Positions 1 to 64,000 of a stretch of 64,000 nucleotides of DNA are shown one piece after another. The translations under genes and the position numbers were made by a program. The stretch's first letter is position 1. The number at the start of each line of letters is the position of its first letter. The notes under the pieces are model-generated. The model ran no database searches and had not been told where the DNA came from. It was given only the letters and a program-made list of their open reading frames with translations. The stretch comes from a virus (taxonomy: Duplodnaviria; Caudoviricetes): positions 1-64,000 of the IMG/VR virus record IMGVR_UViG_3300047539_000078. One strand, written 5' to 3'.

Positions 1-26
1 AAGCAGTGGTATCAACGCAGAGTACT
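1..26 (+). other. Library amplification adapter (SMART IIA / PacBio ultra-low-input primer); not biological
   Basis: Sequence begins exactly AAGCAGTGGTATCAACGCAGAGTACT. Confidence 0.97.
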
Positions 27-35
27 TGAGGGGGT

Positions 36-980
36 TCATTTGAGAAGAAGGCGACGGTGATTCATATGGTACCACTCTATGGTCTTGTCTAGCCCATCAG
101 AGAACGTCGTGTGCGCTTCAAAGCCAAACTCCTGAAAAGCGCGTTTGGTGTTCAAGCAACGTTCCGGCTGTCCATCGGGCATCAAAGTATCAAACACAAT
201 CTCCCCGGTAAAGCCGACCTTTTTGGCGATGATCCCCACCAAATCGTGAATGGAAATCGTCCGCCCGTTACCGATGTTGATTGGTTCCGGACCATCGTAT
301 CTCTCCGTGGCCAATACGACGGCATCAGCGGCGTCCTCTACGTAAAGGAATTCCCGGAATGCCTTTCCGCTGCCCCAAACGGATACGCTTGGTTTCCCAA
401 CCGCATCCTCGAACTTGCGGATAAGCGCCGGAATCACATGTGAACTCTTTGGATCAAAGTTGTCGCGGGGTCCGTACAGATTGACCGGCAGCAGGTGGAT
501 GACGTTGAACCCGTATTGCTGGCGGTAGGCTTGACCCATAACCAGCAATGCCTTTTTCGCGATGCCGTATGGTGCGTTGGTCTCTTCGGGGTAGCCTTCC
601 CACAAGTTACTTTCGTGGAAGGGTATGGGGGTGAACTTCGGGTACTCGCATACGGTTCCAAGCTGCACGAACTTCTTGATCCCTTTCTCATGCGCCGCAT
701 CCATCAGGGTGGCACCCATCATGATGTTGTCGTAAAACAGCTCAGCTGGGCGTTCTTTGTTCAAGCCGATCCCGCCGCAATGTGCAGCACAATGGATTAT
801 GATGTCGGGGGTGAATTGATTAAGCAGCGAATATACGCGATCCTTGCGCCGCAAGTCAAACATCGAGTTGGATACGGAGACATCCAAGCAACCGTGCTTG
901 GTTAAAGCATCCACGATGTGGGTTCCGAAGAATCCCGTGCCGCCGGTCACCAAAATCCGTTGTGTCTTTAGATCAATCAT
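36..980 (-). CDS. fcl: GDP-L-fucose synthase (GDP-4-keto-6-deoxy-sugar epimerase/reductase); C-terminal part of ORF 36..1364
   Basis: ILVTGGTGFFG, HCAAHCGGIGLN, GTVCEYPK, YGIAKK, NLYGPRDNF, SSHVIPALIRKF, REFLYVED. Likely own ATG at 980 after GAAGGAAG. Confidence 0.92.
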   Translation of the reverse strand: MIDLKTQRILVTGGTGFFGTHIVDALTKHGCLDVSVSNSMFDLRRKDRVYSLLNQFTPDIIIHCAAHCGGIGLNKERPAELFYDNIMMGATLMDAAHEKGIKKFVQLGTVCEYPKFTPIPFHESNLWEGYPEETNAPYGIAKKALLVMGQAYRQQYGFNVIHLLPVNLYGPRDNFDPKSSHVIPALIRKFEDAVGKPSVSVWGSGKAFREFLYVEDAADAVVLATERYDGPEPINIGNGRTISIHDLVGIIAKKVGFTGEIVFDTLMPDGQPERCLNTKRAFQEFGFEAHTTFSDGLDKTIEWYHMNHRRLLLK

Positions 981-1364
981 GGTTTCACTTCCTTCGTGGT
1001 ACATCCATACTACTTCACCCGTGTCTCGTATAACCTGAACAGCTCTGTCATCCCACAACTGAAGGATATTGTGATCTTTCTCGCACGTAGCTTCCAACCG
1101 CTTTCCAATGTGCTCCTCGGTCCAGTCCGCGATGCGCTTTCGGACGGCATCCAATTGCTCCGCACTAGTTATAGAACCGTCCTTATTCTTAGGACTCACG
1201 CGAGCCGTGAAGATGCGAACTTCAATTCCTGCTTCAAGCCATGCCTTCACTCTATTGACCATTTTTGGAATAGGTGCACCCATTGGACCGTCAAACACCT
1301 TGGCTCCGCTCATCGCCAATGTTCCATCAAAATCTACGCCCATCCATCTGCCGGTCATTACCAA
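981..1364 (-). CDS. HAD-superfamily phosphatase domain of a common phage type, in frame with fcl
   Basis: GVDFDGTLA (motif I), IFTARV (II), K and WDDRAV (III/IV). Confidence 0.75.
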
Positions 1365-2314
1365 ACCTCAGACTTATTCAGGTCGGCATCAACCATCAAC
1401 CGCACCAAATCACGGAATTTCACCTTAGGCTCCCACCCTAAAACGCGCTTTGCCTTGGACGCATCACCGAGAAGCAAGTCAACCTCTGCCGGACGGATAT
1501 ACCGTGGATCGATGACGACATAAGGCTCCCAGTCCATGTGAAGATAAGAGGCAGCCGCGTCCAAGAACTCCCGTACGGTGTGCGTCTCGCCCGTGGCAAT
1601 AACGAAATCGTCCGCGTAGGTGGGCTGCATCATCAGCCACATAGCTTCCACGTATTCCTTGGCATACCCCCAATCACGGCGGGCATCCAAGTTCCCTAGG
1701 AACAGCTTATCTTGCTTCCCTTCCTTGATAGCTATCAGACCCTTGATGATCTTGCGCGTCACGAAAGTCTCCCCGCGACGCGGTGATTCGTGGTTGAAGA
1801 GGATACCGTTGCAGGCGAACATATCATAGCTTTCACGGTAGTTCACCGTCGTCCAGAAGGCGAATTGCTTTGCAATGCCGTATGGGCTCCGAGGGTAGAA
1901 CGGCGTCGTCTCGCTTTGGGGTGTCTCCAATACCTTTCCGTAAAGTTCGCTGGAACTCGCCTGATAGAACTTCGGGCGTCCGCAATCCTTGATGGCTTCC
2001 AGGAGCCGCAGGGTCCCCATCGCATCTGTGTCCGCCGTGTACTCGGGAATGTCAAAGCTCACCCGAACATGGCTCTGGGCTCCGAGATTGTAGACTTCCT
2101 CGGGCTCGACGGTGCGAAGCAACTTGCACAGGGAGGAGGAGTCCGTCAGGTCGCCGTAGTGGAGGTGGAGGTCGTCGAAGATATGGTCGATGCGGCCCGT
2201 GTTGAAGCTGCTGGAGCGGCGGATGATGCCGTGAACCTCGTAGCCCTTCGCCAGCAGGAGTTCGGCTAGGTAGGAGCCGTCTTGACCAGTTATCCCCGTG
2301 ATGAGTGCTTTCAT
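1358..2314 (-). CDS. gmd: GDP-mannose 4,6-dehydratase
   Basis: [71 protein letters not shown]. Confidence 0.96.
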
Positions 2315-3324
2315 AGCGTGACCCAAGCGTTCGTCTTTGAACTTTCGCAGGCGGCCTCGACAAGGCGCTGTGCCTGCAACCCATCGAATGAGTTACCGTT
2401 GGGTTGGCGATTTTCCGCGATAGCATTGCGGAATTCTGCCCACTCCAAAGTCCAAGCATTCGCCGGATGTACAGCGCCGAACACGGCGACGCTCTCCTGC
2501 GGACGACCGTAATTTGGTTGACGCAAACCAATAGTGATTTGCTGCGACCCATAGTGTCCGTCCCGACCTTCAAGTCGCATAAAGCCGTCCCGTCCGTAAA
2601 TCTCCAACTCGAAGATATTCCGCCAGTTTGTCCAACTCACATGGATTTGAGCCGTCTGACCTGCGGCGGTTTGCAGGATGCAGAATCCGTTGTCCTCCGC
2701 ACCGCCGATGAAAGGCCAATAGAATTGATTGATTCGCGCCACAACGGACGTTGGTTCTCCCAAGAGATACCGCACGAGGTCGAAAATGTGAATGCCCTGC
2801 TCCAGCAGGACGCCTCCCCCGCTGAGGTCTGCGTTCGTGCACCAATCCTTTTCATAGTCAATCTTGCCGCCGTGCCCGAAGCGACAGCGCAGAAAATAGG
2901 GAGTCCCGATGGTGCCTTTTTCCAATTCACGCTTTGCATAGATCACATGATCCATGTGCCGGTAATTGAACCCGGTCTTCAGTATCATGCCGGGTGGTGT
3001 GTACGCACAAAGCTGCTCAATCTCACCAGAAGTCATGCCAAGTGGCTTCTCGCATAGGACATGCATCCCTGATTGAAGAGCCGCCTTGGTTATTTCACTG
3101 TGAAATTTCGTCGGCGTCGAGACCACTATGGCGTCGATGTCATTGCGTTGCAAAAGGGCGTTCCACGTCCCGTAAGGTACGACGCCCAAGCTGGATGCAA
3201 GACTCCGGGCGGCATTCAGGTTGGCATCAGCGACGGCCACAAGCTGCGATAGCGGATCGTTATTGATGACGTTGGCGCGGATGGAGCCGATTCCTCCGGC
3301 ACCGATGACGGCTACTCGAAGCAT
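2311..3324 (-). CDS. Gfo/Idh/MocA family oxidoreductase
   Basis: [33 protein letters not shown]. Confidence 0.9.
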
Positions 3325-3980
3325 GGTGGGATTCTCCGCAAAGTTCCACCTTCTCCAGCCATGGTCTTCTCCACATCCAACTTGCCCCAGTTGTCATGAA
3401 CAGCGCTCAGCATGCGTCCCGTCAGACCTCGGGTATCCGTGGCCAGAAACAATGCCAGTTCCGCAGCGGGGTCCCCCGTGCCGGTGGCCTCGGGATTCAT
3501 CTTGCTGAAAACCGGCCCGGGTGCGATGGCGTTGATGAAAACCCGGTTGCCCATTTCAAGGGCGACGCTCTCGACAAAGCGCAGAAGCCCCGTCTTGGAT
3601 GAGGCGTAAGCGGTGTGTTCCGCACGCCCGTACGCGGCACCGCCGCCGGAAAAATGGATGATGCGTCCGCCAACCAGCATCTCGGGTATGACCGCCCGCG
3701 TGAGCAGATAGCTCCCGACGAGATTGGTGTTGATGGTCTCCCACCACTCCCGGACTGGTGTATATTGGATGGGTCCGACGGGTCCGAGAATCCCGGAACA
3801 ATTCACGAGCACGTCCACCGGACTGAATGCCTTCGCGAATCGTTCAACCTCCAGCCAGTCGCGGACATCCACCCGCTCTTCAAGAATGGTGGCACCTTCC
3901 GCAAAGAACTTAGCTGCCACCACGCGACCGATGGCCCCCTTGGAGCCGACAACCCAGCAACGCTTCCCGGCTAGTTTCAT
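3312..3980 (-). CDS. SDR family oxidoreductase
   Basis: VVGSKGAIG, VLVNCSG, YASSK, INAIAPG; start taken at MKLAGK. Confidence 0.85.
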   Translation of the reverse strand: MKLAGKRCWVVGSKGAIGRVVAAKFFAEGATILEERVDVRDWLEVERFAKAFSPVDVLVNCSGILGPVGPIQYTPVREWWETINTNLVGSYLLTRAVIPEMLVGGRIIHFSGGGAAYGRAEHTAYASSKTGLLRFVESVALEMGNRVFINAIAPGPVFSKMNPEATGTGDPAAELALFLATDTRGLTGRMLSAVHDNWGKLDVEKTMAGEGGTLRRIPPCFE

Positions 3981-4684
3981 AGTTGGAACCCCGATTCCTG
4001 TGCGTCCCGGTAGAACATCTGTACGGTCTCCAAGCTGTAGTCGTTCAAATCCTTCCCCACGAGGGGCAGCTTCTTGAGGATGTCGCTCGTGGCCGTGATG
4101 ATGTGGCATCCAACGGCGTCCGCCTGGAACACGTTCAGGAGTTCACGGGGGGATGCCCAGATGAGTTCGACATTGGAAGGAAGTACGGCGGCGGCGACCT
4201 TCATAATCGGCACCGGGTCCACGCCGGTGTCGGCGATGCGACCGGCAAAGACAGAGACATAGGCGGCTTCTCCACCAGCCAGTACATTGCTGCACTCGTC
4301 AACCTGATTCAGCGTTGTAAGCGCGGTCACATTGACTTTGATTCCGCTGTGGGATAGCGCGTAGACAAGACCACGGGATTTTTCGCCCCGTGTGTTCGTG
4401 ACGGGAATCTTGACATACACGTTTTCGCCCCAAGACGCAATCTTACGTGCCTGACGCTCCATATCAAAAAACTCGTCGGCGAAGACCTCAAATGAGAACG
4501 GGCGGTCGGGGATGGCTTCCACGAGTTCCTTGGCGAAGGACTCGTAGTCCTTGATGCCCGCCTTCCGCATAAGCGTGGGGTTCGTAGTGAATCCCTTGAT
4601 GAATGGGTTCTTGTACAGGTCAAGGATGGTGGCCTTGTCGGCACCATCTGCGAAGAGCTTCACTTTCAAATCGGCTACTTGCAT
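3977..4684 (-). CDS. tal: Transaldolase (short TalC/FSA-like)
   Basis: LFADGAD, GFTTNPTL, VYVKIP (Schiff-base Lys), VNVT, YVSVFAGRIAD, WASPRE. Confidence 0.9.
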   Translation of the reverse strand: MQVADLKVKLFADGADKATILDLYKNPFIKGFTTNPTLMRKAGIKDYESFAKELVEAIPDRPFSFEVFADEFFDMERQARKIASWGENVYVKIPVTNTRGEKSRGLVYALSHSGIKVNVTALTTLNQVDECSNVLAGGEAAYVSVFAGRIADTGVDPVPIMKVAAAVLPSNVELIWASPRELLNVFQADAVGCHIITATSDILKKLPLVGKDLNDYSLETVQMFYRDAQESGFQL

Positions 4685-5295
4685 GTAGACTCCCATTTGG
4701 TCTGTGTTTGCTTGAGAAGCGGATGCGAGACTAGGAGATGCCATACTACGGCTTGAAAGGCCTCCGCGTGCGGCGTGATGCGGTCGGAATGAACGGTGGG
4801 GATCAGGACGCAGGCGTCCGCCTTCTGTGCGGTGTAGCCCCCGTCGCGGCCCACGATGCCTATGATGATGGCACCGATGCCCTTGGCCAAGTCTATGGCC
4901 TTGACCAGATTCGGGCTGACGTTCTTCTCCGCGTTCCCACCACCGACGGACAGGATCAACAGCGTGTCCTTGCTACTCAGCTTGCTTCCCTTCAGCCAGC
5001 CCTCGAACACTGTGGCCCAGCCCTCATCGTTGGTACGGGCCGTGAGTTCCGAAACGTTGTCGGTCGGGGCATAGGCTTCAATCCCCGCTATCTTGCGGAA
5101 GTCGTTCACGGCGTGGGATGCATTTGCCGCCGACCCACCGACGCCGAGTATGAACAGGCGTCCCCCGTCCTCGCGGGTGTCGGCGAGAAGCTGCGCCGCC
5201 CGCTCAATCTCATCGCAGTCGAGGACAGATGCGATACCCGCCACTTCGCACAGGAACTGCTTGGAAAAGCTGTGGTACGATTCGTCTTTCATCAT
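4675..5295 (-). CDS. SIS-domain sugar-phosphate isomerase (GmhA-like phosphoheptose isomerase)
   Basis: GVGGSAANASH, TARTND, SVGGG, EAFQAVVWH. Confidence 0.85.
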   Translation of the reverse strand: MMKDESYHSFSKQFLCEVAGIASVLDCDEIERAAQLLADTREDGGRLFILGVGGSAANASHAVNDFRKIAGIEAYAPTDNVSELTARTNDEGWATVFEGWLKGSKLSSKDTLLILSVGGGNAEKNVSPNLVKAIDLAKGIGAIIIGIVGRDGGYTAQKADACVLIPTVHSDRITPHAEAFQAVVWHLLVSHPLLKQTQTKWESTCK

Positions 5296-6269
5296 TGCAC
5301 CATAATAGTCGTCCCGCCAAAGTCAAAGCGGATGCGCAACTCACGCAGCCCAGCACTGTATAATACCCGTCTTAGACGGGCTTTGTCCTCGGTATAAAAC
5401 ATGAGGAAGCCCCCGCCACCGGCACCGACGAGCTTGCCGCCGAGCGCTCCGTTCTCCGTGGCCAATTTGTAAAGGTCATCGATGTGGCCGTTCGACATGC
5501 CTCCAGAGCGGGCACGCTTGTGCAGCCAGTGCTCGTGCATAATGGCAGCGAACTCCGGAAGGTTCCCGTTTTCCAACGCGGTGAGGCTTTGGATGCCTAA
5601 ACTCTTTGTAAAGTGTAGGTTATCAATCATGGCGGAATCGCTTTGCTTGCTCTTCACGTCCTGATCGGCCAGGATGCCGGATGCCGAACGGGCATAGCCC
5701 GTGAAGAAAAGGAGCAGGCCGTCCTCCAAGTTCGCCAATGTCTCTGGGGTGAGCTTCACGGGCGAGAACAAGACTTTTCCGTTCCGATCGAAGTCGAAGC
5801 GCGTGACCCCGCCGATGGCCGCGATGTACTGGTCCTGCTTGCCGCAATGCTGTTGAAGGATGTCATGCTCTATGTGAAAGGCTTCCTCGGCCAGTTCCTG
5901 GCGGGTGACGAACTGCTTCTGGTATGCGTGGAGCGCCCGGAGGATGGCGGTGGTGAAACTGCCGGACGAGCCGAGGCCCGTGCTGTGCGGGATGTCCGCC
6001 AAATTTGTGATGTCAATGTGGCCGGTCACGCCCGTAAGCCGCATGGCTTCCCGGATGACGGGGTGCTCCACCTGATCCACGGTGTCCACTTCCTCCAGCT
6101 TGGAGTATTTCAGGCTGATCTTCGGTCGAAAGGACTCGTTGACGGTCACGTAGACATACTTGTCTATGGCTGCGGATACGAGGAATCCGCCGTAGTCCTG
6201 GTAGTAGGACGGAAGGTCGGTTCCTCCCCCGCCGAGGGTGATCCGCAATGGTGATCTCACGATTATCAT
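5292..6269 (-). CDS. GHMP kinase, D-glycero-D-manno-heptose-7-phosphate kinase (HddA-like)
   Basis: RSPLRITLGGGGTD, GLGSSG, GKQDQY, GGKLVGAGGGGF. Confidence 0.88.
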   Translation of the reverse strand: MIIVRSPLRITLGGGGTDLPSYYQDYGGFLVSAAIDKYVYVTVNESFRPKISLKYSKLEEVDTVDQVEHPVIREAMRLTGVTGHIDITNLADIPHSTGLGSSGSFTTAILRALHAYQKQFVTRQELAEEAFHIEHDILQQHCGKQDQYIAAIGGVTRFDFDRNGKVLFSPVKLTPETLANLEDGLLLFFTGYARSASGILADQDVKSKQSDSAMIDNLHFTKSLGIQSLTALENGNLPEFAAIMHEHWLHKRARSGGMSNGHIDDLYKLATENGALGGKLVGAGGGGFLMFYTEDKARLRRVLYSAGLRELRIRFDFGGTTIMVQ

Positions 6270-7063
6270 GAAATAAGGCCAGCCGCCTTCGCCTTCGAGG
6301 TGTCCAGCGCCACATCCGTGATCTCCCCCGGTCGTACGGGTCTGTACTCCACGGGGACGCCCCGCTGCTTGCCGTAGTCCTCGGCGATATCCCCGATGGT
6401 TTTCGCCTCCCCCGTGCCGATGTTGAACGTCCCCGTGATGTCGGAATGGATGGCATGGATGATAGCCTTGCAAACCACGTCCACGGACACGAAGTCCCGG
6501 GTCTGCTTGCCGCCGTAGACGATGATGGGGTTGTCTTTGTGGAAGCAGGTCAGAGCCGATGCCTCGGCGCGGACGCTATCGTTGCCGCCGAAGACGTTGC
6601 CGAGGCGCAGGATGACGTGGTTCGGGCACATGCGGCGGATGATCTGCTCCCCTATGTACTTGGATTGGGCATACGGCGACACGCATCCGTTCCAGCTTGC
6701 CTCTTCCTCCTTTGCGGGCACCTTCCGTTCTCCGTATATCGCCCCGCCAGTGGATGTGAAGATCAGCTTGCCGACCTTGTTGTTCGTTAGAAATGGGATG
6801 AGTTTGAACCCGTTGTTGTCGAGGCATCCGTCCGGGTCGTCAAGCGAACGGATGATCGACGCCCATGCGGCCAAGTGGACGACAGCGTCGAACTCACAGC
6901 CGGACAAAGATGCGAAGTCCATTCCGTCCTGGACATCGCATTCGATCACGCTGTTGGGGTCATAGAAGTGCCCTAGAAGGTGCGTGCCGATGTAGCCTTT
7001 GCTTCCCGTTATCAAGATGCGTTCCGCTGCTTTGTCTCTGAGTTGCATTGCGTTCTCCTTCAA
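6266..7063 (-). CDS. NAD-dependent epimerase/dehydratase (extended SDR)
   Basis: ILITGSKGYIG, VVHLAA, STGGAIYG, YAQSK, RLGNVFG, RDFV. Confidence 0.88.
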   Translation of the reverse strand: MKENAMQLRDKAAERILITGSKGYIGTHLLGHFYDPNSVIECDVQDGMDFASLSGCEFDAVVHLAAWASIIRSLDDPDGCLDNNGFKLIPFLTNNKVGKLIFTSTGGAIYGERKVPAKEEEASWNGCVSPYAQSKYIGEQIIRRMCPNHVILRLGNVFGGNDSVRAEASALTCFHKDNPIIVYGGKQTRDFVSVDVVCKAIIHAIHSDITGTFNIGTGEAKTIGDIAEDYGKQRGVPVEYRPVRPGEITDVALDTSKAKAAGLIS

Positions 7064-7797
7064 AACCGTTCAGGTATATGATACCCGCCCGCGTGAAGAA
7101 TCAATACACCGTGCAGAAACTTAGTCTGCCACCCATTTGGTATGACGTGGGAATCGTGTGCCTTCACGTTGTCCAGCAGTACGAGAGAATCGGGTCGCAG
7201 GCGGGAAATGATGTCCAGTTCCGTAGCGGCGTGCGTGTCCAACCAGAGCAGCAACGGGCCGGACGTTAGGCTTATGACGGATTGGAGCATTTCACCGCCT
7301 GATCCGAGCATTTCACCGCCTGATCCGAGCAGGTGCACATTGGGCATCCCAGCAAAGCGTTCCGAGCATTTTCTGTAGAGCACCGGGGGCAGCTCAATGG
7401 ACCACACATCCGTGAAGCTATGCCGTACCGCTGATATGGTGTCGCCAGCTAGGGATAAATAGAAATTACTGAATGGGGTCTCTATGCCGGACTCCACAAA
7501 CGTACGCAGGTTGAAAAGTTTCCCAAGATGAATTAGCAGAGCACACTTCCAATGCGGATGCGGGGATTGCCAAAAGACCATCGTAGGGTTGTTCAGGTCC
7601 ACCCGGCCGATCTGTTCCCAATCGTCTTGATCTCTATTCTGTTGCTCTAGGAGTCGCTGCTCCGCCGTTCTGTATCTGAGTCGCTGATCCTCTTCGTCTC
7701 TGAGCCGTTGTTCCGCTTCTTTTCTGATCCGCTGCACCGCTTCGTCTTTGAGCCGTCGTTCATCCCAGTTCATCATTGACAGTCCCCGTCGTTGCAT
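7060..7797 (-). CDS. Degenerate paralog of 9394..9963 (methyltransferase-like) with charged N-terminal extension
   Basis: Shares DLNNP, HLG..F.L.T.VE.G, DVWSIEL, SGPLL.WLD.HAA, PNGW...F.HG.L.LHAGGY.IPE with 9394..9963. Confidence 0.6.
   Translation of the reverse strand: MQRRGLSMMNWDERRLKDEAVQRIRKEAEQRLRDEEDQRLRYRTAEQRLLEQQNRDQDDWEQIGRVDLNNPTMVFWQSPHPHWKCALLIHLGKLFNLRTFVESGIETPFSNFYLSLAGDTISAVRHSFTDVWSIELPPVLYRKCSERFAGMPNVHLLGSGGEMLGSGGEMLQSVISLTSGPLLLWLDTHAATELDIISRLRPDSLVLLDNVKAHDSHVIPNGWQTKFLHGVLILHAGGYHIPERF
7285..7331. repeat. Perfect 21-bp tandem duplication (encodes LGSGGEM twice)
   Basis: GAGCATTTCACCGCCTGATCC x2 followed by GAGCA. Confidence 0.95.
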
Positions 7798-8640
7798 CCG
7801 TACTCGTTCTGTATGCTCTCCTTCCAGTCCAAATATTGGTGAAAGATCGCATACGGGGTATCGGAACCGGGCGGATGCGCTCTGAGATGGCGATGCGGCG
7901 GTCTGACATCCGTGCGAACCGTGGAACCGTGATACAAATGATCGCAGAGAAATGCAAACCCGTCGTTTGGTCCCGTTACGAGGGTGCGCCCGATGAAGGG
8001 TTCCGAGCTTATCAGGTAGTTAAGTATCTCCTGATCGGACGGCCAGCCGTTGACGGATGGGGGCACTCCGCCGCAACCGGGCACTCGCGGGCACAGGTCG
8101 TATATCGCCTTCTGCAACTCCAGCATTGCTGAAGGTGTACCGGCGACCACGCCGCCGTTGCACACCGGGCGGTCCTTCATGCGGTCGTAGGCTTCCGACC
8201 CGAACACGGCGATGAGCCGTCTCTTGTTCTCTATGTTGGCGGGGGTATCCCCGCTGAACGAACCGCCTTCCGATGCGACGATCAGTTCGTTGTTGCCTAT
8301 GTGGTTTTCAATCCAGACCATGGGGTCGGACTGGAAGACGATGTCCCGCGTGTCGACCGTCAGCACATAGCGGGTGCCGCCGAGAGACTCCTCGATGATT
8401 TTGGCGGCGGCGGGGAAGCGGGCTTGGATCGGATGCTCGCTGAAACTTCCGAGATTGAAGATGTCGATGCCCCAAGATTTCATTTGATGGGAAGCTGGCT
8501 CCATCACCGTTGCCGACGATCAGAAAACAACGCCCTTCGTACCCAGCTCCCTTCGGCGGCGCTGCACGCAGGGAAACCACGAACGGCTTGAGATCGCGCC
8601 AGTTGTAGCCAGCGGCCATGCCTATGATTATGTCTGTCAT
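7773..8640 (-). CDS. Putative GT-A glycosyltransferase-like protein, frameshift near 8490
   Basis: N-terminus MTDIIIGMAAGYNWRDLKPFVVSLR (ORF 8308..8817) joins ORF 7773..8507 with VDTRDIVFQSDP, CNGGVVAG, DQ..LN, HQY. Confidence 0.6.
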
Positions 8641-8653
8641 CTGTAACCGTCCC

Positions 8654-9256
8654 TTAATCGAGTTGCAACACGATGAGTTGGTCGTCCACTTGGAATTCAT
8701 AGCACTCATTTTCAGGCCACCACGGCGATTGAAGGTGCTTAGACTTCGTGAAATCCACCCAATAGTACGGGTATGGTAGTTTGGCGAGGGAGATGTGAGG
8801 CTTTTGAACATCTTCAATGATGTACACCCCTCCGGGGCGTAGCAGGGGCACGAACAGCTCAGCCGTCAGGATTTGATCTTCCGGCAAGTGCGAGCCATCA
8901 TCGAGGATTATATCAAATCCTCCCCCAAGCTGCGGTATGACGCTTTTCAGTGATGCCTCGTCGCTCTGATCGCAGACAAAAGACCGGATGCGCCCTTCGT
9001 TGACCATGCTTTCCGGCCGTATATCCAATCCAAATATCTGAGCTTCGGGGAAGTACTCTTGCCACATGAACAGGCTAGCGCCGACGATGTAATCCTTGAC
9101 GTGGTTCATGTTGGGCACCGAGCCAATCCCGATTTCAAGGACTTTCTTGATGTCCCGCCCTTGGAAAAGCTGATGGTAAAACGGGGTGTAGTTGTGCCGA
9201 ATGGACGGCACCTTGTCCGTATGCCATTTCTCCGCTATCTCGCAAAGTCTGGTCAT
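8654..9256 (-). CDS. Class I SAM-dependent (sugar O-)methyltransferase
   Basis: VLEIGI, IFGLDI, CDQSD, FDIILDDGSH, PGGVYIIED. Confidence 0.85.
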   Translation of the reverse strand: MTRLCEIAEKWHTDKVPSIRHNYTPFYHQLFQGRDIKKVLEIGIGSVPNMNHVKDYIVGASLFMWQEYFPEAQIFGLDIRPESMVNEGRIRSFVCDQSDEASLKSVIPQLGGGFDIILDDGSHLPEDQILTAELFVPLLRPGGVYIIEDVQKPHISLAKLPYPYYWVDFTKSKHLQSPWWPENECYEFQVDDQLIVLQLD

Positions 9257-9393
9257 CGTCCTGGATTCTCTTCAGCCTTCAGGATCATCCAGTTGCCGCC
9301 GACTTGGCCATTGCGGGCGTAAAACTGCTTCCACAGGAATTTCCAACCGAGGATGTTCAGCGCATCAACCATTGAATATGGGTCCATTGCTCA

Positions 9394-9963
9394 TCAAAAT
9401 ACCTCCGGTATATCGTATCCACCAGCATGCAATACAAGCATGCCGTGCATAAAGCGGGACTTCCATCCGTTCGGTGCCGAGATCAACGCATCCGGGGCAT
9501 GGTATACCCCGGGGATGCCCGGCTTGGTATCATCTATCAAGACAAGGGAGTCGGGGCGCATGCGCAGTATCGTGTCAATCTCAGCGGCGGTTTGGTCGCC
9601 ATCCCCCGGCTGACCGCCAGCCGCATGTGCGTCCAACCAAAACAACAAGGGACCGGATGTTTGGCTTATGACGGATGGGAGTATTTCGCCGCTGGAGCCG
9701 AGAAACAAGTGAACGTTAGGTGTGTTGGCGAAGCGGTTCTTGGCGGATTCATGGAAGTAAGAAGACAACTCTATGGACCATACGTCCGCAAAGCTTCCGC
9801 AAACGGCTGCCACGGTGTCACCCCAGCAGGTGCCCGTCTCCACAAGCGTGTGCAACTGGAACATGTTTCCCAGATGCACGATCATGGCGCGTTTCCAGTC
9901 CGCCGCCGGATCGAAGGGACCAACCATCGGTGGATTGTTCAAGTCCATTATATTCTCACCCAT
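9394..9963 (-). CDS. Methyltransferase-like protein
   Basis: LVETGTCWGDT, WSIEL, GSSGEIL, FWLDAH, LIDD: Rossmann methyltransferase-like pattern. Confidence 0.65.
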   Translation of the reverse strand: MGENIMDLNNPPMVGPFDPAADWKRAMIVHLGNMFQLHTLVETGTCWGDTVAAVCGSFADVWSIELSSYFHESAKNRFANTPNVHLFLGSSGEILPSVISQTSGPLLFWLDAHAAGGQPGDGDQTAAEIDTILRMRPDSLVLIDDTKPGIPGVYHAPDALISAPNGWKSRFMHGMLVLHAGGYDIPEVF

Positions 9964-10775
9964 CTATCGGGAACGATATCCTTGAAGCTTCCCGGATTAG
10001 ACCAAAGCCAAATTTTGGGGGCAACCACTATCTCCGCGTTTCCCAACCAAGCGCCCCACCACCCGAATGTGCTGTTGGGAATGATGGCATTCTTGCAAAG
10101 GGACATCAGCCAGATGTCCTCGTGCTCCTGTCCGGGACCGCCCGCCTTGGTTCCCGGCTTGTTGTGCCCGACGACTTGGCAATCCGTGAAGTTGGCTCGA
10201 CACCACTCGGGATCGTCCGAAAAGACGAAGAAGCTGGCGTCCGAAACCCGTTCGCGGATGTAATTCATCGCTCTATCATAATACCCTAAACCGAGGTTTC
10301 CGTGGATTTCAATTGACTGCGGCAGCGTATAATCCGTTCTGCGGACGTGGATGAACGTGCTCCCGGTCGATGCCGCAATCTTTTCGGCAACCTCAAGCGT
10401 TTGCGTACTTGGCGGGGCTTGAATTTTCAGCTCTTCTCTGACAACGGGGGCGTTGAAGTACTTCTCCGTCTGGAAGCAGCCCTCGAAGTAGCAGCCTTGG
10501 GGCGTGTCGTACACCTCCCGGGTGTAGCAAAATGCACCATCGCCTTGGTTCTTTTCGGCGTAAAACAGACCCTGTCTTTGCAGTGTGGTACGATCAACGT
10601 CAATCCATTTGACCTTGACGTTGAAGGCGTCCAGTGAGTACACTCTCTGGGCGTCGTATTCCGGGCCGAAGCAGTCATGGAAGAACGTGTCCTCGCCCTT
10701 GGCGATGGAGACCGAGCGTGCAAAACTGTAGCGAAATAGCTGATTCCCAACTCCGCCATTCAAGCACATTATCAT
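9948..10775 (-). CDS. Alpha-1,2-fucosyltransferase (GT11)
   Basis: GGVGNQLF, FQTEKYF, HVRRTDY, FSDDPEWC, NSTFGWWGAWL. Confidence 0.92.
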   Translation of the reverse strand: MIMCLNGGVGNQLFRYSFARSVSIAKGEDTFFHDCFGPEYDAQRVYSLDAFNVKVKWIDVDRTTLQRQGLFYAEKNQGDGAFCYTREVYDTPQGCYFEGCFQTEKYFNAPVVREELKIQAPPSTQTLEVAEKIAASTGSTFIHVRRTDYTLPQSIEIHGNLGLGYYDRAMNYIRERVSDASFFVFSDDPEWCRANFTDCQVVGHNKPGTKAGGPGQEHEDIWLMSLCKNAIIPNSTFGWWGAWLGNAEIVVAPKIWLWSNPGSFKDIVPDRWVRI

Positions 10776-10777
10776 AG

Positions 10778-11557
10778 CTAATTCTCCAGTTTCGTCCATC
10801 GCCCCGGGACGATGTCTTTTGATTCGGCACCGCCTGTAAACCAAAGTCTCGGGGCAAACACGAGTCTGTCCTGCTGCATGTCCCCCAACCAAGCGCCCCA
10901 CCACGAGAACGAGCTGTTTGCTATCGCCCCGTTGTGGCAAAGGCTCATCAGCCAGATGTCCTCGTGCTCCCGCCAAGGCGTATCTCTGTTGGTCTTGTTA
11001 TGGCTGATTACCGTGAAATCCGTTGGAAAATTCGCTTGGCACCACTCTGGATCGTCCGAAAAGACGAAGAAGCGTGCGCCTTCATGCTGTGCCCGGATGC
11101 GTTCAATCGCTTCATTATAATACCGCATGGACGGCATGCCGTGAACCTTAAGGTTGTAGTCGAACACGTAGTCGCCTCTGCGCACATGGAGGAAGGCGCT
11201 CGCCTTGCCCGCTTTGGCGATGGCGTCCGCGATTTCCTCGGATTTGTCCGACAAACCGCCCTTGAGCGTGAATTCCCGGCGCACCATCTCGCTGTCGAAA
11301 TACTTTTCCGTCTGCCAATACCCCACGAACAATGTGCCGTAAGGAGCACGATACACCCGTTCGTCGAAGCAGTTGATGTCCCCGAACGGCTGCCCGTATT
11401 CGCGTGAGAGTTTGATCGGTTTTATGTTGAAGCCGTATAGGCGGTCGACTTCCGGACGGCTGTAGGAGACTTCTTCGTTTCGGACGGCGCTCACCGATTC
11501 GCCGAATACATACTGGAACATCTGGTTGGCGAGTCCTCCGTGCAGCCGAACTACCAT
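10778..11557 (-). CDS. Alpha-1,2-fucosyltransferase (GT11), second copy
   Basis: GGLANQMFQY, GYWQTEKYF, HVRRGDY, FSDDPEWC, NSSFSWWGAWL. Confidence 0.93.
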   Translation of the reverse strand: MVVRLHGGLANQMFQYVFGESVSAVRNEEVSYSRPEVDRLYGFNIKPIKLSREYGQPFGDINCFDERVYRAPYGTLFVGYWQTEKYFDSEMVRREFTLKGGLSDKSEEIADAIAKAGKASAFLHVRRGDYVFDYNLKVHGMPSMRYYNEAIERIRAQHEGARFFVFSDDPEWCQANFPTDFTVISHNKTNRDTPWREHEDIWLMSLCHNGAIANSSFSWWGAWLGDMQQDRLVFAPRLWFTGGAESKDIVPGRWTKLEN

Positions 11558-12267
11558 GGTTGCCCCTTTCTGTAACTTTCGTACATCCAGGATGGGTTGA
11601 AACCCACGCTGTTCGGCCAAGTGTAGCGGGTTCTGCCCCAAGTGCAATGGTGCCAGACTACGTAGTCGTTGAACGGCGCTGCCGCCAACCCCTTCAATTC
11701 GCCGGATGCGCACAAGGGACCCAAGATTATCCCTATGCTGACATCCTCCCCGTAATTCGGCGGCGGGTCGCTCATCTTGGAGATATGCCCAGCCGCTTTT
11801 CGGGAAAGGAAGTATCCGGCTCCTCCAGACGCATAGGCCCATGCCGTCACGACGCCCAATCGGCAATCGTTGAAATTCGGAATTTGGGTGCCCGGAGGAT
11901 ATCCGTTCCCGAAGTACCCCAAGTAATCATACCCCTCGAAGCCGCATGCGAGAAGCCGGTCGGGCTTAACATACGTGTCCACGTCGCAAAAGAATGCGTT
12001 ATCATAGCCGTTGGCGACCACCCAGCCAGCCATTTCCCGGGCCTTGAGGGGAAGCGCAACGAGGTCGTCCCCTATGTCAAGGCGGACCTCGTCCCCCTGC
12101 AACTGCAGGGCGTTGTTGCCTCTGCCGATGAAGAATCTAACGTCGACGGTCATGTCTTTCCCGGCAGTAAACTGCGGGAAGTCCTTGCCCCAAGTCTCCC
12201 GGATGGCTTTGTGGCAGCCGTTCAACATGTCCCGCTCACAGCTTTTGATCGCGACGACGATTCTCAT
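11551..12267 (-). CDS. GT31/Fringe-like glycosyltransferase
   Basis: AIRETW, FFIG, LPLK, CDVDTYV (DxD), YASGGAGYFLS, EDV. Confidence 0.8.
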   Translation of the reverse strand: MRIVVAIKSCERDMLNGCHKAIRETWGKDFPQFTAGKDMTVDVRFFIGRGNNALQLQGDEVRLDIGDDLVALPLKAREMAGWVVANGYDNAFFCDVDTYVKPDRLLACGFEGYDYLGYFGNGYPPGTQIPNFNDCRLGVVTAWAYASGGAGYFLSRKAAGHISKMSDPPPNYGEDVSIGIILGPLCASGELKGLAAAPFNDYVVWHHCTWGRTRYTWPNSVGFNPSWMYESYRKGQPW

Positions 12268-13007
12268 AGATATCTCCGCTTCAGGATTTCGTACAAGCAA
12301 TCGGGAGGGTACTGGGCATCCTTGTCCCGCCCATTCCGCCGCCACAGCTCGTTCCAAAAATGAACGGCTACGGTCTCATCCGGGAAATTGAAGGAAACAC
12401 CGGGATCAAGAACGCTTCCCCATTCGTCCCCCTTGACCGGACAGAATACATCGGGCGGCTGTATGTATCGCTGCAAGCCTTGGGGATAAACGACCTCCAC
12501 CAGCAAACCGGGTCCGGCGAAACCCCACTTGAGCGTGGCCGAGTCCATTTCCTTGCAATAAGACCAGCATTGTCGCATCGCGGCGCTGTTCGCAGGGGCT
12601 TTCACCGCCGCATTGTTCGGGCGGTATCTCCCCTCGTTTTTCCCGTCCTTCCACAGCGTACCGCTGGAGAACACGTATTCTGATGGAAAGTCGAAAGGCT
12701 TGAGGCAGACGGTGTCCATGTCGACCCACCAGCCGCCCTGCTCGGATAGCAGCTTCCATCGGAAGAAATCCGCGAAGCCTGCATATGTCGGGTAGTCTTC
12801 GTACTGGAAAATCGACTCGCGAGGCAGGATTTCATTGGCATTGAGCAGGGTGGTCCCGGCTGGAATGCCCTCCACTTGCAAATTCCCGTGCTCATCCCCA
12901 TAGGTGTACAGGCGGAATTTATGACCATGATGCAGGTGGGATGCTATGCACAACCGCTCCAGTGTCGACAGTCGCGGTCCGACCCACAGGCTTTGCATGA
13001 TTTCCAT
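12264..13007 (-). CDS. GT32-like DXD glycosyltransferase (alpha-1,4-type)
   Basis: SLWVG, LCIAS, ADFFRW, GGWWVDMD, GPGL, VHFWNE. Confidence 0.85.
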   Translation of the reverse strand: MEIMQSLWVGPRLSTLERLCIASHLHHGHKFRLYTYGDEHGNLQVEGIPAGTTLLNANEILPRESIFQYEDYPTYAGFADFFRWKLLSEQGGWWVDMDTVCLKPFDFPSEYVFSSGTLWKDGKNEGRYRPNNAAVKAPANSAAMRQCWSYCKEMDSATLKWGFAGPGLLVEVVYPQGLQRYIQPPDVFCPVKGDEWGSVLDPGVSFNFPDETVAVHFWNELWRRNGRDKDAQYPPDCLYEILKRRYL

Positions 13008-13703
13008 TCAATTCGCCCCGTACAAATCTTGGTGCATCTTGTAATGTTCCAGCTTTAATTCCTCGCGGAAGCTGTTAGCACCGTCAAGCTTAGAGGAAGA
13101 CTTGATGCGGTGGTAGAATAGGGGTTCGTTCACGGCAGCCGCCCGCCACCCAAGCTTCATAATACCAACCCAAAGCTCCCAATCCTCAAAAATGGAGATT
13201 TTATTCCCGTTTCTCTCGATGAATCTGGTCTTGTAGCCGCCAGCCTGCTCGAACGCCGTCCGGCGGATGAGAGAACAGACCGGAAGCAGGTTGTCCCGCA
13301 TCTCGTCTTTCAGCGTCAACCCCAGCGGCGGGACTCTGGTGCTGCCGAGGTCGAAGTACTGCATGTCCGTCGCCACGATGCCAACTTTAGGGTCGGACAT
13401 GAACGGAAGTGTGCGCTCAAGGTAGTCCGGTGTGATGTAGTCGTCGGCATCAAGCGGAAGAAAAAATTCGCCGGAAGCGACCTTGAAGCCCGCATTTCGA
13501 GCGGCGGCCAATCCCGCATTCTCTTGATTTATGAGAATGACGTTTGTGCACATCGACAATATGCGCCCCACCGAATCGTCCGTGGAGCCGTCGTTAACGA
13601 CTATGACCTCGGTGTCGCCATGCGTCTGGTCCAGCGCCGAATCAATCGCATTGCAAACGTATTCCTGCTGATTGTAGCAAGGGATCACTATGCTCGCTCT
13701 CAC
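13008..13703 (-). CDS. GT2 glycosyltransferase
   Basis: SIVIPCYN, VNDGSTD, NAGLAAARN, LDADD, EDWELW. Confidence 0.92.
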   Translation of the reverse strand: MRASIVIPCYNQQEYVCNAIDSALDQTHGDTEVIVVNDGSTDDSVGRILSMCTNVILINQENAGLAAARNAGFKVASGEFFLPLDADDYITPDYLERTLPFMSDPKVGIVATDMQYFDLGSTRVPPLGLTLKDEMRDNLLPVCSLIRRTAFEQAGGYKTRFIERNGNKISIFEDWELWVGIMKLGWRAAAVNEPLFYHRIKSSSKLDGANSFREELKLEHYKMHQDLYGAN

Positions 13704-14437
13704 AGCGCATCCTTGGAAAGCTCATGGCATTTGTCCATCCATGACGGATTGTACCCGGAGCGACCGCACCCCAAGTGCACCGTTATGGCGTCGCCTACAA
13801 GGTGGTTGCCCATGAATAAATAGCGGGGGTTGTGGTATCCACGCATACCCATGGGGAAGAGCACGTTCGGAATCCACAAATCCTCCGAGGGGATGCCGTT
13901 GTTGTCGAGCCGCAGGTTGTCCTGCGGGGCGGCGACCATCGCTTCCAGGGCGCGTTTGCTCAGGTAATATCCCGCTCCTCCGGAGGCGTAGATGTATTTG
14001 CCTCGGCCATCGGCAGCCGGTGGGACGGGACCTTCGGGTGTCTGGTGGTGCCGGAAGCCGGGTCCGGTCCCATCGGGGATATATGGGAAATACCCGATGT
14101 AGTCGTACTTCTCGAACCCGCTCGACATGAATCTCTTGGGGGAGACGTAGGTATCACTGTCCAGTTTCAGCATGCCGTCGTAGCCGTGTTCAAGCGCCCA
14201 TTTTTTCATCGCTTGGGACTTCTCGCAAAGACCCTGCGTCCAGGGGCCGTCCGGCGCATCCAGTTGAACCTCGTCGGGAGCCAAATCTCGCGTGCCCTGA
14301 CCCATGAATATCTTGTAGTCCAGCCCCGGCACCATGTGGGCCGCCCAAGTGCGGCGTATGGTGTCGTGCGAGCCGTTCTGGGCGTCGGGAATGCAGGACA
14401 TGACACCTATCAGCACTTTACTCATGCGCCTATCCAA
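13700..14437 (-). CDS. GT31/Fringe-like glycosyltransferase, paralog of 11551..12267
   Basis: IRRTW, KLDSDTYV, YASGGAGYYLS, EDLW, YNPSWM. Confidence 0.8.
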   Translation of the reverse strand: MDRRMSKVLIGVMSCIPDAQNGSHDTIRRTWAAHMVPGLDYKIFMGQGTRDLAPDEVQLDAPDGPWTQGLCEKSQAMKKWALEHGYDGMLKLDSDTYVSPKRFMSSGFEKYDYIGYFPYIPDGTGPGFRHHQTPEGPVPPAADGRGKYIYASGGAGYYLSKRALEAMVAAPQDNLRLDNNGIPSEDLWIPNVLFPMGMRGYHNPRYLFMGNHLVGDAITVHLGCGRSGYNPSWMDKCHELSKDAL

Positions 14438-15198
14438 TCATTGATTCCCTCTTTTTTCAGCATGATCGTATGTCCCGTGGCGAAAGCGCGTCTGCGGAAT
14501 CCCCCGTAGCGCGGGTCCTGTACATTGGGTCCAAAACCCAATGAAAGCGTGTTTATGTTGAAACCCGGCATCCACACCGTTGTCTTGCCCGCTTTCTTCA
14601 TGTGCCAGAAGAACTGGCCGTGCTCGCCCCCGATGGGTCGGACATCCTCATCCCACGGCACCTCCAGCAGGGTCGCCGTGCGTGCGAGGAACACGTTCAC
14701 CGTCAGGTCGCACTTCTGGTAGTGATAACCGTCGGGCTTGATGCGGTGCTCCTGGATGATGTTCGCCTGTGCATCGTATTCCAAGTTGGATTCATAGGGG
14801 TTGTTATTGCACCGACCGCCGACTAGGTCGATATCCGGATTGGTGTCCAGCAGCAATGTCGCAGCCTCCAGTCCTTCCTTGAACTGCGGCGTGGAAAAAT
14901 CGAAATCATCCGACCCGCAGAACCAGTAGGGGGTTACGGTGTTTGCCACGATTGCATTGCGCTTGACCGTCAGGCCGACATCGAATGGATTGCACAGAAA
15001 ACTCCAAAGTCCCGATCTGGAATTCTTATGGTCTTCTGCCACGCTGATTGTTGCTTTGGCGCACAAATCGTTGTCGGAGTCATCGGCTATGATTACCCGG
15101 CATTCAGGGAATTTATTGGCGATGCCTTCCAGGCAGGCTTTCAGGTAGCCCGGGCGAAGCAGGGATGTGATCCCGATTGTCACATCGCTTAGAGTCAT
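14422..15198 (-). CDS. GT-A glycosyltransferase (GT2/GT12 B4GALNT-like)
   Basis: VTIGITSLLRP, IIADDS, GL..KRN, DDFDF, CD..VNVFLART, EH..FF. Confidence 0.75.
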   Translation of the reverse strand: MTLSDVTIGITSLLRPGYLKACLEGIANKFPECRVIIADDSDNDLCAKATISVAEDHKNSRSGLWSFLCNPFDVGLTVKRNAIVANTVTPYWFCGSDDFDFSTPQFKEGLEAATLLLDTNPDIDLVGGRCNNNPYESNLEYDAQANIIQEHRIKPDGYHYQKCDLTVNVFLARTATLLEVPWDEDVRPIGGEHGQFFWHMKKAGKTTVWMPGFNINTLSLGFGPNVQDPRYGGFRRRAFATGHTIMLKKEGINDWIGA

Positions 15199-15854
15199 AG
15201 GTCTCCGCCCGTGATCTGCACGACCGTATCGTAAGGCACGCCCATGTAAGAGCTTGTGATGTGCTTGTGGCAGTCGTTTTGGGGGTGGATCGCAGCAACT
15301 AAGAGACGAGGCAAATCCTTGATGTCGCACCGTGCATCCTTCGGGATTTTCATGAGCAGGCGGTTGTCCGCCCCAGGCTTCGGGTCGTTGTCGAACCGTA
15401 TGGACGCCCAGGATGACCGGCGAAGCGCGATGGCACCTATCCAGGGAACTTGCTTGGACTGGTAGAGGTATGCTACCTGTTTCCCGGTGTCATAATAATA
15501 GAAGTTGCTGAGACCGGACACTTGGAAGCTTGGGTTGGCGATGAGGGGTTCTACCTGAAGCCGCACGCGGTCGGGGGCGTACCAATCGTCGTCATCGAAA
15601 ATGATGCCGTACTCCCCTGTGGCGAGCTCGAAGCAGTGATCCATCTTCGGGCCGTGCGCACGCTTCGGGGAAGTCTGATGATACTTGATCCGGGGATCAT
15701 CGGGGAGGATGTCCTTTATGGGGTCGGTTCCGTCGTCTAAAATCACCCATTCCAGATTGGGGTAATCCTGTGACAGGAAGCATCTTATCGCCCGTGGGAA
15801 GAAATGGCGGCGGTTGTAGGTTGGCGTGATGCACGACACGAGCGGAGAATCCAT
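15195..15854 (-). CDS. GT2 glycosyltransferase
   Basis: PLVSCITPTYNR, SQDYPNLEWVILDDG, FDDDDWY. Confidence 0.9.
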   Translation of the reverse strand: MDSPLVSCITPTYNRRHFFPRAIRCFLSQDYPNLEWVILDDGTDPIKDILPDDPRIKYHQTSPKRAHGPKMDHCFELATGEYGIIFDDDDWYAPDRVRLQVEPLIANPSFQVSGLSNFYYYDTGKQVAYLYQSKQVPWIGAIALRRSSWASIRFDNDPKPGADNRLLMKIPKDARCDIKDLPRLLVAAIHPQNDCHKHITSSYMGVPYDTVVQITGGDL

Positions 15855-15879
15855 GTCTAATAATACCGCCCAAATAGAT

Positions 15880-16161
15880 TTATTGCACGCTTTGCGCTTG
15901 AGGATATAGTTGGCCGGTCGCCGGGACCGTGATATATATCCCAAAACACACGAGTACTGAGTCGATCTCGGAGATTTCCATGTTTGATCCCGAAAAGTTG
16001 TTGTTCCCCATGTTCATCGTCAGCGAGATGATTTCGCTGTTTGATCCCGAAAAGTTGTTGTTCCCCATGTGCGTCGTCAGCGAGATGATTTCGCTGTTGT
16101 GACCGCTAGTGTTCCCGCCCGCTGGGGATTGCGCTTCAAAGCTAGTGTATGGTCCTGGCAT
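15880..16161 (-). CDS. Small hypothetical protein with internal repeat
   Basis: 93-aa ORF abutting the structural operon; SEIISLT..MGNNNFSGSN occurs twice. Confidence 0.6.
   Translation of the reverse strand: MPGPYTSFEAQSPAGGNTSGHNSEIISLTTHMGNNNFSGSNSEIISLTMNMGNNNFSGSNMEISEIDSVLVCFGIYITVPATGQLYPQAQSVQ
15981..16094. repeat. 57-bp tandem duplication (2 mismatches)
   Basis: 15981-16037 versus 16038-16094. Confidence 0.93.
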
Positions 16162-16164
16162 GAT

Positions 16165-17301
16165 TTACTCGTAACGCATCAGGATTGCACTGGCTGATCC
16201 GGCGGTAGTGAAGCGCCCGATGGTCGGAAAAGCGGTTCCCGTCTTTGTTGCAAGGTATGTGTGATTTGATCCGTAAATGCTCACGGTGACGGTTGCCCCT
16301 TCTCCTACATCGGCCCCCACGCAGCAGCCGAAGCCAAGCATCGGATTCCCGAGGAAGCCTACAAGAGGCCAAACGGGCTGTGAGGCGGTGGTGCCGTTGA
16401 AGTTTTCCGATGCCGAACCGGCTGATGCACAGAACGTTGACCAGTTGGTGTCCGTCGCCGCAGCCAAATTCCCTAAAATAGCGGATTGATACAAGCTGGT
16501 GGCAGTGGCGGCGGTGGAACAGGACAGGAAGGAGAAATAAGCCGTAGCCGGGGGACTTCCCGTCGTCGTTATTATGTTGCCGTTGGAGTCCTTGCCTCGT
16601 TCTATTCCGAAGATGGTGCCAAGCGTGGCGCTGCCCTGCCACAACAAGAAGCGAATTTCCCCGGCGTTCCCCGAGGCGAAGCACGGGATTGTGGTACCAC
16701 CGTTGCTAGCATAGTTGGTGTTCGTGATGTTGTAAATGGCGTTGCTGTGCATCGTCGTACCGGTGATCGTTCCGGTTCCGTTCGAGGAAGTTCCGATGAG
16801 GAGCTGGATGGAAGGACCGGCGGTCGTGCCGTACTCCATCTTGATGAAGATGGGGGTTAGGACTGCCCCGGCGTCGTTGGCCTGCCAGATTTCGTAGTAC
16901 GCATTTACGCTGGTGGGGGTCGCCACTACCTTGGTGACCACGCCCGTTCCGCCCGAACCCACGTTCACACCGGAGGCATTCACGGCGGTAAATGTGCCCA
17001 CGCCCAGGGACGTGATTACGAAGGTTCCGTTGTTGCCGACGTTGCCGCTCGTCCATCCCGTGACCGTCAGAGCCCGACCCGTGGCGAGGGCCAGACCGGT
17101 TAGGCCTGAATAGGTGCACGTCATGTTGCTGCCGCTCATGGCGACAGCCGTAATGTTCAGGCCCGTCCACATAATCTGGCCGGTGTCAGCGGTTTGCAGC
17201 CAGCCGAAAGCCTGGAACGCCGTGGAAATGAACGTCGCCCACGCGACGAAGTTCGCCAAAGTGCTTGTGTCGCAGGGTTGGTTCGATGTCTGTGTTGCCA
17301 T
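16165..17301 (-). CDS. Putative virion structural / fibre-associated protein
   Basis: T/G/S/A-rich 378 aa from MATQTSNQ; lies within the tail operon. Confidence 0.6.
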   Translation of the reverse strand: MATQTSNQPCDTSTLANFVAWATFISTAFQAFGWLQTADTGQIMWTGLNITAVAMSGSNMTCTYSGLTGLALATGRALTVTGWTSGNVGNNGTFVITSLGVGTFTAVNASGVNVGSGGTGVVTKVVATPTSVNAYYEIWQANDAGAVLTPIFIKMEYGTTAGPSIQLLIGTSSNGTGTITGTTMHSNAIYNITNTNYASNGGTTIPCFASGNAGEIRFLLWQGSATLGTIFGIERGKDSNGNIITTTGSPPATAYFSFLSCSTAATATSLYQSAILGNLAAATDTNWSTFCASAGSASENFNGTTASQPVWPLVGFLGNPMLGFGCCVGADVGEGATVTVSIYGSNHTYLATKTGTAFPTIGRFTTAGSASAILMRYE

Positions 17302-17303
17302 TT

Positions 17304-17753
17304 TTAGCTCTCCGTCTCTACATATGTGAGTGTGATAGTCACTGCTTGGGACGCAGCGACGTTCGTGATTTTGTAGTAAATCGTGCCGGAAGGCACTGAA
17401 TCCGCGTTGAACCCGGGTGCCGCAGGGCTCATCGTCCAGGTGACCGGCATAGTCCCGCTCGACACCTGAACGTCGCAGCATAATCCGTTCTGTGCGTATG
17501 CCGTCGGAAGGGTGCCCCACGCCCGCGACGCATCGGCAACTTGGAAGGCCGAAGTAGAGTAAAGCTCGACACGAGCATTGCAGGAGAACGTGATTTGGAG
17601 CAGGGTGAAACTCTGCGTCAGCGTCACGCTGCCCGACTGACTCGCGTTCGTGGCTAGAACGCTTGTCGTGATCGTGGCCGTCGTGCGAGCTGGGACAGCC
17701 CCACCGCCGCCTTTTCCGGGACTGTTGATGACACTTCCCGCTGGTGTGATCAT
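17304..17753 (-). CDS. Putative virion structural protein
   Basis: T/S/A/V-rich, beta-type composition, tightly coupled to neighbours. Confidence 0.55.
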   Translation of the reverse strand: MITPAGSVINSPGKGGGGAVPARTTATITTSVLATNASQSGSVTLTQSFTLLQITFSCNARVELYSTSAFQVADASRAWGTLPTAYAQNGLCCDVQVSSGTMPVTWTMSPAAPGFNADSVPSGTIYYKITNVAASQAVTITLTYVETES

Positions 17754-20234
17754 TTAGGTAAGCTCCGTCACAACCACGGTTCCGCCTGACGCCGATGAGA
17801 TGGCGGAAATACTCCCCTTCCACACATCGGACACAAAACTTCCCCCGGTGCCGTCATTCGCCGTCGAACATGATGATAGGGGGATCGCATAGGCTGCAGT
17901 AGTCGGTGTTTGACCTAATGCCAAATAGATGACGGTCGTGCCCGTATTGACGATTATGCATTCACGTCTCGCGGTATTCGCAGCAAGAATAAGGATTGGT
18001 CCTACCAGCGACGCCGGTGAACCACCGCTCACGGCTGTTTGTGCCGGTAAACTGCTGGTGGTCGAACCGCTCTCGGTGACCACAAGAGCGGTATCGGTGG
18101 ATAGTGCGGCGGTGCTCGCGGCCTTGATCGTGGCGACGTGTACGCTGTCCGTCAGTTCCATGTACAAGGGGTTTCCGCTTGCGTTGGCCGCCGTTGTGGC
18201 GCTTACCTGAATAATTCCGGATATGGTGCTGGAACTTGGATTGACGACGTAGACGTTCGCGGCCTCAACAGCAGGTGAGCCGTAGGGTGTGTAAGAAAGA
18301 TTCACGTCTCTTACTGGCTGGGTAGCCTGCCAGAAGGTTCCCGTGACTGGTTGTGACGATGGGAAGTTGGAGACGGATGTGGCGACGGTTCCTGTAATAG
18401 AAACCGGGTTGACGACGTAGACGCTCAATGCGGTGCATGGCGGGCTTCCGTAAGGCGTGAACATCATCTCCGACAACGCAGCATTGCTGACGGGCTGCGA
18501 AGCCTGCCAGAAGGTTCCCGTGACGGGGACGGTATTGGTCACATCCACATAGAGCGGGTTGCCGCTGGAGTTGGGTGCAGTTGTCGCTGAAACCTCTATG
18601 ACTCCTGAAATGGCGGACGAACTTGGATTTAATACATAGACGTTCAATCCCTCAACCAGAGGCGAACCGTAATTAGTGAATGAAAGATTCGCGTTGCTTA
18701 CAGGCTGGGTTGCCTGCCAGAAGGTTCCTGTGACCGCCTGTGTTGCTGGGAAATTGGAGACCGCTACGGTTCCTGCCACGGTTACGGATGCAGGGAATGT
18801 AACCGGATTCACCACGTATACGTTCGCCGCTTCCACGGCTGGAGAGCCGTAATTCGTGAAGGTGAAGTTTGAGACGGAAACCGATCCGCTCACCGGCTGG
18901 GTGGCCTGCCAGAATGCGCCCGTGACCGCGACATTTCCTGTTATAGCCGTGGAAGCGAGCGAAACGACCCATGGACTCGTGCTCTGTGTAACGGGCAGAC
19001 TTGCGGGGAACGTGACGGAGAGCGGATTCAGAACGTAGACGTTCAAGCCCTCTGCGGCTGGACTTCCGTAATTCGTGAAGGATAGATTCGATACCGATAC
19101 GGTTCCGGTTACCGCTTGCGTGGCGGGGAAGTTGGAGACCGATACCGACCCGCTCACGGGTTGAGTCGCTTGCCAGAATGTCCCGGTGACCGCAAGGGAC
19201 GATGGGAATGCCACGCTGATCGGGTTGACGACGTACGTGTTCAGCGCCTCGACGGCCGGAGAGCCGTAGTTGGTGAAGCTCATCTCCGACAAGGCTGCGT
19301 TGCTGACGGGCTGCGTTGCGGGGTAGAAAGCCCCTGTGACCGGTTGAGTCGCTTGCCAGAATGTCCCGGTTACCGCCTGCGTCGATGGGAAGTTCGATAT
19401 GGAAACGGACCCGCTTACGGGTTGAGTCGCTTGATAGAAAGCTCCCGTGACCGCGACGGTTCCCGTGATGGTCGTGGATACCAGGGATACGGTGACGGTA
19501 CCGCCAATGTAGATGTTGCCGGATGAATCGACCTTGATGTTCCAAAGTTCTGGAGACCCGGCATAGTCAGAGCCGCCGATGAGAACCGGGTTGATGGGTC
19601 CGCCAGCGTTACCGGTGTCGGTTCGGGTCGATGGGGGATACAAACCTTGGACAAGCGGGTCAGCCCATACTGCGGTGACGTTTCCGGGCTGGGAAATCAG
19701 AAGTTGACCGGCGTGGGACGGAGGCGTGCTGAGTGAAACGTTGACGGGAGAACCGGAGGTAGCAAGCTCCGTGGATTCGACTACGCCATCACCCGAGACC
19801 GTGATCATTGCGCCTGTCCCGACCGTCATGGTGGCGCTGTCGTTTAGGCCAGTTGTGATGTAGGCAAAATCGCTACTACCCGGTGGCGAACCTCCGCCTC
19901 CGCCACCCATAGATGCGTCAAGTTGCCCAACAGTGTTAAGCAAAACATACTTGCCCGCGTCGATCGAACCACGGCTGTAGCTGATAGCGTCCGTAAGTGA
20001 TTCAAAGTAGGGACCGATCTGATTGTATTGCTTCTGAAGCTCGAAAATCTTGCCGCCAAAACCGATGAATACCCAAGTGACTGATCCGTCGTGCGTTGTT
20101 CCCATGCTCCAAGTCGGAAGAACAGTACCAGAAGTTCCACCCGCCGATGAGAATTGAATGTTGCCCGTTCCGTCAAAAATATAGGAAAGGGACGGATAGA
20201 CATACTTAGGTTGCCAGAAGAGCAGAGCAGACAT
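17754..20234 (-). CDS. Repeat-rich fibre-like virion protein (826 aa)
   Basis: 8 VTG[TA]F[WY].A[TS]QPV and 6 T[NP]YGSP...[TV]YV[VL]NP repeats; N-terminal W..GTSG..P.W..DG.VTW module. Confidence 0.75.
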   Translation of the reverse strand: MSALLFWQPKYVYPSLSYIFDGTGNIQFSSAGGTSGTVLPTWSMGTTHDGSVTWVFIGFGGKIFELQKQYNQIGPYFESLTDAISYSRGSIDAGKYVLLNTVGQLDASMGGGGGGSPPGSSDFAYITTGLNDSATMTVGTGAMITVSGDGVVESTELATSGSPVNVSLSTPPSHAGQLLISQPGNVTAVWADPLVQGLYPPSTRTDTGNAGGPINPVLIGGSDYAGSPELWNIKVDSSGNIYIGGTVTVSLVSTTITGTVAVTGAFYQATQPVSGSVSISNFPSTQAVTGTFWQATQPVTGAFYPATQPVSNAALSEMSFTNYGSPAVEALNTYVVNPISVAFPSSLAVTGTFWQATQPVSGSVSVSNFPATQAVTGTVSVSNLSFTNYGSPAAEGLNVYVLNPLSVTFPASLPVTQSTSPWVVSLASTAITGNVAVTGAFWQATQPVSGSVSVSNFTFTNYGSPAVEAANVYVVNPVTFPASVTVAGTVAVSNFPATQAVTGTFWQATQPVSNANLSFTNYGSPLVEGLNVYVLNPSSSAISGVIEVSATTAPNSSGNPLYVDVTNTVPVTGTFWQASQPVSNAALSEMMFTPYGSPPCTALSVYVVNPVSITGTVATSVSNFPSSQPVTGTFWQATQPVRDVNLSYTPYGSPAVEAANVYVVNPSSSTISGIIQVSATTAANASGNPLYMELTDSVHVATIKAASTAALSTDTALVVTESGSTTSSLPAQTAVSGGSPASLVGPILILAANTARRECIIVNTGTTVIYLALGQTPTTAAYAIPLSSCSTANDGTGGSFVSDVWKGSISAISSASGGTVVVTELT

Positions 20235-20256
20235 TGATTTCCCTCACCCTAGAATT

Positions 20257-23200
20257 CTAAAGACTTATTGTAGAGGGGATCTGTGGCTGGAAAAGCAACG
20301 TATTATTGGAGATAGCGCGACCGACGACAATGACCCACTTCACCACAAGGATCAAGGCGTTGTAGTCCTGGGTGAGGACGCCGCCGGTGCCCGCATAGAC
20401 GAGTCCGCCGGGAGTGAATGTCGCGCCCGTCACCGTGTACTCGCTTCCGTAGTTAGTGCCGATGTTCGCGAGCTGTCCAAGGATGACGGGGTCCGTCACG
20501 ACGCCGCCCAGGAATGGGACGGTCGTGGCGTTCACGGGATCGATTGGGAACACGCTTCCCTGTACTATGCCGACGTTCGCCCACGTGACGTTGCCGTCGT
20601 TCGGGGTTGTGTTGCCGAGATTGGGACTGAATGCCGGGATGGTGGCCCCGGACGTTCCCGCTATGATGACCTGCTGGATGTTCCCGTTCGAGTCGCCGAC
20701 CACCACCCCTAAGGCGTATGGATTGAGTGCCACCCAAGGCTGGGCCGCCCCTATGGTCGCGGCGGTACCCGCTATCATCGTGGTGCCCGCTGGGAGCGTG
20801 CGTACGGCCATGTCCGGCTTTCCACCGGGCTCAGTGTCAGTAAATGGTGCCTGTGGTGTAGCGAGAACGCTAGGCACCAGCAATACGGACAACACGGAGC
20901 CCGCGAGGATGTCCGTGGCTACCCCCGTGGTCTGGGAAGCCAACACCTGGATCGTGTCGCCTACATTGAACTGCTGGATGACGTTGATGGTCTGCGATAC
21001 GGGTCCGTCCGTCGTGTTCTGCGTCACCTCTTGGTCGAGGATGACACCAGTGTTGTTTTGCACAAGAGTGAGGGTTCGCACGCCAGCCGGACCCCCATCC
21101 CACATGACCATACCCGAGACGATGTAGATGCCCGCGATCTGGATTTCAAACAAGGTTGGGGATTCCACGTAGCCAGTCATGTCGTAGGAAGTCTGGTCAA
21201 ATGAGACCGGTGTCGCAGGCGTAGCGTTCGTGTTCACGGGCAACGCCACGGACGAAGTCACAGCGAAGCCGTTGTTCTGGATGCCGACCAAGGATGCAGC
21301 AGCCTCTGCCTGCGCCGTTGCCACGGCTGTCTGCACGTCGGATGCGGTCGTCATGATGGAGGCATAGCTCTCGTTCGTGCGGAGCATGGCCAATTGGGTC
21401 GAAAGCGGTAGGGATTGCACGTCGGGACGGTCCAGGAAGTTCTGCGGATTGAAGTTGGACGAAGTCCACCCCGTCATGGTCCCGCTGATTCCGGGAAGCG
21501 GACCGATTTCCACCACGGGCGGCGTGGGGAACGGGAGTAGTGGCTGGCCGGGCAGCCACGAGCGGATGCGGGCTAGGGCGTCGCTCTGGATCTGCAAGTA
21601 GGCCGCAGGTGTGCCGAGAGGGTCGATAGCCGAGTCCAGCGAAGCCTCGTAGGTCGCTACGAAATCCACGATGTACGGGTCCTGCGCCAAGAGCGCTTGG
21701 AGGTTGTAGTTGAACGTGCGCCAGAACTGCGTGAAGCGATCAACTATGCTGACGTTAGCAAAGGCATCGTAGGTGTAGCTGAATTGCGGGCGGTTCGTCT
21801 GGTACGTCGTGTTGGATGCGATGTTGTTGGTCGCAACCGCGATCACCTGGTTGAGGACGGTAGCCATAGCTGACGGATATGGGCATGATACCGGAAAGGA
21901 CGCCGTTTCCGCACCGAGGACGACCGTCTGCGTGTTCGTGAGGACAAGTGGGGTAGAGACGTAATCAAGGTTCGAGCCCGTAAACGATGAGAGGTACACA
22001 TTGTCCGCGCCGGAATCGAACTGGGCCGTGCGCGGGTATCCGAGCAGGGATGCCTCAATATAGGAGAGCTTCCACAGGATGTTTGTAGACGCAACCGGAC
22101 CGAGGGCTACAAGCGTATCAAGGAGCGGGATGTCCGTCGGTGCCGATAAGGTGCCGGTGCCGCCGAGCACCGTGTTCCACGGAACGGGGTTCGCGGCCAG
22201 CGAAGTCAGCGAAGGGACGATGTACGTCTGGTACGCCGCCTCGAAGTTCGGCAGCCAACTGCCGCTGCGTCCCGCCCGTGCGCCCTGGATATACAGAAGC
22301 CATGCGGCGGTGAGGTTCTTGTCGTAGTTATTCGCCACTATGCTGGAAAGCGTGACGAACTGTGCCAGCAGCTTGGATTCCTCGGAACCTTCTCCGCTCG
22401 CTATAGCCTGCTGTAGTTGCGGCACGACCGTGATAGCACTCAAGACGTTCGCCGCATAGATTGCGGGGGGCAGCGAGTAGTTAGAGATGATTTCGGACGG
22501 TGTTGGTAGGGAGCCCTGCAATATGGTTGCCGGGTTGATCGTCGTCGGGTTGTAGACGACCGCGTTCGTGGTCGACTGCATCAAGGTCTGATATTGCTGG
22601 TTTGCGAGCAGGGCCGCATCCCCAAGGGTGCCGGACAATGGAGGCACGATGTTTCCGGAGTTGGAGCCTACCTGAAACCCGTCGAAGTTAGTTGATGTCA
22701 CGGGCGACACGTATGCGCTGGAGTTGCTGGGAATGAGGGCGCATTGCGAGAACGAAAAGTTGGAGAACTGCGCGAAGCTGATGTTGTTCGGTATGAATGC
22801 CTTGAACTGCGAGAGTGTGAAGCCGTTGAATGAGAAAATGCTGGTGCCCAGCAAGGACGGTAGGGATGGCAATTTCGGAATGCCGAGATTGCAAATCTGC
22901 TGCATGAAGTTAGCCAAAGCGTTTAGGTTATTCTGCACCATAGCCAGTATGCTCTTCTCCAGCGCCAAAAGCAGCGTGAGGTTCGTCTGGAGCGCCTGGA
23001 GGAGCGCGATTGATTTCTGCATGTACGTGTAGATTACCTTGGTGTATGCGATGACATCACCGGCAAGCTTGAACTTGCGCTCCTCCTTGCCGAATTCCGA
23101 GTCCACGCTGGTTTGGATGAGGGATATGTAATGCTGGATGTGCTTCTGGATGTCCGCCTGCTCCTTCTTGACGGCGAGCATAGCGTCGTTGATGTCGGAC

Positions 23201-23361
23201 GAAAGGCGGCGACCGTCTTCCAGCGCGTGGTGGTACACCTTCTCAAGCTCCGGTGCACCCATGTAGTTCGGACGTTGCGCGATACCCTTGACCAGTATGG
23301 GCCAGTACAGCGACTGGAGCGACGGGATTTGAAGTGGCGGAAGAATCGACGGTGTGGCCAT
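20257..23361 (-). CDS. Large baseplate/tail structural protein with C1q-like and DUF2190-like C-terminal domains
   Basis: Coiled N-terminus; VSFDQ..YD..G..F....AGIYIVSG...GDTIQV (C1q-like); position in tail operon. Confidence 0.6.
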   Translation of the reverse strand: MATPSILPPLQIPSLQSLYWPILVKGIAQRPNYMGAPELEKVYHHALEDGRRLSSDINDAMLAVKKEQADIQKHIQHYISLIQTSVDSEFGKEERKFKLAGDVIAYTKVIYTYMQKSIALLQALQTNLTLLLALEKSILAMVQNNLNALANFMQQICNLGIPKLPSLPSLLGTSIFSFNGFTLSQFKAFIPNNISFAQFSNFSFSQCALIPSNSSAYVSPVTSTNFDGFQVGSNSGNIVPPLSGTLGDAALLANQQYQTLMQSTTNAVVYNPTTINPATILQGSLPTPSEIISNYSLPPAIYAANVLSAITVVPQLQQAIASGEGSEESKLLAQFVTLSSIVANNYDKNLTAAWLLYIQGARAGRSGSWLPNFEAAYQTYIVPSLTSLAANPVPWNTVLGGTGTLSAPTDIPLLDTLVALGPVASTNILWKLSYIEASLLGYPRTAQFDSGADNVYLSSFTGSNLDYVSTPLVLTNTQTVVLGAETASFPVSCPYPSAMATVLNQVIAVATNNIASNTTYQTNRPQFSYTYDAFANVSIVDRFTQFWRTFNYNLQALLAQDPYIVDFVATYEASLDSAIDPLGTPAAYLQIQSDALARIRSWLPGQPLLPFPTPPVVEIGPLPGISGTMTGWTSSNFNPQNFLDRPDVQSLPLSTQLAMLRTNESYASIMTTASDVQTAVATAQAEAAASLVGIQNNGFAVTSSVALPVNTNATPATPVSFDQTSYDMTGYVESPTLFEIQIAGIYIVSGMVMWDGGPAGVRTLTLVQNNTGVILDQEVTQNTTDGPVSQTINVIQQFNVGDTIQVLASQTTGVATDILAGSVLSVLLVPSVLATPQAPFTDTEPGGKPDMAVRTLPAGTTMIAGTAATIGAAQPWVALNPYALGVVVGDSNGNIQQVIIAGTSGATIPAFSPNLGNTTPNDGNVTWANVGIVQGSVFPIDPVNATTVPFLGGVVTDPVILGQLANIGTNYGSEYTVTGATFTPGGLVYAGTGGVLTQDYNALILVVKWVIVVGRAISNNTLLFQPQIPSTISL

Positions 23362-23371
23362 TTATAGTGTC

Positions 23372-25867
23372 CTATGCGACGATGTCGCTGCTAAGGTCAT
23401 CGGAGATTATGTCGTTGGCGTTCGACGCCGGGATGCCGCCCTGGCTGTGGACGATATCAAGAGCTTCGTTCGTGATGCGTGCCAGTGCCATGTTAATCAT
23501 CTTCTGGCAGGTATGAATCATGTCCGTGTGGCTGTTTACGGATACGGAATTCGCCTCAACGAGATAGTCACCGGTGACGTTCATCTGATAGTTCCCGTTC
23601 ACGGTGAGGTCCACATCCCCGTTGATTTCCAACCGCAGCGCCTTACCCGGCGTGCTCCCGCTGGCTCCGATAGTTGTGGTGGCCCCCAAGACGCCTGAAA
23701 TCCCGCCGTCCATGGTGAAGGTCATAGAGCGCCCTTGCTTGTCGGCACCAATCCAAGCTACCAGTCCGCCCGCCAGGTCCATAAGGAGGGACTGCCCGTG
23801 ATCGGTGTCCTTCCCTGCGCGGATGAGGATGTCCCGCACCGTATGGAAGTCTATGCTAAGCCCTTGCCGGTCCATGCTGTTGACGGTGGGTCCGGGATTG
23901 ATGGTTGAATAGGGCCATCTGTTGGTTATTGGCTGTCCAGCGTTCATCAGGTTATGATTTGGGAATGCATAGTTGCTATCCCCGAATCCGTATGTCTGAC
24001 GCCCCGGCGAATGGGAGTCGATGCGGGGGTTGCTCGTGGCGTTGTAGCTGCTCACGGGCTGGTAGTTGACGCCGGGTCCGTCCGCATAGCCGTTTATGAG
24101 GTGGGCTCGCAGGGTGTCGGGAGTGCGTGCCCCGAAGCGGAATACGACGCCGCCATCGGATGCGCCGCGAATAGAGATGTTCTCCCCGTAGGTCTTGTTT
24201 GTAAGGGATGGCGTGAGGGTTCCCGTTCCGCTCTGATTCCCGACTTGCCCAAGGGCCGACTTGTTCCAATATTGCAGCGTACCGGGTGCGCCGTTGCGGG
24301 CGGTGAACGCATCACTCTTGCCACGGTTCTGCGTGAGGACCTCACGTCCTCCATACGGCAAGGAGCAATCATCGGCACCGAAGCGCAGCACGCACTGTCC
24401 AAGCGCCTGTAAATCCATGGCGTCTTCCTCGCTCATGTTCTTACCAATCACGAGCTTAAGGGAACCGACTAAGTGTCCTTCCACGGAACGTCCGGCACCG
24501 TGTGGATACTCATACGGGACATCGCCCGCGCCCTGCCACGGGTTGTTCGCTTGGGGGATAGACGAGCCTATTTCGAAAAGGAACATGCCTTCCTTCGTCA
24601 CGTCCCAACGGGTAGTGTTGTATTCGTACGGGAAGCGCACGGACAGGCAGGACGCCGCCATGCGGGTTTGAACGTGGTCGGCACCCTCGTTCGACATGTT
24701 GATCGGCAGGTAGCCGGATTCGAAGTTCGCACCAAAACGGCCCAGATATGTGTACGGCGTAAGGATCGGGATGAGCGGATGCGCGAACGTCAGGGCATCG
24801 AATCGATTTGACCCGACGAGGGTGCCTTCCGCCTTTTCAATGATGAATCCGCGACGTGCCGGTGTCGGCCCCTCCTGCGTCGTCGGCCCGAGGGCGGGCG
24901 CGGTGCGGCTTAGCGGGTTGTCCCACGCCTGATCGACCATGAATGAATCGCTGTCGTAGGCCACATTCGTGGTTGAGCCGTTCGGAAGCTGCGTGCCTTC
25001 TTCGTTGATAGTGGTCTGCTGGTTTACCGGCTGCGTCGTTCCAAGGATGAAATCGATGAGAGGCGTCTCAAGGACATCCTGCGGCATAGGATAGTCGAGC
25101 GCGAACTCCTGAATCTTCTCCACCTTCTCGGTCAACGGGATGACGTTCGCGGTTCCCTGGAGATAGCGGCTTTGATAGGCAGCCGTGGGATTGAGGAACA
25201 GCACCCATGATTGCGTCCCGTCCGGCAGCGTCGTCGGGGTGATCGGAGAGCTTGACTTCAGGGATGATGATTGAGGCGGACGGTTCACCGGCCCCGCGAA
25301 ACTCAGACCGGAGTCCGCATAGCCCACATTGCGGCTCGTCGTCAATGTGCGTGTGCGAGAAAACACGTCTAACTTGTCGCGGCTGAAATCGGACGCCGAT
25401 GTGTCCCAACCCTCGTCGACCTTTTCGCTATAGCCGGACGTGGTGGTCATCGCCTTCTGGCCCGGGAATGCCTTGCGGTACGTACCCCGGCGGCGTGAGG
25501 TGAGACCGTCGATGCCTTCCGTCCAGCGGTTGGCGACGGCGTCAATGGCTGGGATCGTGCTGGTCGTAATCCATGCGATGATGGCCACTTCCGAAAAACC
25601 GCTCGAATGATAGAGAAGGACAGCGATGCAGCGGGAGCCTTGCTCTGGCATGTTCACGTCGGTGGACTCAGCGGTCGATGCATTAGCTGGCCACACGCGG
25701 ATGGACGAGTAGGTCAGACGATCCTTGTCGGTTTGGATAGTGAGGACCTTGCCCTCCCAATCCACGGATATAACCGTTGCCGTGAACGGCGTGTAGAGCA
25801 TGTCTTGGCGGGTGCTCTCCACTATTGACGGTCTGTAGTTGTCCCGATTGTCGGTGTATGATTGCAT
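23372..25867 (-). CDS. Baseplate central spike-like protein (gp5/gpV-like)
   Basis: N-terminal OB-like ATVISVD...MPEQGSRC; C-terminal beta repeats INGDVDLTVNGNYQMNVTGDY. Confidence 0.7.
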   Translation of the reverse strand: MQSYTDNRDNYRPSIVESTRQDMLYTPFTATVISVDWEGKVLTIQTDKDRLTYSSIRVWPANASTAESTDVNMPEQGSRCIAVLLYHSSGFSEVAIIAWITTSTIPAIDAVANRWTEGIDGLTSRRRGTYRKAFPGQKAMTTTSGYSEKVDEGWDTSASDFSRDKLDVFSRTRTLTTSRNVGYADSGLSFAGPVNRPPQSSSLKSSSPITPTTLPDGTQSWVLFLNPTAAYQSRYLQGTANVIPLTEKVEKIQEFALDYPMPQDVLETPLIDFILGTTQPVNQQTTINEEGTQLPNGSTTNVAYDSDSFMVDQAWDNPLSRTAPALGPTTQEGPTPARRGFIIEKAEGTLVGSNRFDALTFAHPLIPILTPYTYLGRFGANFESGYLPINMSNEGADHVQTRMAASCLSVRFPYEYNTTRWDVTKEGMFLFEIGSSIPQANNPWQGAGDVPYEYPHGAGRSVEGHLVGSLKLVIGKNMSEEDAMDLQALGQCVLRFGADDCSLPYGGREVLTQNRGKSDAFTARNGAPGTLQYWNKSALGQVGNQSGTGTLTPSLTNKTYGENISIRGASDGGVVFRFGARTPDTLRAHLINGYADGPGVNYQPVSSYNATSNPRIDSHSPGRQTYGFGDSNYAFPNHNLMNAGQPITNRWPYSTINPGPTVNSMDRQGLSIDFHTVRDILIRAGKDTDHGQSLLMDLAGGLVAWIGADKQGRSMTFTMDGGISGVLGATTTIGASGSTPGKALRLEINGDVDLTVNGNYQMNVTGDYLVEANSVSVNSHTDMIHTCQKMINMALARITNEALDIVHSQGGIPASNANDIISDDLSSDIVA

Positions 25868-25870
25868 TAT

Positions 25871-28800
25871 TTACCCTGGGATTACCGATCCTGAAAATGC
25901 CGGTGCCGCTACAACTGGGGCGGTGACGGGGGGTGCGGTAGCGGTTCCCTTACTGATGTTCTGTGGTGCACCGCTGTTGGCCAATGCCTGGTTTTGCGTC
26001 CCAATCGCTGATCCCGATTGGACGACTGCTCCGGTGAGGAACACGTTGAGCTTGGTCTGCTCCACCGTAGTCGTGTTCTGCACTAATTCGCTGTTGAGCA
26101 ACGTGTCCGGCTGGCCCTGTGTTATAGTACTGTTGCTGGACGCATTGAAGCCTGAATAGTCCAATTCGAACACGGTGATATTGGCCTTGTTTAGAACCGT
26201 CTGCGGGAATTGCAGCACCATGATCGGCTTGTCATCCGCGCCGAGCAACTCGCTCCCATCCGTCCCGACTACCGTCGTGAACTGCGCCTTTGTAGTGCTA
26301 GAATTCGGGGGATTGTTGGTCGTCCCCGCCGTCGTGTTCAGCGCCGCTATGGCGGAGGAGGCGGGATCGGCGGAACCGGTCGGCTGGTCAAGCCCCGCGA
26401 AGAGTGCAGTTTGCGTGTTCTGAAGTGTTTGGACGGTGTTCTGTGCCGCAGTGGCCTCGGACTGCACGACATAGCCATCCCGGGTGAATTCCTGGAGAGC
26501 CGTCTTGAGGTCAATGTAGCGTCCCCACGGGAAGGGGGCAATGACTTCGTACCCCTTGCCATCCGTGTATGGGATAGTTGTGTGCACGTCGGCGTAGTAG
26601 TCCTGGTTAACGTTGCGCTGGTTGACGAAGATGCCGGTGCCTATCACGGCACGAATACTGCTGATCCCTGCCGTGCCGCTTGGGACGGAGATATTTTGAC
26701 TCGATTGCGCCGTGGCCGCTGACCAAGGAGCGACGGGCGTGATAGTGCCGCCGGGTGGCGTAGGTGCGGTGCCGCCGGGTATTGTGTAAGGTGCCGCAGG
26801 TGCAACGCCGGTGCCGGGCAGGTACGATTCAACAGGTGCGACGGTAGCGCTTGCGGTTGATGTCCCGACTGTGGCATAGAGCGGGTCCGTGTCCTTTTGG
26901 ATGCGCCATGCGTTGTCTGCTGTGTCGGAAGACGGCCCGTAGTAGCTAGCATATGTCGCCTGCTGATCGGTGAGGACGGAATTCTGATCCGCTGTGATGG
27001 GTGAGTTGATAAAAAGACCCGTGACGGCATTGGGATTCGGTGGCGGGCGTGGAAGCGTAATTTGCTGGCCGGATAGGTTGGCCACTACCGCATTAGGATC
27101 GGTTGGCGTCGCCGTAGATGAGCCGGGTAAAATTCCGTTATTCAGCGCGTTAGATATGGACGAAATCGACAATGCGTTTTGCAGGTCATTTGCCTGCTGC
27201 TGCGTGACCGCAGGTCCATAAGTCCACTTCAGGACGAGGTCTGGCTGCGACGCGAACACGGTGTTAGGCTGACCGTTCTGCCCACTTCCCGGTTGTGGGT
27301 ACATGGGGCGCTTGCGCAACGTGTCGAGCATGATGGTCATGGTCGCCCCGCCGCCCTGGTTGTAACTTATGGACACGTTCTTGGTATAGCCGTACATATC
27401 GCGGTGCGGGATGTACATCGGGAACCCAAGGTGGATTTCAGGGCGCATGGGAATGCTGAACGTGTAGGTGCGGAAGCCTTTATTGGCAACCGCTATCTCT
27501 GAGCATGCCTGTGCGAAACTTGAATAGATGTCGCCGTCAAGCAACCACGGGATGGTTTTTGCCGGTTCCTGTCGCAATCCGTAACGAGCGATTTTTGCCA
27601 AATCCATGTACTCGGAAACACCTCGCAGGTCGGCTGGAATCTGCAAGAACTGAGTGTCGACTGTGGTGTTGCCCTGAATCGCCATCCGCGTCGCCTTCAC
27701 GGCCTTCTCGTCCTCGGTTTCCTGCTCGCTCTTGATTTCCGACAGGTGGACGATGAACGGGTTGTTGGTGTTGTTGATGTCCGTATTCGGATTCTGCTGC
27801 GAATAGGTTTGGCTCGCCGTCGTGCTCGACGAAAGATTTGTCACATCGAGGTTGTATAGCGGCGGCTTGATGATGATCTGACCGTCGATGTCCTGGAAGC
27901 ACTCGAAGTTGATGACATTCGTGATCTGGCGCAAAAGCTCGGCACGGGAAACCGCGCGTCCGTTGACGAGCTGGATAGAGCCGACACTGTGGTCGGCTTG
28001 GTAACTACGGATTTTATCAACGTTGACGATGTCTTGGTACTCGGAGGCCTTTTTATTCGAGTACCATGCATTCTCGACGGAGAGAAGGGACCAGCCCTTC
28101 GTGCCCTTGTTCGGCGATTTCACCGCTATATCGTTGAAGAACTTGAGCACCTGCTCAATTTCCTTGTTCTGCAGTCCATAGATGTGCGAATCCTGGCAGA
28201 TGTCGAATAAAAGGGACTGGAACTTGGCCATGAACCCGTCCGAGAGTGCGGCGAAGTACGGATCGTTCTGAATGGTCTTCTGCTTGAGAGAGTTCACGTA
28301 GAACCCATCCGTGAACGACGGGTAGAGGAACGTGAAGGCCATCTGGGAATAGGGATTCATAGACCAAAGCACGCTATGCATAGCCGTCACGTGTGCGGCA
28401 GCGCTGGATTGGATGGCTGGGTTGAGGTCGATCTGCATCAGCTCGAACAGGCGCATAATCCCCTGGATTTGTACGGTGATTGTGAGCGTCTTGCCGTCAT
28501 CCGAGTGGGTGACATGAGATGTAATGCCCTTGAATACGCGGCGGAATAAAGTGTTCCCGTTGGACGCGAAGTAGTAGCCCTTCGCGTAGACTTGAACCTG
28601 CATCATGGTCTGGATGATGTTGGTTCCGCCCGGGACTTGGAACAGGTAGCGTTCGTGGGCTGGAACGGTCATCGTGAATGATCCGGTCGGGATCATGTTG
28701 TCCACGTCATAGTTGGAGTTGAAGGCCGTGATGTAATCGTTGAAGTTGACGATGACCGGATTGCTCGGGTTGGCGCTCAAGAAGACGTTATTGATATAGG

Positions 28801-28891
28801 GCAGACCGTCCAGATACACGACCAGATCGGGCGCGGTTTTTATGATCTCCCGCTCTTGTGCGCTTTGAACTAGATTGCGTATTTTACCCAT
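25871..28891 (-). CDS. Baseplate hub protein (gp27/gpD-like)
   Basis: VFKGITSHV, ECFQDIDGQIIIKPPLYN, YGLR, RPEIHLGFPMY; position between tube-initiator-like and spike genes. Confidence 0.7.
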   Translation of the reverse strand: MGKIRNLVQSAQEREIIKTAPDLVVYLDGLPYINNVFLSANPSNPVIVNFNDYITAFNSNYDVDNMIPTGSFTMTVPAHERYLFQVPGGTNIIQTMMQVQVYAKGYYFASNGNTLFRRVFKGITSHVTHSDDGKTLTITVQIQGIMRLFELMQIDLNPAIQSSAAAHVTAMHSVLWSMNPYSQMAFTFLYPSFTDGFYVNSLKQKTIQNDPYFAALSDGFMAKFQSLLFDICQDSHIYGLQNKEIEQVLKFFNDIAVKSPNKGTKGWSLLSVENAWYSNKKASEYQDIVNVDKIRSYQADHSVGSIQLVNGRAVSRAELLRQITNVINFECFQDIDGQIIIKPPLYNLDVTNLSSSTTASQTYSQQNPNTDINNTNNPFIVHLSEIKSEQETEDEKAVKATRMAIQGNTTVDTQFLQIPADLRGVSEYMDLAKIARYGLRQEPAKTIPWLLDGDIYSSFAQACSEIAVANKGFRTYTFSIPMRPEIHLGFPMYIPHRDMYGYTKNVSISYNQGGGATMTIMLDTLRKRPMYPQPGSGQNGQPNTVFASQPDLVLKWTYGPAVTQQQANDLQNALSISSISNALNNGILPGSSTATPTDPNAVVANLSGQQITLPRPPPNPNAVTGLFINSPITADQNSVLTDQQATYASYYGPSSDTADNAWRIQKDTDPLYATVGTSTASATVAPVESYLPGTGVAPAAPYTIPGGTAPTPPGGTITPVAPWSAATAQSSQNISVPSGTAGISSIRAVIGTGIFVNQRNVNQDYYADVHTTIPYTDGKGYEVIAPFPWGRYIDLKTALQEFTRDGYVVQSEATAAQNTVQTLQNTQTALFAGLDQPTGSADPASSAIAALNTTAGTTNNPPNSSTTKAQFTTVVGTDGSELLGADDKPIMVLQFPQTVLNKANITVFELDYSGFNASSNSTITQGQPDTLLNSELVQNTTTVEQTKLNVFLTGAVVQSGSAIGTQNQALANSGAPQNISKGTATAPPVTAPVVAAPAFSGSVIPG

Positions 28892-29931
28892 TAGGCGTCC
28901 AGTGTCCCGTTCCAATAACTCTTATATGTCGTGTCGGCATTGAAAATCGGAGGGGTCGGCGAGTAATCCACGCCGGTCGTAGATGTCGTCGGCAATGCAT
29001 TCGAAGCGGCTTCCGATGCCGCAGCGGGCGACTGCGCCGTCGAGGAAAGCGGCGGCTGGGGCGGCTGCGTCAGCGTGCTTGTCGGAGTCCCAGTCATCGA
29101 CAGCGGATAAGCGGTGATGGAACTAGGATTTAAGGTGTTCTGGTATGCCGTGTACGAATTGCCCCGTTGCACATTGTTCGGCATGTTGTTATAGTACGGC
29201 GAATCGCCGCGAAATCTCTCCTTCCACGCCACGAATGACATGGTAAAGTTCGACAGGAACGGGCTTTCTGCGTCCTGGCTAACCTCAAGGGTGTCGAACA
29301 TCCCGTACCAAATGAACTCTTTGCAGGTCAGGATGACATCCTGGTGCATCTTGATCGGGCGGCGGGAAAAGCTCAACGCCTGCGTGTTTCCGTAAGCCGA
29401 CTCGCCCTCGAACCAGTAGCCGTTGTTTTCGAACGTGTCAATAAGCATTTCCAAGTTGCGGAAGCTCTTGGTGTATTCGGCGTATGCATCCGTGAGACCG
29501 AACGCAAAATACTGCCCCGCCGTCTTCCCGGACAGGCTGATGCGGACGAAATCCTCGCCCCAGACGCCGAACTGCCATCCGCTTCTGGCGTAGCTTTGAT
29601 TGTCCAGCGTGCTGTGGTTTATCTGGACGGTAGACGGATTGATGAGGAAGCGATAAACCGCAGCCTGCGTAGGATCGGAGTTGCCGGAGGCGTTGATTCC
29701 GCGATTCTGCACGGTGATCGTGATGTAATCCGTAAGCGGCTTCAGTGCGACGGCGAGATTGGACGCGACCTGAATTTCTCCGGGCGTCATCATAGCCGCA
29801 TCGGCAATCGTGGACACGGCCACCGGAACGAGATGCTTCTCGCCTCTGATCGGCAGCAGATTCAGGGTGGTGTCCTGGTTGCCCTGCTGTCTCGTGCCGT
29901 TCGCGCCGCTGATGTTGGTTGGGTTTGACAT
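28891..29931 (-). CDS. Tail-tube-initiator-like baseplate protein
   Basis: FLINP, RSGW...WGED..RISLSG.T, YGMF......DAESPF. Confidence 0.6.
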   Translation of the reverse strand: MSNPTNISGANGTRQQGNQDTTLNLLPIRGEKHLVPVAVSTIADAAMMTPGEIQVASNLAVALKPLTDYITITVQNRGINASGNSDPTQAAVYRFLINPSTVQINHSTLDNQSYARSGWQFGVWGEDFVRISLSGKTAGQYFAFGLTDAYAEYTKSFRNLEMLIDTFENNGYWFEGESAYGNTQALSFSRRPIKMHQDVILTCKEFIWYGMFDTLEVSQDAESPFLSNFTMSFVAWKERFRGDSPYYNNMPNNVQRGNSYTAYQNTLNPSSITAYPLSMTGTPTSTLTQPPQPPLSSTAQSPAAASEAASNALPTTSTTGVDYSPTPPIFNADTTYKSYWNGTLDA

Positions 29932-29940
29932 GGTCTTATC

Positions 29941-31566
29941 TTATTGTACGGGAGGTCCCCCGGCGATGAAGGAGTCGGCCTGTGCTTGAGTCACCAAACC
30001 CGAAGTCACGGCCAGACCTGGGGCTGGCGTCGCCAGATTCCCTGCATAATAGACCAAAGTGAGTGTACGCTCAACTTGGAACACGAAATTGAAACGCCAC
30101 TGGTACGGCTTGTCGGCACTCATCGTGAAGCTCAAAGACTTGAAGAAACCGAGATACTGGCTGTTGTGGAAGCGCATCACCACGTAACCGCGCTTATACA
30201 CGTCGTTATTCCGGGCTTTGACCATATCGCTGGAAGCCCCTACAGTTTGCGAGAACACCGATGTCTGATTAGGGTTCGGGATATCAGGAGATGAGTTAGT
30301 GGAATCGGACCCGTAACCTGTGGGGTGCAGCCATGTGGTGGCGTTCATCTTGAAGGTGGCTAGAAACTCCTGGAAGGCGTCCTCAGCCTTGATGCGGAAC
30401 GGTTCCAGATTAGTCTGTAGGGCGACCGACTCAGACGGCTCAAAACCCATCTGCTGCACGGCGGCGAGCGTGTGATTGACCGGCGGAATGGGGTTGCCGG
30501 ACTCCGACGCAACCCGAAAGACATCCACGCCTTTGTTCGTGAGCTTGTAGGCCTTCGTGACCAGTGCCGATGCATACGACGGCACACCCGCCAAGCTGTA
30601 GTAATCGGTGAGCCCGAAGCGGTTCATGAAGACGCCGGTTGAACCTTCCCCCGTAATCATGTCCGCCTGCATGCCCCACAGAGTTATGTGGAAGCCGGTG
30701 CGCGTCGGTTCCATGTTGGCGATGTGCTTCAAGGCGAGGCTGTATTTGGAGATAGAGCAGTTCAGGTTGACGGTGATGGGCTGATTCGTCAACGGATTGG
30801 ACAGTATGGAAGCCGGATTCGCTTGGTCAAGGTAGACTTGGAACGAAACGGGATAGTTGCCGGTCTCCGTGTTGCCGTCGACGAGGGCCTTGTCCTGGTA
30901 CCAAGGCTGATTGTTCAACCCAACCAAGTCGGGCGTGGACGCGGTAGCAACCACGAGCGCTTCATATGTGCCCGGAGTGATCGGCGCAACCGGAATGACG
31001 TTGGCTGAAATCGGGTCCGGGGCGCTCAACGGCGGGACGTTCTGGTTTATTCTCGGCGATTGTCCCGTTCCGTTCCCCACACCAGGTGCGAGCCCGCCGT
31101 TGGTCGCAAGCTTGGAATTGACGCCCGCCACGTATGCTTGCGTAGCCGGTCCCGTGTAGGCCAGCCAATTCTGAGGGTTCCCGGCAGCAGTCGCTTTCGC
31201 AATGGCACTGTCGACATTAGGCTGCCCGTCGAAGTATCCGGCGATGGTTTTCTGTTGGTCCCCGTTGTATGCGGTCATGAGCTGGGACTGGAGCGCCACC
31301 CCCAATGTCACGTTCTGCTGGGTATCATAGACGTTAGCGCCCGGAATCAAATTCGCCGCCGTAGCGGGTTCGACTTGCATGACACCCACGGCCCCCTTGG
31401 ACGAGTTCGATATGTTGATGTCGTAACTCGATTCCTGGGATGCAATCGCCGATGAAAGCGCCGGGGGAACGTTCGAGTACGGTGAACCCGGAGCCGTGGC
31501 GTTGTTGATGTATGTGTTGATCGTATCGGGATCAATATTGGGATTTGGGTGTATTGAACTTGGCAT
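29941..31566 (-). CDS. Lytic transglycosylase (SLT) fused to tube-initiator-like domain
   Basis: AIASQESS, GAVGVMQVEPATA, AGYFDG, TQAYV; C-terminal domain is paralogous to 28891..29931. Confidence 0.8.
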   Translation of the reverse strand: MPSSIHPNPNIDPDTINTYINNATAPGSPYSNVPPALSSAIASQESSYDINISNSSKGAVGVMQVEPATAANLIPGANVYDTQQNVTLGVALQSQLMTAYNGDQQKTIAGYFDGQPNVDSAIAKATAAGNPQNWLAYTGPATQAYVAGVNSKLATNGGLAPGVGNGTGQSPRINQNVPPLSAPDPISANVIPVAPITPGTYEALVVATASTPDLVGLNNQPWYQDKALVDGNTETGNYPVSFQVYLDQANPASILSNPLTNQPITVNLNCSISKYSLALKHIANMEPTRTGFHITLWGMQADMITGEGSTGVFMNRFGLTDYYSLAGVPSYASALVTKAYKLTNKGVDVFRVASESGNPIPPVNHTLAAVQQMGFEPSESVALQTNLEPFRIKAEDAFQEFLATFKMNATTWLHPTGYGSDSTNSSPDIPNPNQTSVFSQTVGASSDMVKARNNDVYKRGYVVMRFHNSQYLGFFKSLSFTMSADKPYQWRFNFVFQVERTLTLVYYAGNLATPAPGLAVTSGLVTQAQADSFIAGGPPVQ

Positions 31567-31579
31567 GTGTTATCCCGTA

Positions 31580-34500
31580 TTAAAAGTAAGACCCCAACGG
31601 TGCTAGCATCTGTTTCTTCGGCGAACTCGTGTCCGGCGTCGCGGCGGGAGGGGATGCGGTCTCACCAGCCTTCGCTAGGGAGGCACTCACGTGAGAGCCT
31701 ACAAGGCTCGAATATAGTTTGGTGGATGCGTCCACGACGGTGATGGTTATGGCGGCTGCGGCCGGTGCCCCGGCCAGCGCCCCGGCCCCGGCAATTTTGG
31801 TAGCGGCCATCATCTTCTGCCACCAGGACATCTGAGACGGGACTCCCGCCATGACAGTACCCTGAAGCGAGTCGGATTTTTGATTGTCTACCAAGGTGCT
31901 CAGCGCATCGCCTGTAGCCCCACCAGCCGCCGCCGCTGCGACTTTTGCAGCGTCCTGTTCATTTTTCCATTCACCCGCCGTCGGGACATCGTCCGCTGAC
32001 ATCTTCCGGATGACATTCAGGTCGTTCCAGTTCGCCTCTAACTTGCGCTTGGTGGCGGCGCTCTTCGGGTCTTGGGGATCGAGGTTGTCTATAGCACCCT
32101 GCAGGTCGGACATAGATTTGTCTAGGTCGCCCCCTTGCTTGAGCGCTTGATATTTACCAAGATCGTCGCCTGCTATGTCTTTCATTGAAGCTGGGATGAT
32201 CGAGTCAACAAATGGTAGACTTTTTAGGATAGATTCAATCGTCTTGAGCGGATCAAGGAGCTTGTTGAATAAGTACTCGAATGCATTGGCGAAATAATCA
32301 GCCGACGTGCGGGTCTGTTCCGCCACATCATGGAGCTGCGATTTATCAAGATCACTCGGCCCCAGGGTGTCGGACAATGCCGTGAGGAAAGCCCCACCCT
32401 GGTTCGGGTCATCTTGCAGGCCTTTTATGATGTCTTCTTTAAAATCTACGTTTTCGTCCATATATTTCTGGATTTTATCGGTTTCACCTTCTTTGATGCC
32501 ATGCGCCTCGAACGTCTTCTGGCCGATCTTGAAGAACTTGCTGTATTCCTCCTGCTTCATACCTTCCGGCAATTTTGCAGCACCTTCATTTACCATACCA
32601 GCACTTGTCTCCCCTATAGCCTTGATGAGAGTCATCAAGTCTTCGGGCTTAATACTCAGAGATTTGGCCGCCATCACTGCTTCTAACTTCGTGTTGATTA
32701 GGTTGGGATTCTTGCGGAGATCGTTGAAGGAAATACCGGATGCGTCCATGACTTTTTGCAGGTTGGATTGCTGTACGGTCGTCTTCGACAGCATGTCCTG
32801 GCCGGTGGACTCCATACCTATAGCGACACCTACCGGGTTTTCTCCCGCCGTTTTGGCTTGATTCAAATGCTGGGATTGGGTAAACGCTCTGTCGATAAGG
32901 TTTGAGATGTTTTGAATCTTGCTGGGGTCGACGTTATCCCCCTTCATACGGTCAAGACGACGCCGGGCGTCCAGAATCATACCTGAGTCGGCATTGTCGG
33001 GCAGAAGCTTGTTGGCCTCATCTTGGCTCACGCCCCCTTCTTGGACGAGTGCATCCCGGGCGTCCTTGATTCGCTTCAAGTTGCTATTCTGCTCCCCTTC
33101 GATCCATGCTTTACTGATCCCTGGTGCCATATCCTGGAGGGCGAACGCGACTTGGGGTGTGGTCTTCTGCTCACCGGCACCAGTGATTGCATCCGCCATG
33201 GTTTTGAGGTCATCGCCGGTAGATGCACCCGTCGCGCCAAGCACTTGGATGATACTCACCGCCTCATTGAAAGACTTGTTCATCTTGTCGAATTGATCGG
33301 TCAAGTCATCGACGACCTTGAGATATGCCGACGTGCTGATGCCAGCCAAACGGGCTTGCGTGTTGATGTTCGCCAGGAAGTCAAAGGTTGCATTGAATGA
33401 CTGACCCATCTCGTGGATCATCTTCGTCATACGTACTACGCTTTCCGAGGAGTCCAAACCTGCGGCCCGGCCCGCTACCAAGGCGTTGCGCTGGAATTCC
33501 CCGAACACGCCACCGACAAAGCCGTTGGCCGTGTCCGGTCTTCCACCACCGGCAAGACGCTTGTTCTTGAGAGCGCCCGGTTTGCCCGACGATATTTCTG
33601 TGATGTCCAGTCCGTTTTCCTGCATCGCCTGAGCTATAGCTAGGTTGCCGGTGAGATTCTGCCCGAACGCACCCGTAAGGTTGGCACCAAGGTTCTGACG
33701 AACGGTGTTGAGGGCATTGTAGCCGGTCTTGCCGGGGGTGAACAGAGCGGCACCCATGCCTTTTTCGATTTGTTTGTTCTGCTCCGCCATTTTGTCCCAG
33801 ACGCCTGTGATTGCCTTCGCCGCGACGACTCCAGCCATTATCGCTTCGCCGACTCCGGGAATCCCCATCGCCAGCTCGGCGGCCCCGCCGATCATGCCGC
33901 CTTCCTCCCCACCGGCGACCAAGGCCTTCGTGCCGAATTTCGCGAAGCGACGGTATCCACTGCCACCGGCCCCGCCACCGGCGACTTCCTCTGAGGCCAT
34001 CCGGCGCTGCAGCATGTTTCCGAGGCGTGCATTGAGGCCGCGTCCCTTGCGGGATGCCATGATTCTTCCAAGTTCTGCGGATGTGAGTTCGCTGCCCATT
34101 TCCGGCGCGTCGACACCGGCCTTCTGGGCGGCTCTAATGCGGCTGGCGTGAAATCCAGCCGCTTGGACATCCCGCACCGTCGCACGGTCGGACTTCACTC
34201 TCTGGAAAGCACGTTTGCTGTCGAAGAGGGATTCCATTCTTTCCATGATGCGGGACGACGATCCCATTGAGCGGAGGCTGGAGTTCAGGTTTCTCACGTG
34301 CGACTCGAACCCGGCGATGCTTCTCGTGTCGAATCTCGTGTTGAGGCGTCCCACTTCCTTGATGACGCCGGAGACGGTGCTCTTGAAATCCTTCATCTTG
34401 TCGGCGGCGACGGCGACGCTGCCGCCGAAGTGATCAGCTTCCTTCTTCGCGGTCTTGAACGTGTCTTCGAGGACTCTGATTTGGCGGTTGAGAGCGGCTG

Positions 34501-34888
34501 CGGCGGACGGGCTTTCCTTGGCGAGGCGCTGGGTAAGGGCGAGCAAATCCCCCACATCATCGACGACTTCCTTCCAGGTGACCTTCTGCGCACCCATACC
34601 GGAACCGATGCGCTTGTTGATTTCGGCTATTTTGCGCTGGACATCCTCGATCTTCTGGGAAGTGTTAAGAACATCCTTGAGACCGCCATTCATCTTCTGC
34701 GTGGACTCGAACGCCTTCTTGAAGTCATCCACCAGCGTGACCATTTGAAGGTGTATCTGCACGGTGGCATTCGCAAGGGCAGCGATGGACGACAGAAGCT
34801 GTGCGCTCTGGTCGCCAAGGGGGGCGGTCGCGTCGCTCTTTTTGGGCGTCCCGGGGTTATCCGGTCTAAAGAACTTTGGGTCGGCCAT
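31580..34888 (-). CDS. Tape measure protein (putative)
   Basis: 1102 aa, helical A/G/K-rich, between chaperone-like and baseplate genes. Confidence 0.7.
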   Translation of the reverse strand: MADPKFFRPDNPGTPKKSDATAPLGDQSAQLLSSIAALANATVQIHLQMVTLVDDFKKAFESTQKMNGGLKDVLNTSQKIEDVQRKIAEINKRIGSGMGAQKVTWKEVVDDVGDLLALTQRLAKESPSAAAALNRQIRVLEDTFKTAKKEADHFGGSVAVAADKMKDFKSTVSGVIKEVGRLNTRFDTRSIAGFESHVRNLNSSLRSMGSSSRIMERMESLFDSKRAFQRVKSDRATVRDVQAAGFHASRIRAAQKAGVDAPEMGSELTSAELGRIMASRKGRGLNARLGNMLQRRMASEEVAGGGAGGSGYRRFAKFGTKALVAGGEEGGMIGGAAELAMGIPGVGEAIMAGVVAAKAITGVWDKMAEQNKQIEKGMGAALFTPGKTGYNALNTVRQNLGANLTGAFGQNLTGNLAIAQAMQENGLDITEISSGKPGALKNKRLAGGGRPDTANGFVGGVFGEFQRNALVAGRAAGLDSSESVVRMTKMIHEMGQSFNATFDFLANINTQARLAGISTSAYLKVVDDLTDQFDKMNKSFNEAVSIIQVLGATGASTGDDLKTMADAITGAGEQKTTPQVAFALQDMAPGISKAWIEGEQNSNLKRIKDARDALVQEGGVSQDEANKLLPDNADSGMILDARRRLDRMKGDNVDPSKIQNISNLIDRAFTQSQHLNQAKTAGENPVGVAIGMESTGQDMLSKTTVQQSNLQKVMDASGISFNDLRKNPNLINTKLEAVMAAKSLSIKPEDLMTLIKAIGETSAGMVNEGAAKLPEGMKQEEYSKFFKIGQKTFEAHGIKEGETDKIQKYMDENVDFKEDIIKGLQDDPNQGGAFLTALSDTLGPSDLDKSQLHDVAEQTRTSADYFANAFEYLFNKLLDPLKTIESILKSLPFVDSIIPASMKDIAGDDLGKYQALKQGGDLDKSMSDLQGAIDNLDPQDPKSAATKRKLEANWNDLNVIRKMSADDVPTAGEWKNEQDAAKVAAAAAGGATGDALSTLVDNQKSDSLQGTVMAGVPSQMSWWQKMMAATKIAGAGALAGAPAAAAITITVVDASTKLYSSLVGSHVSASLAKAGETASPPAATPDTSSPKKQMLAPLGSYF

Positions 34889-34896
34889 CTAGTTCC

Positions 34897-35493
34897 TTAT
34901 TCTTCCTTTGGCGTCTCTTCAACGGTCAGTGAATTGACCGTTTCAGCGATCACATTTTTGTTAGCGGCTTCGATTTCGCGGAGCGCCTGATCCATGAAGC
35001 GCTTCTCGACTTCCGTCATGACGGCGGAATCCGGGAACGACTTCGCGAGGCGATCCTCGATGCGCTGGCTGTGGACCATGACAGCCTTCCATAGAATGGT
35101 CGTCACTTCCTGTCCCCAGCCGAGGATGAGGTTGCGGAGCACGACTTGAACATCCTTTTTCGCCTTCGTCGCGTCGGTCGGGTCCGGCACGAAGCGGTCG
35201 GCTCCCTTCAGTTCCCGGATGTTCACACCATCGATCCACGATATCGCACGCGACAGCATCTCGCACTTGATGAGCTGCACCCATATATAGCCCTTCGATT
35301 GCTCCGTAGCAAGAAGTGCGGCGACCTCTTCCTCCGTGGGAATGTTGCTGATGCGGAGCTGCACCTTGCGGCCACCGGCGTCGAGGGTGAGGATTTCCTC
35401 GTAGTCCTCGATGCCAAAAAATCTAACTCCGGCAAGAACTTCTTCTAATGTTGGGGTGAGAATCGTTTCAACACCCGTTTGTCCATCACTCAT
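34897..35493 (-). CDS. Putative tail assembly chaperone
   Basis: Directly upstream of tape measure; GGAGG RBS before ATG 35493. Confidence 0.5.
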   Translation of the reverse strand: MSDGQTGVETILTPTLEEVLAGVRFFGIEDYEEILTLDAGGRKVQLRISNIPTEEEVAALLATEQSKGYIWVQLIKCEMLSRAISWIDGVNIRELKGADRFVPDPTDATKAKKDVQVVLRNLILGWGQEVTTILWKAVMVHSQRIEDRLAKSFPDSAVMTEVEKRFMDQALREIEAANKNVIAETVNSLTVEETPKEE

Positions 35494-35536
35494 AACTTCC
35501 TCCCTTAAATGGTGTCTCAAGTCCAAACATCAAAAC

Positions 35537-36586
35537 TTACTGGTAGCGCGTGATCTTGTCCTTAGGATTCTCGACAAGTTCGGTGTCCCGCATGATCGGA
35601 CGCCCCTTTTTCAGATTCTTCTCCCGCTCGCGAACCTGTTCTTGGGTAATGATGGTAAAGCCTTCCTTCTGAGAGACTCCGGCACCTCCACGCTTAGTCA
35701 CGATGCCTTCTAGGCGTTTGGCTTCCGCCTCGGCGGCGGCGACTTGCTGGCGGGCGAATGCATTCATGACCTTTTCATGCTTGTCGTCGGAAAGCATGCC
35801 TTTGAGTTCCCGCATGAGACCCTCAGTCGTGTCGGACGGATGACCCCAGCCGTCATCCAGGTTGACGGTCTGCTGCTTGACGACACTCTCCCACGCCTCC
35901 ATGGCGTCCGGCTGCAATATTCGCCCAGCGGTCTTGAGTTCCGCAGCGAAGCCGTCCATAGCATGACCGGTCCAAGGCCGCACAATCATAGTGGCATTCA
36001 TTATGTTGTCAAGGCGTGTCTTGTTCAACTCCCGATAAGTGCAAAGTGTGGCCCACAGACGTGCGTGGTGCGGCGGTGCAAGAATCTTGATCCGTGCACC
36101 ATCAGGCATAGCGATGACCTTATTCTCAAATGATGTGAGGGCGATCCCCTTCCCGTGCCATTGGAATTCACTTAGACTGGTGGTCGAGTAGGCCGTCATA
36201 TAGGGCGCGAGGCTGATGTCGTATTCCGTCATTTCCTTGACGACTCGTGCTAATGCGAAGACCTCAACGCCGGTCAACTCGTTTAGCTGATCCCGCGTGA
36301 ACGACGTGGCTAAAAGTAGCGTGTTCTCTACGAATTCCAAGTCTTTATACCAACGGGAAAGCAGTTTCCGCTCGGTCGTGTGGACTCCCCGGACCCACCC
36401 TACGCGCTTGGTGCCGACTAGGAGTGGACGAATTCTGGCACCCATGTCCAAAAGCTCCTCGCAGGCGTCGGACACCCGCGACCGGACATCAGCGATGAGT
36501 TTCGGTTCGGCGTGCTGGATGGAGCCGGAGAAGATTTCATTCATCAACTCCGTGCCTGACATGCCCTTGAGATTTTTATTTGGCAT
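35537..36586 (-). CDS. Hypothetical tail-region protein
   Basis: Long ORF from MPNKNL, overlapping upstream stop. Confidence 0.6.
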   Translation of the reverse strand: MPNKNLKGMSGTELMNEIFSGSIQHAEPKLIADVRSRVSDACEELLDMGARIRPLLVGTKRVGWVRGVHTTERKLLSRWYKDLEFVENTLLLATSFTRDQLNELTGVEVFALARVVKEMTEYDISLAPYMTAYSTTSLSEFQWHGKGIALTSFENKVIAMPDGARIKILAPPHHARLWATLCTYRELNKTRLDNIMNATMIVRPWTGHAMDGFAAELKTAGRILQPDAMEAWESVVKQQTVNLDDGWGHPSDTTEGLMRELKGMLSDDKHEKVMNAFARQQVAAAEAEAKRLEGIVTKRGGAGVSQKEGFTIITQEQVREREKNLKKGRPIMRDTELVENPKDKITRYQ

Positions 36587-37103
36587 TGCGTGCCTTCTTG
36601 AACTGGCCACCAAACCGATTCTGGTCCTCCTCATCATCGGCGTGCTTCGGTATAGCCCCACGATGACCGCTGCCTCTCACGATCTGCCGGTCAATTTCGG
36701 CGGCTTCCGCAAGCTCTTTCTTACCGAATGTTGATTCCATGCGCTTTACGAGCGCATCTGAAGTCGTCTCGGCATCGTCACGGATAGCTTCTCTCCGGCG
36801 GGTGAACTGGATTGGGTCTGGAGCCTTGTAGAGATTACCAGTCGTAAAGTGTTGATTCTCCGGCTGCATGCCCTTGTAGACAATCAAAACGCGGGACAAG
36901 ATTGGCGTCGGAAGCGATGTCATCAGGCGGTAGGCATCTTGGAAGTTCTTTATTTTCAACCCGCTAACCTCAACTAAGGCTGTGGCAAGATAGACACACT
37001 TCTCATCTAAACCCTTTGTTTTCATCTCAAACTCCTCCTTCCATACTAGGCGGCGGAATTTGAACTCAAAGTTGGCCAGTGGGACAGTGATGAGGTCGCT
37101 CAT
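36576..37103 (-). CDS. Hypothetical tail-region protein (chaperone-like)
   Basis: First gene of the minus-strand block. Confidence 0.6.
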   Translation of the reverse strand: MSDLITVPLANFEFKFRRLVWKEEFEMKTKGLDEKCVYLATALVEVSGLKIKNFQDAYRLMTSLPTPILSRVLIVYKGMQPENQHFTTGNLYKAPDPIQFTRRREAIRDDAETTSDALVKRMESTFGKKELAEAAEIDRQIVRGSGHRGAIPKHADDEEDQNRFGGQFKKARNAK

Positions 37104-37137
37104 ACATTTTGTTCCGGGAAGACCTTTAGTCTAAAGT

Positions 37138-37186
37138 AGATAATACCCCAAAAGTGTAGCCGTCTCAGCGACCGGCGTGGTATAAT
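37138..37186. promoter_or_regulatory. Divergent promoter region at the strand switch
   Basis: Minus-strand GGGGTATTAT near 37139-37148; plus-strand extended -10 TGGTATAAT at 37178-37186. Confidence 0.6.
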
Positions 37187-37206
37187 GGTGGTGAGGGAGA
37201 CAAACC

Positions 37207-37335
37207 ATGACGAAGAAAACGGCAATTTTGGAAGTCAAGAAGATGCTCAGCATCCCGACGATTCCGCTATGGAAGGTTCTCGACTTCGCGGTGAGGCACA
37301 ACATCGAGTGGAAAGACCTGAAGGCGTGGAGGTAG
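37207..37335 (+). CDS. Small hypothetical protein (42 aa)
   Basis: GAGGGAG RBS; MTKKTAILEVKK... Confidence 0.55.
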   Translation: MTKKTAILEVKKMLSIPTIPLWKVLDFAVRHNIEWKDLKAWR

Positions 37336-37338
37336 AGT

Positions 37339-38001
37339 ATGAAAGCTGTCAGCTATATCTTTGCATCCTTAGTGCTTATCATCGGCTTGACCGTTGCCTA
37401 CGTGGATGACTACATCAGCGGGGGACAACTCTTCCTCATAGTCGCGGCCATCGCGGCATTCCTCTGGGCATCGGTTCTCGTCCTTGATTCGTGGCGGGCG
37501 AAGAACCCCCTCCACTTCGCGCTGCGGGTCGTGTTCAATATGATCTGGCGCAACATCGAACTCTTTTCCAAATCCCTCTTCGCCGCGTTCTTGATTATAG
37601 GCGGAATCTGCGCCATGATAAACTGCGCGGCACCCGCTCCCGCGCTGCCAACGACGGGCGGCGGACCACAGGGGGAGAAGCTCGCGGGATTCGCTAACAG
37701 CGTCCTGTGGCTGCCGGAACAGGTGTGGTACGGGTTCGTCGGAATCCTGCAAATCCTTTCGTTCATCCTCCTGTTCTTCGTCGCGGGCGCGATGGGATGG
37801 GCCGTGCAGAACTTGGGGGCAATCGCAATATTGCTTGTAATCGCCTACGTCGTATGGTTCGTATACAATGTGAACGACTGCATCGACGTTGAAAACATGC
37901 GATTCAAGACATACGCCGTCGTTAACGGCGTATGCGAAAACGTTTACCTGATCACCCCGAACCCAGAGCCGGAAGACGTAGGCAGCCTCTCCACGCCGTA
38001 A
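37339..38001 (+). CDS. Multi-pass membrane protein
   Basis: About 5 long hydrophobic segments; GGAGG upstream. Confidence 0.65.
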   Translation: MKAVSYIFASLVLIIGLTVAYVDDYISGGQLFLIVAAIAAFLWASVLVLDSWRAKNPLHFALRVVFNMIWRNIELFSKSLFAAFLIIGGICAMINCAAPAPALPTTGGGPQGEKLAGFANSVLWLPEQVWYGFVGILQILSFILLFFVAGAMGWAVQNLGAIAILLVIAYVVWFVYNVNDCIDVENMRFKTYAVVNGVCENVYLITPNPEPEDVGSLSTP

Positions 38002-38114
38002 ACCGCGAACAATCCCCTTCCCGAGTAGTATTATGGTGTGCGCCCCGTGTCTCTTATCCGGCACGGTTGGGGGCGGCACCTTTCCCGCCCCCTAATCTCC
38101 TGAAAGGCACCTGC

Positions 38115-39710
38115 ATGCTATCTGAAAATCTCTGCTGGCTTCTTCTCAACAAGAACGAACACGATCTGATAGTCCGATACCGCCGCGAACTGGAGTGGGC
38201 CGCACAAACGCTACACATCCTCGACGTATCCGGCGCGGGCGATGAGCCGTGCGGCCTGGTTCTCGCGTTGATCCTCTCCTACGACAAAGCCAACGGCTAC
38301 TGCCCCAACGAGCAGGAGCTATGCGATTATGTGACATTGCGCAAGAAGGACATTACGACCGCAGAAAAGCTGAAGCACTTCGGGGACGAGCTTGAGCGGA
38401 TGCGCACCTATATAGAAGAGAATCGGGAAATTGTTGACCCCGAAACTAAAAAAAGCGCCATATTCGAGGCCACAGGGCCACTCATTGAGAAGCTGGTTGA
38501 GGAAACACGGCTCACCATGCACGCCAAGAAAGCCGATGTCTACAAGGGATATGCGCTTGGCCAGACCAAAATCATCGGGAAAAAGGGTGTGCCCGACCGC
38601 AAATCCACACCGGATGACGCAGTGCAAATGATCCGGGAATTCTGGGCGAAGGGCGACCTCCCGAAGACGCGGTTGATGCAGGAAGGCGCTCTCCACGAGA
38701 ACACCGACACCGTCAAGCTTGAAGTTGAGCGGTGGATGAGCGGGGACGGAAGCGACCGCATCCTCACTGGCTTCCCACATATTGACAATCATCTTGTCAT
38801 CACGAAGAAATCAAACCAATTCATAGGCATCATGGGGTTTATGAATGACGGCAAGTCTACACTCCTATTGACGATGCTCTACAACATGGCGTGCTTAGGG
38901 AAGAACATCATCCTATGGGTAAAAGAAGCCGACCCGATGATGGTGTGGGTTCGTCTCGCTTTTCTTCACTCCTATCGATACCGGGACGAGTTCGAACTCC
39001 CATCTATACAATCATTCCAAGACAAATCAGCTAGTCAAGAGGACTTAGCAAATCTAAACCGAATCTTGGTCGATATTGAAAACCGTGTCGGCATTCCTGG
39101 GCTGTTCGATGTCAAGTGCCTCACGGATTGGGACACGCTGGTGGCGCATTTGAATGCGAACCAGAAGAATAACCAGTATGACGTATGCGGCATCGACTAC
39201 CTGACACGGCTGGAGATTCCTGGGGGAGACCCAGCTAATTTTGACAAAAATATCGTTGGGTATATTCACAAGGCGTTTGACTTGAGTCGCAACTTTGACG
39301 AAGGACGGGGATTGATCGTCGCCTCGCCAGTGCAGATCAACAGAACCGGATACAAGGACGCAAAGAAAAAGAAGGAAGGGGAGAAGAAGCATGATGTGAC
39401 ATCTATCAACCAGCATTCCGACTTCTTCCGCGACATGGACTTCATCATCAGCATCTTTTCGGATGAAATCATGAAGCGTGCTGGGGACCTTCTCATTGAA
39501 ACGCAGAAGGTCCGTGACGGCGTCTATCCGCCATCGGCACGGGTTCGCATCGATGAGAATTCCCGCTACGTGGGGGCCAGCGCGGCGCAGATTGATGCAC
39601 GGATACAGAATATGATCGAACGGAAGACCGCGTCACCGACTGCAACGTGGAAAGAGACGGTCATAGACTCGATCGACGATAGCCTTGGTCTTGACCCGGA
39701 GATGGGGTGA
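38115..39710 (+). CDS. DnaB-like replicative helicase
   Basis: ILTGFPHID, GFMNDGKST (Walker A), IDYL (Walker B), VQINR, KVRDG. Confidence 0.8.
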   Translation: MLSENLCWLLLNKNEHDLIVRYRRELEWAAQTLHILDVSGAGDEPCGLVLALILSYDKANGYCPNEQELCDYVTLRKKDITTAEKLKHFGDELERMRTYIEENREIVDPETKKSAIFEATGPLIEKLVEETRLTMHAKKADVYKGYALGQTKIIGKKGVPDRKSTPDDAVQMIREFWAKGDLPKTRLMQEGALHENTDTVKLEVERWMSGDGSDRILTGFPHIDNHLVITKKSNQFIGIMGFMNDGKSTLLLTMLYNMACLGKNIILWVKEADPMMVWVRLAFLHSYRYRDEFELPSIQSFQDKSASQEDLANLNRILVDIENRVGIPGLFDVKCLTDWDTLVAHLNANQKNNQYDVCGIDYLTRLEIPGGDPANFDKNIVGYIHKAFDLSRNFDEGRGLIVASPVQINRTGYKDAKKKKEGEKKHDVTSINQHSDFFRDMDFIISIFSDEIMKRAGDLLIETQKVRDGVYPPSARVRIDENSRYVGASAAQIDARIQNMIERKTASPTATWKETVIDSIDDSLGLDPEMG

Positions 39711-39782
39711 TGCTTGAAGCATTTTTAAGTATTGCTTGATTTATACCAAGAACATCGCTAAGATATATTTGGAGACTTTGGA

Positions 39783-40795
39783 ATGGATGACGACAGCAAG
39801 AAAGGGAAGCCACCGGCATACATGCGGTATGTCAAGGACTGGCTTGCAAGCCCGACCAGACGCCTATTTTCAAAGGCCGCCCGATCAGCCTACACGGATT
39901 TGCTTGACACGTGTTGGGACTCCATCAACATGGAAGCTGATTTAGGACCCAACATACCTTATGATATGGAGGAACTCCGTATACTCGCGGATTGCACTCT
40001 TGATGAGTGGAAGGAGTTCGGGGAAAAGGTAGTGTCAAATTTCAAACTCTATCCGGGCAAGGAGGAGGAGTTCCGCACCAATCAAAAGCTTATGGATCAA
40101 TGGATTAAGATGAAAGATAAGCGGGAAAACCAGAGCATCAGAGGCAAAAAAGGAGCAGCGGCTAGATGGCAAAAGACCTAAGCTGCAAGCGGTGCTCCCT
40201 GGACAAAACGGGGAAGGGCTGCCCAGAGTTCCCTCATTGTGAGGATTGTAAGCAGGCAACTGAATTAGCTTATGAGGCCCGCATTGAGGATGTTGGGGAG
40301 TGGAGAGCGAAGCGCGTACCAAAGTATTGCCCCGAGCACAGAGATATCCATGCTTCAAGCATGCATCAAGCATCCACTAAGCATAACCCAAGCATCAAAC
40401 AAGCAATGCCTAAAAATGGCCTTGCAGTTGCAGTTGCAATTGCAGTTCCAGAAGTTGCTGGTGGGCTGGCTGGCATTTCGGAAGCTGATCAGCTTTGCGA
40501 GCATCTTCGTGTCCTATTCAATCAACAGTTCGCGACTCCCTCATGGAAAGGCTCAGCGGAAGAATGCATCAAGCAGTCCGGTTTAGGCGAATGTAAGGCC
40601 ATCCTGTCATGGGCGATGAAGGTTCCTTTTTGGATCAAGCAGATTTCCGGTATGGAGTCGTTCCTGAAGCTTCTTATGTCATCCAGTGAAAGAGGTCTTG
40701 CAGGTCAGTACTTTGCTTGGAAACGTTCCCAGAAGAAAGACACCTCGGATAGTGTAGAGCGCCAGCCCAAATTCAAAGGGAAGAGAATCGCATAA
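39783..40795 (+). CDS. Replication initiator-like protein (DUF1376/YdaU-type N-terminus), frameshift near 40170
   Basis: PAYMRYVKDWLAS...RSAYTDLL..CW...RGKKGAAARW continues in the next frame as KDLSCKRC; lies upstream of DnaC-like gene. Confidence 0.65.
40350..40447. repeat. Iteron-like repeats, putative replication origin
   Basis: [CT]AAGCA[TA] at 40356, 40367, 40378, 40389, 40400 (11-bp period), then TTGCAG-type hexamer repeats. Confidence 0.7.
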
Positions 40796-40804
40796 GAGGG
40801 AAAC

Positions 40805-41545
40805 ATGACTGATGACCCAAAAGACCCATTCGTAAAGACTCGTGTATGGACGAACCGTACGAAGGACCTTTTTCTCCAGTCCATAGCCGATTATATACCT
40901 TCCGGCTACCGCCATATGATTGGACAGCTTCAATACTGCGAAAAGAGTAAGGCATCGCCCACGTTCCAGCGAACGGTCTTTGACCAGCTCAAAGAGAAGC
41001 CCCTCGCGTCGTATGCGTTCTTCGGTCCCGCAGGTGTAGGCAAGACCGCGCTCTCCATGTGGCTGCTGATCGATTGGCTCAAGATGATCAGTAGTTGGGA
41101 TGCATATCCAGGGGGATATGTCAACACAAAAGACGGTGCCCGTCTGATAAGCAAGCCGTTCCGTTCGTCGGCATCCAAGCTCGTCCGCCAGCACCACGCC
41201 TATATTACGGCGGATGATAAGGATGAGGTAGACGAACCGGACATTACCATCGGTCGTCTCTCCAACGCTACACGACCGATGGTGTGGTTATCGGAGTTCG
41301 AGAAGATAGGCCCGATGACCGAATACAAGTTCGAGGTTCTATTTTCTATCGTCGACGAGCTTTACGAGAAGCGCCCATCGTGCCAGCTCGTCATGGATTC
41401 CAACCTGAAACTCGGCGAGTTCGAGGAATACTTCACGGACAAGATAGGACGCCGCATCGCGGAGCTGTGCTACGTGGTGAACTACTTCAACGAGACGATC
41501 GAGGCACCGACTGACGATCAGATGATTGGATCACTTGAAAACTAA
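40805..41545 (+). CDS. DnaC/IstB-like AAA+ helicase loader
   Basis: FFGPAGVGKT, LFSIVDELY, SNL, IGRRI. Confidence 0.7.
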   Translation: MTDDPKDPFVKTRVWTNRTKDLFLQSIADYIPSGYRHMIGQLQYCEKSKASPTFQRTVFDQLKEKPLASYAFFGPAGVGKTALSMWLLIDWLKMISSWDAYPGGYVNTKDGARLISKPFRSSASKLVRQHHAYITADDKDEVDEPDITIGRLSNATRPMVWLSEFEKIGPMTEYKFEVLFSIVDELYEKRPSCQLVMDSNLKLGEFEEYFTDKIGRRIAELCYVVNYFNETIEAPTDDQMIGSLEN

Positions 41546-41574
41546 GTATTATTGTCTTAGGAGGTATAGAGCTT

Positions 41575-42067
41575 ATGAATCCAAAAAAACATGAAATACT
41601 GGATGTCGGGTTCAAGAAGATCGGCACCGCCGAGACCCACTACGCGACCGGTGCGCAGCGCGACGCCCGCACGGGCAAGGGCGCTTTCCACTGGATGCCA
41701 TGGGATGCCGTGTTCCTGGTCTCTTGCATCTACGAGAACGGCAACATCGGGCGCAGCAAGAACGCGAACAAGGACGGCAACGACCGCAACTGGGAAAACG
41801 GGATGCCGATCAACGTGTTCGTGCAGTCGGCGATCAACCACCTAACCGCATATCTCTCGGGTGACCGTTCCGAGCCGCATCTCCCGCAGGCCGCGTGGAA
41901 CGTCATCAACGCCATCCAGACTTCCATCTGGGTCTATATGGGGTGGCGTCCGGCTGCGAACTCAACACGCTCATCAACCAGCGCGGACCATACGACCTCA
42001 CGCCGGTGTGCCCGCTGTCCCGAAGGAAATCGAGTGGCTCAAGGTGAAGGGCATCGAGAAGAAATAA
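41575..42067 (+). CDS. dATP/dGTP diphosphohydrolase domain protein (DUF5664); frameshifted near its 3' end
   Basis: TGAQRD...GKG.F..MP, RNWENG, AINHL, EPHL..AAWN. Confidence 0.75.
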
Positions 42068-42357
42068 TGCGTGCCGCCCTCAAGATCACCGTCGAATTAA
42101 ATGAACTCAACCCCTTGACCTCCGAGCGGGCGGTTTTGAACATCAGCATCCCCATCGGCGAGGACAAGCTCAAGGACCAAGCCGCCCTCCGCGTGGCTAT
42201 CCAATCCGTGCTCGTTCAACTCTACATTGGCGGAATCCCCGTGCAGGAAGGCTCCCGTGTCCGCCTGATCCCACCTACACGCATCCACGAGATTTTTTGC
42301 GACATCCCAAGCATCCTCCTCGCTGACATGAGTCAGATGCCTATTGTACTACCATAA
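42067..42357 (+). CDS. Hypothetical protein
   Basis: TAATG coupling; MRAALKITVE... Confidence 0.5.
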   Translation: MRAALKITVELNELNPLTSERAVLNISIPIGEDKLKDQAALRVAIQSVLVQLYIGGIPVQEGSRVRLIPPTRIHEIFCDIPSILLADMSQMPIVLP

Positions 42358-42412
42358 TAACAAAGGACTTAAAGTCTAGCCATTTCATCCCCGCCCGTGG
42401 TATAATGCTTGT

Positions 42413-42622
42413 ATGGAAAACAAAATCATCGCTATCCGAGACTACAACAACTTCTTGGGATTGTTCTCCCTTCAGAAGATCACTCTCCCGGTAGGTGCCC
42501 AGCTCTCGTCCTTTGAGAGCCGCCGCTGGAATGTCCGCTCCGCCAACCAAGCGGGTCTTGATTTCCTCAAGACCCACAACATCCGCTACTCTATCTACGA
42601 CAAGGAGGCGATCTACCAATGA
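42413..42622 (+). CDS. Hypothetical protein, probably leaderless
   Basis: TGGTATAAT ends 6 nt before ATG. Confidence 0.6.
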   Translation: MENKIIAIRDYNNFLGLFSLQKITLPVGAQLSSFESRRWNVRSANQAGLDFLKTHNIRYSIYDKEAIYQ

Positions 42623-42972
42623 GCGTAAAAATGCGACAGATCGTCGAAAGGGAAATCTGCACCGAGATCGTGAAATCCCTGCTCCGGGCCGGGTTTTCAA
42701 TCTCGGTTGACAACGGAGACAACAACGGCGAGGACTTCGAGATCGCCCGCAGCCACAGCAAGACGGCGGTTTTGAAGGCCATGTTCCAAACGGATGACGA
42801 ACATCTGTATGTCTACAATCGGAGCCCGCATGCAGCCGGAGCGTTCGGCTGGGTACGGTTCGTGTACGGCAATGACGGCTGGGACGTGCTCAGCGATTAC
42901 TCGGTGAACCTTGAAAAGTTCATCGGCGACGGGACGCCCGTTCAAAAGGTAGTAGATAAGTACGCGGACTGA
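42619..42972 (+). CDS. Hypothetical phage protein
   Basis: ATGA overlap; GWVRFVYGNDGWDVLSDY. Confidence 0.7.
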   Translation: MSVKMRQIVEREICTEIVKSLLRAGFSISVDNGDNNGEDFEIARSHSKTAVLKAMFQTDDEHLYVYNRSPHAAGAFGWVRFVYGNDGWDVLSDYSVNLEKFIGDGTPVQKVVDKYAD

Positions 42973-43339
42973 CTATGCTGACTGTCCGCTTGGGGCGCTT
43001 CATTTACGGCCTTTTCAGGCCGCGCCCCCCAAAACCGGTTGAGCCCGAGCCGCTAATTTTACCCGAGAGCTATGGCTATGTCTGTCCCGTATGCGGGGAA
43101 CTTTTTAGCCTATTCTTTTGGGAGTGCAAGTGCATTCCGAGACGGAGAATAGATGATGATTAGTACAAACCCAAAAGACCCTAACCATCTGTACGAAGAC
43201 GGCAAAGGCGTGTGGCATTGGCAAGTGTTCCATTCCAGTGCGGGAATGGCGGGTGGGACGGCAAAAACTCGGAAAGACGCCATCGTAAAGGCCAAATGCG
43301 CTATCGCAGATTTGCTTTGTAACTAAACGGGAGACAGCC

Positions 43340-44032
43340 ATGATCGAAGACATGAAGGAGCAAGCGCCCTACATGGGAGTCGTGAAGGTCGGGAGGATTT
43401 CCGGCCAGATGGAACTATTCGACTCCGATGTCACGCACCAGCATTTCATCGGCTTGGAAATCTGCCACGCGGAGACCGAGCGGCACAATTCGCAGAATTG
43501 GGTCCATGGCGGCAAGGAAATCATCAGGGTGTACATGTCCGAGATTCAATGGGCGCAACTTCTGTCGAGCATGAACCAGGGCGGCGGCGTCCCCTGCACG
43601 CTCAACCACATCGAAGGGAAGCGCATCGCTCCCCCGCCCGAGCCGAAGTCCATCGCCAGCACATTCCACAAGGAAATCGTCGAGACGGCGAAGGACTCCC
43701 TGAACGCCATCAAGAGCGCCATTTCCACGGTAGAGAAGGCGTTCGAGCCGAAGGCGAAGGCTCTCAACAAGACCGAACTCGCCGCCGTGCTCGGCAACCT
43801 ACAGAAGGCCGTGCGGGAGTTCGAGAACAACCTGCCGTTCGTCGAGGATCAGTTCACGGAGGCCATGGAGACCAGGATGTCCGAGGCGAAGTCGTCCTTC
43901 GAGGGCTACATGAACAACCGGCTCCGCTCGCTCGGCCTTGAAACCGCCGCGTTGCAGGCCGCGACCGACGAGGCCCCGAAGCCGAACTTCCTGCTCCCCG
44001 AGGGAAGAGGGCACGGACTCACGGACATATGA
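43340..44032 (+). CDS. Hypothetical phage protein
   Basis: 230-aa ORF with GGGAG RBS and coiled C-terminus. Confidence 0.7.
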   Translation: MIEDMKEQAPYMGVVKVGRISGQMELFDSDVTHQHFIGLEICHAETERHNSQNWVHGGKEIIRVYMSEIQWAQLLSSMNQGGGVPCTLNHIEGKRIAPPPEPKSIASTFHKEIVETAKDSLNAIKSAISTVEKAFEPKAKALNKTELAAVLGNLQKAVREFENNLPFVEDQFTEAMETRMSEAKSSFEGYMNNRLRSLGLETAALQAATDEAPKPNFLLPEGRGHGLTDI

Positions 44033-44131
44033 TCCTTGACGCGGACGCGGCCCCCATAGTATCATACCGTCGTGGGGTCGGTAAAACGCGGCCACCTACC
44101 GCCGGGGCATTACACCGACCCCTATAAAAAA

Positions 44132-44317
44132 ATGAGCGACGCAACCAAGCTTTTGCAGGATGTCCTCGACTACCTCCGGCGCACGCGGTCCGGAACGGGC
44201 ATCTACGCATCCCGCAAGGCGGACGAGAACGGCGCTGCACAACTGGAAGGATGCGAGAAGGATCGGTTCCTCATGGCCGAGCGTGTCGAGAAGTTCCTTG
44301 CGCAATCCGCCGAGTAG
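44132..44317 (+). CDS. Small hypothetical protein
   Basis: MSDATKLLQ..., follows a structured leader. Confidence 0.5.
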   Translation: MSDATKLLQDVLDYLRRTRSGTGIYASRKADENGAAQLEGCEKDRFLMAERVEKFLAQSAE

Positions 44318-44494
44318 GGGTATTATAGAAGGCTATGGGACCAAACCTGAACACCCCAGAGGGCCGGGACTTTTGGGCGCACATAGAAATGATCGCCGAG
44401 CAGGCGAGTCACTGGCCCAAGTGGATGGGCGGCGAGGGAGTAGAGCCGCTGATCTGCCCGACCTGCAGTCGCCCTTTGGACAAATCGTTACCCG

Positions 44495-45286
44495 ATGCTC
44501 CGCAAATCTAGCCTCGTTCTGTGCCTCTTCGTGACGGGCTGTATGTCCGCCGCGATGAAGCGCCCGTATGCGAGTATCTCGGACGCATCCGTATCCGCCG
44601 CCCTCGACGCAAAGAATGCCTACTTCGTAGCCGAGGATGCCTACAACGGCGAGCAGGCCGACGAACTCGTGCAGCGTTACAAGGATCACGGCTACACGCC
44701 GGGGGAAATCACCACATTCCTATCGTTGAAGGACATGAGAGCCCGTATAGAAGCCGTTGATGTGCTCGGCAAATATGGTGAGCGAATCAACTTCATACTC
44801 AATCCGAAGTTCGCCGCAACGACGCAGTCGAAACAGGGGGGTTCAAAGACTTCGTCATCAAAGTCGAGCGGTCCGTTCCCGTTTCCGAAGCTCACGCAAT
44901 CCGAGGTCAACACCGCACAGCAGGCCATCGCTTACATCGGGGAGGCACTTGCCAGCATCAAGACCCGGCGACAGCTCCCGAAGGCGGTGGCCAAAGCCGA
45001 TCCGAGCATCCAAGTCTTATGCGACCTGTTCATCCGCGACATCGACACGCTGCGTGCTGAAGTCAAGGAATCCTTTGAGACGCGGCTCATCTTGGAGAAC
45101 GATTTCATCAGGGACAACTGGGACGACATGGACGCCTTGGAGCACCAGTCCGAGATAGCCAAGCTGCCAGCCATAGAGAAGCAGGCGCGGGATGCCGAAG
45201 ACACATTAGCGAAGGCGCAGGACGAACTCAAGCGCGTGGCGGAGCAGAGTCGCAAGATAGCGGAGGAATACCATGGCAAGAAGTGA
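44495..45286 (+). CDS. Putative lipoprotein
   Basis: MLRKSSLVLCLFVTGC lipobox-type signal; helical body. Confidence 0.65.
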   Translation: MLRKSSLVLCLFVTGCMSAAMKRPYASISDASVSAALDAKNAYFVAEDAYNGEQADELVQRYKDHGYTPGEITTFLSLKDMRARIEAVDVLGKYGERINFILNPKFAATTQSKQGGSKTSSSKSSGPFPFPKLTQSEVNTAQQAIAYIGEALASIKTRRQLPKAVAKADPSIQVLCDLFIRDIDTLRAEVKESFETRLILENDFIRDNWDDMDALEHQSEIAKLPAIEKQARDAEDTLAKAQDELKRVAEQSRKIAEEYHGKK

Positions 45287-45608
45287 AGCGGTCGCGGCGA
45301 TGCAGGCGGCGGACAACGCCCTCGTGCAGTTGTACTGGAGCACGGCTTTTGGTGAAGGAACCATGGAAGCCAGACACACCGTCTCGGAAGCGCACATGAA
45401 GCTGTTCCTGGCCATCACGGCGCTGAACAAGGAGGACCTGGAATCCCGCACCGAGCAATTCAAAGCGGCTGTGGAAGGTGCCAAGTTCGCCCTCAAGGAC
45501 TTGACATCCTTGGCTCACGACCTTGAGGGGATCGTCAAGAACACCGACCGCCTTTCGGCGCTGGTCGGCACGATAGGGAAGGCGGCCATGGCACTGGAGG
45601 CACTGTGA
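45273..45608 (+). CDS. Helical hypothetical protein
   Basis: GGAGG RBS; overlaps the lipoprotein gene. Confidence 0.6.
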   Translation: MARSEAVAAMQAADNALVQLYWSTAFGEGTMEARHTVSEAHMKLFLAITALNKEDLESRTEQFKAAVEGAKFALKDLTSLAHDLEGIVKNTDRLSALVGTIGKAAMALEAL

Positions 45609-46103
45609 CGATCACGTTCGTCTACTTCTTTCTCGCGGTGATGCTCGGTCACTTCGTCGGGGACTATCTGCTCCAGAACCAATGGATGGCGATCAACAAG
45701 TCCCTAAGCCCGGGATGGCTGGGACACTCTCGCCTGTTCCGTCCACGTGTACCTGCTTTACACGCTCGCCATAGGGCTGTTTGTGACAATATCGCATCCG
45801 ATACACTACCGAAGCCCGAAGTGGTTCCTGTTCCTGCTCGCCGTGTACGGTTCCGCACTGGATCTCATCGATCGCTGGAGCTCTGGCGAACTACATCCTG
45901 CGGTTCAAGAACGGTTTTTGGAACAAGCGACATCAGCCTATGGGATTTAACAATCTGCTGAAGATGGAAAGCGACTTCCGTTCGAGAAGGCAATCACTAA
46001 TGGTTCGTGGAAGATTGCTTTCGCAGCTCCCGTCTATATCATGAACGACAACACTTTACACTTCGTCTGCCTGTGGTTCACGGTGCGGTACTTCTTCTCA
46101 TGA
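45605..46103 (+). CDS. DUF3307-type membrane protein, several frameshifts
   Basis: GHFVGDYLLQNQWMAINK N-terminus and DNTLH C-terminus in different frames. Confidence 0.6.
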
Positions 46104-46270
46104 CCAGAAACGAAGGCACATTGTATACCCTTTGCATTCTACTGTTCCTCTGTGTTATCCTTCTTTGGGGAGTGTATGTCGACCGCGTGCAAAGTCGCGA
46201 GGCTGCCAAGGCCAGAGCGGAGCATTGCCCCGGCGCGGCGCTCTTCGTGCCTTGCAAAATGCCTTAAGGA

Positions 46271-46537
46271 GTGAAAATGAAGGTCTATATCACGAAGCAT
46301 GCTCTGACTCAGGGCATTTACGAGGTAGACGTGGAGCAACCAAACAAGGATTACCCGGATTCCGTCTTCGCCAAAAAAGACGGTTCATTCGGCGTATACC
46401 GGGACAGCTTCCACGGACAGGGTAAAGAATGGCACCGCAGCTTGGCGTCCGCCGAGTGCAAGGCGGAACAGATGCGCGTGGCGAAGATCGTCAGCCTGAA
46501 GAAGCAAATCAAGAAGCTGGAAGAGATGGCATTCTGA
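46271..46537 (+). CDS. Hypothetical phage protein
   Basis: KVYITKHALTQGI...SLKKQIKKLE; AAGGAG RBS. Confidence 0.7.
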   Translation: MKMKVYITKHALTQGIYEVDVEQPNKDYPDSVFAKKDGSFGVYRDSFHGQGKEWHRSLASAECKAEQMRVAKIVSLKKQIKKLEEMAF

Positions 46538-46766
46538 TGACCAAGATGTGGACACCCTTTGATTCTATGGGATTTTCGGATTTAGTAAACCGACCCCAGC
46601 GCGGCAAGGTCATCCAGATGCCTTCGCGGAAAAAACCGATCCTAGTTCCGTGTCGAGTCTGCGGGCATCCCGCCCACAGCGGCAAGTGTTCCATTTGCGG
46701 ATGTTAGATTTGGGAATAACTCCCACAAAAAACGAACTGTTGGTGTGATGGTCTGCGTACTGAGCA

Positions 46767-47582
46767 TCAGAACTCCATCCGAGCCCCACGCTCGACCGTT
46801 TTTCTGAACTGTTCCCAGCCGAAGAAGTTCCCAGACCACATCCCTTGATTCGGGCACGCCTGGTGCTCGATCGGGCTCGCGTGCATGGGTTCGCCCCCTA
46901 CCAATCGGTCGTAGAGTTCCATGTCCTTCTCGACATTAGGACTCGTCCCATCGTGGTTGACATACGACACACGGGCGCAGCGGGCGACGCTGCACTTGAT
47001 CTGCGTGTTGAGGTCCAACTCCCGGCGTTCGTTCTGCTGCACGTACGGCAGGTGCCATTCTGTTAAGCATGGCGTGGGTGTGCTCTTCTCCATGGCTTCC
47101 CGGATGGCGTATGCCAGCGTCTGCATCTCGGGCATAGCGTCCTTGTGGCAGCGCAGTCCAAAGAAGTTGTCCCATTCGGTGGATGTCAGCACGACATGGG
47201 TCCACATCCACGGTTCCAGCAGGCGGTTCGTGATCTGCTTGTGGAGTCCCAATTCGCCCAGGAGCGTCGCCGACTTGACGGCATTGTCGCGGGCTTCCAG
47301 CCAAAGGCGCAACGCCTCCGCCTTCTGCTCGTCGGATAGTTCCTCGTTCGCCTGCATTCCCTTTTGGTTCTTGCCCCATGAAACCGGGATGGCCGGATCG
47401 TTGACTACCTGTGCGATCATCTTGGCCACGGGGATGGCCCGGCTGCTGCTCGCGTTGCGGGAGAACACGCGGTGCGTGTTGAATTCCGAGAGGATGAAGC
47501 GGTGGAACTGCAATTGGACGGTGGTGAGGCGGTGCCCCAACGATGTTACCGAATCCTCCACGATGGTCGCTTTGATCGCCAT
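46767..47582 (-). CDS. thyX: FAD-dependent thymidylate synthase (phage type)
   Basis: EFNTHRVFSRNASSSRAIP, HKQ..NRLLEP, NFF.LR, HASP.EH. Confidence 0.85.
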   Translation of the reverse strand: MAIKATIVEDSVTSLGHRLTTVQLQFHRFILSEFNTHRVFSRNASSSRAIPVAKMIAQVVNDPAIPVSWGKNQKGMQANEELSDEQKAEALRLWLEARDNAVKSATLLGELGLHKQITNRLLEPWMWTHVVLTSTEWDNFFGLRCHKDAMPEMQTLAYAIREAMEKSTPTPCLTEWHLPYVQQNERRELDLNTQIKCSVARCARVSYVNHDGTSPNVEKDMELYDRLVGGEPMHASPIEHQACPNQGMWSGNFFGWEQFRKTVERGARMEF

Positions 47583-47583
47583 G

Positions 47584-50382
47584 CTAAATCTCGCACGACC
47601 CGCCAGCGCACGCCATTTCCTTCTGTGAGGTCGTGCCGTCCTCGATTTCGAATTCAGGCAAGCGGTTCCAATCTACGACCGGGAACGCGGCGACCAGCTT
47701 GTCGTATTCGGCCTTGGTGATTTCCGTGTTCGGAGCCTGTTTGTAGCAGTGCTCCGAGTACGGCAGGAACGAGATGCCGCCGATTTCGTCGAAGTTCTTG
47801 TAGACCCATGCACCGGCCTCCAGCCACTCATGCTCGCGGATGTAGACCGTGCACGACGGGTTGTGCTCCGTCCAATGGCGCTTGTAGGTCAGGTAGAGTT
47901 CGAGCTGCTGGATGGCGTTGCGGTCCTTGCGGAACACGCTCGTGTCCGGGGACTTCATCGGGAAGTAGAAGACGCAGACATCGTTCGGCTTGTTGATCTC
48001 CGGCTCCCAGGGCACTCCCATGGCCTTGAGGAAGTTGCTCACCGGGTCCTTGGCGTCGTTGCGGGTGGCACGGAGGACGAAGGGGCTGTGGCGGTCGTGG
48101 ATGCCGGGGGCACAGTCCACAAGTTGCGAGACCGTCCCGCTTGGCTTGTTGCAAGTTACGGCAGCGGCGGGGTTTATACCGAGCTTTTCGCTCCATTCGA
48201 TGTTGACCTCGATGCAGAACTGCCGCAATGAATCAAGGTTCTTTTCAAGGTCAGGTCCGTTTACGGATGTAAGTCTATTGTCTTCAATGCCGGTCAGGGA
48301 AACACCCAATAGGCGCTCTTCCTCGGCATTTTTCTTCCACTGCTTACGTAGATAGCGGAAATCGGTGAGCGTCGCCTGTAGGGTGCCCAGGATCGTCGCT
48401 AAACGTGCTTTACGGCGGATGTCCGCCCAGGTGTCGGTCGGTCGTACGACCACTTCCGTGAGGTTGCAGAAGCTCATGGAGCGGAGGAGAATCTCGCCGC
48501 ACGGGTTGCAGCCGAATTCGATGCCCTCCCACTTGCGGCGACCGGTCGCCTTTGCGGCCAGTTGGGCGGCATACCGGTTGAAGATGCCGCGTTCCCCGGA
48601 CTTGGACTCGTGGAGGGACAGCCATTCCTTCATGAACATCCCGATTTCAGGCTTTTCGGTGTAGACGGCGGAGTTGTTCGCCAGGCGACGCCACGGGGTG
48701 TTCTCTTCCTTGTACCATTCCCCGGTCTTGGCGTGGCGCATGCGCTCGTCGGACAGGTTGGAGAGGGAAATCATGGCGGAACGCCGGACGCCCCCGGACA
48801 CGACGACATCGGCGACCTTGCACATGAGGTCGTGGCATTCTAGGGAGGTTAGCTTGCGACCCGCAGCGCCCTGGAACAGGTGGACGGAGAACTTCATCAG
48901 GTCGTTGAGGGGTTCGGGACCGGATGCTCGACCGCCGAATGTCTTGAGCTTGGCACCCTTCTCTCGGATGGCGGACAAATCCCAGGTGGGGATCATGCCG
49001 GTGTAAAGCAGTGCGATGAGTTCCTTGAACGCGGTGGCCCAGCCGATTTTGGAATCGCGGACCTTGAGGACGACGCTGCTGTTGTGGAAACTTTCCGCGA
49101 CTACTGGAAGCTGATTGATATACTGGCGCTCGACGGAGAAACCGACCCCGGTCCCGCACATCGAAAGGTACATCGCTTCGTCGAACGCACGCTGGTCGTC
49201 GACGGCTAGATACGCGCAGTTCCCGGTCAAAATGCCATCCGCCAGCGTGAATGCGTGTGTTGCAGGTTCCATGACGCAGAAGACTTCCTCCGGTTCATCC
49301 AAGGGGGTTATGGCTTCAACCTTGAACCATCCGCTCTTTTGTATGGTAAGTCGTTGCAGGGGGTGCTTGCGGACTCCGTAAGGAGTCTCCATTGTAGGGT
49401 CGGTGTTTTTCCCGGTGATGATGTAACCGGCGAGGGGAGAGATTTCCTCAACAAATCTAATAGCAGCATCACTTTGCGAACTCAGGCTGGGTTGTTCCGG
49501 GCGCATGCATCCATCCGCCGCCAGATAACCTTCTAACCAGTTCTTGAGATAGTCGGCATCGGCATCAGTAGGCAGTTTTTTCCAGGTTTCGAAAAATCCT
49601 TTGTGAAATAGTACAACCGCGTCCCCTCCATAGGATGGGGGAAAGCAAACCGAGCAATGACCATAGGATTCAAATATATGCAGCCATTGTTTGTCTTTTT
49701 CCCCGCACAAGCGGACTTTCGCACGGCCACGGGTATCAATCGTACCGTCTCCGAATCCGAAACCAGCTATCCAAGCTTCAGCATTGAACACGACGGAATC
49801 CACGGGAGCACCTACAAAGCGCACTATGTCCCCAACTTGGAGGTCCGTCACTTCTCCGCGATTTTCCGTAAGCCAACGATGGTTAGGGGTTACGGTTATT
49901 TTTCTGCGGATATTCGTCCGAGAACGCCCATGCGGTTCACGTGTCGGCTTGAACGATACCTCCTGGACCGGTTGGATGCCGAAGGATGCAACATCAGCGT
50001 CGGACCACAACCCGTTTTTGGTTAAGACCTTGTGGGTTTGGCCGAACGCCTCAATAAAAGTCTTCACCCCGTCCTTGGTCAGGAATTTTTGGTGCCCCGC
50101 GAAGCAGTTGTATCCGGCAGCGTTGTCTTTCTCTAAAGCCTTGCCAGCCGTCATCATGGCACGCATCGACGGCATGACTTCCATGGCGATGATGGCCTGC
50201 TGGATTTCCTTCACCACCTTTTGCCGATCTTTTTCTGGAATGCGTCCCGAGAAGAAGTCCATGTAGCGTTGGATTGTTTCTTCCCCGTGTTCTCTTCGGT
50301 TTAGATCATCTCTCCATCTTGCGTAGCGTGTTTTGTGGATGAATGACGAATAAAATGCACCGACGTGATTTGAATTTGGCAT
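47584..50382 (-). CDS. nrdJ: Class II (B12-dependent) ribonucleotide reductase containing an intein
   Basis: MPSMR, YNC, GTGVGF, ASGP, GGVRRSA, NPCGE, CNL, KPSGTVS, C-terminal CAGGSC. Confidence 0.92.
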   Translation of the reverse strand: MPNSNHVGAFYSSFIHKTRYARWRDDLNRREHGEETIQRYMDFFSGRIPEKDRQKVVKEIQQAIIAMEVMPSMRAMMTAGKALEKDNAAGYNCFAGHQKFLTKDGVKTFIEAFGQTHKVLTKNGLWSDADVASFGIQPVQEVSFKPTREPHGRSRTNIRRKITVTPNHRWLTENRGEVTDLQVGDIVRFVGAPVDSVVFNAEAWIAGFGFGDGTIDTRGRAKVRLCGEKDKQWLHIFESYGHCSVCFPPSYGGDAVVLFHKGFFETWKKLPTDADADYLKNWLEGYLAADGCMRPEQPSLSSQSDAAIRFVEEISPLAGYIITGKNTDPTMETPYGVRKHPLQRLTIQKSGWFKVEAITPLDEPEEVFCVMEPATHAFTLADGILTGNCAYLAVDDQRAFDEAMYLSMCGTGVGFSVERQYINQLPVVAESFHNSSVVLKVRDSKIGWATAFKELIALLYTGMIPTWDLSAIREKGAKLKTFGGRASGPEPLNDLMKFSVHLFQGAAGRKLTSLECHDLMCKVADVVVSGGVRRSAMISLSNLSDERMRHAKTGEWYKEENTPWRRLANNSAVYTEKPEIGMFMKEWLSLHESKSGERGIFNRYAAQLAAKATGRRKWEGIEFGCNPCGEILLRSMSFCNLTEVVVRPTDTWADIRRKARLATILGTLQATLTDFRYLRKQWKKNAEEERLLGVSLTGIEDNRLTSVNGPDLEKNLDSLRQFCIEVNIEWSEKLGINPAAAVTCNKPSGTVSQLVDCAPGIHDRHSPFVLRATRNDAKDPVSNFLKAMGVPWEPEINKPNDVCVFYFPMKSPDTSVFRKDRNAIQQLELYLTYKRHWTEHNPSCTVYIREHEWLEAGAWVYKNFDEIGGISFLPYSEHCYKQAPNTEITKAEYDKLVAAFPVVDWNRLPEFEIEDGTTSQKEMACAGGSCEI
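49219..50106 (-). mobile_element. Intein (296 aa) with LAGLIDADG homing endonuclease
   Basis: AAGYN|CFAG...TPNHRW...WIAGFGFGDG...LEGYLAADG...VFCV...LTGN|CAY. Confidence 0.92.
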
Positions 50383-51043
50383 TGGCTGCGAACGACCTCA
50401 GGGTGAAAAATGCGCGTAGTTTGGAGAGAAATCAGGCGACGTATTAGGGTTGGAAAAAATTCTATTCTCTTCATTAGCGAACCGAATTTATAATACCCGA
50501 ACGAGGAGTAGTTGCGGCTAGTTTGTTTTCGCTTTTTTCATCAGAACTTCGAGGAGCGATGCCCAGAATTTTTCCCAATCGTAGTCGGGATCGTTCTTGA
50601 ATTCATTGCCTTCCAGGTACACGCTCTTGTGCACCTGACGCGCCAAGCGCTTGCAAAGCAGCACCGTGTCGCTCGGGATGCCGTCCACGAGAACCATCGG
50701 AAAAACGAACGCGGACGGTTTTCAACGCGGTCATCCACGTGCGTGAAGTGCGTGATTATGACCTCGTCGCCTTCGTCGCTGCAATTCCATTCGTTCCAGT
50801 TGTCGGTCATCCCGAAAAGAATCTGCTCCAAGTGCTTGATGGGGACGACAAAATACTCTTTGTCCTGTTCCATCCCCGTAGTATACTACCCCTTGATGAA
50901 CTGGGGCAAGGCATTCGCGTACACGCAGGCTCTCACGTGCTTCGCCGCGTCGATCTGCTACTTCGCGGTAGGCAACATCCGGTTCGGATTCTATTGGCTC
51001 CTGGCCGGATGCCTCACCGTCACGGTGACGGTTTAAAAAGACC

Positions 51044-51073
51044 TTGACATTGATTCAAGTTTCGCGGTATTAT
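51044..51073 (+). promoter_or_regulatory. Sigma70-type promoter upstream of the RNA island
   Basis: TTGACA (51044), 18-nt spacer, TATTAT (51068). Confidence 0.7.
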
Positions 51074-51430
51074 AACCGTGACTGATGTACCCGAGTGAAA
51101 ACATTGGCCCCGCATGGTAGCGAGGTGAGCTACAGAGTAGCGTTCGTAACTGAGCAGGATTGCGGGGTTCAATTTATCAGCTTGACAAATGAAGTGAGAA
51201 ATGCGACTATGAAACTCTAGGCTGAACATGAACACTCTTCTCAAGACCGGACGAATTACCCGAGATACCTTCGACAACGTCGTCAGCTTCCAGGACGGCG
51301 TGGTCGTGACATCCGTACGCATTGACACGGATGGTGAACGAGGTATCGAGGTTGGCATCTAAGCGTCCCCGCACCAAAGGGCGCTTTCAAGCGCCAACCC
51401 ACCGGAAGTAGAAGCAAAATCTAAACATAC

Positions 51431-51506
51431 AGTCGGTTAGCTCAGAGGCAAGAGCACTACGTTTACACCGTAGGGGTCGAGATTTCAAAATTCTCACCGA
51501 CTACCA
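51431..51506 (+). tRNA. tRNA-Val(TAC)
   Basis: Cloverleaf, CTACG-tttacac-CGTAG, encoded CCA. Confidence 0.92.
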
Positions 51507-51515
51507 AGGACATTT

Positions 51516-52091
51516 ATGAGTGAGAGCCGGGTTTGGGTGATTTCAGACACGCACTGGAATCGCAACAAGATCAAGACGTATTGCGTGCGGCCACCGGGGT
51601 ACACCGAGCGGAGCATCCGCCTGTGGAATAACACGGTCAAGCCGGAGGATATGGTCATCCATTTGGGCGACGTGGCAATCGGCGGATACGACCAGGTGAA
51701 GGAAATCTTGGACAGCCTGCCGGGAACCAAGGTCCTCGTCACGGGTAACCATGATGAGAGCAAGTCGCTGACCTGGTGGATGCGGAACGGTTTTGTGTTC
51801 GCTTGTGAGGGGTTGGCTTTTCGGAATATCTGGTTGTCGCACAGACCAGCGTACCGGTTGCCGCCAGGGTGCCACCTGAATGTGCACGGTCATCTGCACA
51901 TCAAGCGGGAACACTGGAAGGTGATGAAGCCCTTCAACAAGCTGTTCGCGTTGGAGTATACGGATTATCGACCGGTGGTTTTCGACAAGTTCGTACAGTC
52001 ACCGTCGATTCGGGATTTGAAGTGGGAAGACCACCGTCCCGTGGAGCACGACCGCTTCATCGAGGCGCGAGTGCATCCGATTCCGTGGTAA
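51516..52091 (+). CDS. Calcineurin-like metallophosphoesterase
   Basis: SDTH, HLGD, GNHD, SHRP, HGHLH. Confidence 0.9.
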   Translation: MSESRVWVISDTHWNRNKIKTYCVRPPGYTERSIRLWNNTVKPEDMVIHLGDVAIGGYDQVKEILDSLPGTKVLVTGNHDESKSLTWWMRNGFVFACEGLAFRNIWLSHRPAYRLPPGCHLNVHGHLHIKREHWKVMKPFNKLFALEYTDYRPVVFDKFVQSPSIRDLKWEDHRPVEHDRFIEARVHPIPW

Positions 52092-52176
52092 CCAAATTCG
52101 TAGGCAGGTTGAAATCCCTGTCTCGCAAAGCTGTGGGAGCCTGTTTGCCGGTTATCCAAACAGGTTCTCTACATTT

Positions 52177-52251
52177 GCCTGTGTCGTCCAAGGGCTAGGA
52201 CGCACCCTCGATAGGGGTGTCATGGTGGTTCGAATCCATCCGCAGGTACCA
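52177..52251 (+). tRNA. Atypical tRNA, anticodon GAT (Ile?) with C33
   Basis: GCCTGTG/CGCAGGT acceptor, CACCC-tcgatag-GGGTG, TTCGAAT loop, ACCA. Confidence 0.75.
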
Positions 52252-52325
52252 TTAGGCAGAGATTCTGGCCAGACGCCAGATGGTCACAGTTGACCATCGT
52301 TTAACTAAGACGTTGCCTCCTTTTT

Positions 52326-52532
52326 ATGGAACAGCATGATTTTGTTGATTGGGCGGGAGTCGCCAGAATGCTCTTTGCTGGCTGGAACCCGTATCCCGAC
52401 AAGGCTTATTGTGAGAAGGTCGGCTGGTGTGTGAATACGGACGGCACCGTGGATACTCCGGGCGGAATCCGTATCCCGACGCGGGACCTTTTTGAAGTAA
52501 AGGAACTTGAGGCTCTATACAAGTTGGGGTGA
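52326..52532 (+). CDS. Hypothetical protein
   Basis: 68-aa ORF between tRNAs. Confidence 0.5.
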   Translation: MEQHDFVDWAGVARMLFAGWNPYPDKAYCEKVGWCVNTDGTVDTPGGIRIPTRDLFEVKELEALYKLG

Positions 52533-52555
52533 TGTGGACTTTTGAACGGTATTAT

Positions 52556-52630
52556 AGGCGGTTAGCTCAGTGGTTAGAGCGCGTCTCTCACACGGACGAG
52601 GCTCGGGTTCGATTCCCGACCTGCCTACCA
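52556..52630 (+). tRNA. tRNA-Val(CAC)
   Basis: CGTCT-ctcacac-GGACG, GGTTCGATTCC, ACCA. Confidence 0.88.
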
Positions 52631-52653
52631 AGAAGTTGTGGTATCATAGTAGT

Positions 52654-53046
52654 ATGAAAGACACAACTGGCATTGGTTCCGTAACTGAAGCTATGGTTTT
52701 GGCGGCCTTGATTCGCCAAGGGAAACAGGTTTACATCCCCTTTAGTGGGGACTCACGCAGCGATTTGATCGTGGATGGGGAAAGCGGTCTCATTCGCATT
52801 CAATGTAAGACGGGTCGGCTGCGTAATGGTTGCGTTGAGTTTCGCAACTATAGCCAAACAAGTGCGGGACTTCGACCGTATCAAAAGAAAGATGTTGATG
52901 TTTTCGGTGTTTATTGTCCGGCCAACGGGAAAGTGTATGTGGTTCCCATTGAAGAGTGTGGCGGACAACTTACGTTGCTTCGAATAGAACCAACGAAGAA
53001 TAACTACAAGAAGGGCGTTCGATTTGCAGTAAAGTACGAAGTTTAG
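52654..53046 (+). CDS. Free-standing PD-(D/E)XK endonuclease (group I intron-associated / I-Ssp6803I-like family)
   Basis: G...EA.V...L...G..V..P, DLIVD, RIQCKT, Y...VDVFGVY. Confidence 0.85.
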   Translation: MKDTTGIGSVTEAMVLAALIRQGKQVYIPFSGDSRSDLIVDGESGLIRIQCKTGRLRNGCVEFRNYSQTSAGLRPYQKKDVDVFGVYCPANGKVYVVPIEECGGQLTLLRIEPTKNNYKKGVRFAVKYEV

Positions 53047-53048
53047 TT

Positions 53049-53122
53049 GCGGGCATCGTATAGTGGTAATACACATGCTTGCCAAGCATGAGATGTGAGT
53101 TCGATTCTCATTGCCCGCTCCA
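53049..53122 (+). tRNA. tRNA-Gly(GCC)
   Basis: CATGC-ttgccaa-GCATG, TCCA. Confidence 0.95.
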
Positions 53123-53197
53123 TCGTGGAATTAAGTAGTGGAGGCGACTTGCAACGCAAGTTGAACCTGAGAAGCTATGAAGTCCACGTAAACTTAT

Positions 53198-53272
53198 GCG
53201 GTACTTTGTCGGTCTTGGAGTCTAGACACGGGACCGGACGCAGGCCCGTTGAATGACGGGGGGACCGCTCCA
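53198..53272 (+). ncRNA. tRNA-like element without canonical D/anticodon arms
   Basis: GCGGT/ACCGC plus TCCA end, CCCGT-tgaatg-ACGGG hairpin, 75 nt. Confidence 0.5.
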
Positions 53273-53276
53273 GTTT

Positions 53277-53543
53277 CTGTCACCCGAAAGGGTCGCTCGG
53301 TGCGGAAAGGGGCTGACACCGCAAGTTACAAAAGCCCGACAGATTGATTTTGTGTGCACCGTGCGGACCCTCACGCATATCGCGAGATGGGAAAAGCACC
53401 GGGATTAAGGCCCGAGATTCGACAGCCGAGAGGTTCGGCGGTGAACGGCCTAAAAGCCCGAACCGCTTGGTGGCGAAAGCCAACACCGACTGGCGCACGC
53501 AACTAAATTTATAAAAGGAAGGGAGTGGCAACACCAACCCTTC
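53277..53543 (+). ncRNA. Unknown highly structured RNA(s)
   Basis: Several GNRA-capped hairpins, closing stems CTGTC/GACAG and TTGTGTGC/GCACGCAA, no plus-strand ORF in the track. Confidence 0.6.
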
Positions 53544-53568
53544 GGCGGGGCACTTAAAAATGCCCTAT

Positions 53569-53643
53569 GCCCTGCTAGCTCAGTGGTTAGAGCGCAGCCA
53601 TGACACGGCTGAAACAGAGGTTCAATTCCTCTGCGGGGCACCA
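53569..53643 (+). tRNA. tRNA-Val(GAC)
   Basis: CAGCC-atgacac-GGCTG, ACCA. Confidence 0.92.
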
Positions 53644-53646
53644 GAT

Positions 53647-53720
53647 GCGGGCGTCGTACAATGGCAGTATAGAAGCTTCCCAAGCTTCGGATGTGGGTTC
53701 GATTCCCATCGCCCGCTCCA
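53647..53720 (+). tRNA. tRNA-Gly(CCC)
   Basis: GAAGC-ttcccaa-GCTTC, TCCA. Confidence 0.95.
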
Positions 53721-53784
53721 GAAGTCCCGCCAGTCTTCGGACTGGCAATGTCTCGGACCCGTGGAATGAGGATAACGGGCAAAC

Positions 53785-53858
53785 GCGGGGTTGGCATATA
53801 GGTTGTGCACCAGCCTTCCAAGCTGGACAAACGGGTTCGAGTCCCGTACCCCGCTCCA
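53785..53858 (+). tRNA. tRNA-Gly(TCC)
   Basis: CCAGC-cttccaa-GCTGG, TCCA. Confidence 0.95.
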
Positions 53859-53934
53859 GTGTTCTTGTCGTTGACTAGGATGCCGCCCATAAGAGGGTGG
53901 AGCATCCTTGGTGGCGTCAAGGACACTTAAAATT

Positions 53935-54010
53935 GGTGCTGTAGAGGAACGGCTAACTCGTCTCCCTGTCACGGAGAAGATAGTGGGTTCGACACCCATC
54001 AGCACCGCCA
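53935..54010 (+). tRNA. tRNA-Asp(GTC)
   Basis: TCTCC-ctgtcac-GGAGA, GCCA. Confidence 0.94.
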
Positions 54011-54012
54011 GT

Positions 54013-54083
54013 GTTCCTGTAGTCTAACCAGGACGCCGCTCCTTTGGGCGGAGATGTGGGCTTGACGCCCGCCGGGGACACCA
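54013..54083 (+). tRNA. Degenerate tRNA, anticodon undetermined
   Basis: GTTCCTG/CGGGGAC plus ACCA, short D arm, 6-nt anticodon loop CCTTTG, non-canonical T loop CTTGACG. Confidence 0.6.
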
Positions 54084-54132
54084 GCCGTGACGTAGACTGG
54101 GGAACGGGTTTCTACGGCCAGGTTCCCCTTAT

Positions 54133-54207
54133 GGCCCACTAGTGCAACGGCCAGCACACTTGGTTCTCAACCAAGAGACGCGGGTTCAACTCCCACGTGG
54201 GCTACCA
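54133..54207 (+). tRNA. tRNA-Glu(CTC)
   Basis: CTTGG-ttctcaa-CCAAG, ACCA. Confidence 0.92.
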
Positions 54208-54213
54208 GCTTAG

Positions 54214-54389
54214 CGTGCCCCCATCAACGGGGGTGAGCAGGTGCGTTATCACCTGAGGCGAAGCCGACCTTAACGACGGCATTAGTCCCCTGCTGAAATG
54301 CAGGCGTAGCTAGGCACGATTTCTGAGATAGTAGGAAAGAGTATCTTGCGGGCTGGCTGATGGGTTCCGCATCTAAGTTCTACCTACTG
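54214..54389 (+). ncRNA. Unknown multi-branched structured RNA(s)
   Basis: CGTGCC/GGCACG closes several hairpins; then a TAGTAGG/CCTACTG stem. Confidence 0.5.
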
Positions 54390-54405
54390 AGTTGCATCAG
54401 CATTT

Positions 54406-54479
54406 GGCCCGTTAGTGTATAGGTAACACATGAGCCTTTCAAGCTCATTAAGCGAGTTCGAGTCTCGCACGGGCTACCA
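54406..54479 (+). tRNA. tRNA-Glu(TTC)
   Basis: TGAGC-ctttcaa-GCTCA, ACCA. Confidence 0.93.
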
Positions 54480-54676
54480 AATCCTCCATGAGTCCCAAAC
54501 TTCACATCGTTTCCGAGGGCGGGAAGTTCGTCATCAAAGACGAGCAAAGTCACGCATACGGAACATACCCCACGAAAAAGCAAGCCGACGATACCGCGAA
54601 GCTGTGGCGGGATTACTACGAAGACCGGCACGCATAATTTCCTCCATGAATGTCCTATCCCGTGGTATCATAGGCT

Positions 54677-55225
54677 ATGCCTCGAATTTCAAACGCCTTT
54701 GACGCATACCGGTTTCTCCATGACCACCCCGCCTTCCGCCTATCCGAACGATCTGAAATCACGCTCAACGAAGCAGTCTTCCAACGGGAGATGGGATTTC
54801 TCATCACGAAGGATCGCGGCGGGCAGCATTATCGCGTGTGGCGTCACGTGCACCGCCGCGCCATTGCCGAGAATCTTGACATTTTCTATACGAAGACCGA
54901 CAAGCCAGGCGGGCACGGAACCGTCCAGGAAGACAAATCCAAAAACAGGCACGTCGAATGCTGGTTGGAGTTCGGTCCGCTCAGTTATGGCTATAGCGTT
55001 GATTGGGAAGATACGACCCGCCTGCAGCATGAACACGATTGGCGCTTGGACACGGGCGGGTCGACTTTCGATGAAGCAATCGTCAGCTTGGCGAGACTCG
55101 TCAAGAAATTCTACGGCGACTACAAGCTTGGAAAGCGCACTGACGATTGCGATACACCGATATGTGCCGATTGCTTGGAGACAGGGTTCATGGTAGAGCG
55201 CTTGGGCTTGGGGAAGAAGAAATGA
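54677..55225 (+). CDS. Hypothetical phage protein, probably leaderless
   Basis: TGGTATCAT ends 5 nt before ATG; WLEFG...HDWRLDTGG.TFDEAI..LA. Confidence 0.7.
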   Translation: MPRISNAFDAYRFLHDHPAFRLSERSEITLNEAVFQREMGFLITKDRGGQHYRVWRHVHRRAIAENLDIFYTKTDKPGGHGTVQEDKSKNRHVECWLEFGPLSYGYSVDWEDTTRLQHEHDWRLDTGGSTFDEAIVSLARLVKKFYGDYKLGKRTDDCDTPICADCLETGFMVERLGLGKKK

Positions 55226-55375
55226 GCGGATATACCCACGATGAACTCGGCAACCTTATTCGCCGCGATTCCGAGGACAATCCCACATGCTCCAAATGCG
55301 GCGATTTTGTGTTCTGCGACGTGCCATGTTTTAGATGCTATCCGGAGTGGTATGCACGAAAAAGAGGGCAAATGA

Positions 55376-55642
55376 GTGAAGATTCTCACGACTTCAAAAA
55401 TTCGTCCGTCTTCCTGTCCGGCGTGCGGAAGCGATATCCAGCTTGTTCGAAAATGGCTATGGATTCAAGCACAAGTGGATGGAGCGTATGCCGCCACAAG
55501 TTGGCACACCTGGCGGGTGTTGGACGCCGCGAAGCCGAATGCAGAGTGGATGAAGGACATCGACATCCCGAAGCCCGGTTCCGACGACTTGGTCCTCACG
55601 GCCCAGGATGAGAAGATTCTTCGCCGTCTGATAAAGATATGA
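55376..55642 (+). CDS. Small Zn-finger-like hypothetical protein
   Basis: CPAC motif; overlapping start and stop codons. Confidence 0.45.
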   Translation: MKILTTSKIRPSSCPACGSDIQLVRKWLWIQAQVDGAYAATSWHTWRVLDAAKPNAEWMKDIDIPKPGSDDLVLTAQDEKILRRLIKI

Positions 55643-55834
55643 AAAGTCCCGGCTGCCGACATGTTGGAGCATGAAGCCAGAGCTGCGTATGTCGGTGAAG
55701 GTAAAACCGTATTTTGGTCCGTGTTACGACCAATGGCATATCTTGAAATTCTGCAACATAGTTGACCCGGACAAGATGGACCTTTCGGTTCACAAGAAGC
55801 TCCTGAAGAGCCTCAAGATCAAGACGGATGATTC

Positions 55835-56576
55835 GTGAAAAAACTACAGCTCATCTCCGACCTTCACTCTGAATTCTATCGGGGGAAGGAAGAACAGCTC
55901 ATCGACGGCCTGCCTATCGCCGAGAAGCTGGACTTCCTCGTGGTCGCGGGCGATACCGTCGTCTTCGGGAGCCAGCCCGAGTACATCGTGGATGTCATTT
56001 TCTCCAAGATTTCCCGGATGGCCGAACGACATCCTGTTGGTCACCGGCAATCACGAATACTACAACTCCTCCAAAGTATTCGCGGAGGATGCACTGTCCA
56101 AAGCCCTTCGAAACTACCGCAACATCACATGGCTGGACAACGAGGGCCTCATACTCAACGGCGTGCGCTTCTACGGCGGCACGATGTGGTATTCCGCCGG
56201 GGACGGGCTGAACCAAATCTACGAACATCACATCAACGATTACAGCTTGATCCGCGATTTCAATTGGGCGGAGAAGGAAAACGCCGTGTTCACCGCCAAC
56301 GCGCTGCGTTTCGTCGATTCGAGCACGGTCGTCATCTCGCATCACATGCCTCATCCGGCATGCATATCTCCGAAGTATCGAAATTCCAATATCAATCGGT
56401 TTTTTACGTCGGATCAGACGGAAGTCATCACTTCCAAGCGTCCCCGCCTGTGGTTTGCCGGTCATACGCATGACAGAAGCGATACAACCGTTGAGGACAC
56501 CAGAATCATAATAAACCCGCTAGGGTACCCGGGTGAGAACCCGGGGCCATATCCGCAGGTCATCCTGGAGGTGTGA
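55835..56576 (+). CDS. Metallophosphoesterase, frameshift near 56025
   Basis: SDLH and VAGD in frame 1; GNHEYY, SHH.P, GHTH, NPLGY in frame 2. Confidence 0.85.
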
Positions 56577-56887
56577 TGAGACACCAACATGAGATACCGC
56601 CCTACAACGGGGAATCCGGGGAAACCATCGAGATGATGGTGCGGCTGCTCCTCGTCAACACCATAAACGAATGCGTGGGTCACCCCGTCATGGAAGTGAC
56701 GCGGTGGCAGATGGAGGTCATCGCAAAGAACCACTTAGAGCATTTGAAGTGTCTCGGATTCATTGACGACGGAAGTCAAAGCGAGGTCAGTGCCAGCCTC
56801 GACGGCATCCAATGCTCGGCTGCGATAATCGCGAAGTTCCTCATACCCGGCGAGATTGCATATCGGGAAGTGACCGTGCCGTGGTAG
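56573..56887 (+). CDS. Hypothetical protein
   Basis: GGAGG RBS, coupled to the upstream stop. Confidence 0.55.
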   Translation: MMRHQHEIPPYNGESGETIEMMVRLLLVNTINECVGHPVMEVTRWQMEVIAKNHLEHLKCLGFIDDGSQSEVSASLDGIQCSAAIIAKFLIPGEIAYREVTVPW

Positions 56888-57118
56888 ACATCATCGCGGG
56901 ATGGGAGCGCAGAGACGGCATCTGGAACGGACCCTTCCCATTTGAAGGTTATGATAACTCAGTTCGGATGTGCGCTAATTGCGGAGCACATATACGCGAG
57001 TGCATGGGCTCGGTGAAGGTAGGCGACATCATGCCATCAATGGAAGGTAAACCGCTCACGAGATTTCCGCGAGAGTTGTGCTTCTGGTGCGCTACGCTGC
57101 GTTGTCACTGGGACGAAC

Positions 57119-57754
57119 ATGGAAACCTCATCCGAATCTAGCGCCGTCGATCCCGCAGCCATCCCTGAGAAGATGAGCCGTCCCCAGCTTGAGTGGTGGA
57201 TTCTCTTCACCATCGCCGTGGCCGGTAAGGGTGCCAAGCAGACCGAGAAGAAGATGCGGGCCTTCTTCGATTCGATCAAGATTTACGGATTCGACGATTT
57301 CCACGTCTGCGATACGAAGAGCCCGTTTGCTTTGGTCGAGTACCTCGTCCTCACGGACAAGCTCGACGACGCTTTGCGGCAGGTCAAGCTCGGAAAGTAT
57401 AAGCTCCTTGACAAAGGCTTCCGCGCTGCCATCAAGCTGGACCTCGACCTTCTCGAACGCTCCAAACCCTTGGACGCCCTCAAGACATTGTCCGCCATCC
57501 CCGGACTCGGACCCAAGGGCTCACGCATGATTTGCATGTACGCCTTTCCGGAACATGCCGACTACTGGGTCGTGTTGGACACGCACGTCCTGCGTTGGCT
57601 TCGCGAACAGGGCTTCGCCGCCCCCAAATCCACCCCGCCCGAGGGTCCGACCTACAAGCAGCTTGAACTGGACTTCAAGCTTCTCGCCAAGTCCCGTAAC
57701 CTCACGACTCGACAACTAGATACGGAAATATGGCTGAAGTACTCCCGCAAGTAG
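57119..57754 (+). CDS. HhH-family DNA glycosylase/lyase-like protein (Ogg-like)
   Basis: IPGLGPKG (helix-hairpin-helix), VLDTHVLRWL, Y..LE..F, LD..IW. Confidence 0.8.
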   Translation: METSSESSAVDPAAIPEKMSRPQLEWWILFTIAVAGKGAKQTEKKMRAFFDSIKIYGFDDFHVCDTKSPFALVEYLVLTDKLDDALRQVKLGKYKLLDKGFRAAIKLDLDLLERSKPLDALKTLSAIPGLGPKGSRMICMYAFPEHADYWVVLDTHVLRWLREQGFAAPKSTPPEGPTYKQLELDFKLLAKSRNLTTRQLDTEIWLKYSRK

Positions 57755-57783
57755 ACTTTCTTTCCCCTAGTTAGGGGAGAGAC

Positions 57784-58047
57784 ATGCCGATTCGGTTCAA
57801 ATTCCGCAGCGCACTTCTGAAGCAGGGGTATGGCATGGATACGAGCGGTGCCATCCAGGAGCAATCCGGCTCTGCGGCCAACCAGAAGAACATCCAGGAA
57901 TCGAACGGTTCGCAGCCGCAGGACGGGCACTCGTCCAACCCGGTCAACGGACCCAACTCGATGAGCGACTCCGAGGCATTTGAGGAATTTCCCGAAATCA
58001 ACCGTCCAAGCAAGATTCGGTTTCTCCCACCAAGAGGTCTGAAATAA
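57784..58047 (+). CDS. Hypothetical low-complexity protein
   Basis: GGGGAG RBS; S/Q/N-rich. Confidence 0.5.
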   Translation: MPIRFKFRSALLKQGYGMDTSGAIQEQSGSAANQKNIQESNGSQPQDGHSSNPVNGPNSMSDSEAFEEFPEINRPSKIRFLPPRGLK

Positions 58048-59968
58048 ATGCTGAAAGCAGTCGTATTCGACACAACTACGAATCTGATGGACGTATCGGA
58101 CGCAACCAATCCCGGCGTTGGTTTGGCCCTCAATCGTAATCACCGCAGGCGCGACGCATCGGCGTCGGCCAGATGATCGGCGTCGTCGATGCGTCCGGCA
58201 CGGCCTCCGCCGTCCTGGCGAGCGCCGCGACCTACGTCGGCGGCACGGTGGTGACACCGATTCCCGCACTATAGGCTTTATTCTTGACAGCTACACGCCT
58301 ACGCAGGCGGCGACGATCTTCACGGCTGGCATTTTTTCGGCGGCGGTTTCCGGTGCCACGATTGCCAACGTCGGCGATCAGGTCTACTTGGCGCTTGCAT
58401 CCCCCGGAAACATCTCGGTGAATCCCCCGGCACCGTCCAACTCATGGTACGCCACGACCCTGTACACGCTCGGGGCGACCATCCTCGACACGAACGCCAA
58501 CTGGCAGGTCGTCACGGGCGGCGGTACTACGGGCGGCACCGAACCCACGGTCTGGTCTACCAGCGGCGGCACCACGTCGGACAGCGGCGTCACATGGACG
58601 AACATCCCCACTCCCCTTGAGCAGGTCGTCGGGACGATCCTCAACCTGGTGGGCGGGCTGTGCATCATCTCGTTCCATCCGTTCGCCAACGTCGGTGACG
58701 TGTCGAGCGTCGGTCTCGCGGCACCAGCGGATTTCTCCGTCACAGGCTCCCCCGTAATCAGCATCGGCTCGCTGACGTTCGCATGGGCGAATCAAGCGGT
58801 CAACACTTTCAAGGCTGGTCCGTCTTCGGGCGGCAGCGGAGCCACGGTCTGGCGCAACATAGACCGCCGATTTGTTCTCCGCCCCCGCCACGGGTTCCGC
58901 ACTTGGTGCCATCACGTTGGCGAAGGACTTGGGCGGCACGGCGGCATTGCCAACCGTGATCGGAATACAGAGCGTCACCGTCAGCAGCACGCCTCCATCA
59001 ACGGGGCAAGTGCTGACCGCCACCAGCGCTACGGCTGCGAATTGGCAGACTCCAACCGGCGGCGGGGGCGGCGGCTCCTACAATGTTTTGAGCGGTGGCA
59101 CTGGCATCACAGTGTCGACACCTCGGCACTGGTAGGAAGCCCACCGACGGATACATTCACGGTTAAAATCACCAATACCGCCGTCACGGCGGGATCGTAC
59201 ACGAACGCGGACATCACTATCAATGCCCAAGGTCAGATAACCGCCGCATCCAACGGATCGAGCAGCGGCGGCGGAAGCGGCTCTTACAACGTCGTCGGCG
59301 GCACGGGTATCACGGTCACGAGCGCCGAAATCGGAAGCCCTGCGGTTGACACCTTCACGGTGAAGATTGCTAACACGGCTGTCACGGCTGGAAGCTACAC
59401 CAACTCAAACATCACCGTCAACGCCCAAGGTCAGGTCACAGCTGCGGCGAACGGCTCCGGTGGCGGTTCTGCGGCCACGTCGCTGATGATCTCCAACAGC
59501 ACGGGCAGCGGCAACACCACGAACACGGTATACTTCGCGGGAAACACCGGCGTTCGTTTCGACTACTTTGTCCTTCCATGCGCCGTCACCTTCTCCAACA
59601 TCACCGCCTATATTTCCCAAGGTGGTTTCGGCGGCAGCACATATGACATCGGCATCTACAGTTTGACCGGAACTTTGCTGTGCTCGACCGGGGGAACCGC
59701 GATTGCGAACGGTGCGGCTTGGAATGTCTTCGTCATGTCGGGACCGACCACGCTTCCCGCTGGCGGTTACTTCCTTGCGACCACGGGGCAGGATGCAACC
59801 CAGGTCATCATGGGGTTTGGCAACAATTATATTTCGCCGTTTGTGAACGGAATTGTGGGAAATACAATTATCGGTCACGTTTTGCCCGCTACGGCGACGG
59901 TGCCCGGCAGCTCCCTTACCGGCACGAACAATGCGACTGCCTACTATCCTCAGTTTTACCTGAGCTAA
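58048..59968 (+). CDS. Fibre/decoration-like virion protein, multiple frameshifts
   Basis: MLKAVVFD start; DUF2190-like domain with W..GGT.P..W...D.GVTW insert; KDLGGTA..PTV segment in another frame; 2 TAVTAGSYTN..IT.NAQGQ.TAA.NG repeats. Confidence 0.7.
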
Positions 59969-60181
59969 ATCCACCGTTTTGTGGTAATATAAATCATAGG
60001 AGACTAGTTTGTTTAGTTTACAGGAAGATCAAGACAACACCCGCATCAGCCGCCAAGCGGATGAAGATTGTTTGGCATATCATCTTGCCGACGATGAATA
60101 CAACCCAGCGGTGAAGTACCCGTGCATCCTTCAACTGGGCCATACGGGGCTTCACATAGACTACACCGGCTTCGAGTTCAA

Positions 60182-60845
60182 ATGAAACTCACGATTGATT
60201 CCCTTGGAGAACCGATACGGGGCTTTGAAGTGCTCCGCGATGAACTCATCGAAGCGGGGAAGAAGTTCGATGCCGAGACCTTGGCGTCACATCCCCTACG
60301 AAAAACTGGTTTGGTGCTGCCTCGGCCTTGCCGGAAAAGCCGCATGCGGTTTGAACCTCGTCCAAGAAGAGAAGCTGCTCCGGCGCTCCCGCTTTCTTTC
60401 CATGGCTGAGCCGGAAATGCAGGAAGTAAAGACTCTGCTCCAAATCGAGCAAATGGATTCGGATGTGGCACGGGAGCGCACCCGGCTCAGCGCACCGAAG
60501 TGGGAAGACATCCGTCTGCGGCAAAAGGCGTGGTTCAAACTCAACTGCATCGCCAACCATCTCGACAATGTATTCCCTCGGATGGCTGAAGTGACTGCCC
60601 TTCTCGGCCTAGTCCGTGATACCCGCGATTTGCCTCCAGATTTCACAAGCGTTCAGATCAAGAAAATCGACAACCTGACCATCCCCTACCCCGGAGTGAT
60701 GTCGGATTCCATCTTCCGCATACACATCGCATCGATCGCACTGGAGATAAAGAAGCTCATGCCGGAAGATGAGCAAAAGGTGTGCGAAGCGGAAGTCCTG
60801 TTCAATTACTCGTGCACATCGGATTGCTACCAACCGTTTCTATGA
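60182..60845 (+). CDS. Hypothetical protein, probable frameshift near the 5' end
   Basis: MKLTIDSLG in one frame, long body in ORF 60195..60845. Confidence 0.45.
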
Positions 60846-60905
60846 TGTTGAAAACACTTAGGTTAAACGGTGACCTTTTTGTTCCCGCCGTGGTATAATG
60901 CTGGT

Positions 60906-62654
60906 ATGGAAGCCACATCAAACTTGTTCCCGATAATCGGACAGGAAGAGACCCCAGCGGTCACGGGAACCTTCTATCAGGCTACCCAGCCCATCAAGCC
61001 GAGTATCCAGACCAACACCGACCCTGATATTCGCAAGCACTTCCCGTTCCCGACGATGCGGGACGCACAGGGGCAGGCGCTTGATTTGGTCGTTCGCTCC
61101 GCCCAAGAGAAGAAAAAGTTCACCCTGATCGAAGCTCCAACGGGCGTCGGCAAGTCCGGTATCGCAATAGCGACCGGCTCATGGGCGAAAACACAGCCGA
61201 TCACGCGGCCCCGCGACTCCCAAGGTTCCATCATTCTCTCAACGCAAAAGACTCTGACCGCACAGTACATGAAGGACTTCTCACAGGACGGTCTTGTTGA
61301 ACTCAAGGGTCGTGCAAACTACCAGTGCGCCACGCACGAAACCGATTGCGCTTCGGCGGCGGCGTTCCAGGACGAGAACGACAATTGCGCCAAGAATGGC
61401 GTCTGCCCCTACGCCAACGCCAAAGAGGTGTTCATGGGTTCCCCCGCAGGCGTGACTAACTTCTCCTACTTCCTAACAGAGACCATGTACGCGGGACGCC
61501 TGAAGCCCCGCAACTACCTCGTGCTCGATGAATGCCACAACGTCGAGAACCAGATTCTCGGATTTACCGACACAGAATTCACGAAGGAAAAAGCCGCAGA
61601 ACTCGGCATCACGCTCCCCATTTTCAAAGCGGGAGCCATCGGGAACACCGCCGCAGCCCTCAAGTGGTTCGAGGAAGTGGCCACCCCCAAGATGAACGAG
61701 TACATCGGCGACCTGGAAATGCAAATCGAGCAAGCGAAAAACGACGGAGAGCGCGAGGAAGCCGTGGAACTGGCGAAGCGCTTCCAGCGGTGGACGACGT
61801 TCAAGAAGCGCACGGACATGTTCCGTGAAACCGACCGCCCCGGAGACTGGATTGTTTACTCCGACGTGAACGAAAAGGGCTTCGGCACCAAGAACCTCAT
61901 CATCAAGCCTTTGACCGCCACGCTTTTCGCCGAAAGCATCATGTTCAAGAAGGCTGCGAACATCGTCATGATGTCCGCTACGATCCTGGACTTCAAGACG
62001 TTCATGCGCAACTTGGGAATCGACTCCTCGCAGGCGAACACGATGTCGATCCCGTCCGAGTTCCCCCTTGAGAATCGTCCGATATTCTTCAAGCCCGTGG
62101 GCAACATGTCCTCTAAAACCAAGAAGGATTCGTTGCCCCTGCTTGCGGCGTATACGGAGAAATTGCTTTCGCACCCTAAGTACGTGGGTGTCAAGGGCAT
62201 CATCCACACGCACAGCTACGATATCACGAAATACATGATGGAGTACCTTACATCGCGGGGCTTCGGCGACCGCCTGATTTCACACACGAACCTTCCCGGT
62301 AGCCGCGATGCAGCCGTCGCAAAGCACCTTGCGTCACCGCATGCCACGATTCTGGTCAGCCCGTCCATGACTGAGGGCCTAGACCTCAAGGAAGAACTGA
62401 GTCGGTTCCAGATCATCCTGAAAGTTCCGTACGCATACTTGGACCCGTACGTTAATGCCCGCATGGCCCGCGATTCCGCCTGGTACGCATGGCAGACGGC
62501 TCTCACACTTGTTCAGGCGACGGGACGCTCAGTGCGCTCTACGACCGACAAGGCGCACACTTGGATTTTGGACTCTGAATTTCAGAATTTCCTCCTCAGA
62601 AACGAGAGGATTTTCCCGAATTGGTGGCTAGACAGCATCCAATTTAAGGGGTAG
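60906..62654 (+). CDS. DinG/YoaA/XPD-family helicase
   Basis: PFP..R..Q, EAPTGVGKS, LKGRANY.C with Fe-S-type Cys (C..C..C..CPY), DECH, SAT, EGLD, KVPY, QATGRSVR. Confidence 0.92.
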   Translation: MEATSNLFPIIGQEETPAVTGTFYQATQPIKPSIQTNTDPDIRKHFPFPTMRDAQGQALDLVVRSAQEKKKFTLIEAPTGVGKSGIAIATGSWAKTQPITRPRDSQGSIILSTQKTLTAQYMKDFSQDGLVELKGRANYQCATHETDCASAAAFQDENDNCAKNGVCPYANAKEVFMGSPAGVTNFSYFLTETMYAGRLKPRNYLVLDECHNVENQILGFTDTEFTKEKAAELGITLPIFKAGAIGNTAAALKWFEEVATPKMNEYIGDLEMQIEQAKNDGEREEAVELAKRFQRWTTFKKRTDMFRETDRPGDWIVYSDVNEKGFGTKNLIIKPLTATLFAESIMFKKAANIVMMSATILDFKTFMRNLGIDSSQANTMSIPSEFPLENRPIFFKPVGNMSSKTKKDSLPLLAAYTEKLLSHPKYVGVKGIIHTHSYDITKYMMEYLTSRGFGDRLISHTNLPGSRDAAVAKHLASPHATILVSPSMTEGLDLKEELSRFQIILKVPYAYLDPYVNARMARDSAWYAWQTALTLVQATGRSVRSTTDKAHTWILDSEFQNFLLRNERIFPNWWLDSIQFKG

Positions 62655-62985
62655 ACTTTATGAACGACAAAAAAGTAACCTGGAGATTTTAAATGACTGA
62701 AAACCAGATAGAACTCGCCCGTCACGCTCTCGGGCTTCCGAACAGGAAAAGAGAGTGTCGTATACCGGAACTATTTTTTCGCCGGACCCGGGCACACGGA
62801 TTACCCGGAGTGGGTGGCGATGGTTGCGCAGGGCGATGCCGTTCGCAGAAGCGGCAGCAGATCTATCGGCGGTGACGACGTGTTCTATGTTACGGGCAAA
62901 GGCGCAAGAGCCGCGTTGCTCCCGAGAGAAAAACTGGCCGTTGAAGATTTCCCGCTTGAGAAGTAATACACTAGGAGAATCGTAC

Positions 62986-63273
62986 ATGAAGACCACCGTT
63001 GCAGTTGTAGCATTTTTGATGTTGTCAACCGTAGCATCCGCGCAAAATTCGGGGGGCGTGGGGATTTCTAAGCCCATAATGCACAGCCTGCCCGCCATCC
63101 CGCCAACGATTTTCAATGCCACGAGCGCCCACGGCGATGACAGCTATAGCCCAAGTCTGTTCATTAGCTGGGACGACGCCATCAGATATGTACCAGAACA
63201 AAAACCCGAGACTCTCGGAGATGCTGCACGGGCAAACCGGGAGCAAAAGAAGAAGGTCCATGCCGTTAACTAA
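62986..63273 (+). CDS. Secreted hypothetical protein
   Basis: AGGAG RBS; signal peptide MKTTVAVVAFLMLSTVASA. Confidence 0.6.
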   Translation: MKTTVAVVAFLMLSTVASAQNSGGVGISKPIMHSLPAIPPTIFNATSAHGDDSYSPSLFISWDDAIRYVPEQKPETLGDAARANREQKKKVHAVN

Positions 63274-63523
63274 GGTTGTATCCGATGCCATTTATCGAAG
63301 CCGCCTGAAGCGGATGAAGGAGGAGATCGAGGGGGATTACCCCGCATTCCTCATCTGGAGCGAGGCCCGCCTCATCGCGGCATGCCACAAGATGCCGTTG
63401 AGCTACCACGTATCCGGTTGGTGGGGGCGGTATCGCCCGTTCTTTTTGGATGCGGAGTGGTGGAAGTGGAAGATCACAGGGAAGTCCGACATCTACGAGC
63501 CACTTCCTCCTGACACAACCTGA
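63260..63523 (+). CDS. Hypothetical protein
   Basis: MPLTKVVSD..., overlaps upstream gene. Confidence 0.5.
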   Translation: MPLTKVVSDAIYRSRLKRMKEEIEGDYPAFLIWSEARLIAACHKMPLSYHVSGWWGRYRPFFLDAEWWKWKITGKSDIYEPLPPDTT

Positions 63524-63667
63524 CGGCTACACCCGCTTGTCAAATGCTATCTTAGGACCCAATCCTTGCCCTGACTGTCATTGTGACGCCAGAGTATTCG
63601 CCAAGGCGGGATGCGTCTGCTCCTGCCACGGCTGGGAAAGCATCGACTAAATCTAGTACTATAAGAC

Positions 63668-63973
63668 ATGAAGCTGAAGCGTTCTCGGTTCCCGAAGGCG
63701 AAAACCATCGCGCTCATGTCGGCATTGCTGGCTAAGATTCTGCCTGCGGACTATCCACCTACAACGGCTTGGCACGAATCGCAAGCGGGACACGCCGCGT
63801 TGCGGTTGCGCTCCGCCACGAGCGGCGTCGAGTGGACAATCGACATCTATAGTGAGAAGTATATGTGCATCCAGATTGGGAGCCATTTCTCGGAGGTCTG
63901 CAAAAGCGTCCCGTCCCTTGTCGGGTACTTTTGCCGGATGCTGGATACGGGGATTCGGATAAACCATGACTGA
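63668..63973 (+). CDS. Hypothetical protein, probably leaderless
   Basis: TACTAT ends 5 nt before ATG. Confidence 0.5.
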   Translation: MKLKRSRFPKAKTIALMSALLAKILPADYPPTTAWHESQAGHAALRLRSATSGVEWTIDIYSEKYMCIQIGSHFSEVCKSVPSLVGYFCRMLDTGIRINHD

Positions 63974-64000
63974 CACACCCGTAATTCGAATCGACACGCT

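What the first reader, a model, noticed from the sequence alone, without database searches (positions are those of the whole stretch)
36..20234. Phage-encoded, near self-sufficient glycosylation system joined to the tail-fibre operon
Seen: about 20 contiguous, mostly overlapping minus-strand genes directly downstream of fibre and baseplate genes. They include nucleotide-sugar supply (Gmd, Fcl, epimerase, SDR, Gfo/Idh/MocA, transaldolase, SIS isomerase, GHMP kinase, HAD), about 9 glycosyltransferases (2 GT11, 2 GT31-like, GT32-like, 3 GT2-like, 1 unclassified) and 3 methyltransferase-like genes. No Wzx/Wzy/ABC transporter, priming transferase or GtrABC gene is visible. Known: GT11, GT31 and GT32 build fucosylated oligosaccharides; virion glycosylation is described for some actinophages with few GTs and for giant eukaryotic viruses. 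Inference: soluble enzymes build a complex, methylated fucose/heptose O-glycan on the S/T-rich virion fibres in the cytoplasm. The cluster runs into the read end, so it may be larger.
Basis: partly seen in the sequence, partly recalled or inferred. Interest (0 to 1): 0.88.

Follow-up and report, generated by a model that had tools for sequence, protein, structure and literature searches.

The report
Phage glycan factory beside tail fibres
An uncultured giant peat-soil phage really carries a 17-kb block of about 25 soluble genes that make fucose- and heptose-type sugars and join them into a methylated chain, set among its tail-fibre genes; similar blocks are already known from other large phages, and it is still unproven whether the chain coats the virus particle or the host surface.

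Summary
Window 36-15854 (minus strand) carries a GDP-fucose arm, an NDP-heptose-type arm, nine glycosyltransferase genes (a tenth lies just beyond the window) and three methyltransferase-like genes. None has a membrane segment.

It is phage DNA, not a chimera. Two other assemblies bridge the 15.9-kb junction. Depth is even across it in four runs. Codon usage matches the rest of the phage. DNA beyond the left end returns to synteny with Tunturiibacter jumbo phage Tunturi_5.

Compared with Tunturi_5 and six related contigs, about 21.5 kb is inserted inside the tail-fibre module: three fibre-like genes, the glycan island and an endolysin-like gene.

"Near self-sufficient" is overstated. No nucleotidyltransferase and no GDP-mannose supply genes are present.

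The island is a mobile cassette. A diverged copy (55-84% identity, same gene order) sits in an unrelated context, and relatives carry mini-versions elsewhere. Strains differ by a frameshift and a gene deletion.

The acceptor is unproven. My odds are virion fibres about 0.45 and host envelope glycan about 0.3.

Comparable clusters are published for jumbo cyanophages. This scan has already noted more than 30 similar islands on other DNA. I class it as a new member of a known kind.

The parts
36..980 (-). Fcl-like GDP-L-fucose synthase (314 aa in sibling contigs)
   Evidence: The best NCBIfam family is NF047922 at 294 bits, below its 500-bit cut-off. The Epimerase Pfam domain is present. The ATG overlaps the stop of the upstream gene.
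977..1358 (-). Small HAD-type sugar-bisphosphate phosphatase (126 aa), fused to Fcl in this window by one extra base at 1000
   Evidence: The motifs DxDGT, T, K and DD are invariant in 50 homologs. The model has pLDDT 92 and best fold matches to HAD phosphatases including GmhB and phage AfhF. The family profile hits 1XPJ. The extra base is absent in 4 runs and 2 contigs.
1358..2314 (-). GDP-mannose 4,6-dehydratase (Gmd)
   Evidence: TIGR01472 scores 513.8 bits against a cut-off of 415.
2311..3324 (-). Gfo/Idh/MocA oxidoreductase, part of the heptose module
   Evidence: Pfam hit. It co-occurs with the kinase in 30-32 of 80 bacterial loci.
3312..3980 (-). Short-chain dehydrogenase (SDR), part of the heptose module
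   Evidence: Pfam adh_short. Co-occurrence with the kinase in bacterial loci.
3977..4696 (-). Transaldolase (sedoheptulose-7-P supply)
   Evidence: TIGR02134 scores 332.8 bits against a cut-off of 282.
4675..5295 (-). GmhA-like SIS phosphoheptose isomerase
   Evidence: SIS_2 Pfam domain. The best solved relatives are all phosphoheptose isomerases.
5292..6269 (-). HddA/WcbL-like GHMP heptose kinase
   Evidence: The best solved relatives are heptose kinases 3K85, 4USK and 4N3O, with E from 1e-46 to 1e-36. HddA is the best NCBIfam family.
6266..7048 (-). NAD-dependent epimerase/reductase of the heptose module
   Evidence: Pfam Epimerase. It is conserved beside SIS and TAL in bacterial loci.
7060..7776 (-). 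Methyltransferase-like protein (238 aa), paralog of 9394-9948
   Evidence: 49% identity to the 184-aa protein. The atlas lead points to class I SAM / CmcI-like methyltransferases.
7773..8639 (-). GT6-like GT-A glycosyltransferase, split by a +1 frameshift near 8505 in this strain (intact, 288 aa, elsewhere)
   Evidence: P0121 is 95% identical and 288 aa long. All four runs lack one base at 8504-8506. The model has pLDDT 91 and best fold matches to alpha-1,3-GalT and blood-group GTA/GTB, E about 2e-9.
8654..9256 (-). Methyltransf_24-like methyltransferase (200 aa)
   Evidence: Pfam E 5.8e-5, below cut-off. It is 40% identical to the 206-aa paralog and 51% identical to a homolog in relative G002.
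9257..9393 (-). Scar of a 474-bp deletion that removed a second Methyltransf_24-like gene (206 aa)
   Evidence: The L055 contig and the X10 contig carry the extra 474-477 bp.
9394..9948 (-). Methyltransferase-like protein (184 aa)
   Evidence: Paralog of 7060-7776. Homologs lie beside GT11 in other viral contigs.
9948..10799 (-). GT11 alpha-1,2-fucosyltransferase-like enzyme (b)
   Evidence: PF01531 at 82.5 bits. 102 phage records carry homologs, nearly all cyanomyoviruses.
10778..11557 (-). GT11 alpha-1,2-fucosyltransferase-like enzyme (a)
   Evidence: PF01531 at 76.7 bits. It is 42% identical to its neighbour.
11551..12267 (-). GT31-like glycosyltransferase
   Evidence: PF01762 scores 27.2 bits against a cut-off of 23.
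12264..13007 (-). GT32-like (DXD sugar-binding region) glycosyltransferase
   Evidence: PF04488 scores 29.9 bits against a cut-off of 23.
13008..13703 (-). GT2 glycosyltransferase (b)
   Evidence: PF00535 at 115 bits.
13700..14425 (-). Fringe/GT31-like glycosyltransferase
   Evidence: The Fringe Pfam hit is weak at 18 bits. The protein is a paralog of the GT31-like gene, 32% identity, E 1e-24.
14422..15198 (-). Weak GT2-like glycosyltransferase (258 aa)
   Evidence: PF00535 scores 20.2 bits, just below cut-off. A 64%-identical ortholog is in L173.
15195..15854 (-). GT2 glycosyltransferase (a), first gene of the island
   Evidence: PF00535 at 71 bits. A 49.5%-identical homolog is in the complete relative G001.
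15880..16161 (-). 93-aa ORF with tandem repeats at the fibre/island junction; coding status doubtful
   Evidence: Sequence. It is called differently in L056. The repeats probably break short-read unitigs here.
16165..20234 (-). Three S/T-rich fibre-like genes (378, 149 and 826 aa) that belong to the insertion
   Evidence: There are no family hits. S+T content is 25-27%. The 826-aa N-terminus is 46% identical to the gene at the same site in L149/L150. All three are absent from Tunturi_5.
20257..37103 (-). Conserved tail module (chaperone, tape measure, SLT lytic tail protein, baseplate/tail proteins)
   Evidence: Nine genes are syntenic with Tunturi_5 gp252-gp260 at 28-49% aa identity. SLT domain.

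Best explanation
This is a genuine, phage-encoded, entirely cytoplasmic glycan-assembly island in a jumbo myophage of the Tunturi_5-like lineage. The host is probably an Acidobacteriota bacterium of peat.

Shown or strongly inferred from families:
- Gmd and an Fcl-like enzyme convert host GDP-mannose to GDP-L-fucose.
- Transaldolase, a GmhA-like isomerase, an HddA-like kinase and a small HAD phosphatase carry out four of the five steps from central metabolism to heptose-1-phosphate.
- Activation to the NDP-heptose is left to a host (or unsequenced phage) nucleotidyltransferase.
- Gfo, SDR and epimerase enzymes then modify the heptose.
- Ten small soluble GT-A-type transferases build the chain: three GT2, three GT31-like, one GT32-like, two GT11 and one GT6-like. 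Three to four SAM methyltransferases decorate it.
- The expected product is a branched, fucose-capped, O-methylated oligosaccharide. The GT31, GT11 and GT6-like trio suggests a histo-blood-group-like terminal motif.

Inferred only:
- The island lies in one translationally coupled, co-directional array with the tail and fibre genes.
- All proven all-soluble viral GT cassettes modify the virion or the DNA.
- On those grounds the most likely acceptor is the phage's own S/T-rich fibre-like proteins, glycosylated in the cytoplasm before assembly.
- Strain-level on/off variants of single transferase and methyltransferase genes would then diversify the exposed glycan.

My confidence in the core claim (a real phage glycan factory) is about 0.9. 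The figure given below is for the whole statement, including the virion acceptor.
For: It is phage DNA:
- Nine tail genes are syntenic with Tunturi_5.
- DNA beyond the left end resumes synteny with Tunturi_5 gp251, gp250, gp248, gp247 and gp246.
- JGI contigs L055 and L056 bridge the junction at 99.97-99.99% identity.
- Depth is similar across the junction in 4 independent runs.
- Codon-usage JSD to the rest of the phage is 0.012, against a null of 0.008 +/- 0.003.

Pathway assignments.

The bacterial module normally holds NTP-transferase, kinase, SIS, HAD and TAL together (65 of 80 loci carry the transferase).

No protein of the island has a predicted membrane segment, and no priming transferase (Bac_transf) was found in the contig.

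Co-directional array with gaps of at most 25 nt.

The insertion brings its own fibre-like genes.

Fibre-like neighbours recur in other contexts:
- L173's 484-aa neighbour is homologous to G002's Ice_binding-like protein.
- That G002 protein also flanks G002's mini-cluster.
- The L173 neighbour also matches a giant ORF next to G002's tail module.

Purifying selection: the whole island is conserved in order at 55-84% aa identity in L173.

Precedent (my own knowledge, plus citations inside PMC12619734 and PMC12801897): mycobacteriophage virion O-glycosylation, and chlorovirus and mimivirus virion glycans made by soluble viral GTs together with viral Gmd and Fcl-type enzymes.
Against: - No direct evidence for any acceptor exists.
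- Non-priming transferases of ordinary O-antigen pathways are also soluble, so the lack of TM segments does not discriminate.
- GT11, GT31, GT2 and GT6 sets are typical of bacterial O-antigens and LOS.
- The island occurs as a unit in an unrelated flank (L173). Relatives keep mini-clusters away from the tail module, next to helicases in G001. Position is therefore not conserved.
- Seven relatives have no island at this site, so it is not needed for virion assembly.
- S/T-richness is common in fibres generally.
- This strain carries three lesions, so its copy may be partly inactive.
- Candidate hosts (Acidobacteriaceae) encode the same heptose module. That fits host-glycan mimicry or modification as well.
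Confidence: 0.45

Rival explanations
1. The island remodels the host's envelope glycan (LPS O-antigen or core, EPS, or an S-layer glycan). The phage transferases would act on host undecaprenyl-linked intermediates. The host's own priming, flipping and ligation machinery would export the altered glycan. The effect would be to block superinfection, or to stop progeny re-adsorbing to debris.
For: - This is the published reading of the comparable jumbo-cyanophage clusters (PMC7824862; PMC12801897).
- The GT families are typical of O-antigen and LOS synthesis.
- Candidate host clades carry the same heptose module, including the missing nucleotidyltransferase.
- The S-SCSM1 cluster (Gmd, Fcl, GT11, GTs, MTs) sits among metabolic genes, not tail genes.
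- The G001 mini-cluster lies beside helicase genes.
- Tunturiibacter hosts produce extracellular polysaccharide (PMC11924767).
Against: - No priming transferase and no polytopic membrane protein (so no flippase-, polymerase-, ligase-, permease- or Gtr-type candidate) is present in 142 kb or in the extension.
- All proven phage modifications of host LPS use membrane enzymes of temperate phages (my own knowledge).
- Ten distinct transferases exceed a normal repeat unit.
- Co-directional coupling to late tail genes suits a late product.
- A foreign 10-sugar glycan would have to be accepted by host export machinery.
Confidence: 0.3
2. The glycan is attached to phage DNA, as hypermodification of a hydroxylated or hydroxymethylated pyrimidine, to evade restriction.
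For: - The small HAD phosphatase belongs to the same structural and profile neighbourhood (1XPJ, AfhF 9IQW) as the phosphatase of phage UDP-arabinose pathways that feed DNA arabinosylation.
- The sugar-activation logic (isomerase, kinase, phosphatase) is the same.
- G001's mini-cluster lies next to helicase genes, and G001 has a divergent ThyA homolog.
- 58% of this genome is unsequenced.
Against: - No ThyA-family match occurs in the 142 kb; the Tet/JBP search was uninformative because it also found nothing in the control genomes. The only thymidylate-synthase-like gene is ThyX-like.
- Known DNA glycans have 1-3 sugars (PMC13326640). Ten transferases, including GT11, GT31, GT32 and GT6-like types, plus GDP-fucose have no precedent on DNA.
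- The island sits in the tail module.
Confidence: 0.05
3. The cluster is host DNA joined to phage DNA by misassembly near 15.9 kb.
For: - Logan unitigs of all four runs break between about 15585 and 16041.
- A related-strain contig ends at 16375.
- GC skew changes sign near 14-16 kb.
Against: - Two independent JGI assemblies span the junction.
- The break coincides with a tandem repeat.
- Depth is equal on both sides.
- Codon usage is indistinguishable from the phage.
- The far side of the island returns to Tunturi_5 synteny.
Confidence: 0.01

Closest known systems
Sugar/glycosyltransferase ('LPS', 'CWSM') clusters of jumbo cyanomyoviruses: the P-SSM2 15-gene cluster, S-SCSM1 and S-SCSM2R (13 GTs)
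   Same: - A large lytic myovirus carries a contiguous block of NDP-sugar dehydratases and epimerases (including Gmd and Fcl), GT11 fucosyltransferases, several other small GT-A enzymes and methyltransferases.
- No export machinery is present.
- The clusters are polymorphic between relatives.
- The acceptor is unknown.
   Different: - This is a soil/peat phage of a different lineage, with a probable Acidobacteriota host.
- It is larger: 24-25 genes and 10 GTs in a single block.
- It carries a transaldolase/GmhA/HddA/HAD heptose arm instead of PfkB-kinase and HIGH-nucleotidyltransferase sets.
- It has no nucleotidyltransferase at all.
- It is embedded in the tail-fibre module rather than among metabolic genes.
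Mycobacteriophage virion O-glycosylation cassettes (Che8, Corndog; Freeman et al. 2023, known here only through citing papers and my own knowledge)
   Same: Soluble phage GTs and O-methyltransferases are encoded next to structural genes. The glycan is made in the cytoplasm on virion proteins.
   Different: - Those cassettes have 2-4 GTs, no sugar-nucleotide pathway, and capsid or tail-tube C-termini as acceptors.
- No sequence relationship was tested here.
- Glycosylation is not shown for this phage.
Chlorovirus PBCV-1 and mimivirus virion glycosylation (my own knowledge)
   Same: Virus-encoded Gmd/GMER-type enzymes, soluble GT-A transferases and methyltransferases build fucose-containing, methylated glycans in the cytoplasm. 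Mimivirus places them on fibrils.
   Different: Those are eukaryotic giant viruses with unrelated structural proteins. No homology is claimed.
GDP-D-glycero-alpha-D-manno-heptose pathway (GmhA, HddA/WcbL, GmhB, HddC) of Campylobacter, Burkholderia and Aneurinibacillus glycans
   Same: The best solved relatives of the kinase and the isomerase are the heptose enzymes. A HAD phosphatase is present. The bacterial version of the module carries an HddC/MurU-like transferase and a GmhB-type HAD.
   Different: - All matches fall well below the equivalog cut-offs.
- The phosphatase is a minimal 126-aa HAD of the 1XPJ/AfhF type.
- The transferase is absent.
- The extra Gfo, SDR and epimerase enzymes imply a modified, unidentified heptose.

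Membership tests
Jumbo-phage sugar/GT cluster (P-SSM2 type, as described in PMC7824862) | Encoded by a large tailed phage genome | tested here: met
   The contig is a 142-kb IMG/VR record at 42% estimated completeness. Its tail module is syntenic with the 309-kb Tunturi_5 and with a complete 300-kb relative.
Jumbo-phage sugar/GT cluster (P-SSM2 type, as described in PMC7824862) | One to four paralogous NAD-dependent epimerase/dehydratase genes plus several GT families in one block | tested here: met
   Three Epimerase-family genes and GT2, GT11, GT31, GT32 and GT6-like transferases are present.
Jumbo-phage sugar/GT cluster (P-SSM2 type, as described in PMC7824862) | Sugar kinase plus nucleotidyltransferase that make the NDP-sugars | tested here: not met
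   A GHMP kinase is present. No NTP_transferase is found in the 142 kb or in the diverged copy L173.
Jumbo-phage sugar/GT cluster (P-SSM2 type, as described in PMC7824862) | Sporadic presence and polymorphism between related phages | tested here: met
   The island is absent at this site in 7 relatives. Mini-clusters lie elsewhere. Strains differ by a frameshift and a deletion.
Virion O-glycosylation cassette (mycobacteriophage type) | GT and methyltransferase genes adjacent to virion structural genes | tested here: met
   Co-directional array with tail and fibre genes, gaps of at most 25 nt.
Virion O-glycosylation cassette (mycobacteriophage type) | Glycan demonstrably attached to virion proteins | not testable with these tools
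   This needs mass spectrometry or glycostaining of virions, or of co-expressed proteins.
GDP-L-fucose de novo pathway | Gmd and Fcl both present | tested here: met
   Gmd is above its equivalog cut-off. For the second gene Fcl is the best family but below cut-off (294 of 500 bits), so its exact product is inferred.
GDP-L-fucose de novo pathway | GDP-mannose supply (ManB/ManC) encoded | tested here: not met
   There is no NTP_transferase family match in the contig. None of the island's genes matched a mannose-phosphate supply family in the Pfam and NCBIfam scans, though those families were not searched for by name across the contig.
NDP-heptose pathway (GmhA-HddA-GmhB-HddC) | Isomerase, anomeric kinase and 7-phosphatase present | tested here: inconclusive
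   The best solved relatives are heptose enzymes. All scores are far below the equivalog cut-offs. The substrate is not tested.
NDP-heptose pathway (GmhA-HddA-GmhB-HddC) | Heptose-1-phosphate nucleotidyltransferase present | tested here: not met
   It is absent here and in L173. It is present in 65 of 80 bacterial loci and in another huge phage, L156.
Wzx/Wzy- or ABC-dependent O-antigen/EPS locus; Gtr-type serotype conversion | Priming transferase, flippase/polymerase/ABC permease, or GtrA/B/C membrane proteins | tested here: not met
   There is no Bac_transf match. No cluster protein has a TM helix, and no polytopic membrane protein occurs in the 142 kb.
Phage DNA glycosylation system | ThyA-family or TET-type enzyme that makes a hydroxylated pyrimidine acceptor | tested here: inconclusive
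   No ThyA-family match was found in the 142 kb, and the only related gene is ThyX-like. The Tet/JBP search found nothing in its control genomes either, so it says nothing. The genome is only about 42% sequenced.

The most novel reading that the evidence does not exclude
A bacteriophage decorates its own tail fibres with a complex glycan of about ten sugars that is fucose-capped, O-methylated and heptose-containing, possibly with a histo-blood-group-like terminal motif. The glycan is assembled entirely in the host cytoplasm by a mobile 25-gene cassette that travels between phages. Strains switch single transferases on and off to vary the coat. This would be a bacterial-virus counterpart of giant-virus fibril glycosylation.
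Probability: 0.4. Interest if true: 0.7.

Novelty: new member of a known kind. Interest (0 to 1): 0.45.

Why it matters
Multi-gene glycan clusters of large phages have been known since the first jumbo cyanophage genomes, but no target has ever been shown for them.

This example adds several useful points:
- It extends the phenomenon to soil and peat phages of the only cultured Acidobacteriota jumbo-phage lineage.
- The block behaves as a mobile, purifying-selected cassette (55-84% identity in a second context).
- It lies inside a tail-fibre module and next to fibre-like genes in three contexts.
- It exposes a consistent dependency on the host, namely the missing nucleotidyltransferase.
- It documents natural on/off variants of single modifying genes.

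Together these give concrete, testable predictions for deciding between virion and host-surface glycosylation. If the virion reading holds, glycan coats could influence adsorption, stability and recognition of abundant soil phages.

Tried and rejected
- blastn of the GT block against 50,697 phage records gave no match.
- tblastn of the GT6-like protein against isolated phages gave no match.
- PHROG, Pfam and PDB sequence searches of the 826-, 552/378- and 149-aa fibre-like proteins gave nothing usable. Their virion role therefore rests on position, composition and a 46%-identical N-terminus in relatives.
- The Logan contigs could not be shown to bridge 15585-16041. The listed pieces stop at a tandem repeat and the table was truncated. 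Bridging was shown instead with JGI contigs.
- A joint skipping 5697-14670 appears in one run with only 22 letters on one side. I treated it as spurious.
- Tunturi_5's two annotated galactosyltransferases (gp300, gp301) show no similarity to any island protein.
- A literature search for the TAL + GmhA + GHMP + nucleotidyltransferase module found nothing.
- Freeman et al. 2023 is not held in the library.
- The flanks of L173 gave no PHROG hits.
- The Tet_JBP search had no positive control and is uninformative.
- I did not use complex prediction. An enzyme-substrate pair is not a good use of that test.
- The sequon idea from another genome (e1-5657483) was not tested here.

Full report
WHERE THE WINDOW LIES

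The window is bases 1-64000 of a 142,018-bp IMG/VR viral contig. IMG/VR classes it as 'linear', and CheckV puts completeness at 42%, which implies a genome of roughly 300 kb or more.

Nine consecutive minus-strand genes from 20257 to 37103 are syntenic with Tunturiibacter phage Tunturi_5 at 28-49% amino-acid identity. They include an assembly chaperone, the tape measure, an SLT lytic tail protein and tail or baseplate proteins. Tunturi_5 is a 309-kb myovirus of an Acidobacteriota host from tundra soil (PMC11924767).

The stretch 12000-20000 is held nearly complete in more than 20 peat and permafrost metagenome runs.

CHECK OF THE OBSERVATION

Pfam and NCBIfam confirm the listed genes:
- Gmd, above its equivalog cut-off
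- an Fcl-like enzyme
- Gfo/Idh/MocA and SDR oxidoreductases
- a transaldolase, above its cut-off
- a GmhA-like SIS isomerase and an HddA-like GHMP kinase
- a further epimerase
- two GT11, a GT31-like, a GT32-like, two clear GT2 and one weak GT2
- a Fringe-like protein, which is a paralog of the GT31-like gene

In its full-length form it folds with pLDDT 91 and best resembles GT6 enzymes, namely alpha-1,3-galactosyltransferase and blood-group GTA/GTB (E about 2e-9, TM about 0.5).

The three 'methyltransferase-like' genes are:
- 8654-9256, a weak Methyltransf_24 match
- 7060-7776 and 9394-9948, which are paralogs (49% identity) with an atlas lead to class I SAM/CmcI-type enzymes

The 'HAD' is a 126-aa gene.
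- Its DxDGT, T, K and DD motifs are invariant across 50 homologs.
- Its model (pLDDT 92) matches HAD phosphatases, including heptose-bisphosphate phosphatase GmhB and the phage sugar-bisphosphate phosphatase AfhF.
- Its family profile hits 1XPJ. That is the same structure reported for the AfhF analogue of phage DLP3 (PMC13326640).

No cluster protein has a predicted TM helix. No polytopic membrane protein, Bac_transf, NTP_transferase or further GT2 or epimerase gene exists elsewhere in the 142 kb.

From 37103 down to 36 there are 34 co-directional genes. Most overlap by 1-4 nt and gaps are at most 25 nt. The exceptions are two gaps, which I explain below as lesions.

NOT A CHIMERA, AND THE TRUE EXTENT

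- JGI contigs from two other samples (46 kb and 13 kb) cross the 15.9-kb junction at 99.97-99.99% identity.
- Depth is similar on both sides in four independent runs.
- The short-read unitigs break there at a tandem repeat inside a doubtful 93-aa ORF.
- Codon usage of the sugar and GT genes is as close to the rest of the phage as random subsets of phage genes are to one another.

Contigs that extend past the window's left end show what follows Fcl:
- one more GT31-like gene
- a Hydrolase_2 endolysin-like gene
- homologs of Tunturi_5 gp251, gp250 and gp248
- the gp247 tail fibre (50% identity over 1254 aa) and gp246

The island is therefore bounded at about 17 kb and 24-25 genes.

Together with three fibre-like genes (826, 149 and 378 aa), the endolysin-like gene and a 132-aa ORF, it forms an insertion of about 21.5 kb. 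The insertion lies between the gp252 and gp251 homologs, that is, inside the tail-fibre module. Tunturi_5 and six other related contigs lack it at this site. One of those six is a complete 300-kb genome with terminal repeats.

STRAIN VARIATION

Compared with sibling assemblies, this window carries three lesions.
- One extra base at position 1000 fuses the HAD gene to Fcl. This produces the '442-aa' ORF.
- One extra base near 8505 detaches the first 48 codons of the GT6-like gene. The frame is intact in four runs, but the same variant occurs in a second assembly, so it is a real polymorphism.
- A 474-bp deletion removes a second Methyltransf_24-like gene.

Both states of the deletion occur in nature.

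SUGAR CHEMISTRY

The kinase's best solved relatives are heptose kinases: 3K85, WcbL and HddA, with E from 1e-46 to 1e-36. The isomerase's best relatives are phosphoheptose isomerases.

Homologs of the kinase (50-64% identity) occur in many bacterial phyla, including Acidobacteriaceae. Next to them lie:
- SIS in 51 of 80 loci
- TAL in 43 of 80
- a GmhB-type HAD in 40 of 80
- an HddC/MurU-like nucleotidyltransferase in 65 of 80
- often also Gfo, SDR and an epimerase

This is the five-step logic of NDP-heptose synthesis, with transaldolase feeding sedoheptulose-7-P.

The phage has every step except the nucleotidyltransferase. The same gap exists in a diverged copy of the island. Another huge phage (a 313-kb scaffold) does carry the transferase. 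No phage gene supplies GDP-mannose for the Gmd/Fcl arm. 'Near self-sufficient' is therefore too strong: the island depends on the host for every sugar-activation step. The heptose product is not identified.

EVOLUTIONARY CONTEXT

A JGI contig from another sample (L173) carries the whole island in the same order, from the first GT2 to the last GT31-like gene, at 55-84% amino-acid identity. There the isomerase is fused to a GmhB-type HAD domain. Its flanks are unrelated to this phage. The island is thus a selected, mobile unit.

Lineage relatives carry mini-clusters elsewhere.
- G002 has GT6, GT31, GT11, the GT6-like family, an MT-GT2 fusion, two epimerases, an MT and a GT31-GT6 fusion.
- G001 has GT2, GT31, GT11 and GT2 beside helicase genes.

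In both L173 and G002 the cluster is flanked, divergently, by homologous proteins. The G002 protein carries Ice_binding-like beta-solenoid domains. The L173 protein also matches a giant ORF next to G002's tail module. Fibre-like neighbours therefore recur in three contexts, but position as such is not conserved.

WHAT IS ALREADY KNOWN

- GT11 homologs occur in 102 isolated phage records, almost all cyanomyoviruses.
- S-SCSM1 has a Gmd-Fcl-GT11-multi-GT-MT block among metabolic genes.
- S-SCSM2R has 13 GTs (PMC12801897).
- Iyer et al. describe the P-SSM2 15-gene cluster and read it as host O-antigen or capsule diversification against superinfection. They note that such large clusters are mainly a cyanophage feature (PMC7824862).
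- Virion glycosylation is established for some mycobacteriophages (cited in PMC12619734) and for giant eukaryotic viruses (my own knowledge).
- This scan has already noted 33 similar islands in at least 32 other genomes.

MECHANISM AND ODDS

The core claim has about 0.9 confidence: a real phage cassette that builds a fucosylated, methylated, heptose-type oligosaccharide with soluble enzymes in the cytoplasm.

For the acceptor I favour the phage's own fibre-like proteins (about 0.45), for four reasons:
- The island is translationally coupled to late tail genes.
- It arrived together with fibre genes.
- Fibre-like neighbours recur.
- Every proven all-soluble viral GT cassette modifies the virion or the DNA.

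Host-envelope remodelling is a serious rival (about 0.3). The GT families are typical of O-antigens, candidate hosts share the heptose module, and ordinary non-priming transferases are soluble too.

DNA glycosylation is unlikely (about 0.05). No ThyA-type enzyme is present in the sequenced part (the Tet/JBP search was uninformative), and ten transferases have no precedent on DNA.

Chimerism is excluded as far as assemblies can show.

VERDICT

- Observation: confirmed.
- Classification: a new member of a known kind, with useful new context but no resolved function.

Noticed in passing
window 17754-20234 and G000 79,815-81,995: The 826-aa fibre-like protein is built of repeats (VTGTFWQATQPVS... 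and ...NYGSPxVEaLNVYVVNP). It shares 69-90-nt segments at 97-99% identity with a 726-aa gene about 60 kb away, which suggests recombination between fibre paralogs. An 18-nt insertion polymorphism lies at 18863 in one run.
   Followed up: partly
L003/L148 (IMGVR_UViG_3300037138_000128) against window 16375-34888: A related strain shows a gradient of identity along the tail module: 32-63% in the tape measure and lytic tail protein, 76-94% in the baseplate and tail proteins, and 99.6-99.8% in the two distal fibre-like proteins. This suggests recent exchange of the distal fibre region. Its contig ends at 16375, just before the island.
   Followed up: partly
window 15973-16102: Two tandem copies of about 57 nt lie inside a 93-aa ORF between the last fibre-like gene and the first glycosyltransferase. 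The ORF is called differently in a near-identical contig, and short-read unitigs break here.
   Followed up: partly
L167 (G002:C1:196000-215900): A relative's mini-cluster encodes two fusion proteins, a methyltransferase-GT2 (419 aa) and a GT31-GT6 (575 aa). It lies next to two Ice_binding-like beta-solenoid proteins (837 and 479 aa).
   Followed up: partly
L156 (ENA scaffold of 313,799 bp; same phage as L005): Another huge phage carries an even broader glycan island. It holds GT1, GT2, GT11, GT17, DUF3431, a UDP-glucose dehydrogenase, and the same SDR-Gfo-GHMP-TAL-SIS module with its nucleotidyltransferase.
   Followed up: no
window 46767-47582: The 'thymidylate synthase' of this phage is a divergent ThyX-type protein (49 bits, below cut-off). 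The complete relative G001 has a divergent ThyA homolog instead.
   Followed up: no
window 5400-5850: Depth is raised and there are many loose ends and short 'joints' in all four runs at 90% likeness. Reads of related kinase genes from other organisms are probably being recruited.
   Followed up: no

Follow-up and report, generated by a model that had tools for sequence, protein, structure and literature searches.

GOLLD and ROOL are large structured phage RNAs (approximately 580-800 nt) which lie beside tRNA genes. Both are represented in Rfam and their function is unknown. Another type of RNA structure, the t-elements, is cut by tRNA-processing enzymes. Among the closest described systems is the tRNA cluster of phage T4, which includes and co-transcribes the small non-tRNA RNAs RNAC and RNAD, whose role is unknown (PMC3014915), and which also contains segB, the product of which is a homing endonuclease (PMC2330249). 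Passages of PMC1920247 describe that in plant mitochondria tRNA-like structures in polycistronic transcripts help to form the 5′- and 3′-ends of the mRNAs next to them. The Y-RNA-like RNAs (YrlA) of bacteria and phages are non-coding RNAs in which a terminal stem is joined to a tRNA-like module (passages of PMC4201824), and some jumbo phages encode a Ro/TROVE protein, the cellular counterpart of which partners a tRNA-like RNA (PMC7824862).

We analysed a window of 64,000 nucleotides belonging to a 142-kb IMG/VR phage fragment, in which positions 51044-54479 constitute a plus-strand tRNA operon with ten tRNAs, four small ORFs and approximately 12 non-coding units (Table 1). Like RNAC and RNAD (the species 1 and 2 stable RNAs of T4), these predicted units are non-tRNA RNAs encoded on the tRNA strand within a phage tRNA cluster, and as in T4 the array contains an endonuclease gene, which belongs to the PDDEXK_5 family and not, like segB, to the GIY-YIG family. 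Unlike RNAC and RNAD, to which no sequence relation was detected by blastn, the units of the array are far more numerous and differ in their folds, a tRNA-derived cloverleaf and an RNA of 267 nt being among them. When the region was compared by blastn with 50,697 phage records, matches were confined to tRNAs, and an Rfam search of the spacers revealed no family, even at E<=10.

Table 1. Coordinates of the features of the tRNA array, numbered from the first nucleotide of the window
Feature	Position	Strand	Evidence and remarks
Promoter P1	51044..51073	+	TTGACA, 18 nt, TATTAT; near-consensus sigma-70, 11/12 consensus matches
Second TTGACA-type site (P2)	~51183	+	read from sequence
P1-proximal stem-closed RNA	51103..51173	+	marginal, z -2.3 to -2.55
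44-codon ORF before first tRNA	51228..51362	+	translation
tRNA-Val(tac)	51431..51506	+	ARAGORN, Rfam
Metallophosphoesterase gene	51516..52091	+	Pfam Metallophos, E 4e-11; phrog_547 phosphoesterase
Long hairpin, phosphoesterase stop codon to tRNA-Ile	52132..52173	+	z -4.2
tRNA-Ile(gat)	52177..52251	+	ARAGORN, Rfam
Cloverleaf-shaped RNA, 4-5-nt loops, no CCA	52254..52318	+	z -3.7, four-way junction
ORF68, small phage gene in insertion cassette	52326..52532	+	homologues in other contigs
tRNA-Val(cac)	52556..52630	+	ARAGORN, Rfam
Free-standing PD-(D/E)XK (PDDEXK_5) endonuclease gene	52654..53046	+	Pfam PF11645, E 3e-29
tRNA-Gly(gcc)	53049..53122	+	ARAGORN, Rfam
65-nt rod RNA, four stacked helices	53124..53188	+	z -4.8
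75-nt unit, tRNA-Gly-like ends (GCGG ... CCGC-U-CCA)	53198..53272	+	z -1.2, body unsupported
267-nt GNRA-rich candidate structured RNA	53277..53543	+	z -3.25
tRNA-Val(gac)	53569..53643	+	ARAGORN, Rfam
tRNA-Gly(ccc)	53647..53720	+	ARAGORN, Rfam
64-nt spacer with UUCG-capped hairpin	53721..53784	+	z -1.1, unsupported as a whole
tRNA-Gly(tcc)	53785..53858	+	ARAGORN, Rfam
Element A, 68-nt near-perfect rod	53859..53926	+	z -6.0
tRNA-Asp(gtc)	53935..54010	+	ARAGORN, Rfam
Element B, tRNA-derived, non-decoding cloverleaf ending A-CCA	54013..54083	+	z -2.7
Short spacer	54084..54128	+	z -0.3
tRNA-Glu(ctc)	54133..54207	+	ARAGORN, Rfam
Multi-hairpin domain closed by 7-bp stem	54208..54315	+	z -2.8 (54208-54318 as folded)
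3′ half of Glu-Glu spacer	54316..54405	+	z +0.3, unsupported
tRNA-Glu(ttc)	54406..54479	+	ARAGORN, Rfam

Organisation of the array and its embedded genes

All units reside on the tRNA strand downstream of P1, and the ten tRNAs are spread over positions 51431-54479. Between the tRNAs no convincing terminator-like site was identified on the plus strand, the sole plus-strand matches (52468-52486) being located inside ORF68. The leader (51183-51430) exhibits 87 % identity with L020, an 84 %-identical relative, and the 44-codon ORF preceding the first tRNA gave no match in Pfam and PHROG searches. Two strongly different alleles of tRNA-Val(tac) occur among otherwise near-identical strains. Homologues of ORF68 (68-78 % identity) are placed among protein genes in other contigs and are not accompanied there by the cloverleaf that directly precedes ORF68 in the window. 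The PDDEXK_5 gene likely encodes a homing endonuclease. Its situation resembles that of segB: it is inserted between tRNA genes and is present or absent among relatives. In L020 it is missing and its two flanking tRNAs are only 11 nt apart. Elsewhere on the fragment (87533-88657), the phage possesses a gene for an RtcB ligase.

Structure and conservation of the non-coding units

Fold z-scores were computed against dinucleotide shuffles. Seven units gave values between -2.7 and -6.0, which are somewhat inflated by the choice of unit boundaries by eye; none of 200 random 68-nt windows from the same genome reached -3 or less (mean -0.18, sd 1.0). Most units folded better on the plus strand than on the minus strand, and structured spacers are present in the relatives L020 and L002, too. 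Six or seven cassettes are clearly structured well beyond chance. The original prediction, according to which nearly every gap between the tRNAs is filled by a foldable unit of its own, holds for these cassettes but not for five of the listed units, which are no more stable than shuffles. The four-way junction upstream of ORF68, both rods, and the foldable units behind the phosphoesterase gene (whole spacer 52103-52173, z -3.6) and at the site of the 267-nt RNA were borne out. The same applies to the claim that many units begin 0-3 nt behind a tRNA CCA, since six of them were read directly from the sequence to start at a distance of 0-2 nt.

Neither the 75-nt unit, which had been proposed to be tRNA-like, nor the 64-nt spacer with the UUCG hairpin could be substantiated as a folded unit. 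The former was not called by relaxed ARAGORN, the Rfam tRNA model or the covariance model R2 (see below), and L020 carries a second tRNA-Ile at this position. The latter shares 97-98 % identity with L020, a value uninformative on constraint because the flanking tRNAs are equally identical (97-100 %). A pseudoknot suggested for the short spacer upstream of tRNA-Glu(ctc) found no support, as equivalent pairing was attained in 5 % of the windows drawn at random from the genome and in 11 % of the shuffled sequences; L020 and the strain L015 harbor an unrelated module of 131 nt at this site. From a unit proposed to span positions 54214-54389 only the 5′ half remained, whereas the 3′ half did not surpass shuffled sequences in stability and is missing in L020. 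The multi-hairpin domain at the 5′ side is 90 % identical in L020, with one of its 32 pairs changed on both sides, two on one side and one broken. The P1-proximal RNA, predicted as one of the units in the tRNA gaps, is of marginal stability and lies between the two promoters rather than between tRNAs. It is missing in strain L016, and L020 contains an unrelated hairpin element (z -6.35) at its position.

Covariation was judged mainly against L020, with two to four distinct sequences per unit; at this depth, at least four units disclosed selection for structure, or changes compatible with structure. In the 65-nt rod, whose sequence is only 67 % identical in L020, four of the 22 pairs were changed on both sides and none was broken. 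The spacer of the long hairpin shows only 74 % identity, and RNAalifold revealed five double changes over its whole length, three of which reside inside the hairpin according to our own pairing. Thus, both elements keep their helices by compensatory changes, while their sequences drift at least as far as the four-fold-degenerate sites of the neighbouring gene (74 % identity).

The 267-nt RNA and the cloverleaf upstream of ORF68 are known only from near-identical strains, among which the former exhibits three changes, all of them in predicted loops. In L020 the 267-nt RNA is missing. It occupies a niche like that of GOLLD and ROOL, but is much shorter, lacks any Rfam match at E<=10 and was not matched by the Rfam covariance models of these RNAs. 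A group I intron at 53198-53568 was rejected, as neither a split tRNA (ARAGORN with introns allowed) nor an Rfam intron match was found, and so was a standard or permuted tmRNA at 53198-53543, for which ARAGORN (window and genome) and the Rfam tmRNA models gave no hit.

Element B, a tRNA-like cloverleaf that was absent from the units listed in the original prediction, has an acceptor stem of 7 bp and, at its 3′ side, an A as discriminator base followed by CCA. It shares with canonical tRNA (RF00005) the D, anticodon and T arms in tRNA order. Its loops are short: 5 nt in the D arm, 5 nt without the T-loop consensus in the T arm, and 4 nt (minimum-energy fold) or 6 nt in the anticodon arm. RF00005 did not match the B spacer even at E<=10, and B falls below the Rfam gathering threshold for tRNA. 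Relaxed ARAGORN reported a 'tRNA-???' with a 2-nt anticodon, which spans exactly the stretch from 2 nt past the CCA of tRNA-Asp to B's own CCA. A covariance model of B (R2) could be aligned with each of the ten genuine tRNAs in the correct register, at 12-36 bits. In L020, B folds with z -3.6, and none of its 25 pairs is broken across four variants of two lineages. Four stem substitutions, all preserving the pairing, were detected, a result expected by chance in approximately 1 of 4 cases by our own estimate for such transitions; there was no double compensatory change. The anticodon-loop region differs between the variants. A decoding tRNA was rejected, since the 7-nt anticodon loop and the 3-nt anticodon are lacking. 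B is derived from a tRNA, its D, anticodon and T loops having been shortened, and cannot decode. Rod A has both ends and the central hairpin in common with B and matches R2 at 24.5 bits; judging by these features, it is a paralogue of B. An RNA of the YrlA or Y RNA type with Ro60 as partner was discarded, because no TROVE gene (PF05731) was found in the 142-kb fragment, which is estimated to be 42 % complete, no Rfam Y_RNA or YrlA match was obtained, and B is devoid of the T-loop consensus.

Exchange of cassettes between strains

Among strains that are 97-100 % identical, units are present, absent or swapped, and the boundaries of these polymorphisms fall at tRNA ends. The cloverleaf and ORF68 form a block of 267 bp (52254-52520), which is missing in six strains. 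Strain L015, otherwise approximately 99 % identical to the window, carries a 421-nt cassette of the L020 type (96 % identity). Hence, even strains that are nearly identical acquire, lose and swap cassettes. As the variable cassettes may be present or absent, not one of them is essential. The diversity of the array, which had been regarded as unusually high, is partly caused by this shuffling, and one unit is tRNA-derived.

Possible functions of the array

With slightly more than even confidence, we interpret the region as a phage tRNA operon that harbors in its gaps RNA cassettes of mixed kinds, each of which folds on its own. The operon would be transcribed from P1 and P2 as long precursors, in which RNase P may cut the 5′-end of each tRNA and that of B, and the same cuts would liberate closed small RNAs resisting exonucleases, in a manner similar to the origin of RNAC and RNAD from the tRNA region of T4. 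Such a release is suggested by helices which start 0-2 nt behind the upstream CCA and pair both ends of the spacer. Since the terminal helices directly adjoin this CCA, it is reasonable to assume that tRNA processing excises the units, and their release in this way is plausible.

It is also conceivable, albeit somewhat unlikely, that the structured spacers act purely in cis, as signals that govern processing, insulation, stability or attenuation of the tRNAs and of the mRNAs embedded among them, and that the excised pieces are degraded without having a role. The helices adjoining the upstream CCA would fit this assumption, as would the different shapes of the units, which are expected if any stable helix suffices. 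The long hairpin is located right after the phosphoesterase stop codon and varies in sequence while its pairing is kept, and the cloverleaf right before ORF68 recalls the t-elements by which mRNA ends are set in plant mitochondria (passages of PMC1920247). For at least these two units, an action in cis is the simpler explanation. However, the full cloverleaf and CCA end of B, duplicated into A, exceed what an end-protecting helix needs, the multi-domain 267-nt RNA is far bigger than a processing signal, and tRNAs just 3 nt apart (53643/53647) do without such an element. It is in our opinion improbable that the spacers are functionless evolutionary debris, left by the decay of tRNA genes and by cassette shuffling, whose structure is a remnant or an accident. 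B fits a tRNA model yet cannot decode, the 75-nt unit retains only tRNA-Gly-like ends, and in the distant relative L002 a gene resembling tRNA-Gly(gcc), whose T arm is truncated, is not called by ARAGORN; moreover, five units do not exceed shuffles in stability and the variable ones are dispensable. Decay would hardly leave, though, a rod and a hairpin with compensatory changes on both sides of pairs at a divergence equal to or above that of four-fold sites, a cloverleaf B without a broken pair in four variants of two lineages, or z-scores down to -6, unseen in the 200 control windows.

That the released RNAs are decoys soaking up host defence proteins, e.g. tRNA-targeting nucleases or sensors, we regard as very unlikely. 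In favour of this idea, B and A have the shape of a tRNA but do not decode, functions centred on tRNA are a visible investment of the phage (its own tRNAs and the RtcB ligase), the cassettes turn over rapidly between strains like counter-defence genes, and passages of PMC13096335 present phage tRNA regions as counter-defence loci. On the other hand, most units are not tRNA-like, and B lacks the anticodon-loop region that is the usual target of nucleases, the corresponding region varying between its variants. A broader proposal, in which host tRNA-maturation enzymes would release from one operon a mixture of RNAs that act in trans and differ from strain to strain (B, A, the 65-nt rod and the 267-nt RNA), is speculative and, to our mind, unlikely. 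Its targets would be host or phage proteins handling tRNA (defence nucleases, sensors, RNase P, CCA-adding or repair enzymes), and co-infecting phages might trade the cassettes, assisted by the homing endonuclease encoded in the array.

For the mixed cassette operon that we favour, the most likely roles are cis-acting ones, namely processing punctuation and end protection. They would leave the tRNAs with clean 3′-ends, stabilise the phosphoesterase mRNA at its 3′ side and give ORF68 a 5′-end of the t-element type. A t-element-like action is possible for the cloverleaf before ORF68 and for B, although the plant elements belong to a different kingdom and share no homology. Candidates for an accessory role in trans are the 267-nt RNA and the B/A pair, which mimics a tRNA. 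Altogether, the structured RNAs of the array would be of the same kind as T4 RNAC and RNAD, of which they may represent a new form.

Genes and expression signals of the array

Ten tRNAs were identified on the + strand within 51431-54479 by ARAGORN and Rfam in agreement, namely Val-tac, Ile-gat, Val-cac, Gly-gcc, Val-gac, Gly-ccc, Gly-tcc, Asp-gtc, Glu-ctc and Glu-ttc, in this order. The window covers the first 64 kb of a 142-kb source record, the remainder of which did not contain further tRNAs. Since four ORFs are situated inside the array, it is not an RNA-only locus.

Features of the array, with folding stability (z) against dinucleotide shuffles; negative values are more stable
Feature	Position	z	Remark
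Near-consensus sigma-70 promoter (P1)	51044-51073		upstream of first tRNA
Spacer unit	51103-51173	-2.3	marginal
Second TTGACA-type site (P2)	~51183		upstream of first tRNA
44-codon ORF	51228-51362		between P2 and first tRNA
tRNA-Val(tac)	51431-51506
Metallophosphoesterase gene	51516-52091
Spacer unit	52103-52173	-3.6
Hairpin of this unit	52132-52173	-4.2	folded alone as 52130-52173
Cloverleaf	52254-52318	-3.7	adjoins ORF68
ORF68	52326-52532
GTGGTATCAT	52638-52647 and 54662-54671		extended -10-like motif, TGnTATCAT
PDDEXK_5 (PD-(D/E)XK) endonuclease gene	52654-53046		free-standing, between tRNA-Val(cac) and tRNA-Gly(gcc)
Rod	53124-53188	-4.8
Spacer unit	53198-53272	-1.2
267-nt RNA	53277-53543	-3.2	GNRA-rich
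UUCG unit	53721-53784	-1.1
A (rod)	53859-53926	-6.0
B (cloverleaf)	54011-54083	-2.7	L020 homologue -3.6
Spacer unit	54084-54128	-0.3
54208 domain	54208-54318	-2.8
Adjoining segment	54319-54405	+0.3

The tRNAs downstream of the 44-codon ORF carry five amino acids, valine, aspartate, glycine, glutamate and isoleucine, and these make up 23 of the 44 residues of its product. The leader region harboring this ORF is 87 % identical to L020, a contig of a relative. Both copies of GTGGTATCAT end 6-7 nt ahead of an ATG, that of the endonuclease gene and that of the ORF 54677-55225, which suggests that the mRNAs of these genes are leaderless or nearly so. Allowing up to one mismatch, the motif occurred eight times in the window (2.8 expected); a CCTCC-ATG upstream motif was not enriched.

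A full-length RtcB RNA ligase gene is located outside the window at 87533-88657 of the whole record (358 bits); the phage carries RNA-repair capacity besides its tRNA operon. Among solved structures, the one nearest to the phosphoesterase belongs to an uncharacterised protein, and we therefore do not claim an RNA-repair role for the enzyme. On the - strand, at 47584-50382, a class II ribonucleotide reductase of 932 aa is encoded, whose homologue in L020 comprises only 636 aa. This difference, together with a weak match to intein splicing (residues 153-385), suggests that an intein was inserted into the gene in the lineage of the window.

Folding and conservation of the spacers

According to the original prediction, nearly every gap between the tRNAs is filled by its own foldable unit. 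Each unit listed there was folded against dinucleotide shuffles, and the folding was repeated on both strands. The observation was partly confirmed. Seven segments clearly exceeded the shuffles, among them the two rods, the four-way junction at 52254-52318, a cloverleaf, and B, which had not been listed. Four others were indistinguishable from shuffles and 51103-51173 was marginal. Neither the allegedly tRNA-like unit 53198-53272 nor the one assigned a UUCG hairpin surpassed the shuffles, while the pseudoknot postulated for 54084-54128 was equalled in 5 % of random genomic windows and in 11 % of shuffles. Of the proposed unit 54214-54389, the part belonging to the 54208 domain stood and the adjoining segment did not. 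Among 200 random 68-nt windows of the same genome (mean z -0.18, sd 1.0), none reached -3 or below. The ten true tRNAs attained only -0.85 to -3.9 by the same test, so that a weak z does not rule out function. For most of the supported units the + strand was markedly more stable than its complement, as expected for RNA structures with G-U pairs. In six cases a unit starts 0-2 nt past a tRNA CCA, in line with the 0-3 nt given in the original prediction.

Relatives were retrieved using the phosphoesterase gene inside the array as anchor. They comprised ten strain-level contigs (L010-L019, 97-100 % identity), the single contig L020 (nucleotide identity about 84-86 %) and a complete 300-kb phage (L002/L004, 56 % protein identity). 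Most of the further phosphoesterase homologues, at about 50-57 % identity, reside outside tRNA arrays and therefore added no comparative data.

Compensatory changes were detected in the rod and in the hairpin 52132-52173. All 22 base pairs of the rod are kept in L020, four of them changed on both sides, a replaced apical hairpin being part of these changes. The helix of the hairpin is likewise kept; RNAalifold disclosed five double changes across the whole spacer, three of which fall in the hairpin according to our own pairing. The identity to L020 of the rod spacer (67 %) and the hairpin spacer (74 %), compared with 74 % at four-fold-degenerate sites of the adjacent gene, indicates that these sequences are free to drift while pairing is held. 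Such comparisons show that selection acts on the structure of at least two of the spacer RNAs. Of the 32 pairs in the 54208 domain, one is changed on both sides, two are changed on a single side and one, at the apex, is broken; the 3′ continuation of the domain is missing in L020. Its stem GCTTAGC/GCTAGGC is kept in the L015 and L020 variants. A proposed outer stem, CGTGCC/GGCACG, is mismatched in both by our reading of the alignment and was discarded. The 267-nt RNA and the cloverleaf 52254-52318 were found only in near-identical strains; all three strain-level changes in the former lie in predicted loops, which lends weak support to its structure.

As predicted, no spacer falls in a described RNA family: Rfam yielded only tRNAs at the gathering threshold and even at E<=10. 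Blastn of the 3.5-kb array against 50,697 phage records gave tRNA matches only, and no match emerged when IMG/VR was scanned with patterns of the rod, B, the 54208 domain and the UUCG unit. A covariance model of the rod revealed no further rods in 167 kb of related loci. Among known identities, a split tRNA with an intron at 53198-53568 was rejected by ARAGORN, and a tmRNA in this block by ARAGORN, applied to window and genome, and by Rfam. Group I introns and GOLLD/ROOL RNAs were dismissed, as there was no Rfam match. A Y-RNA/Ro system was discarded because the array lacks a UUACAGCAA-type motif and because TROVE/Ro is not encoded in the 142-kb record (CheckV completeness 42 %). Nor does this record encode a PF09414 ligase or a CCA-adding enzyme.

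Element B and its paralogue A

The 5′ end of B lies 2 nt past the tRNA-Asp CCA; its 3′ end is A-CCA. B folds into a cloverleaf with an acceptor stem of 7 bp, extendable to 9 bp via leader-trailer pairing, a D stem of 4 bp (loop 5 nt), a central stem of 5-6 bp (loop 4-6 nt) and a T stem of 6 bp (loop 5 nt). At a threshold of 80 %, ARAGORN called exactly 54013-54083 a tRNA, with a 2-nt anticodon; the Rfam tRNA model did not match B even at E<=10. A covariance model made from four B variants could be aligned, in register, to each of the ten genuine tRNAs (12-36 bits); in these alignments the D and anticodon loops of the tRNAs contain additional residues. Taken together, the ARAGORN call, the missing Rfam match and the in-register alignment identify B as a tRNA derivative unable to decode, i.e., a non-decoding mimic. 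Four stem positions changed among the variants with pairing kept at all of them, none being a double change; by our estimate, four such transitions would all keep pairing by chance in about one of four cases.

Element A has both ends and the central hairpin in common with B and matches its model at 24.5 bits. In A, the D and T regions are complementary to each other and the CCA is lost. Applied to the complete phage record, to two additional records and to related loci totalling 167 kb, the B model detected, besides A, only tRNAs and a single weak L020 match (E 0.12).

Cassette turnover and proposed processing

The segments in which near-identical strains differ follow the unit boundaries. Six strains lack 52254-52520 (cloverleaf and ORF68), L016 lacks the P1-proximal segment containing 51103-51173, and L015 has a 131-nt stem-closed module in place of 54084-54128. 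This module of 131-135 nt (L015 2478-2610, L020 7435-7569; 11-bp closing stem, z -2.2) lies between B and tRNA-Glu(ctc). As it is letter-for-letter the same in both contigs, whose lineages otherwise differ by about 15 %, it appears to be a recent transfer. L015 harbors a 421-nt L020-type segment (96 % identity) comprising a B variant, the 131-nt module, a Glu-ctc allele and the 54208 domain. tRNA-Val(tac) exists in two alleles with some 30 differing positions among strains 97-100 % identical elsewhere, indicating allelic replacement by recombination. In L020, neither the endonuclease gene nor the cloverleaf-ORF68 block nor unit A is present, and a second tRNA-Ile takes the place of the block 53198-53568. 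Units thus move between strains as cassettes. The boundary-matched differences, the L020-type segment in L015 and tRNA identities of 67 % to 100 % between window and L020 mark the array as a recombination mosaic.

The PDDEXK_5 gene product is likely a homing endonuclease; in its position among tRNA genes, the free-standing gene is comparable to T4 segB. As described in PMC2330249 and PMC13096335, SegB causes the T4 tRNA region to be inherited preferentially and is also able to amplify this region. In L020, the 51103-51173 unit is replaced by an unrelated, very stable nested hairpin (5553-5665, z -6.35) ending in a GC-rich stem and a U run; the whole resembles a short sRNA gene that extends from promoter to terminator. 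The homologous array of the distant 300-kb relative L002 contains a tRNA with anticodon tta (ochre-suppressor type) and a tRNA-Gly(gcc)-like gene with truncated T arm missed by ARAGORN (5497-5567 and 5916-5985 cover both).

The idea that tRNAs act as processing punctuation releasing small RNAs was partly supported. We propose that RNase P would cut long precursors at B and at the 5′ end of each tRNA. The spacer helices join the two ends of a spacer and start directly behind the upstream CCA; the cuts would therefore release closed small RNAs, and the upstream tRNA would retain 0-2 surplus nucleotides at most. The hairpin 52132-52173 may cap the phosphoesterase mRNA at its 3′ end, and the cloverleaf 52254-52318 may set the 5′ end of the ORF68 mRNA, for which the mitochondrial t-element (PMC1920247) provides a model. 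None of the ORF68 homologues examined has a conserved upstream cloverleaf. If any of the units acts in trans, B/A and the 267-nt RNA are the likeliest to do so.

Annotation commonly treats phage tRNA clusters as tRNAs with junk in between. Non-tRNA RNAs that are stable or structured and lie within such clusters are an already known kind of feature, of which this array holds one well-defined tRNA-derived mimic and two elements with covariation support. Since phage tRNA regions are known counter-defence loci (PMC13096335), the array RNAs are concrete candidates for RNA-based counter-defence or processing control, and they provide defined test substrates for RNase P.
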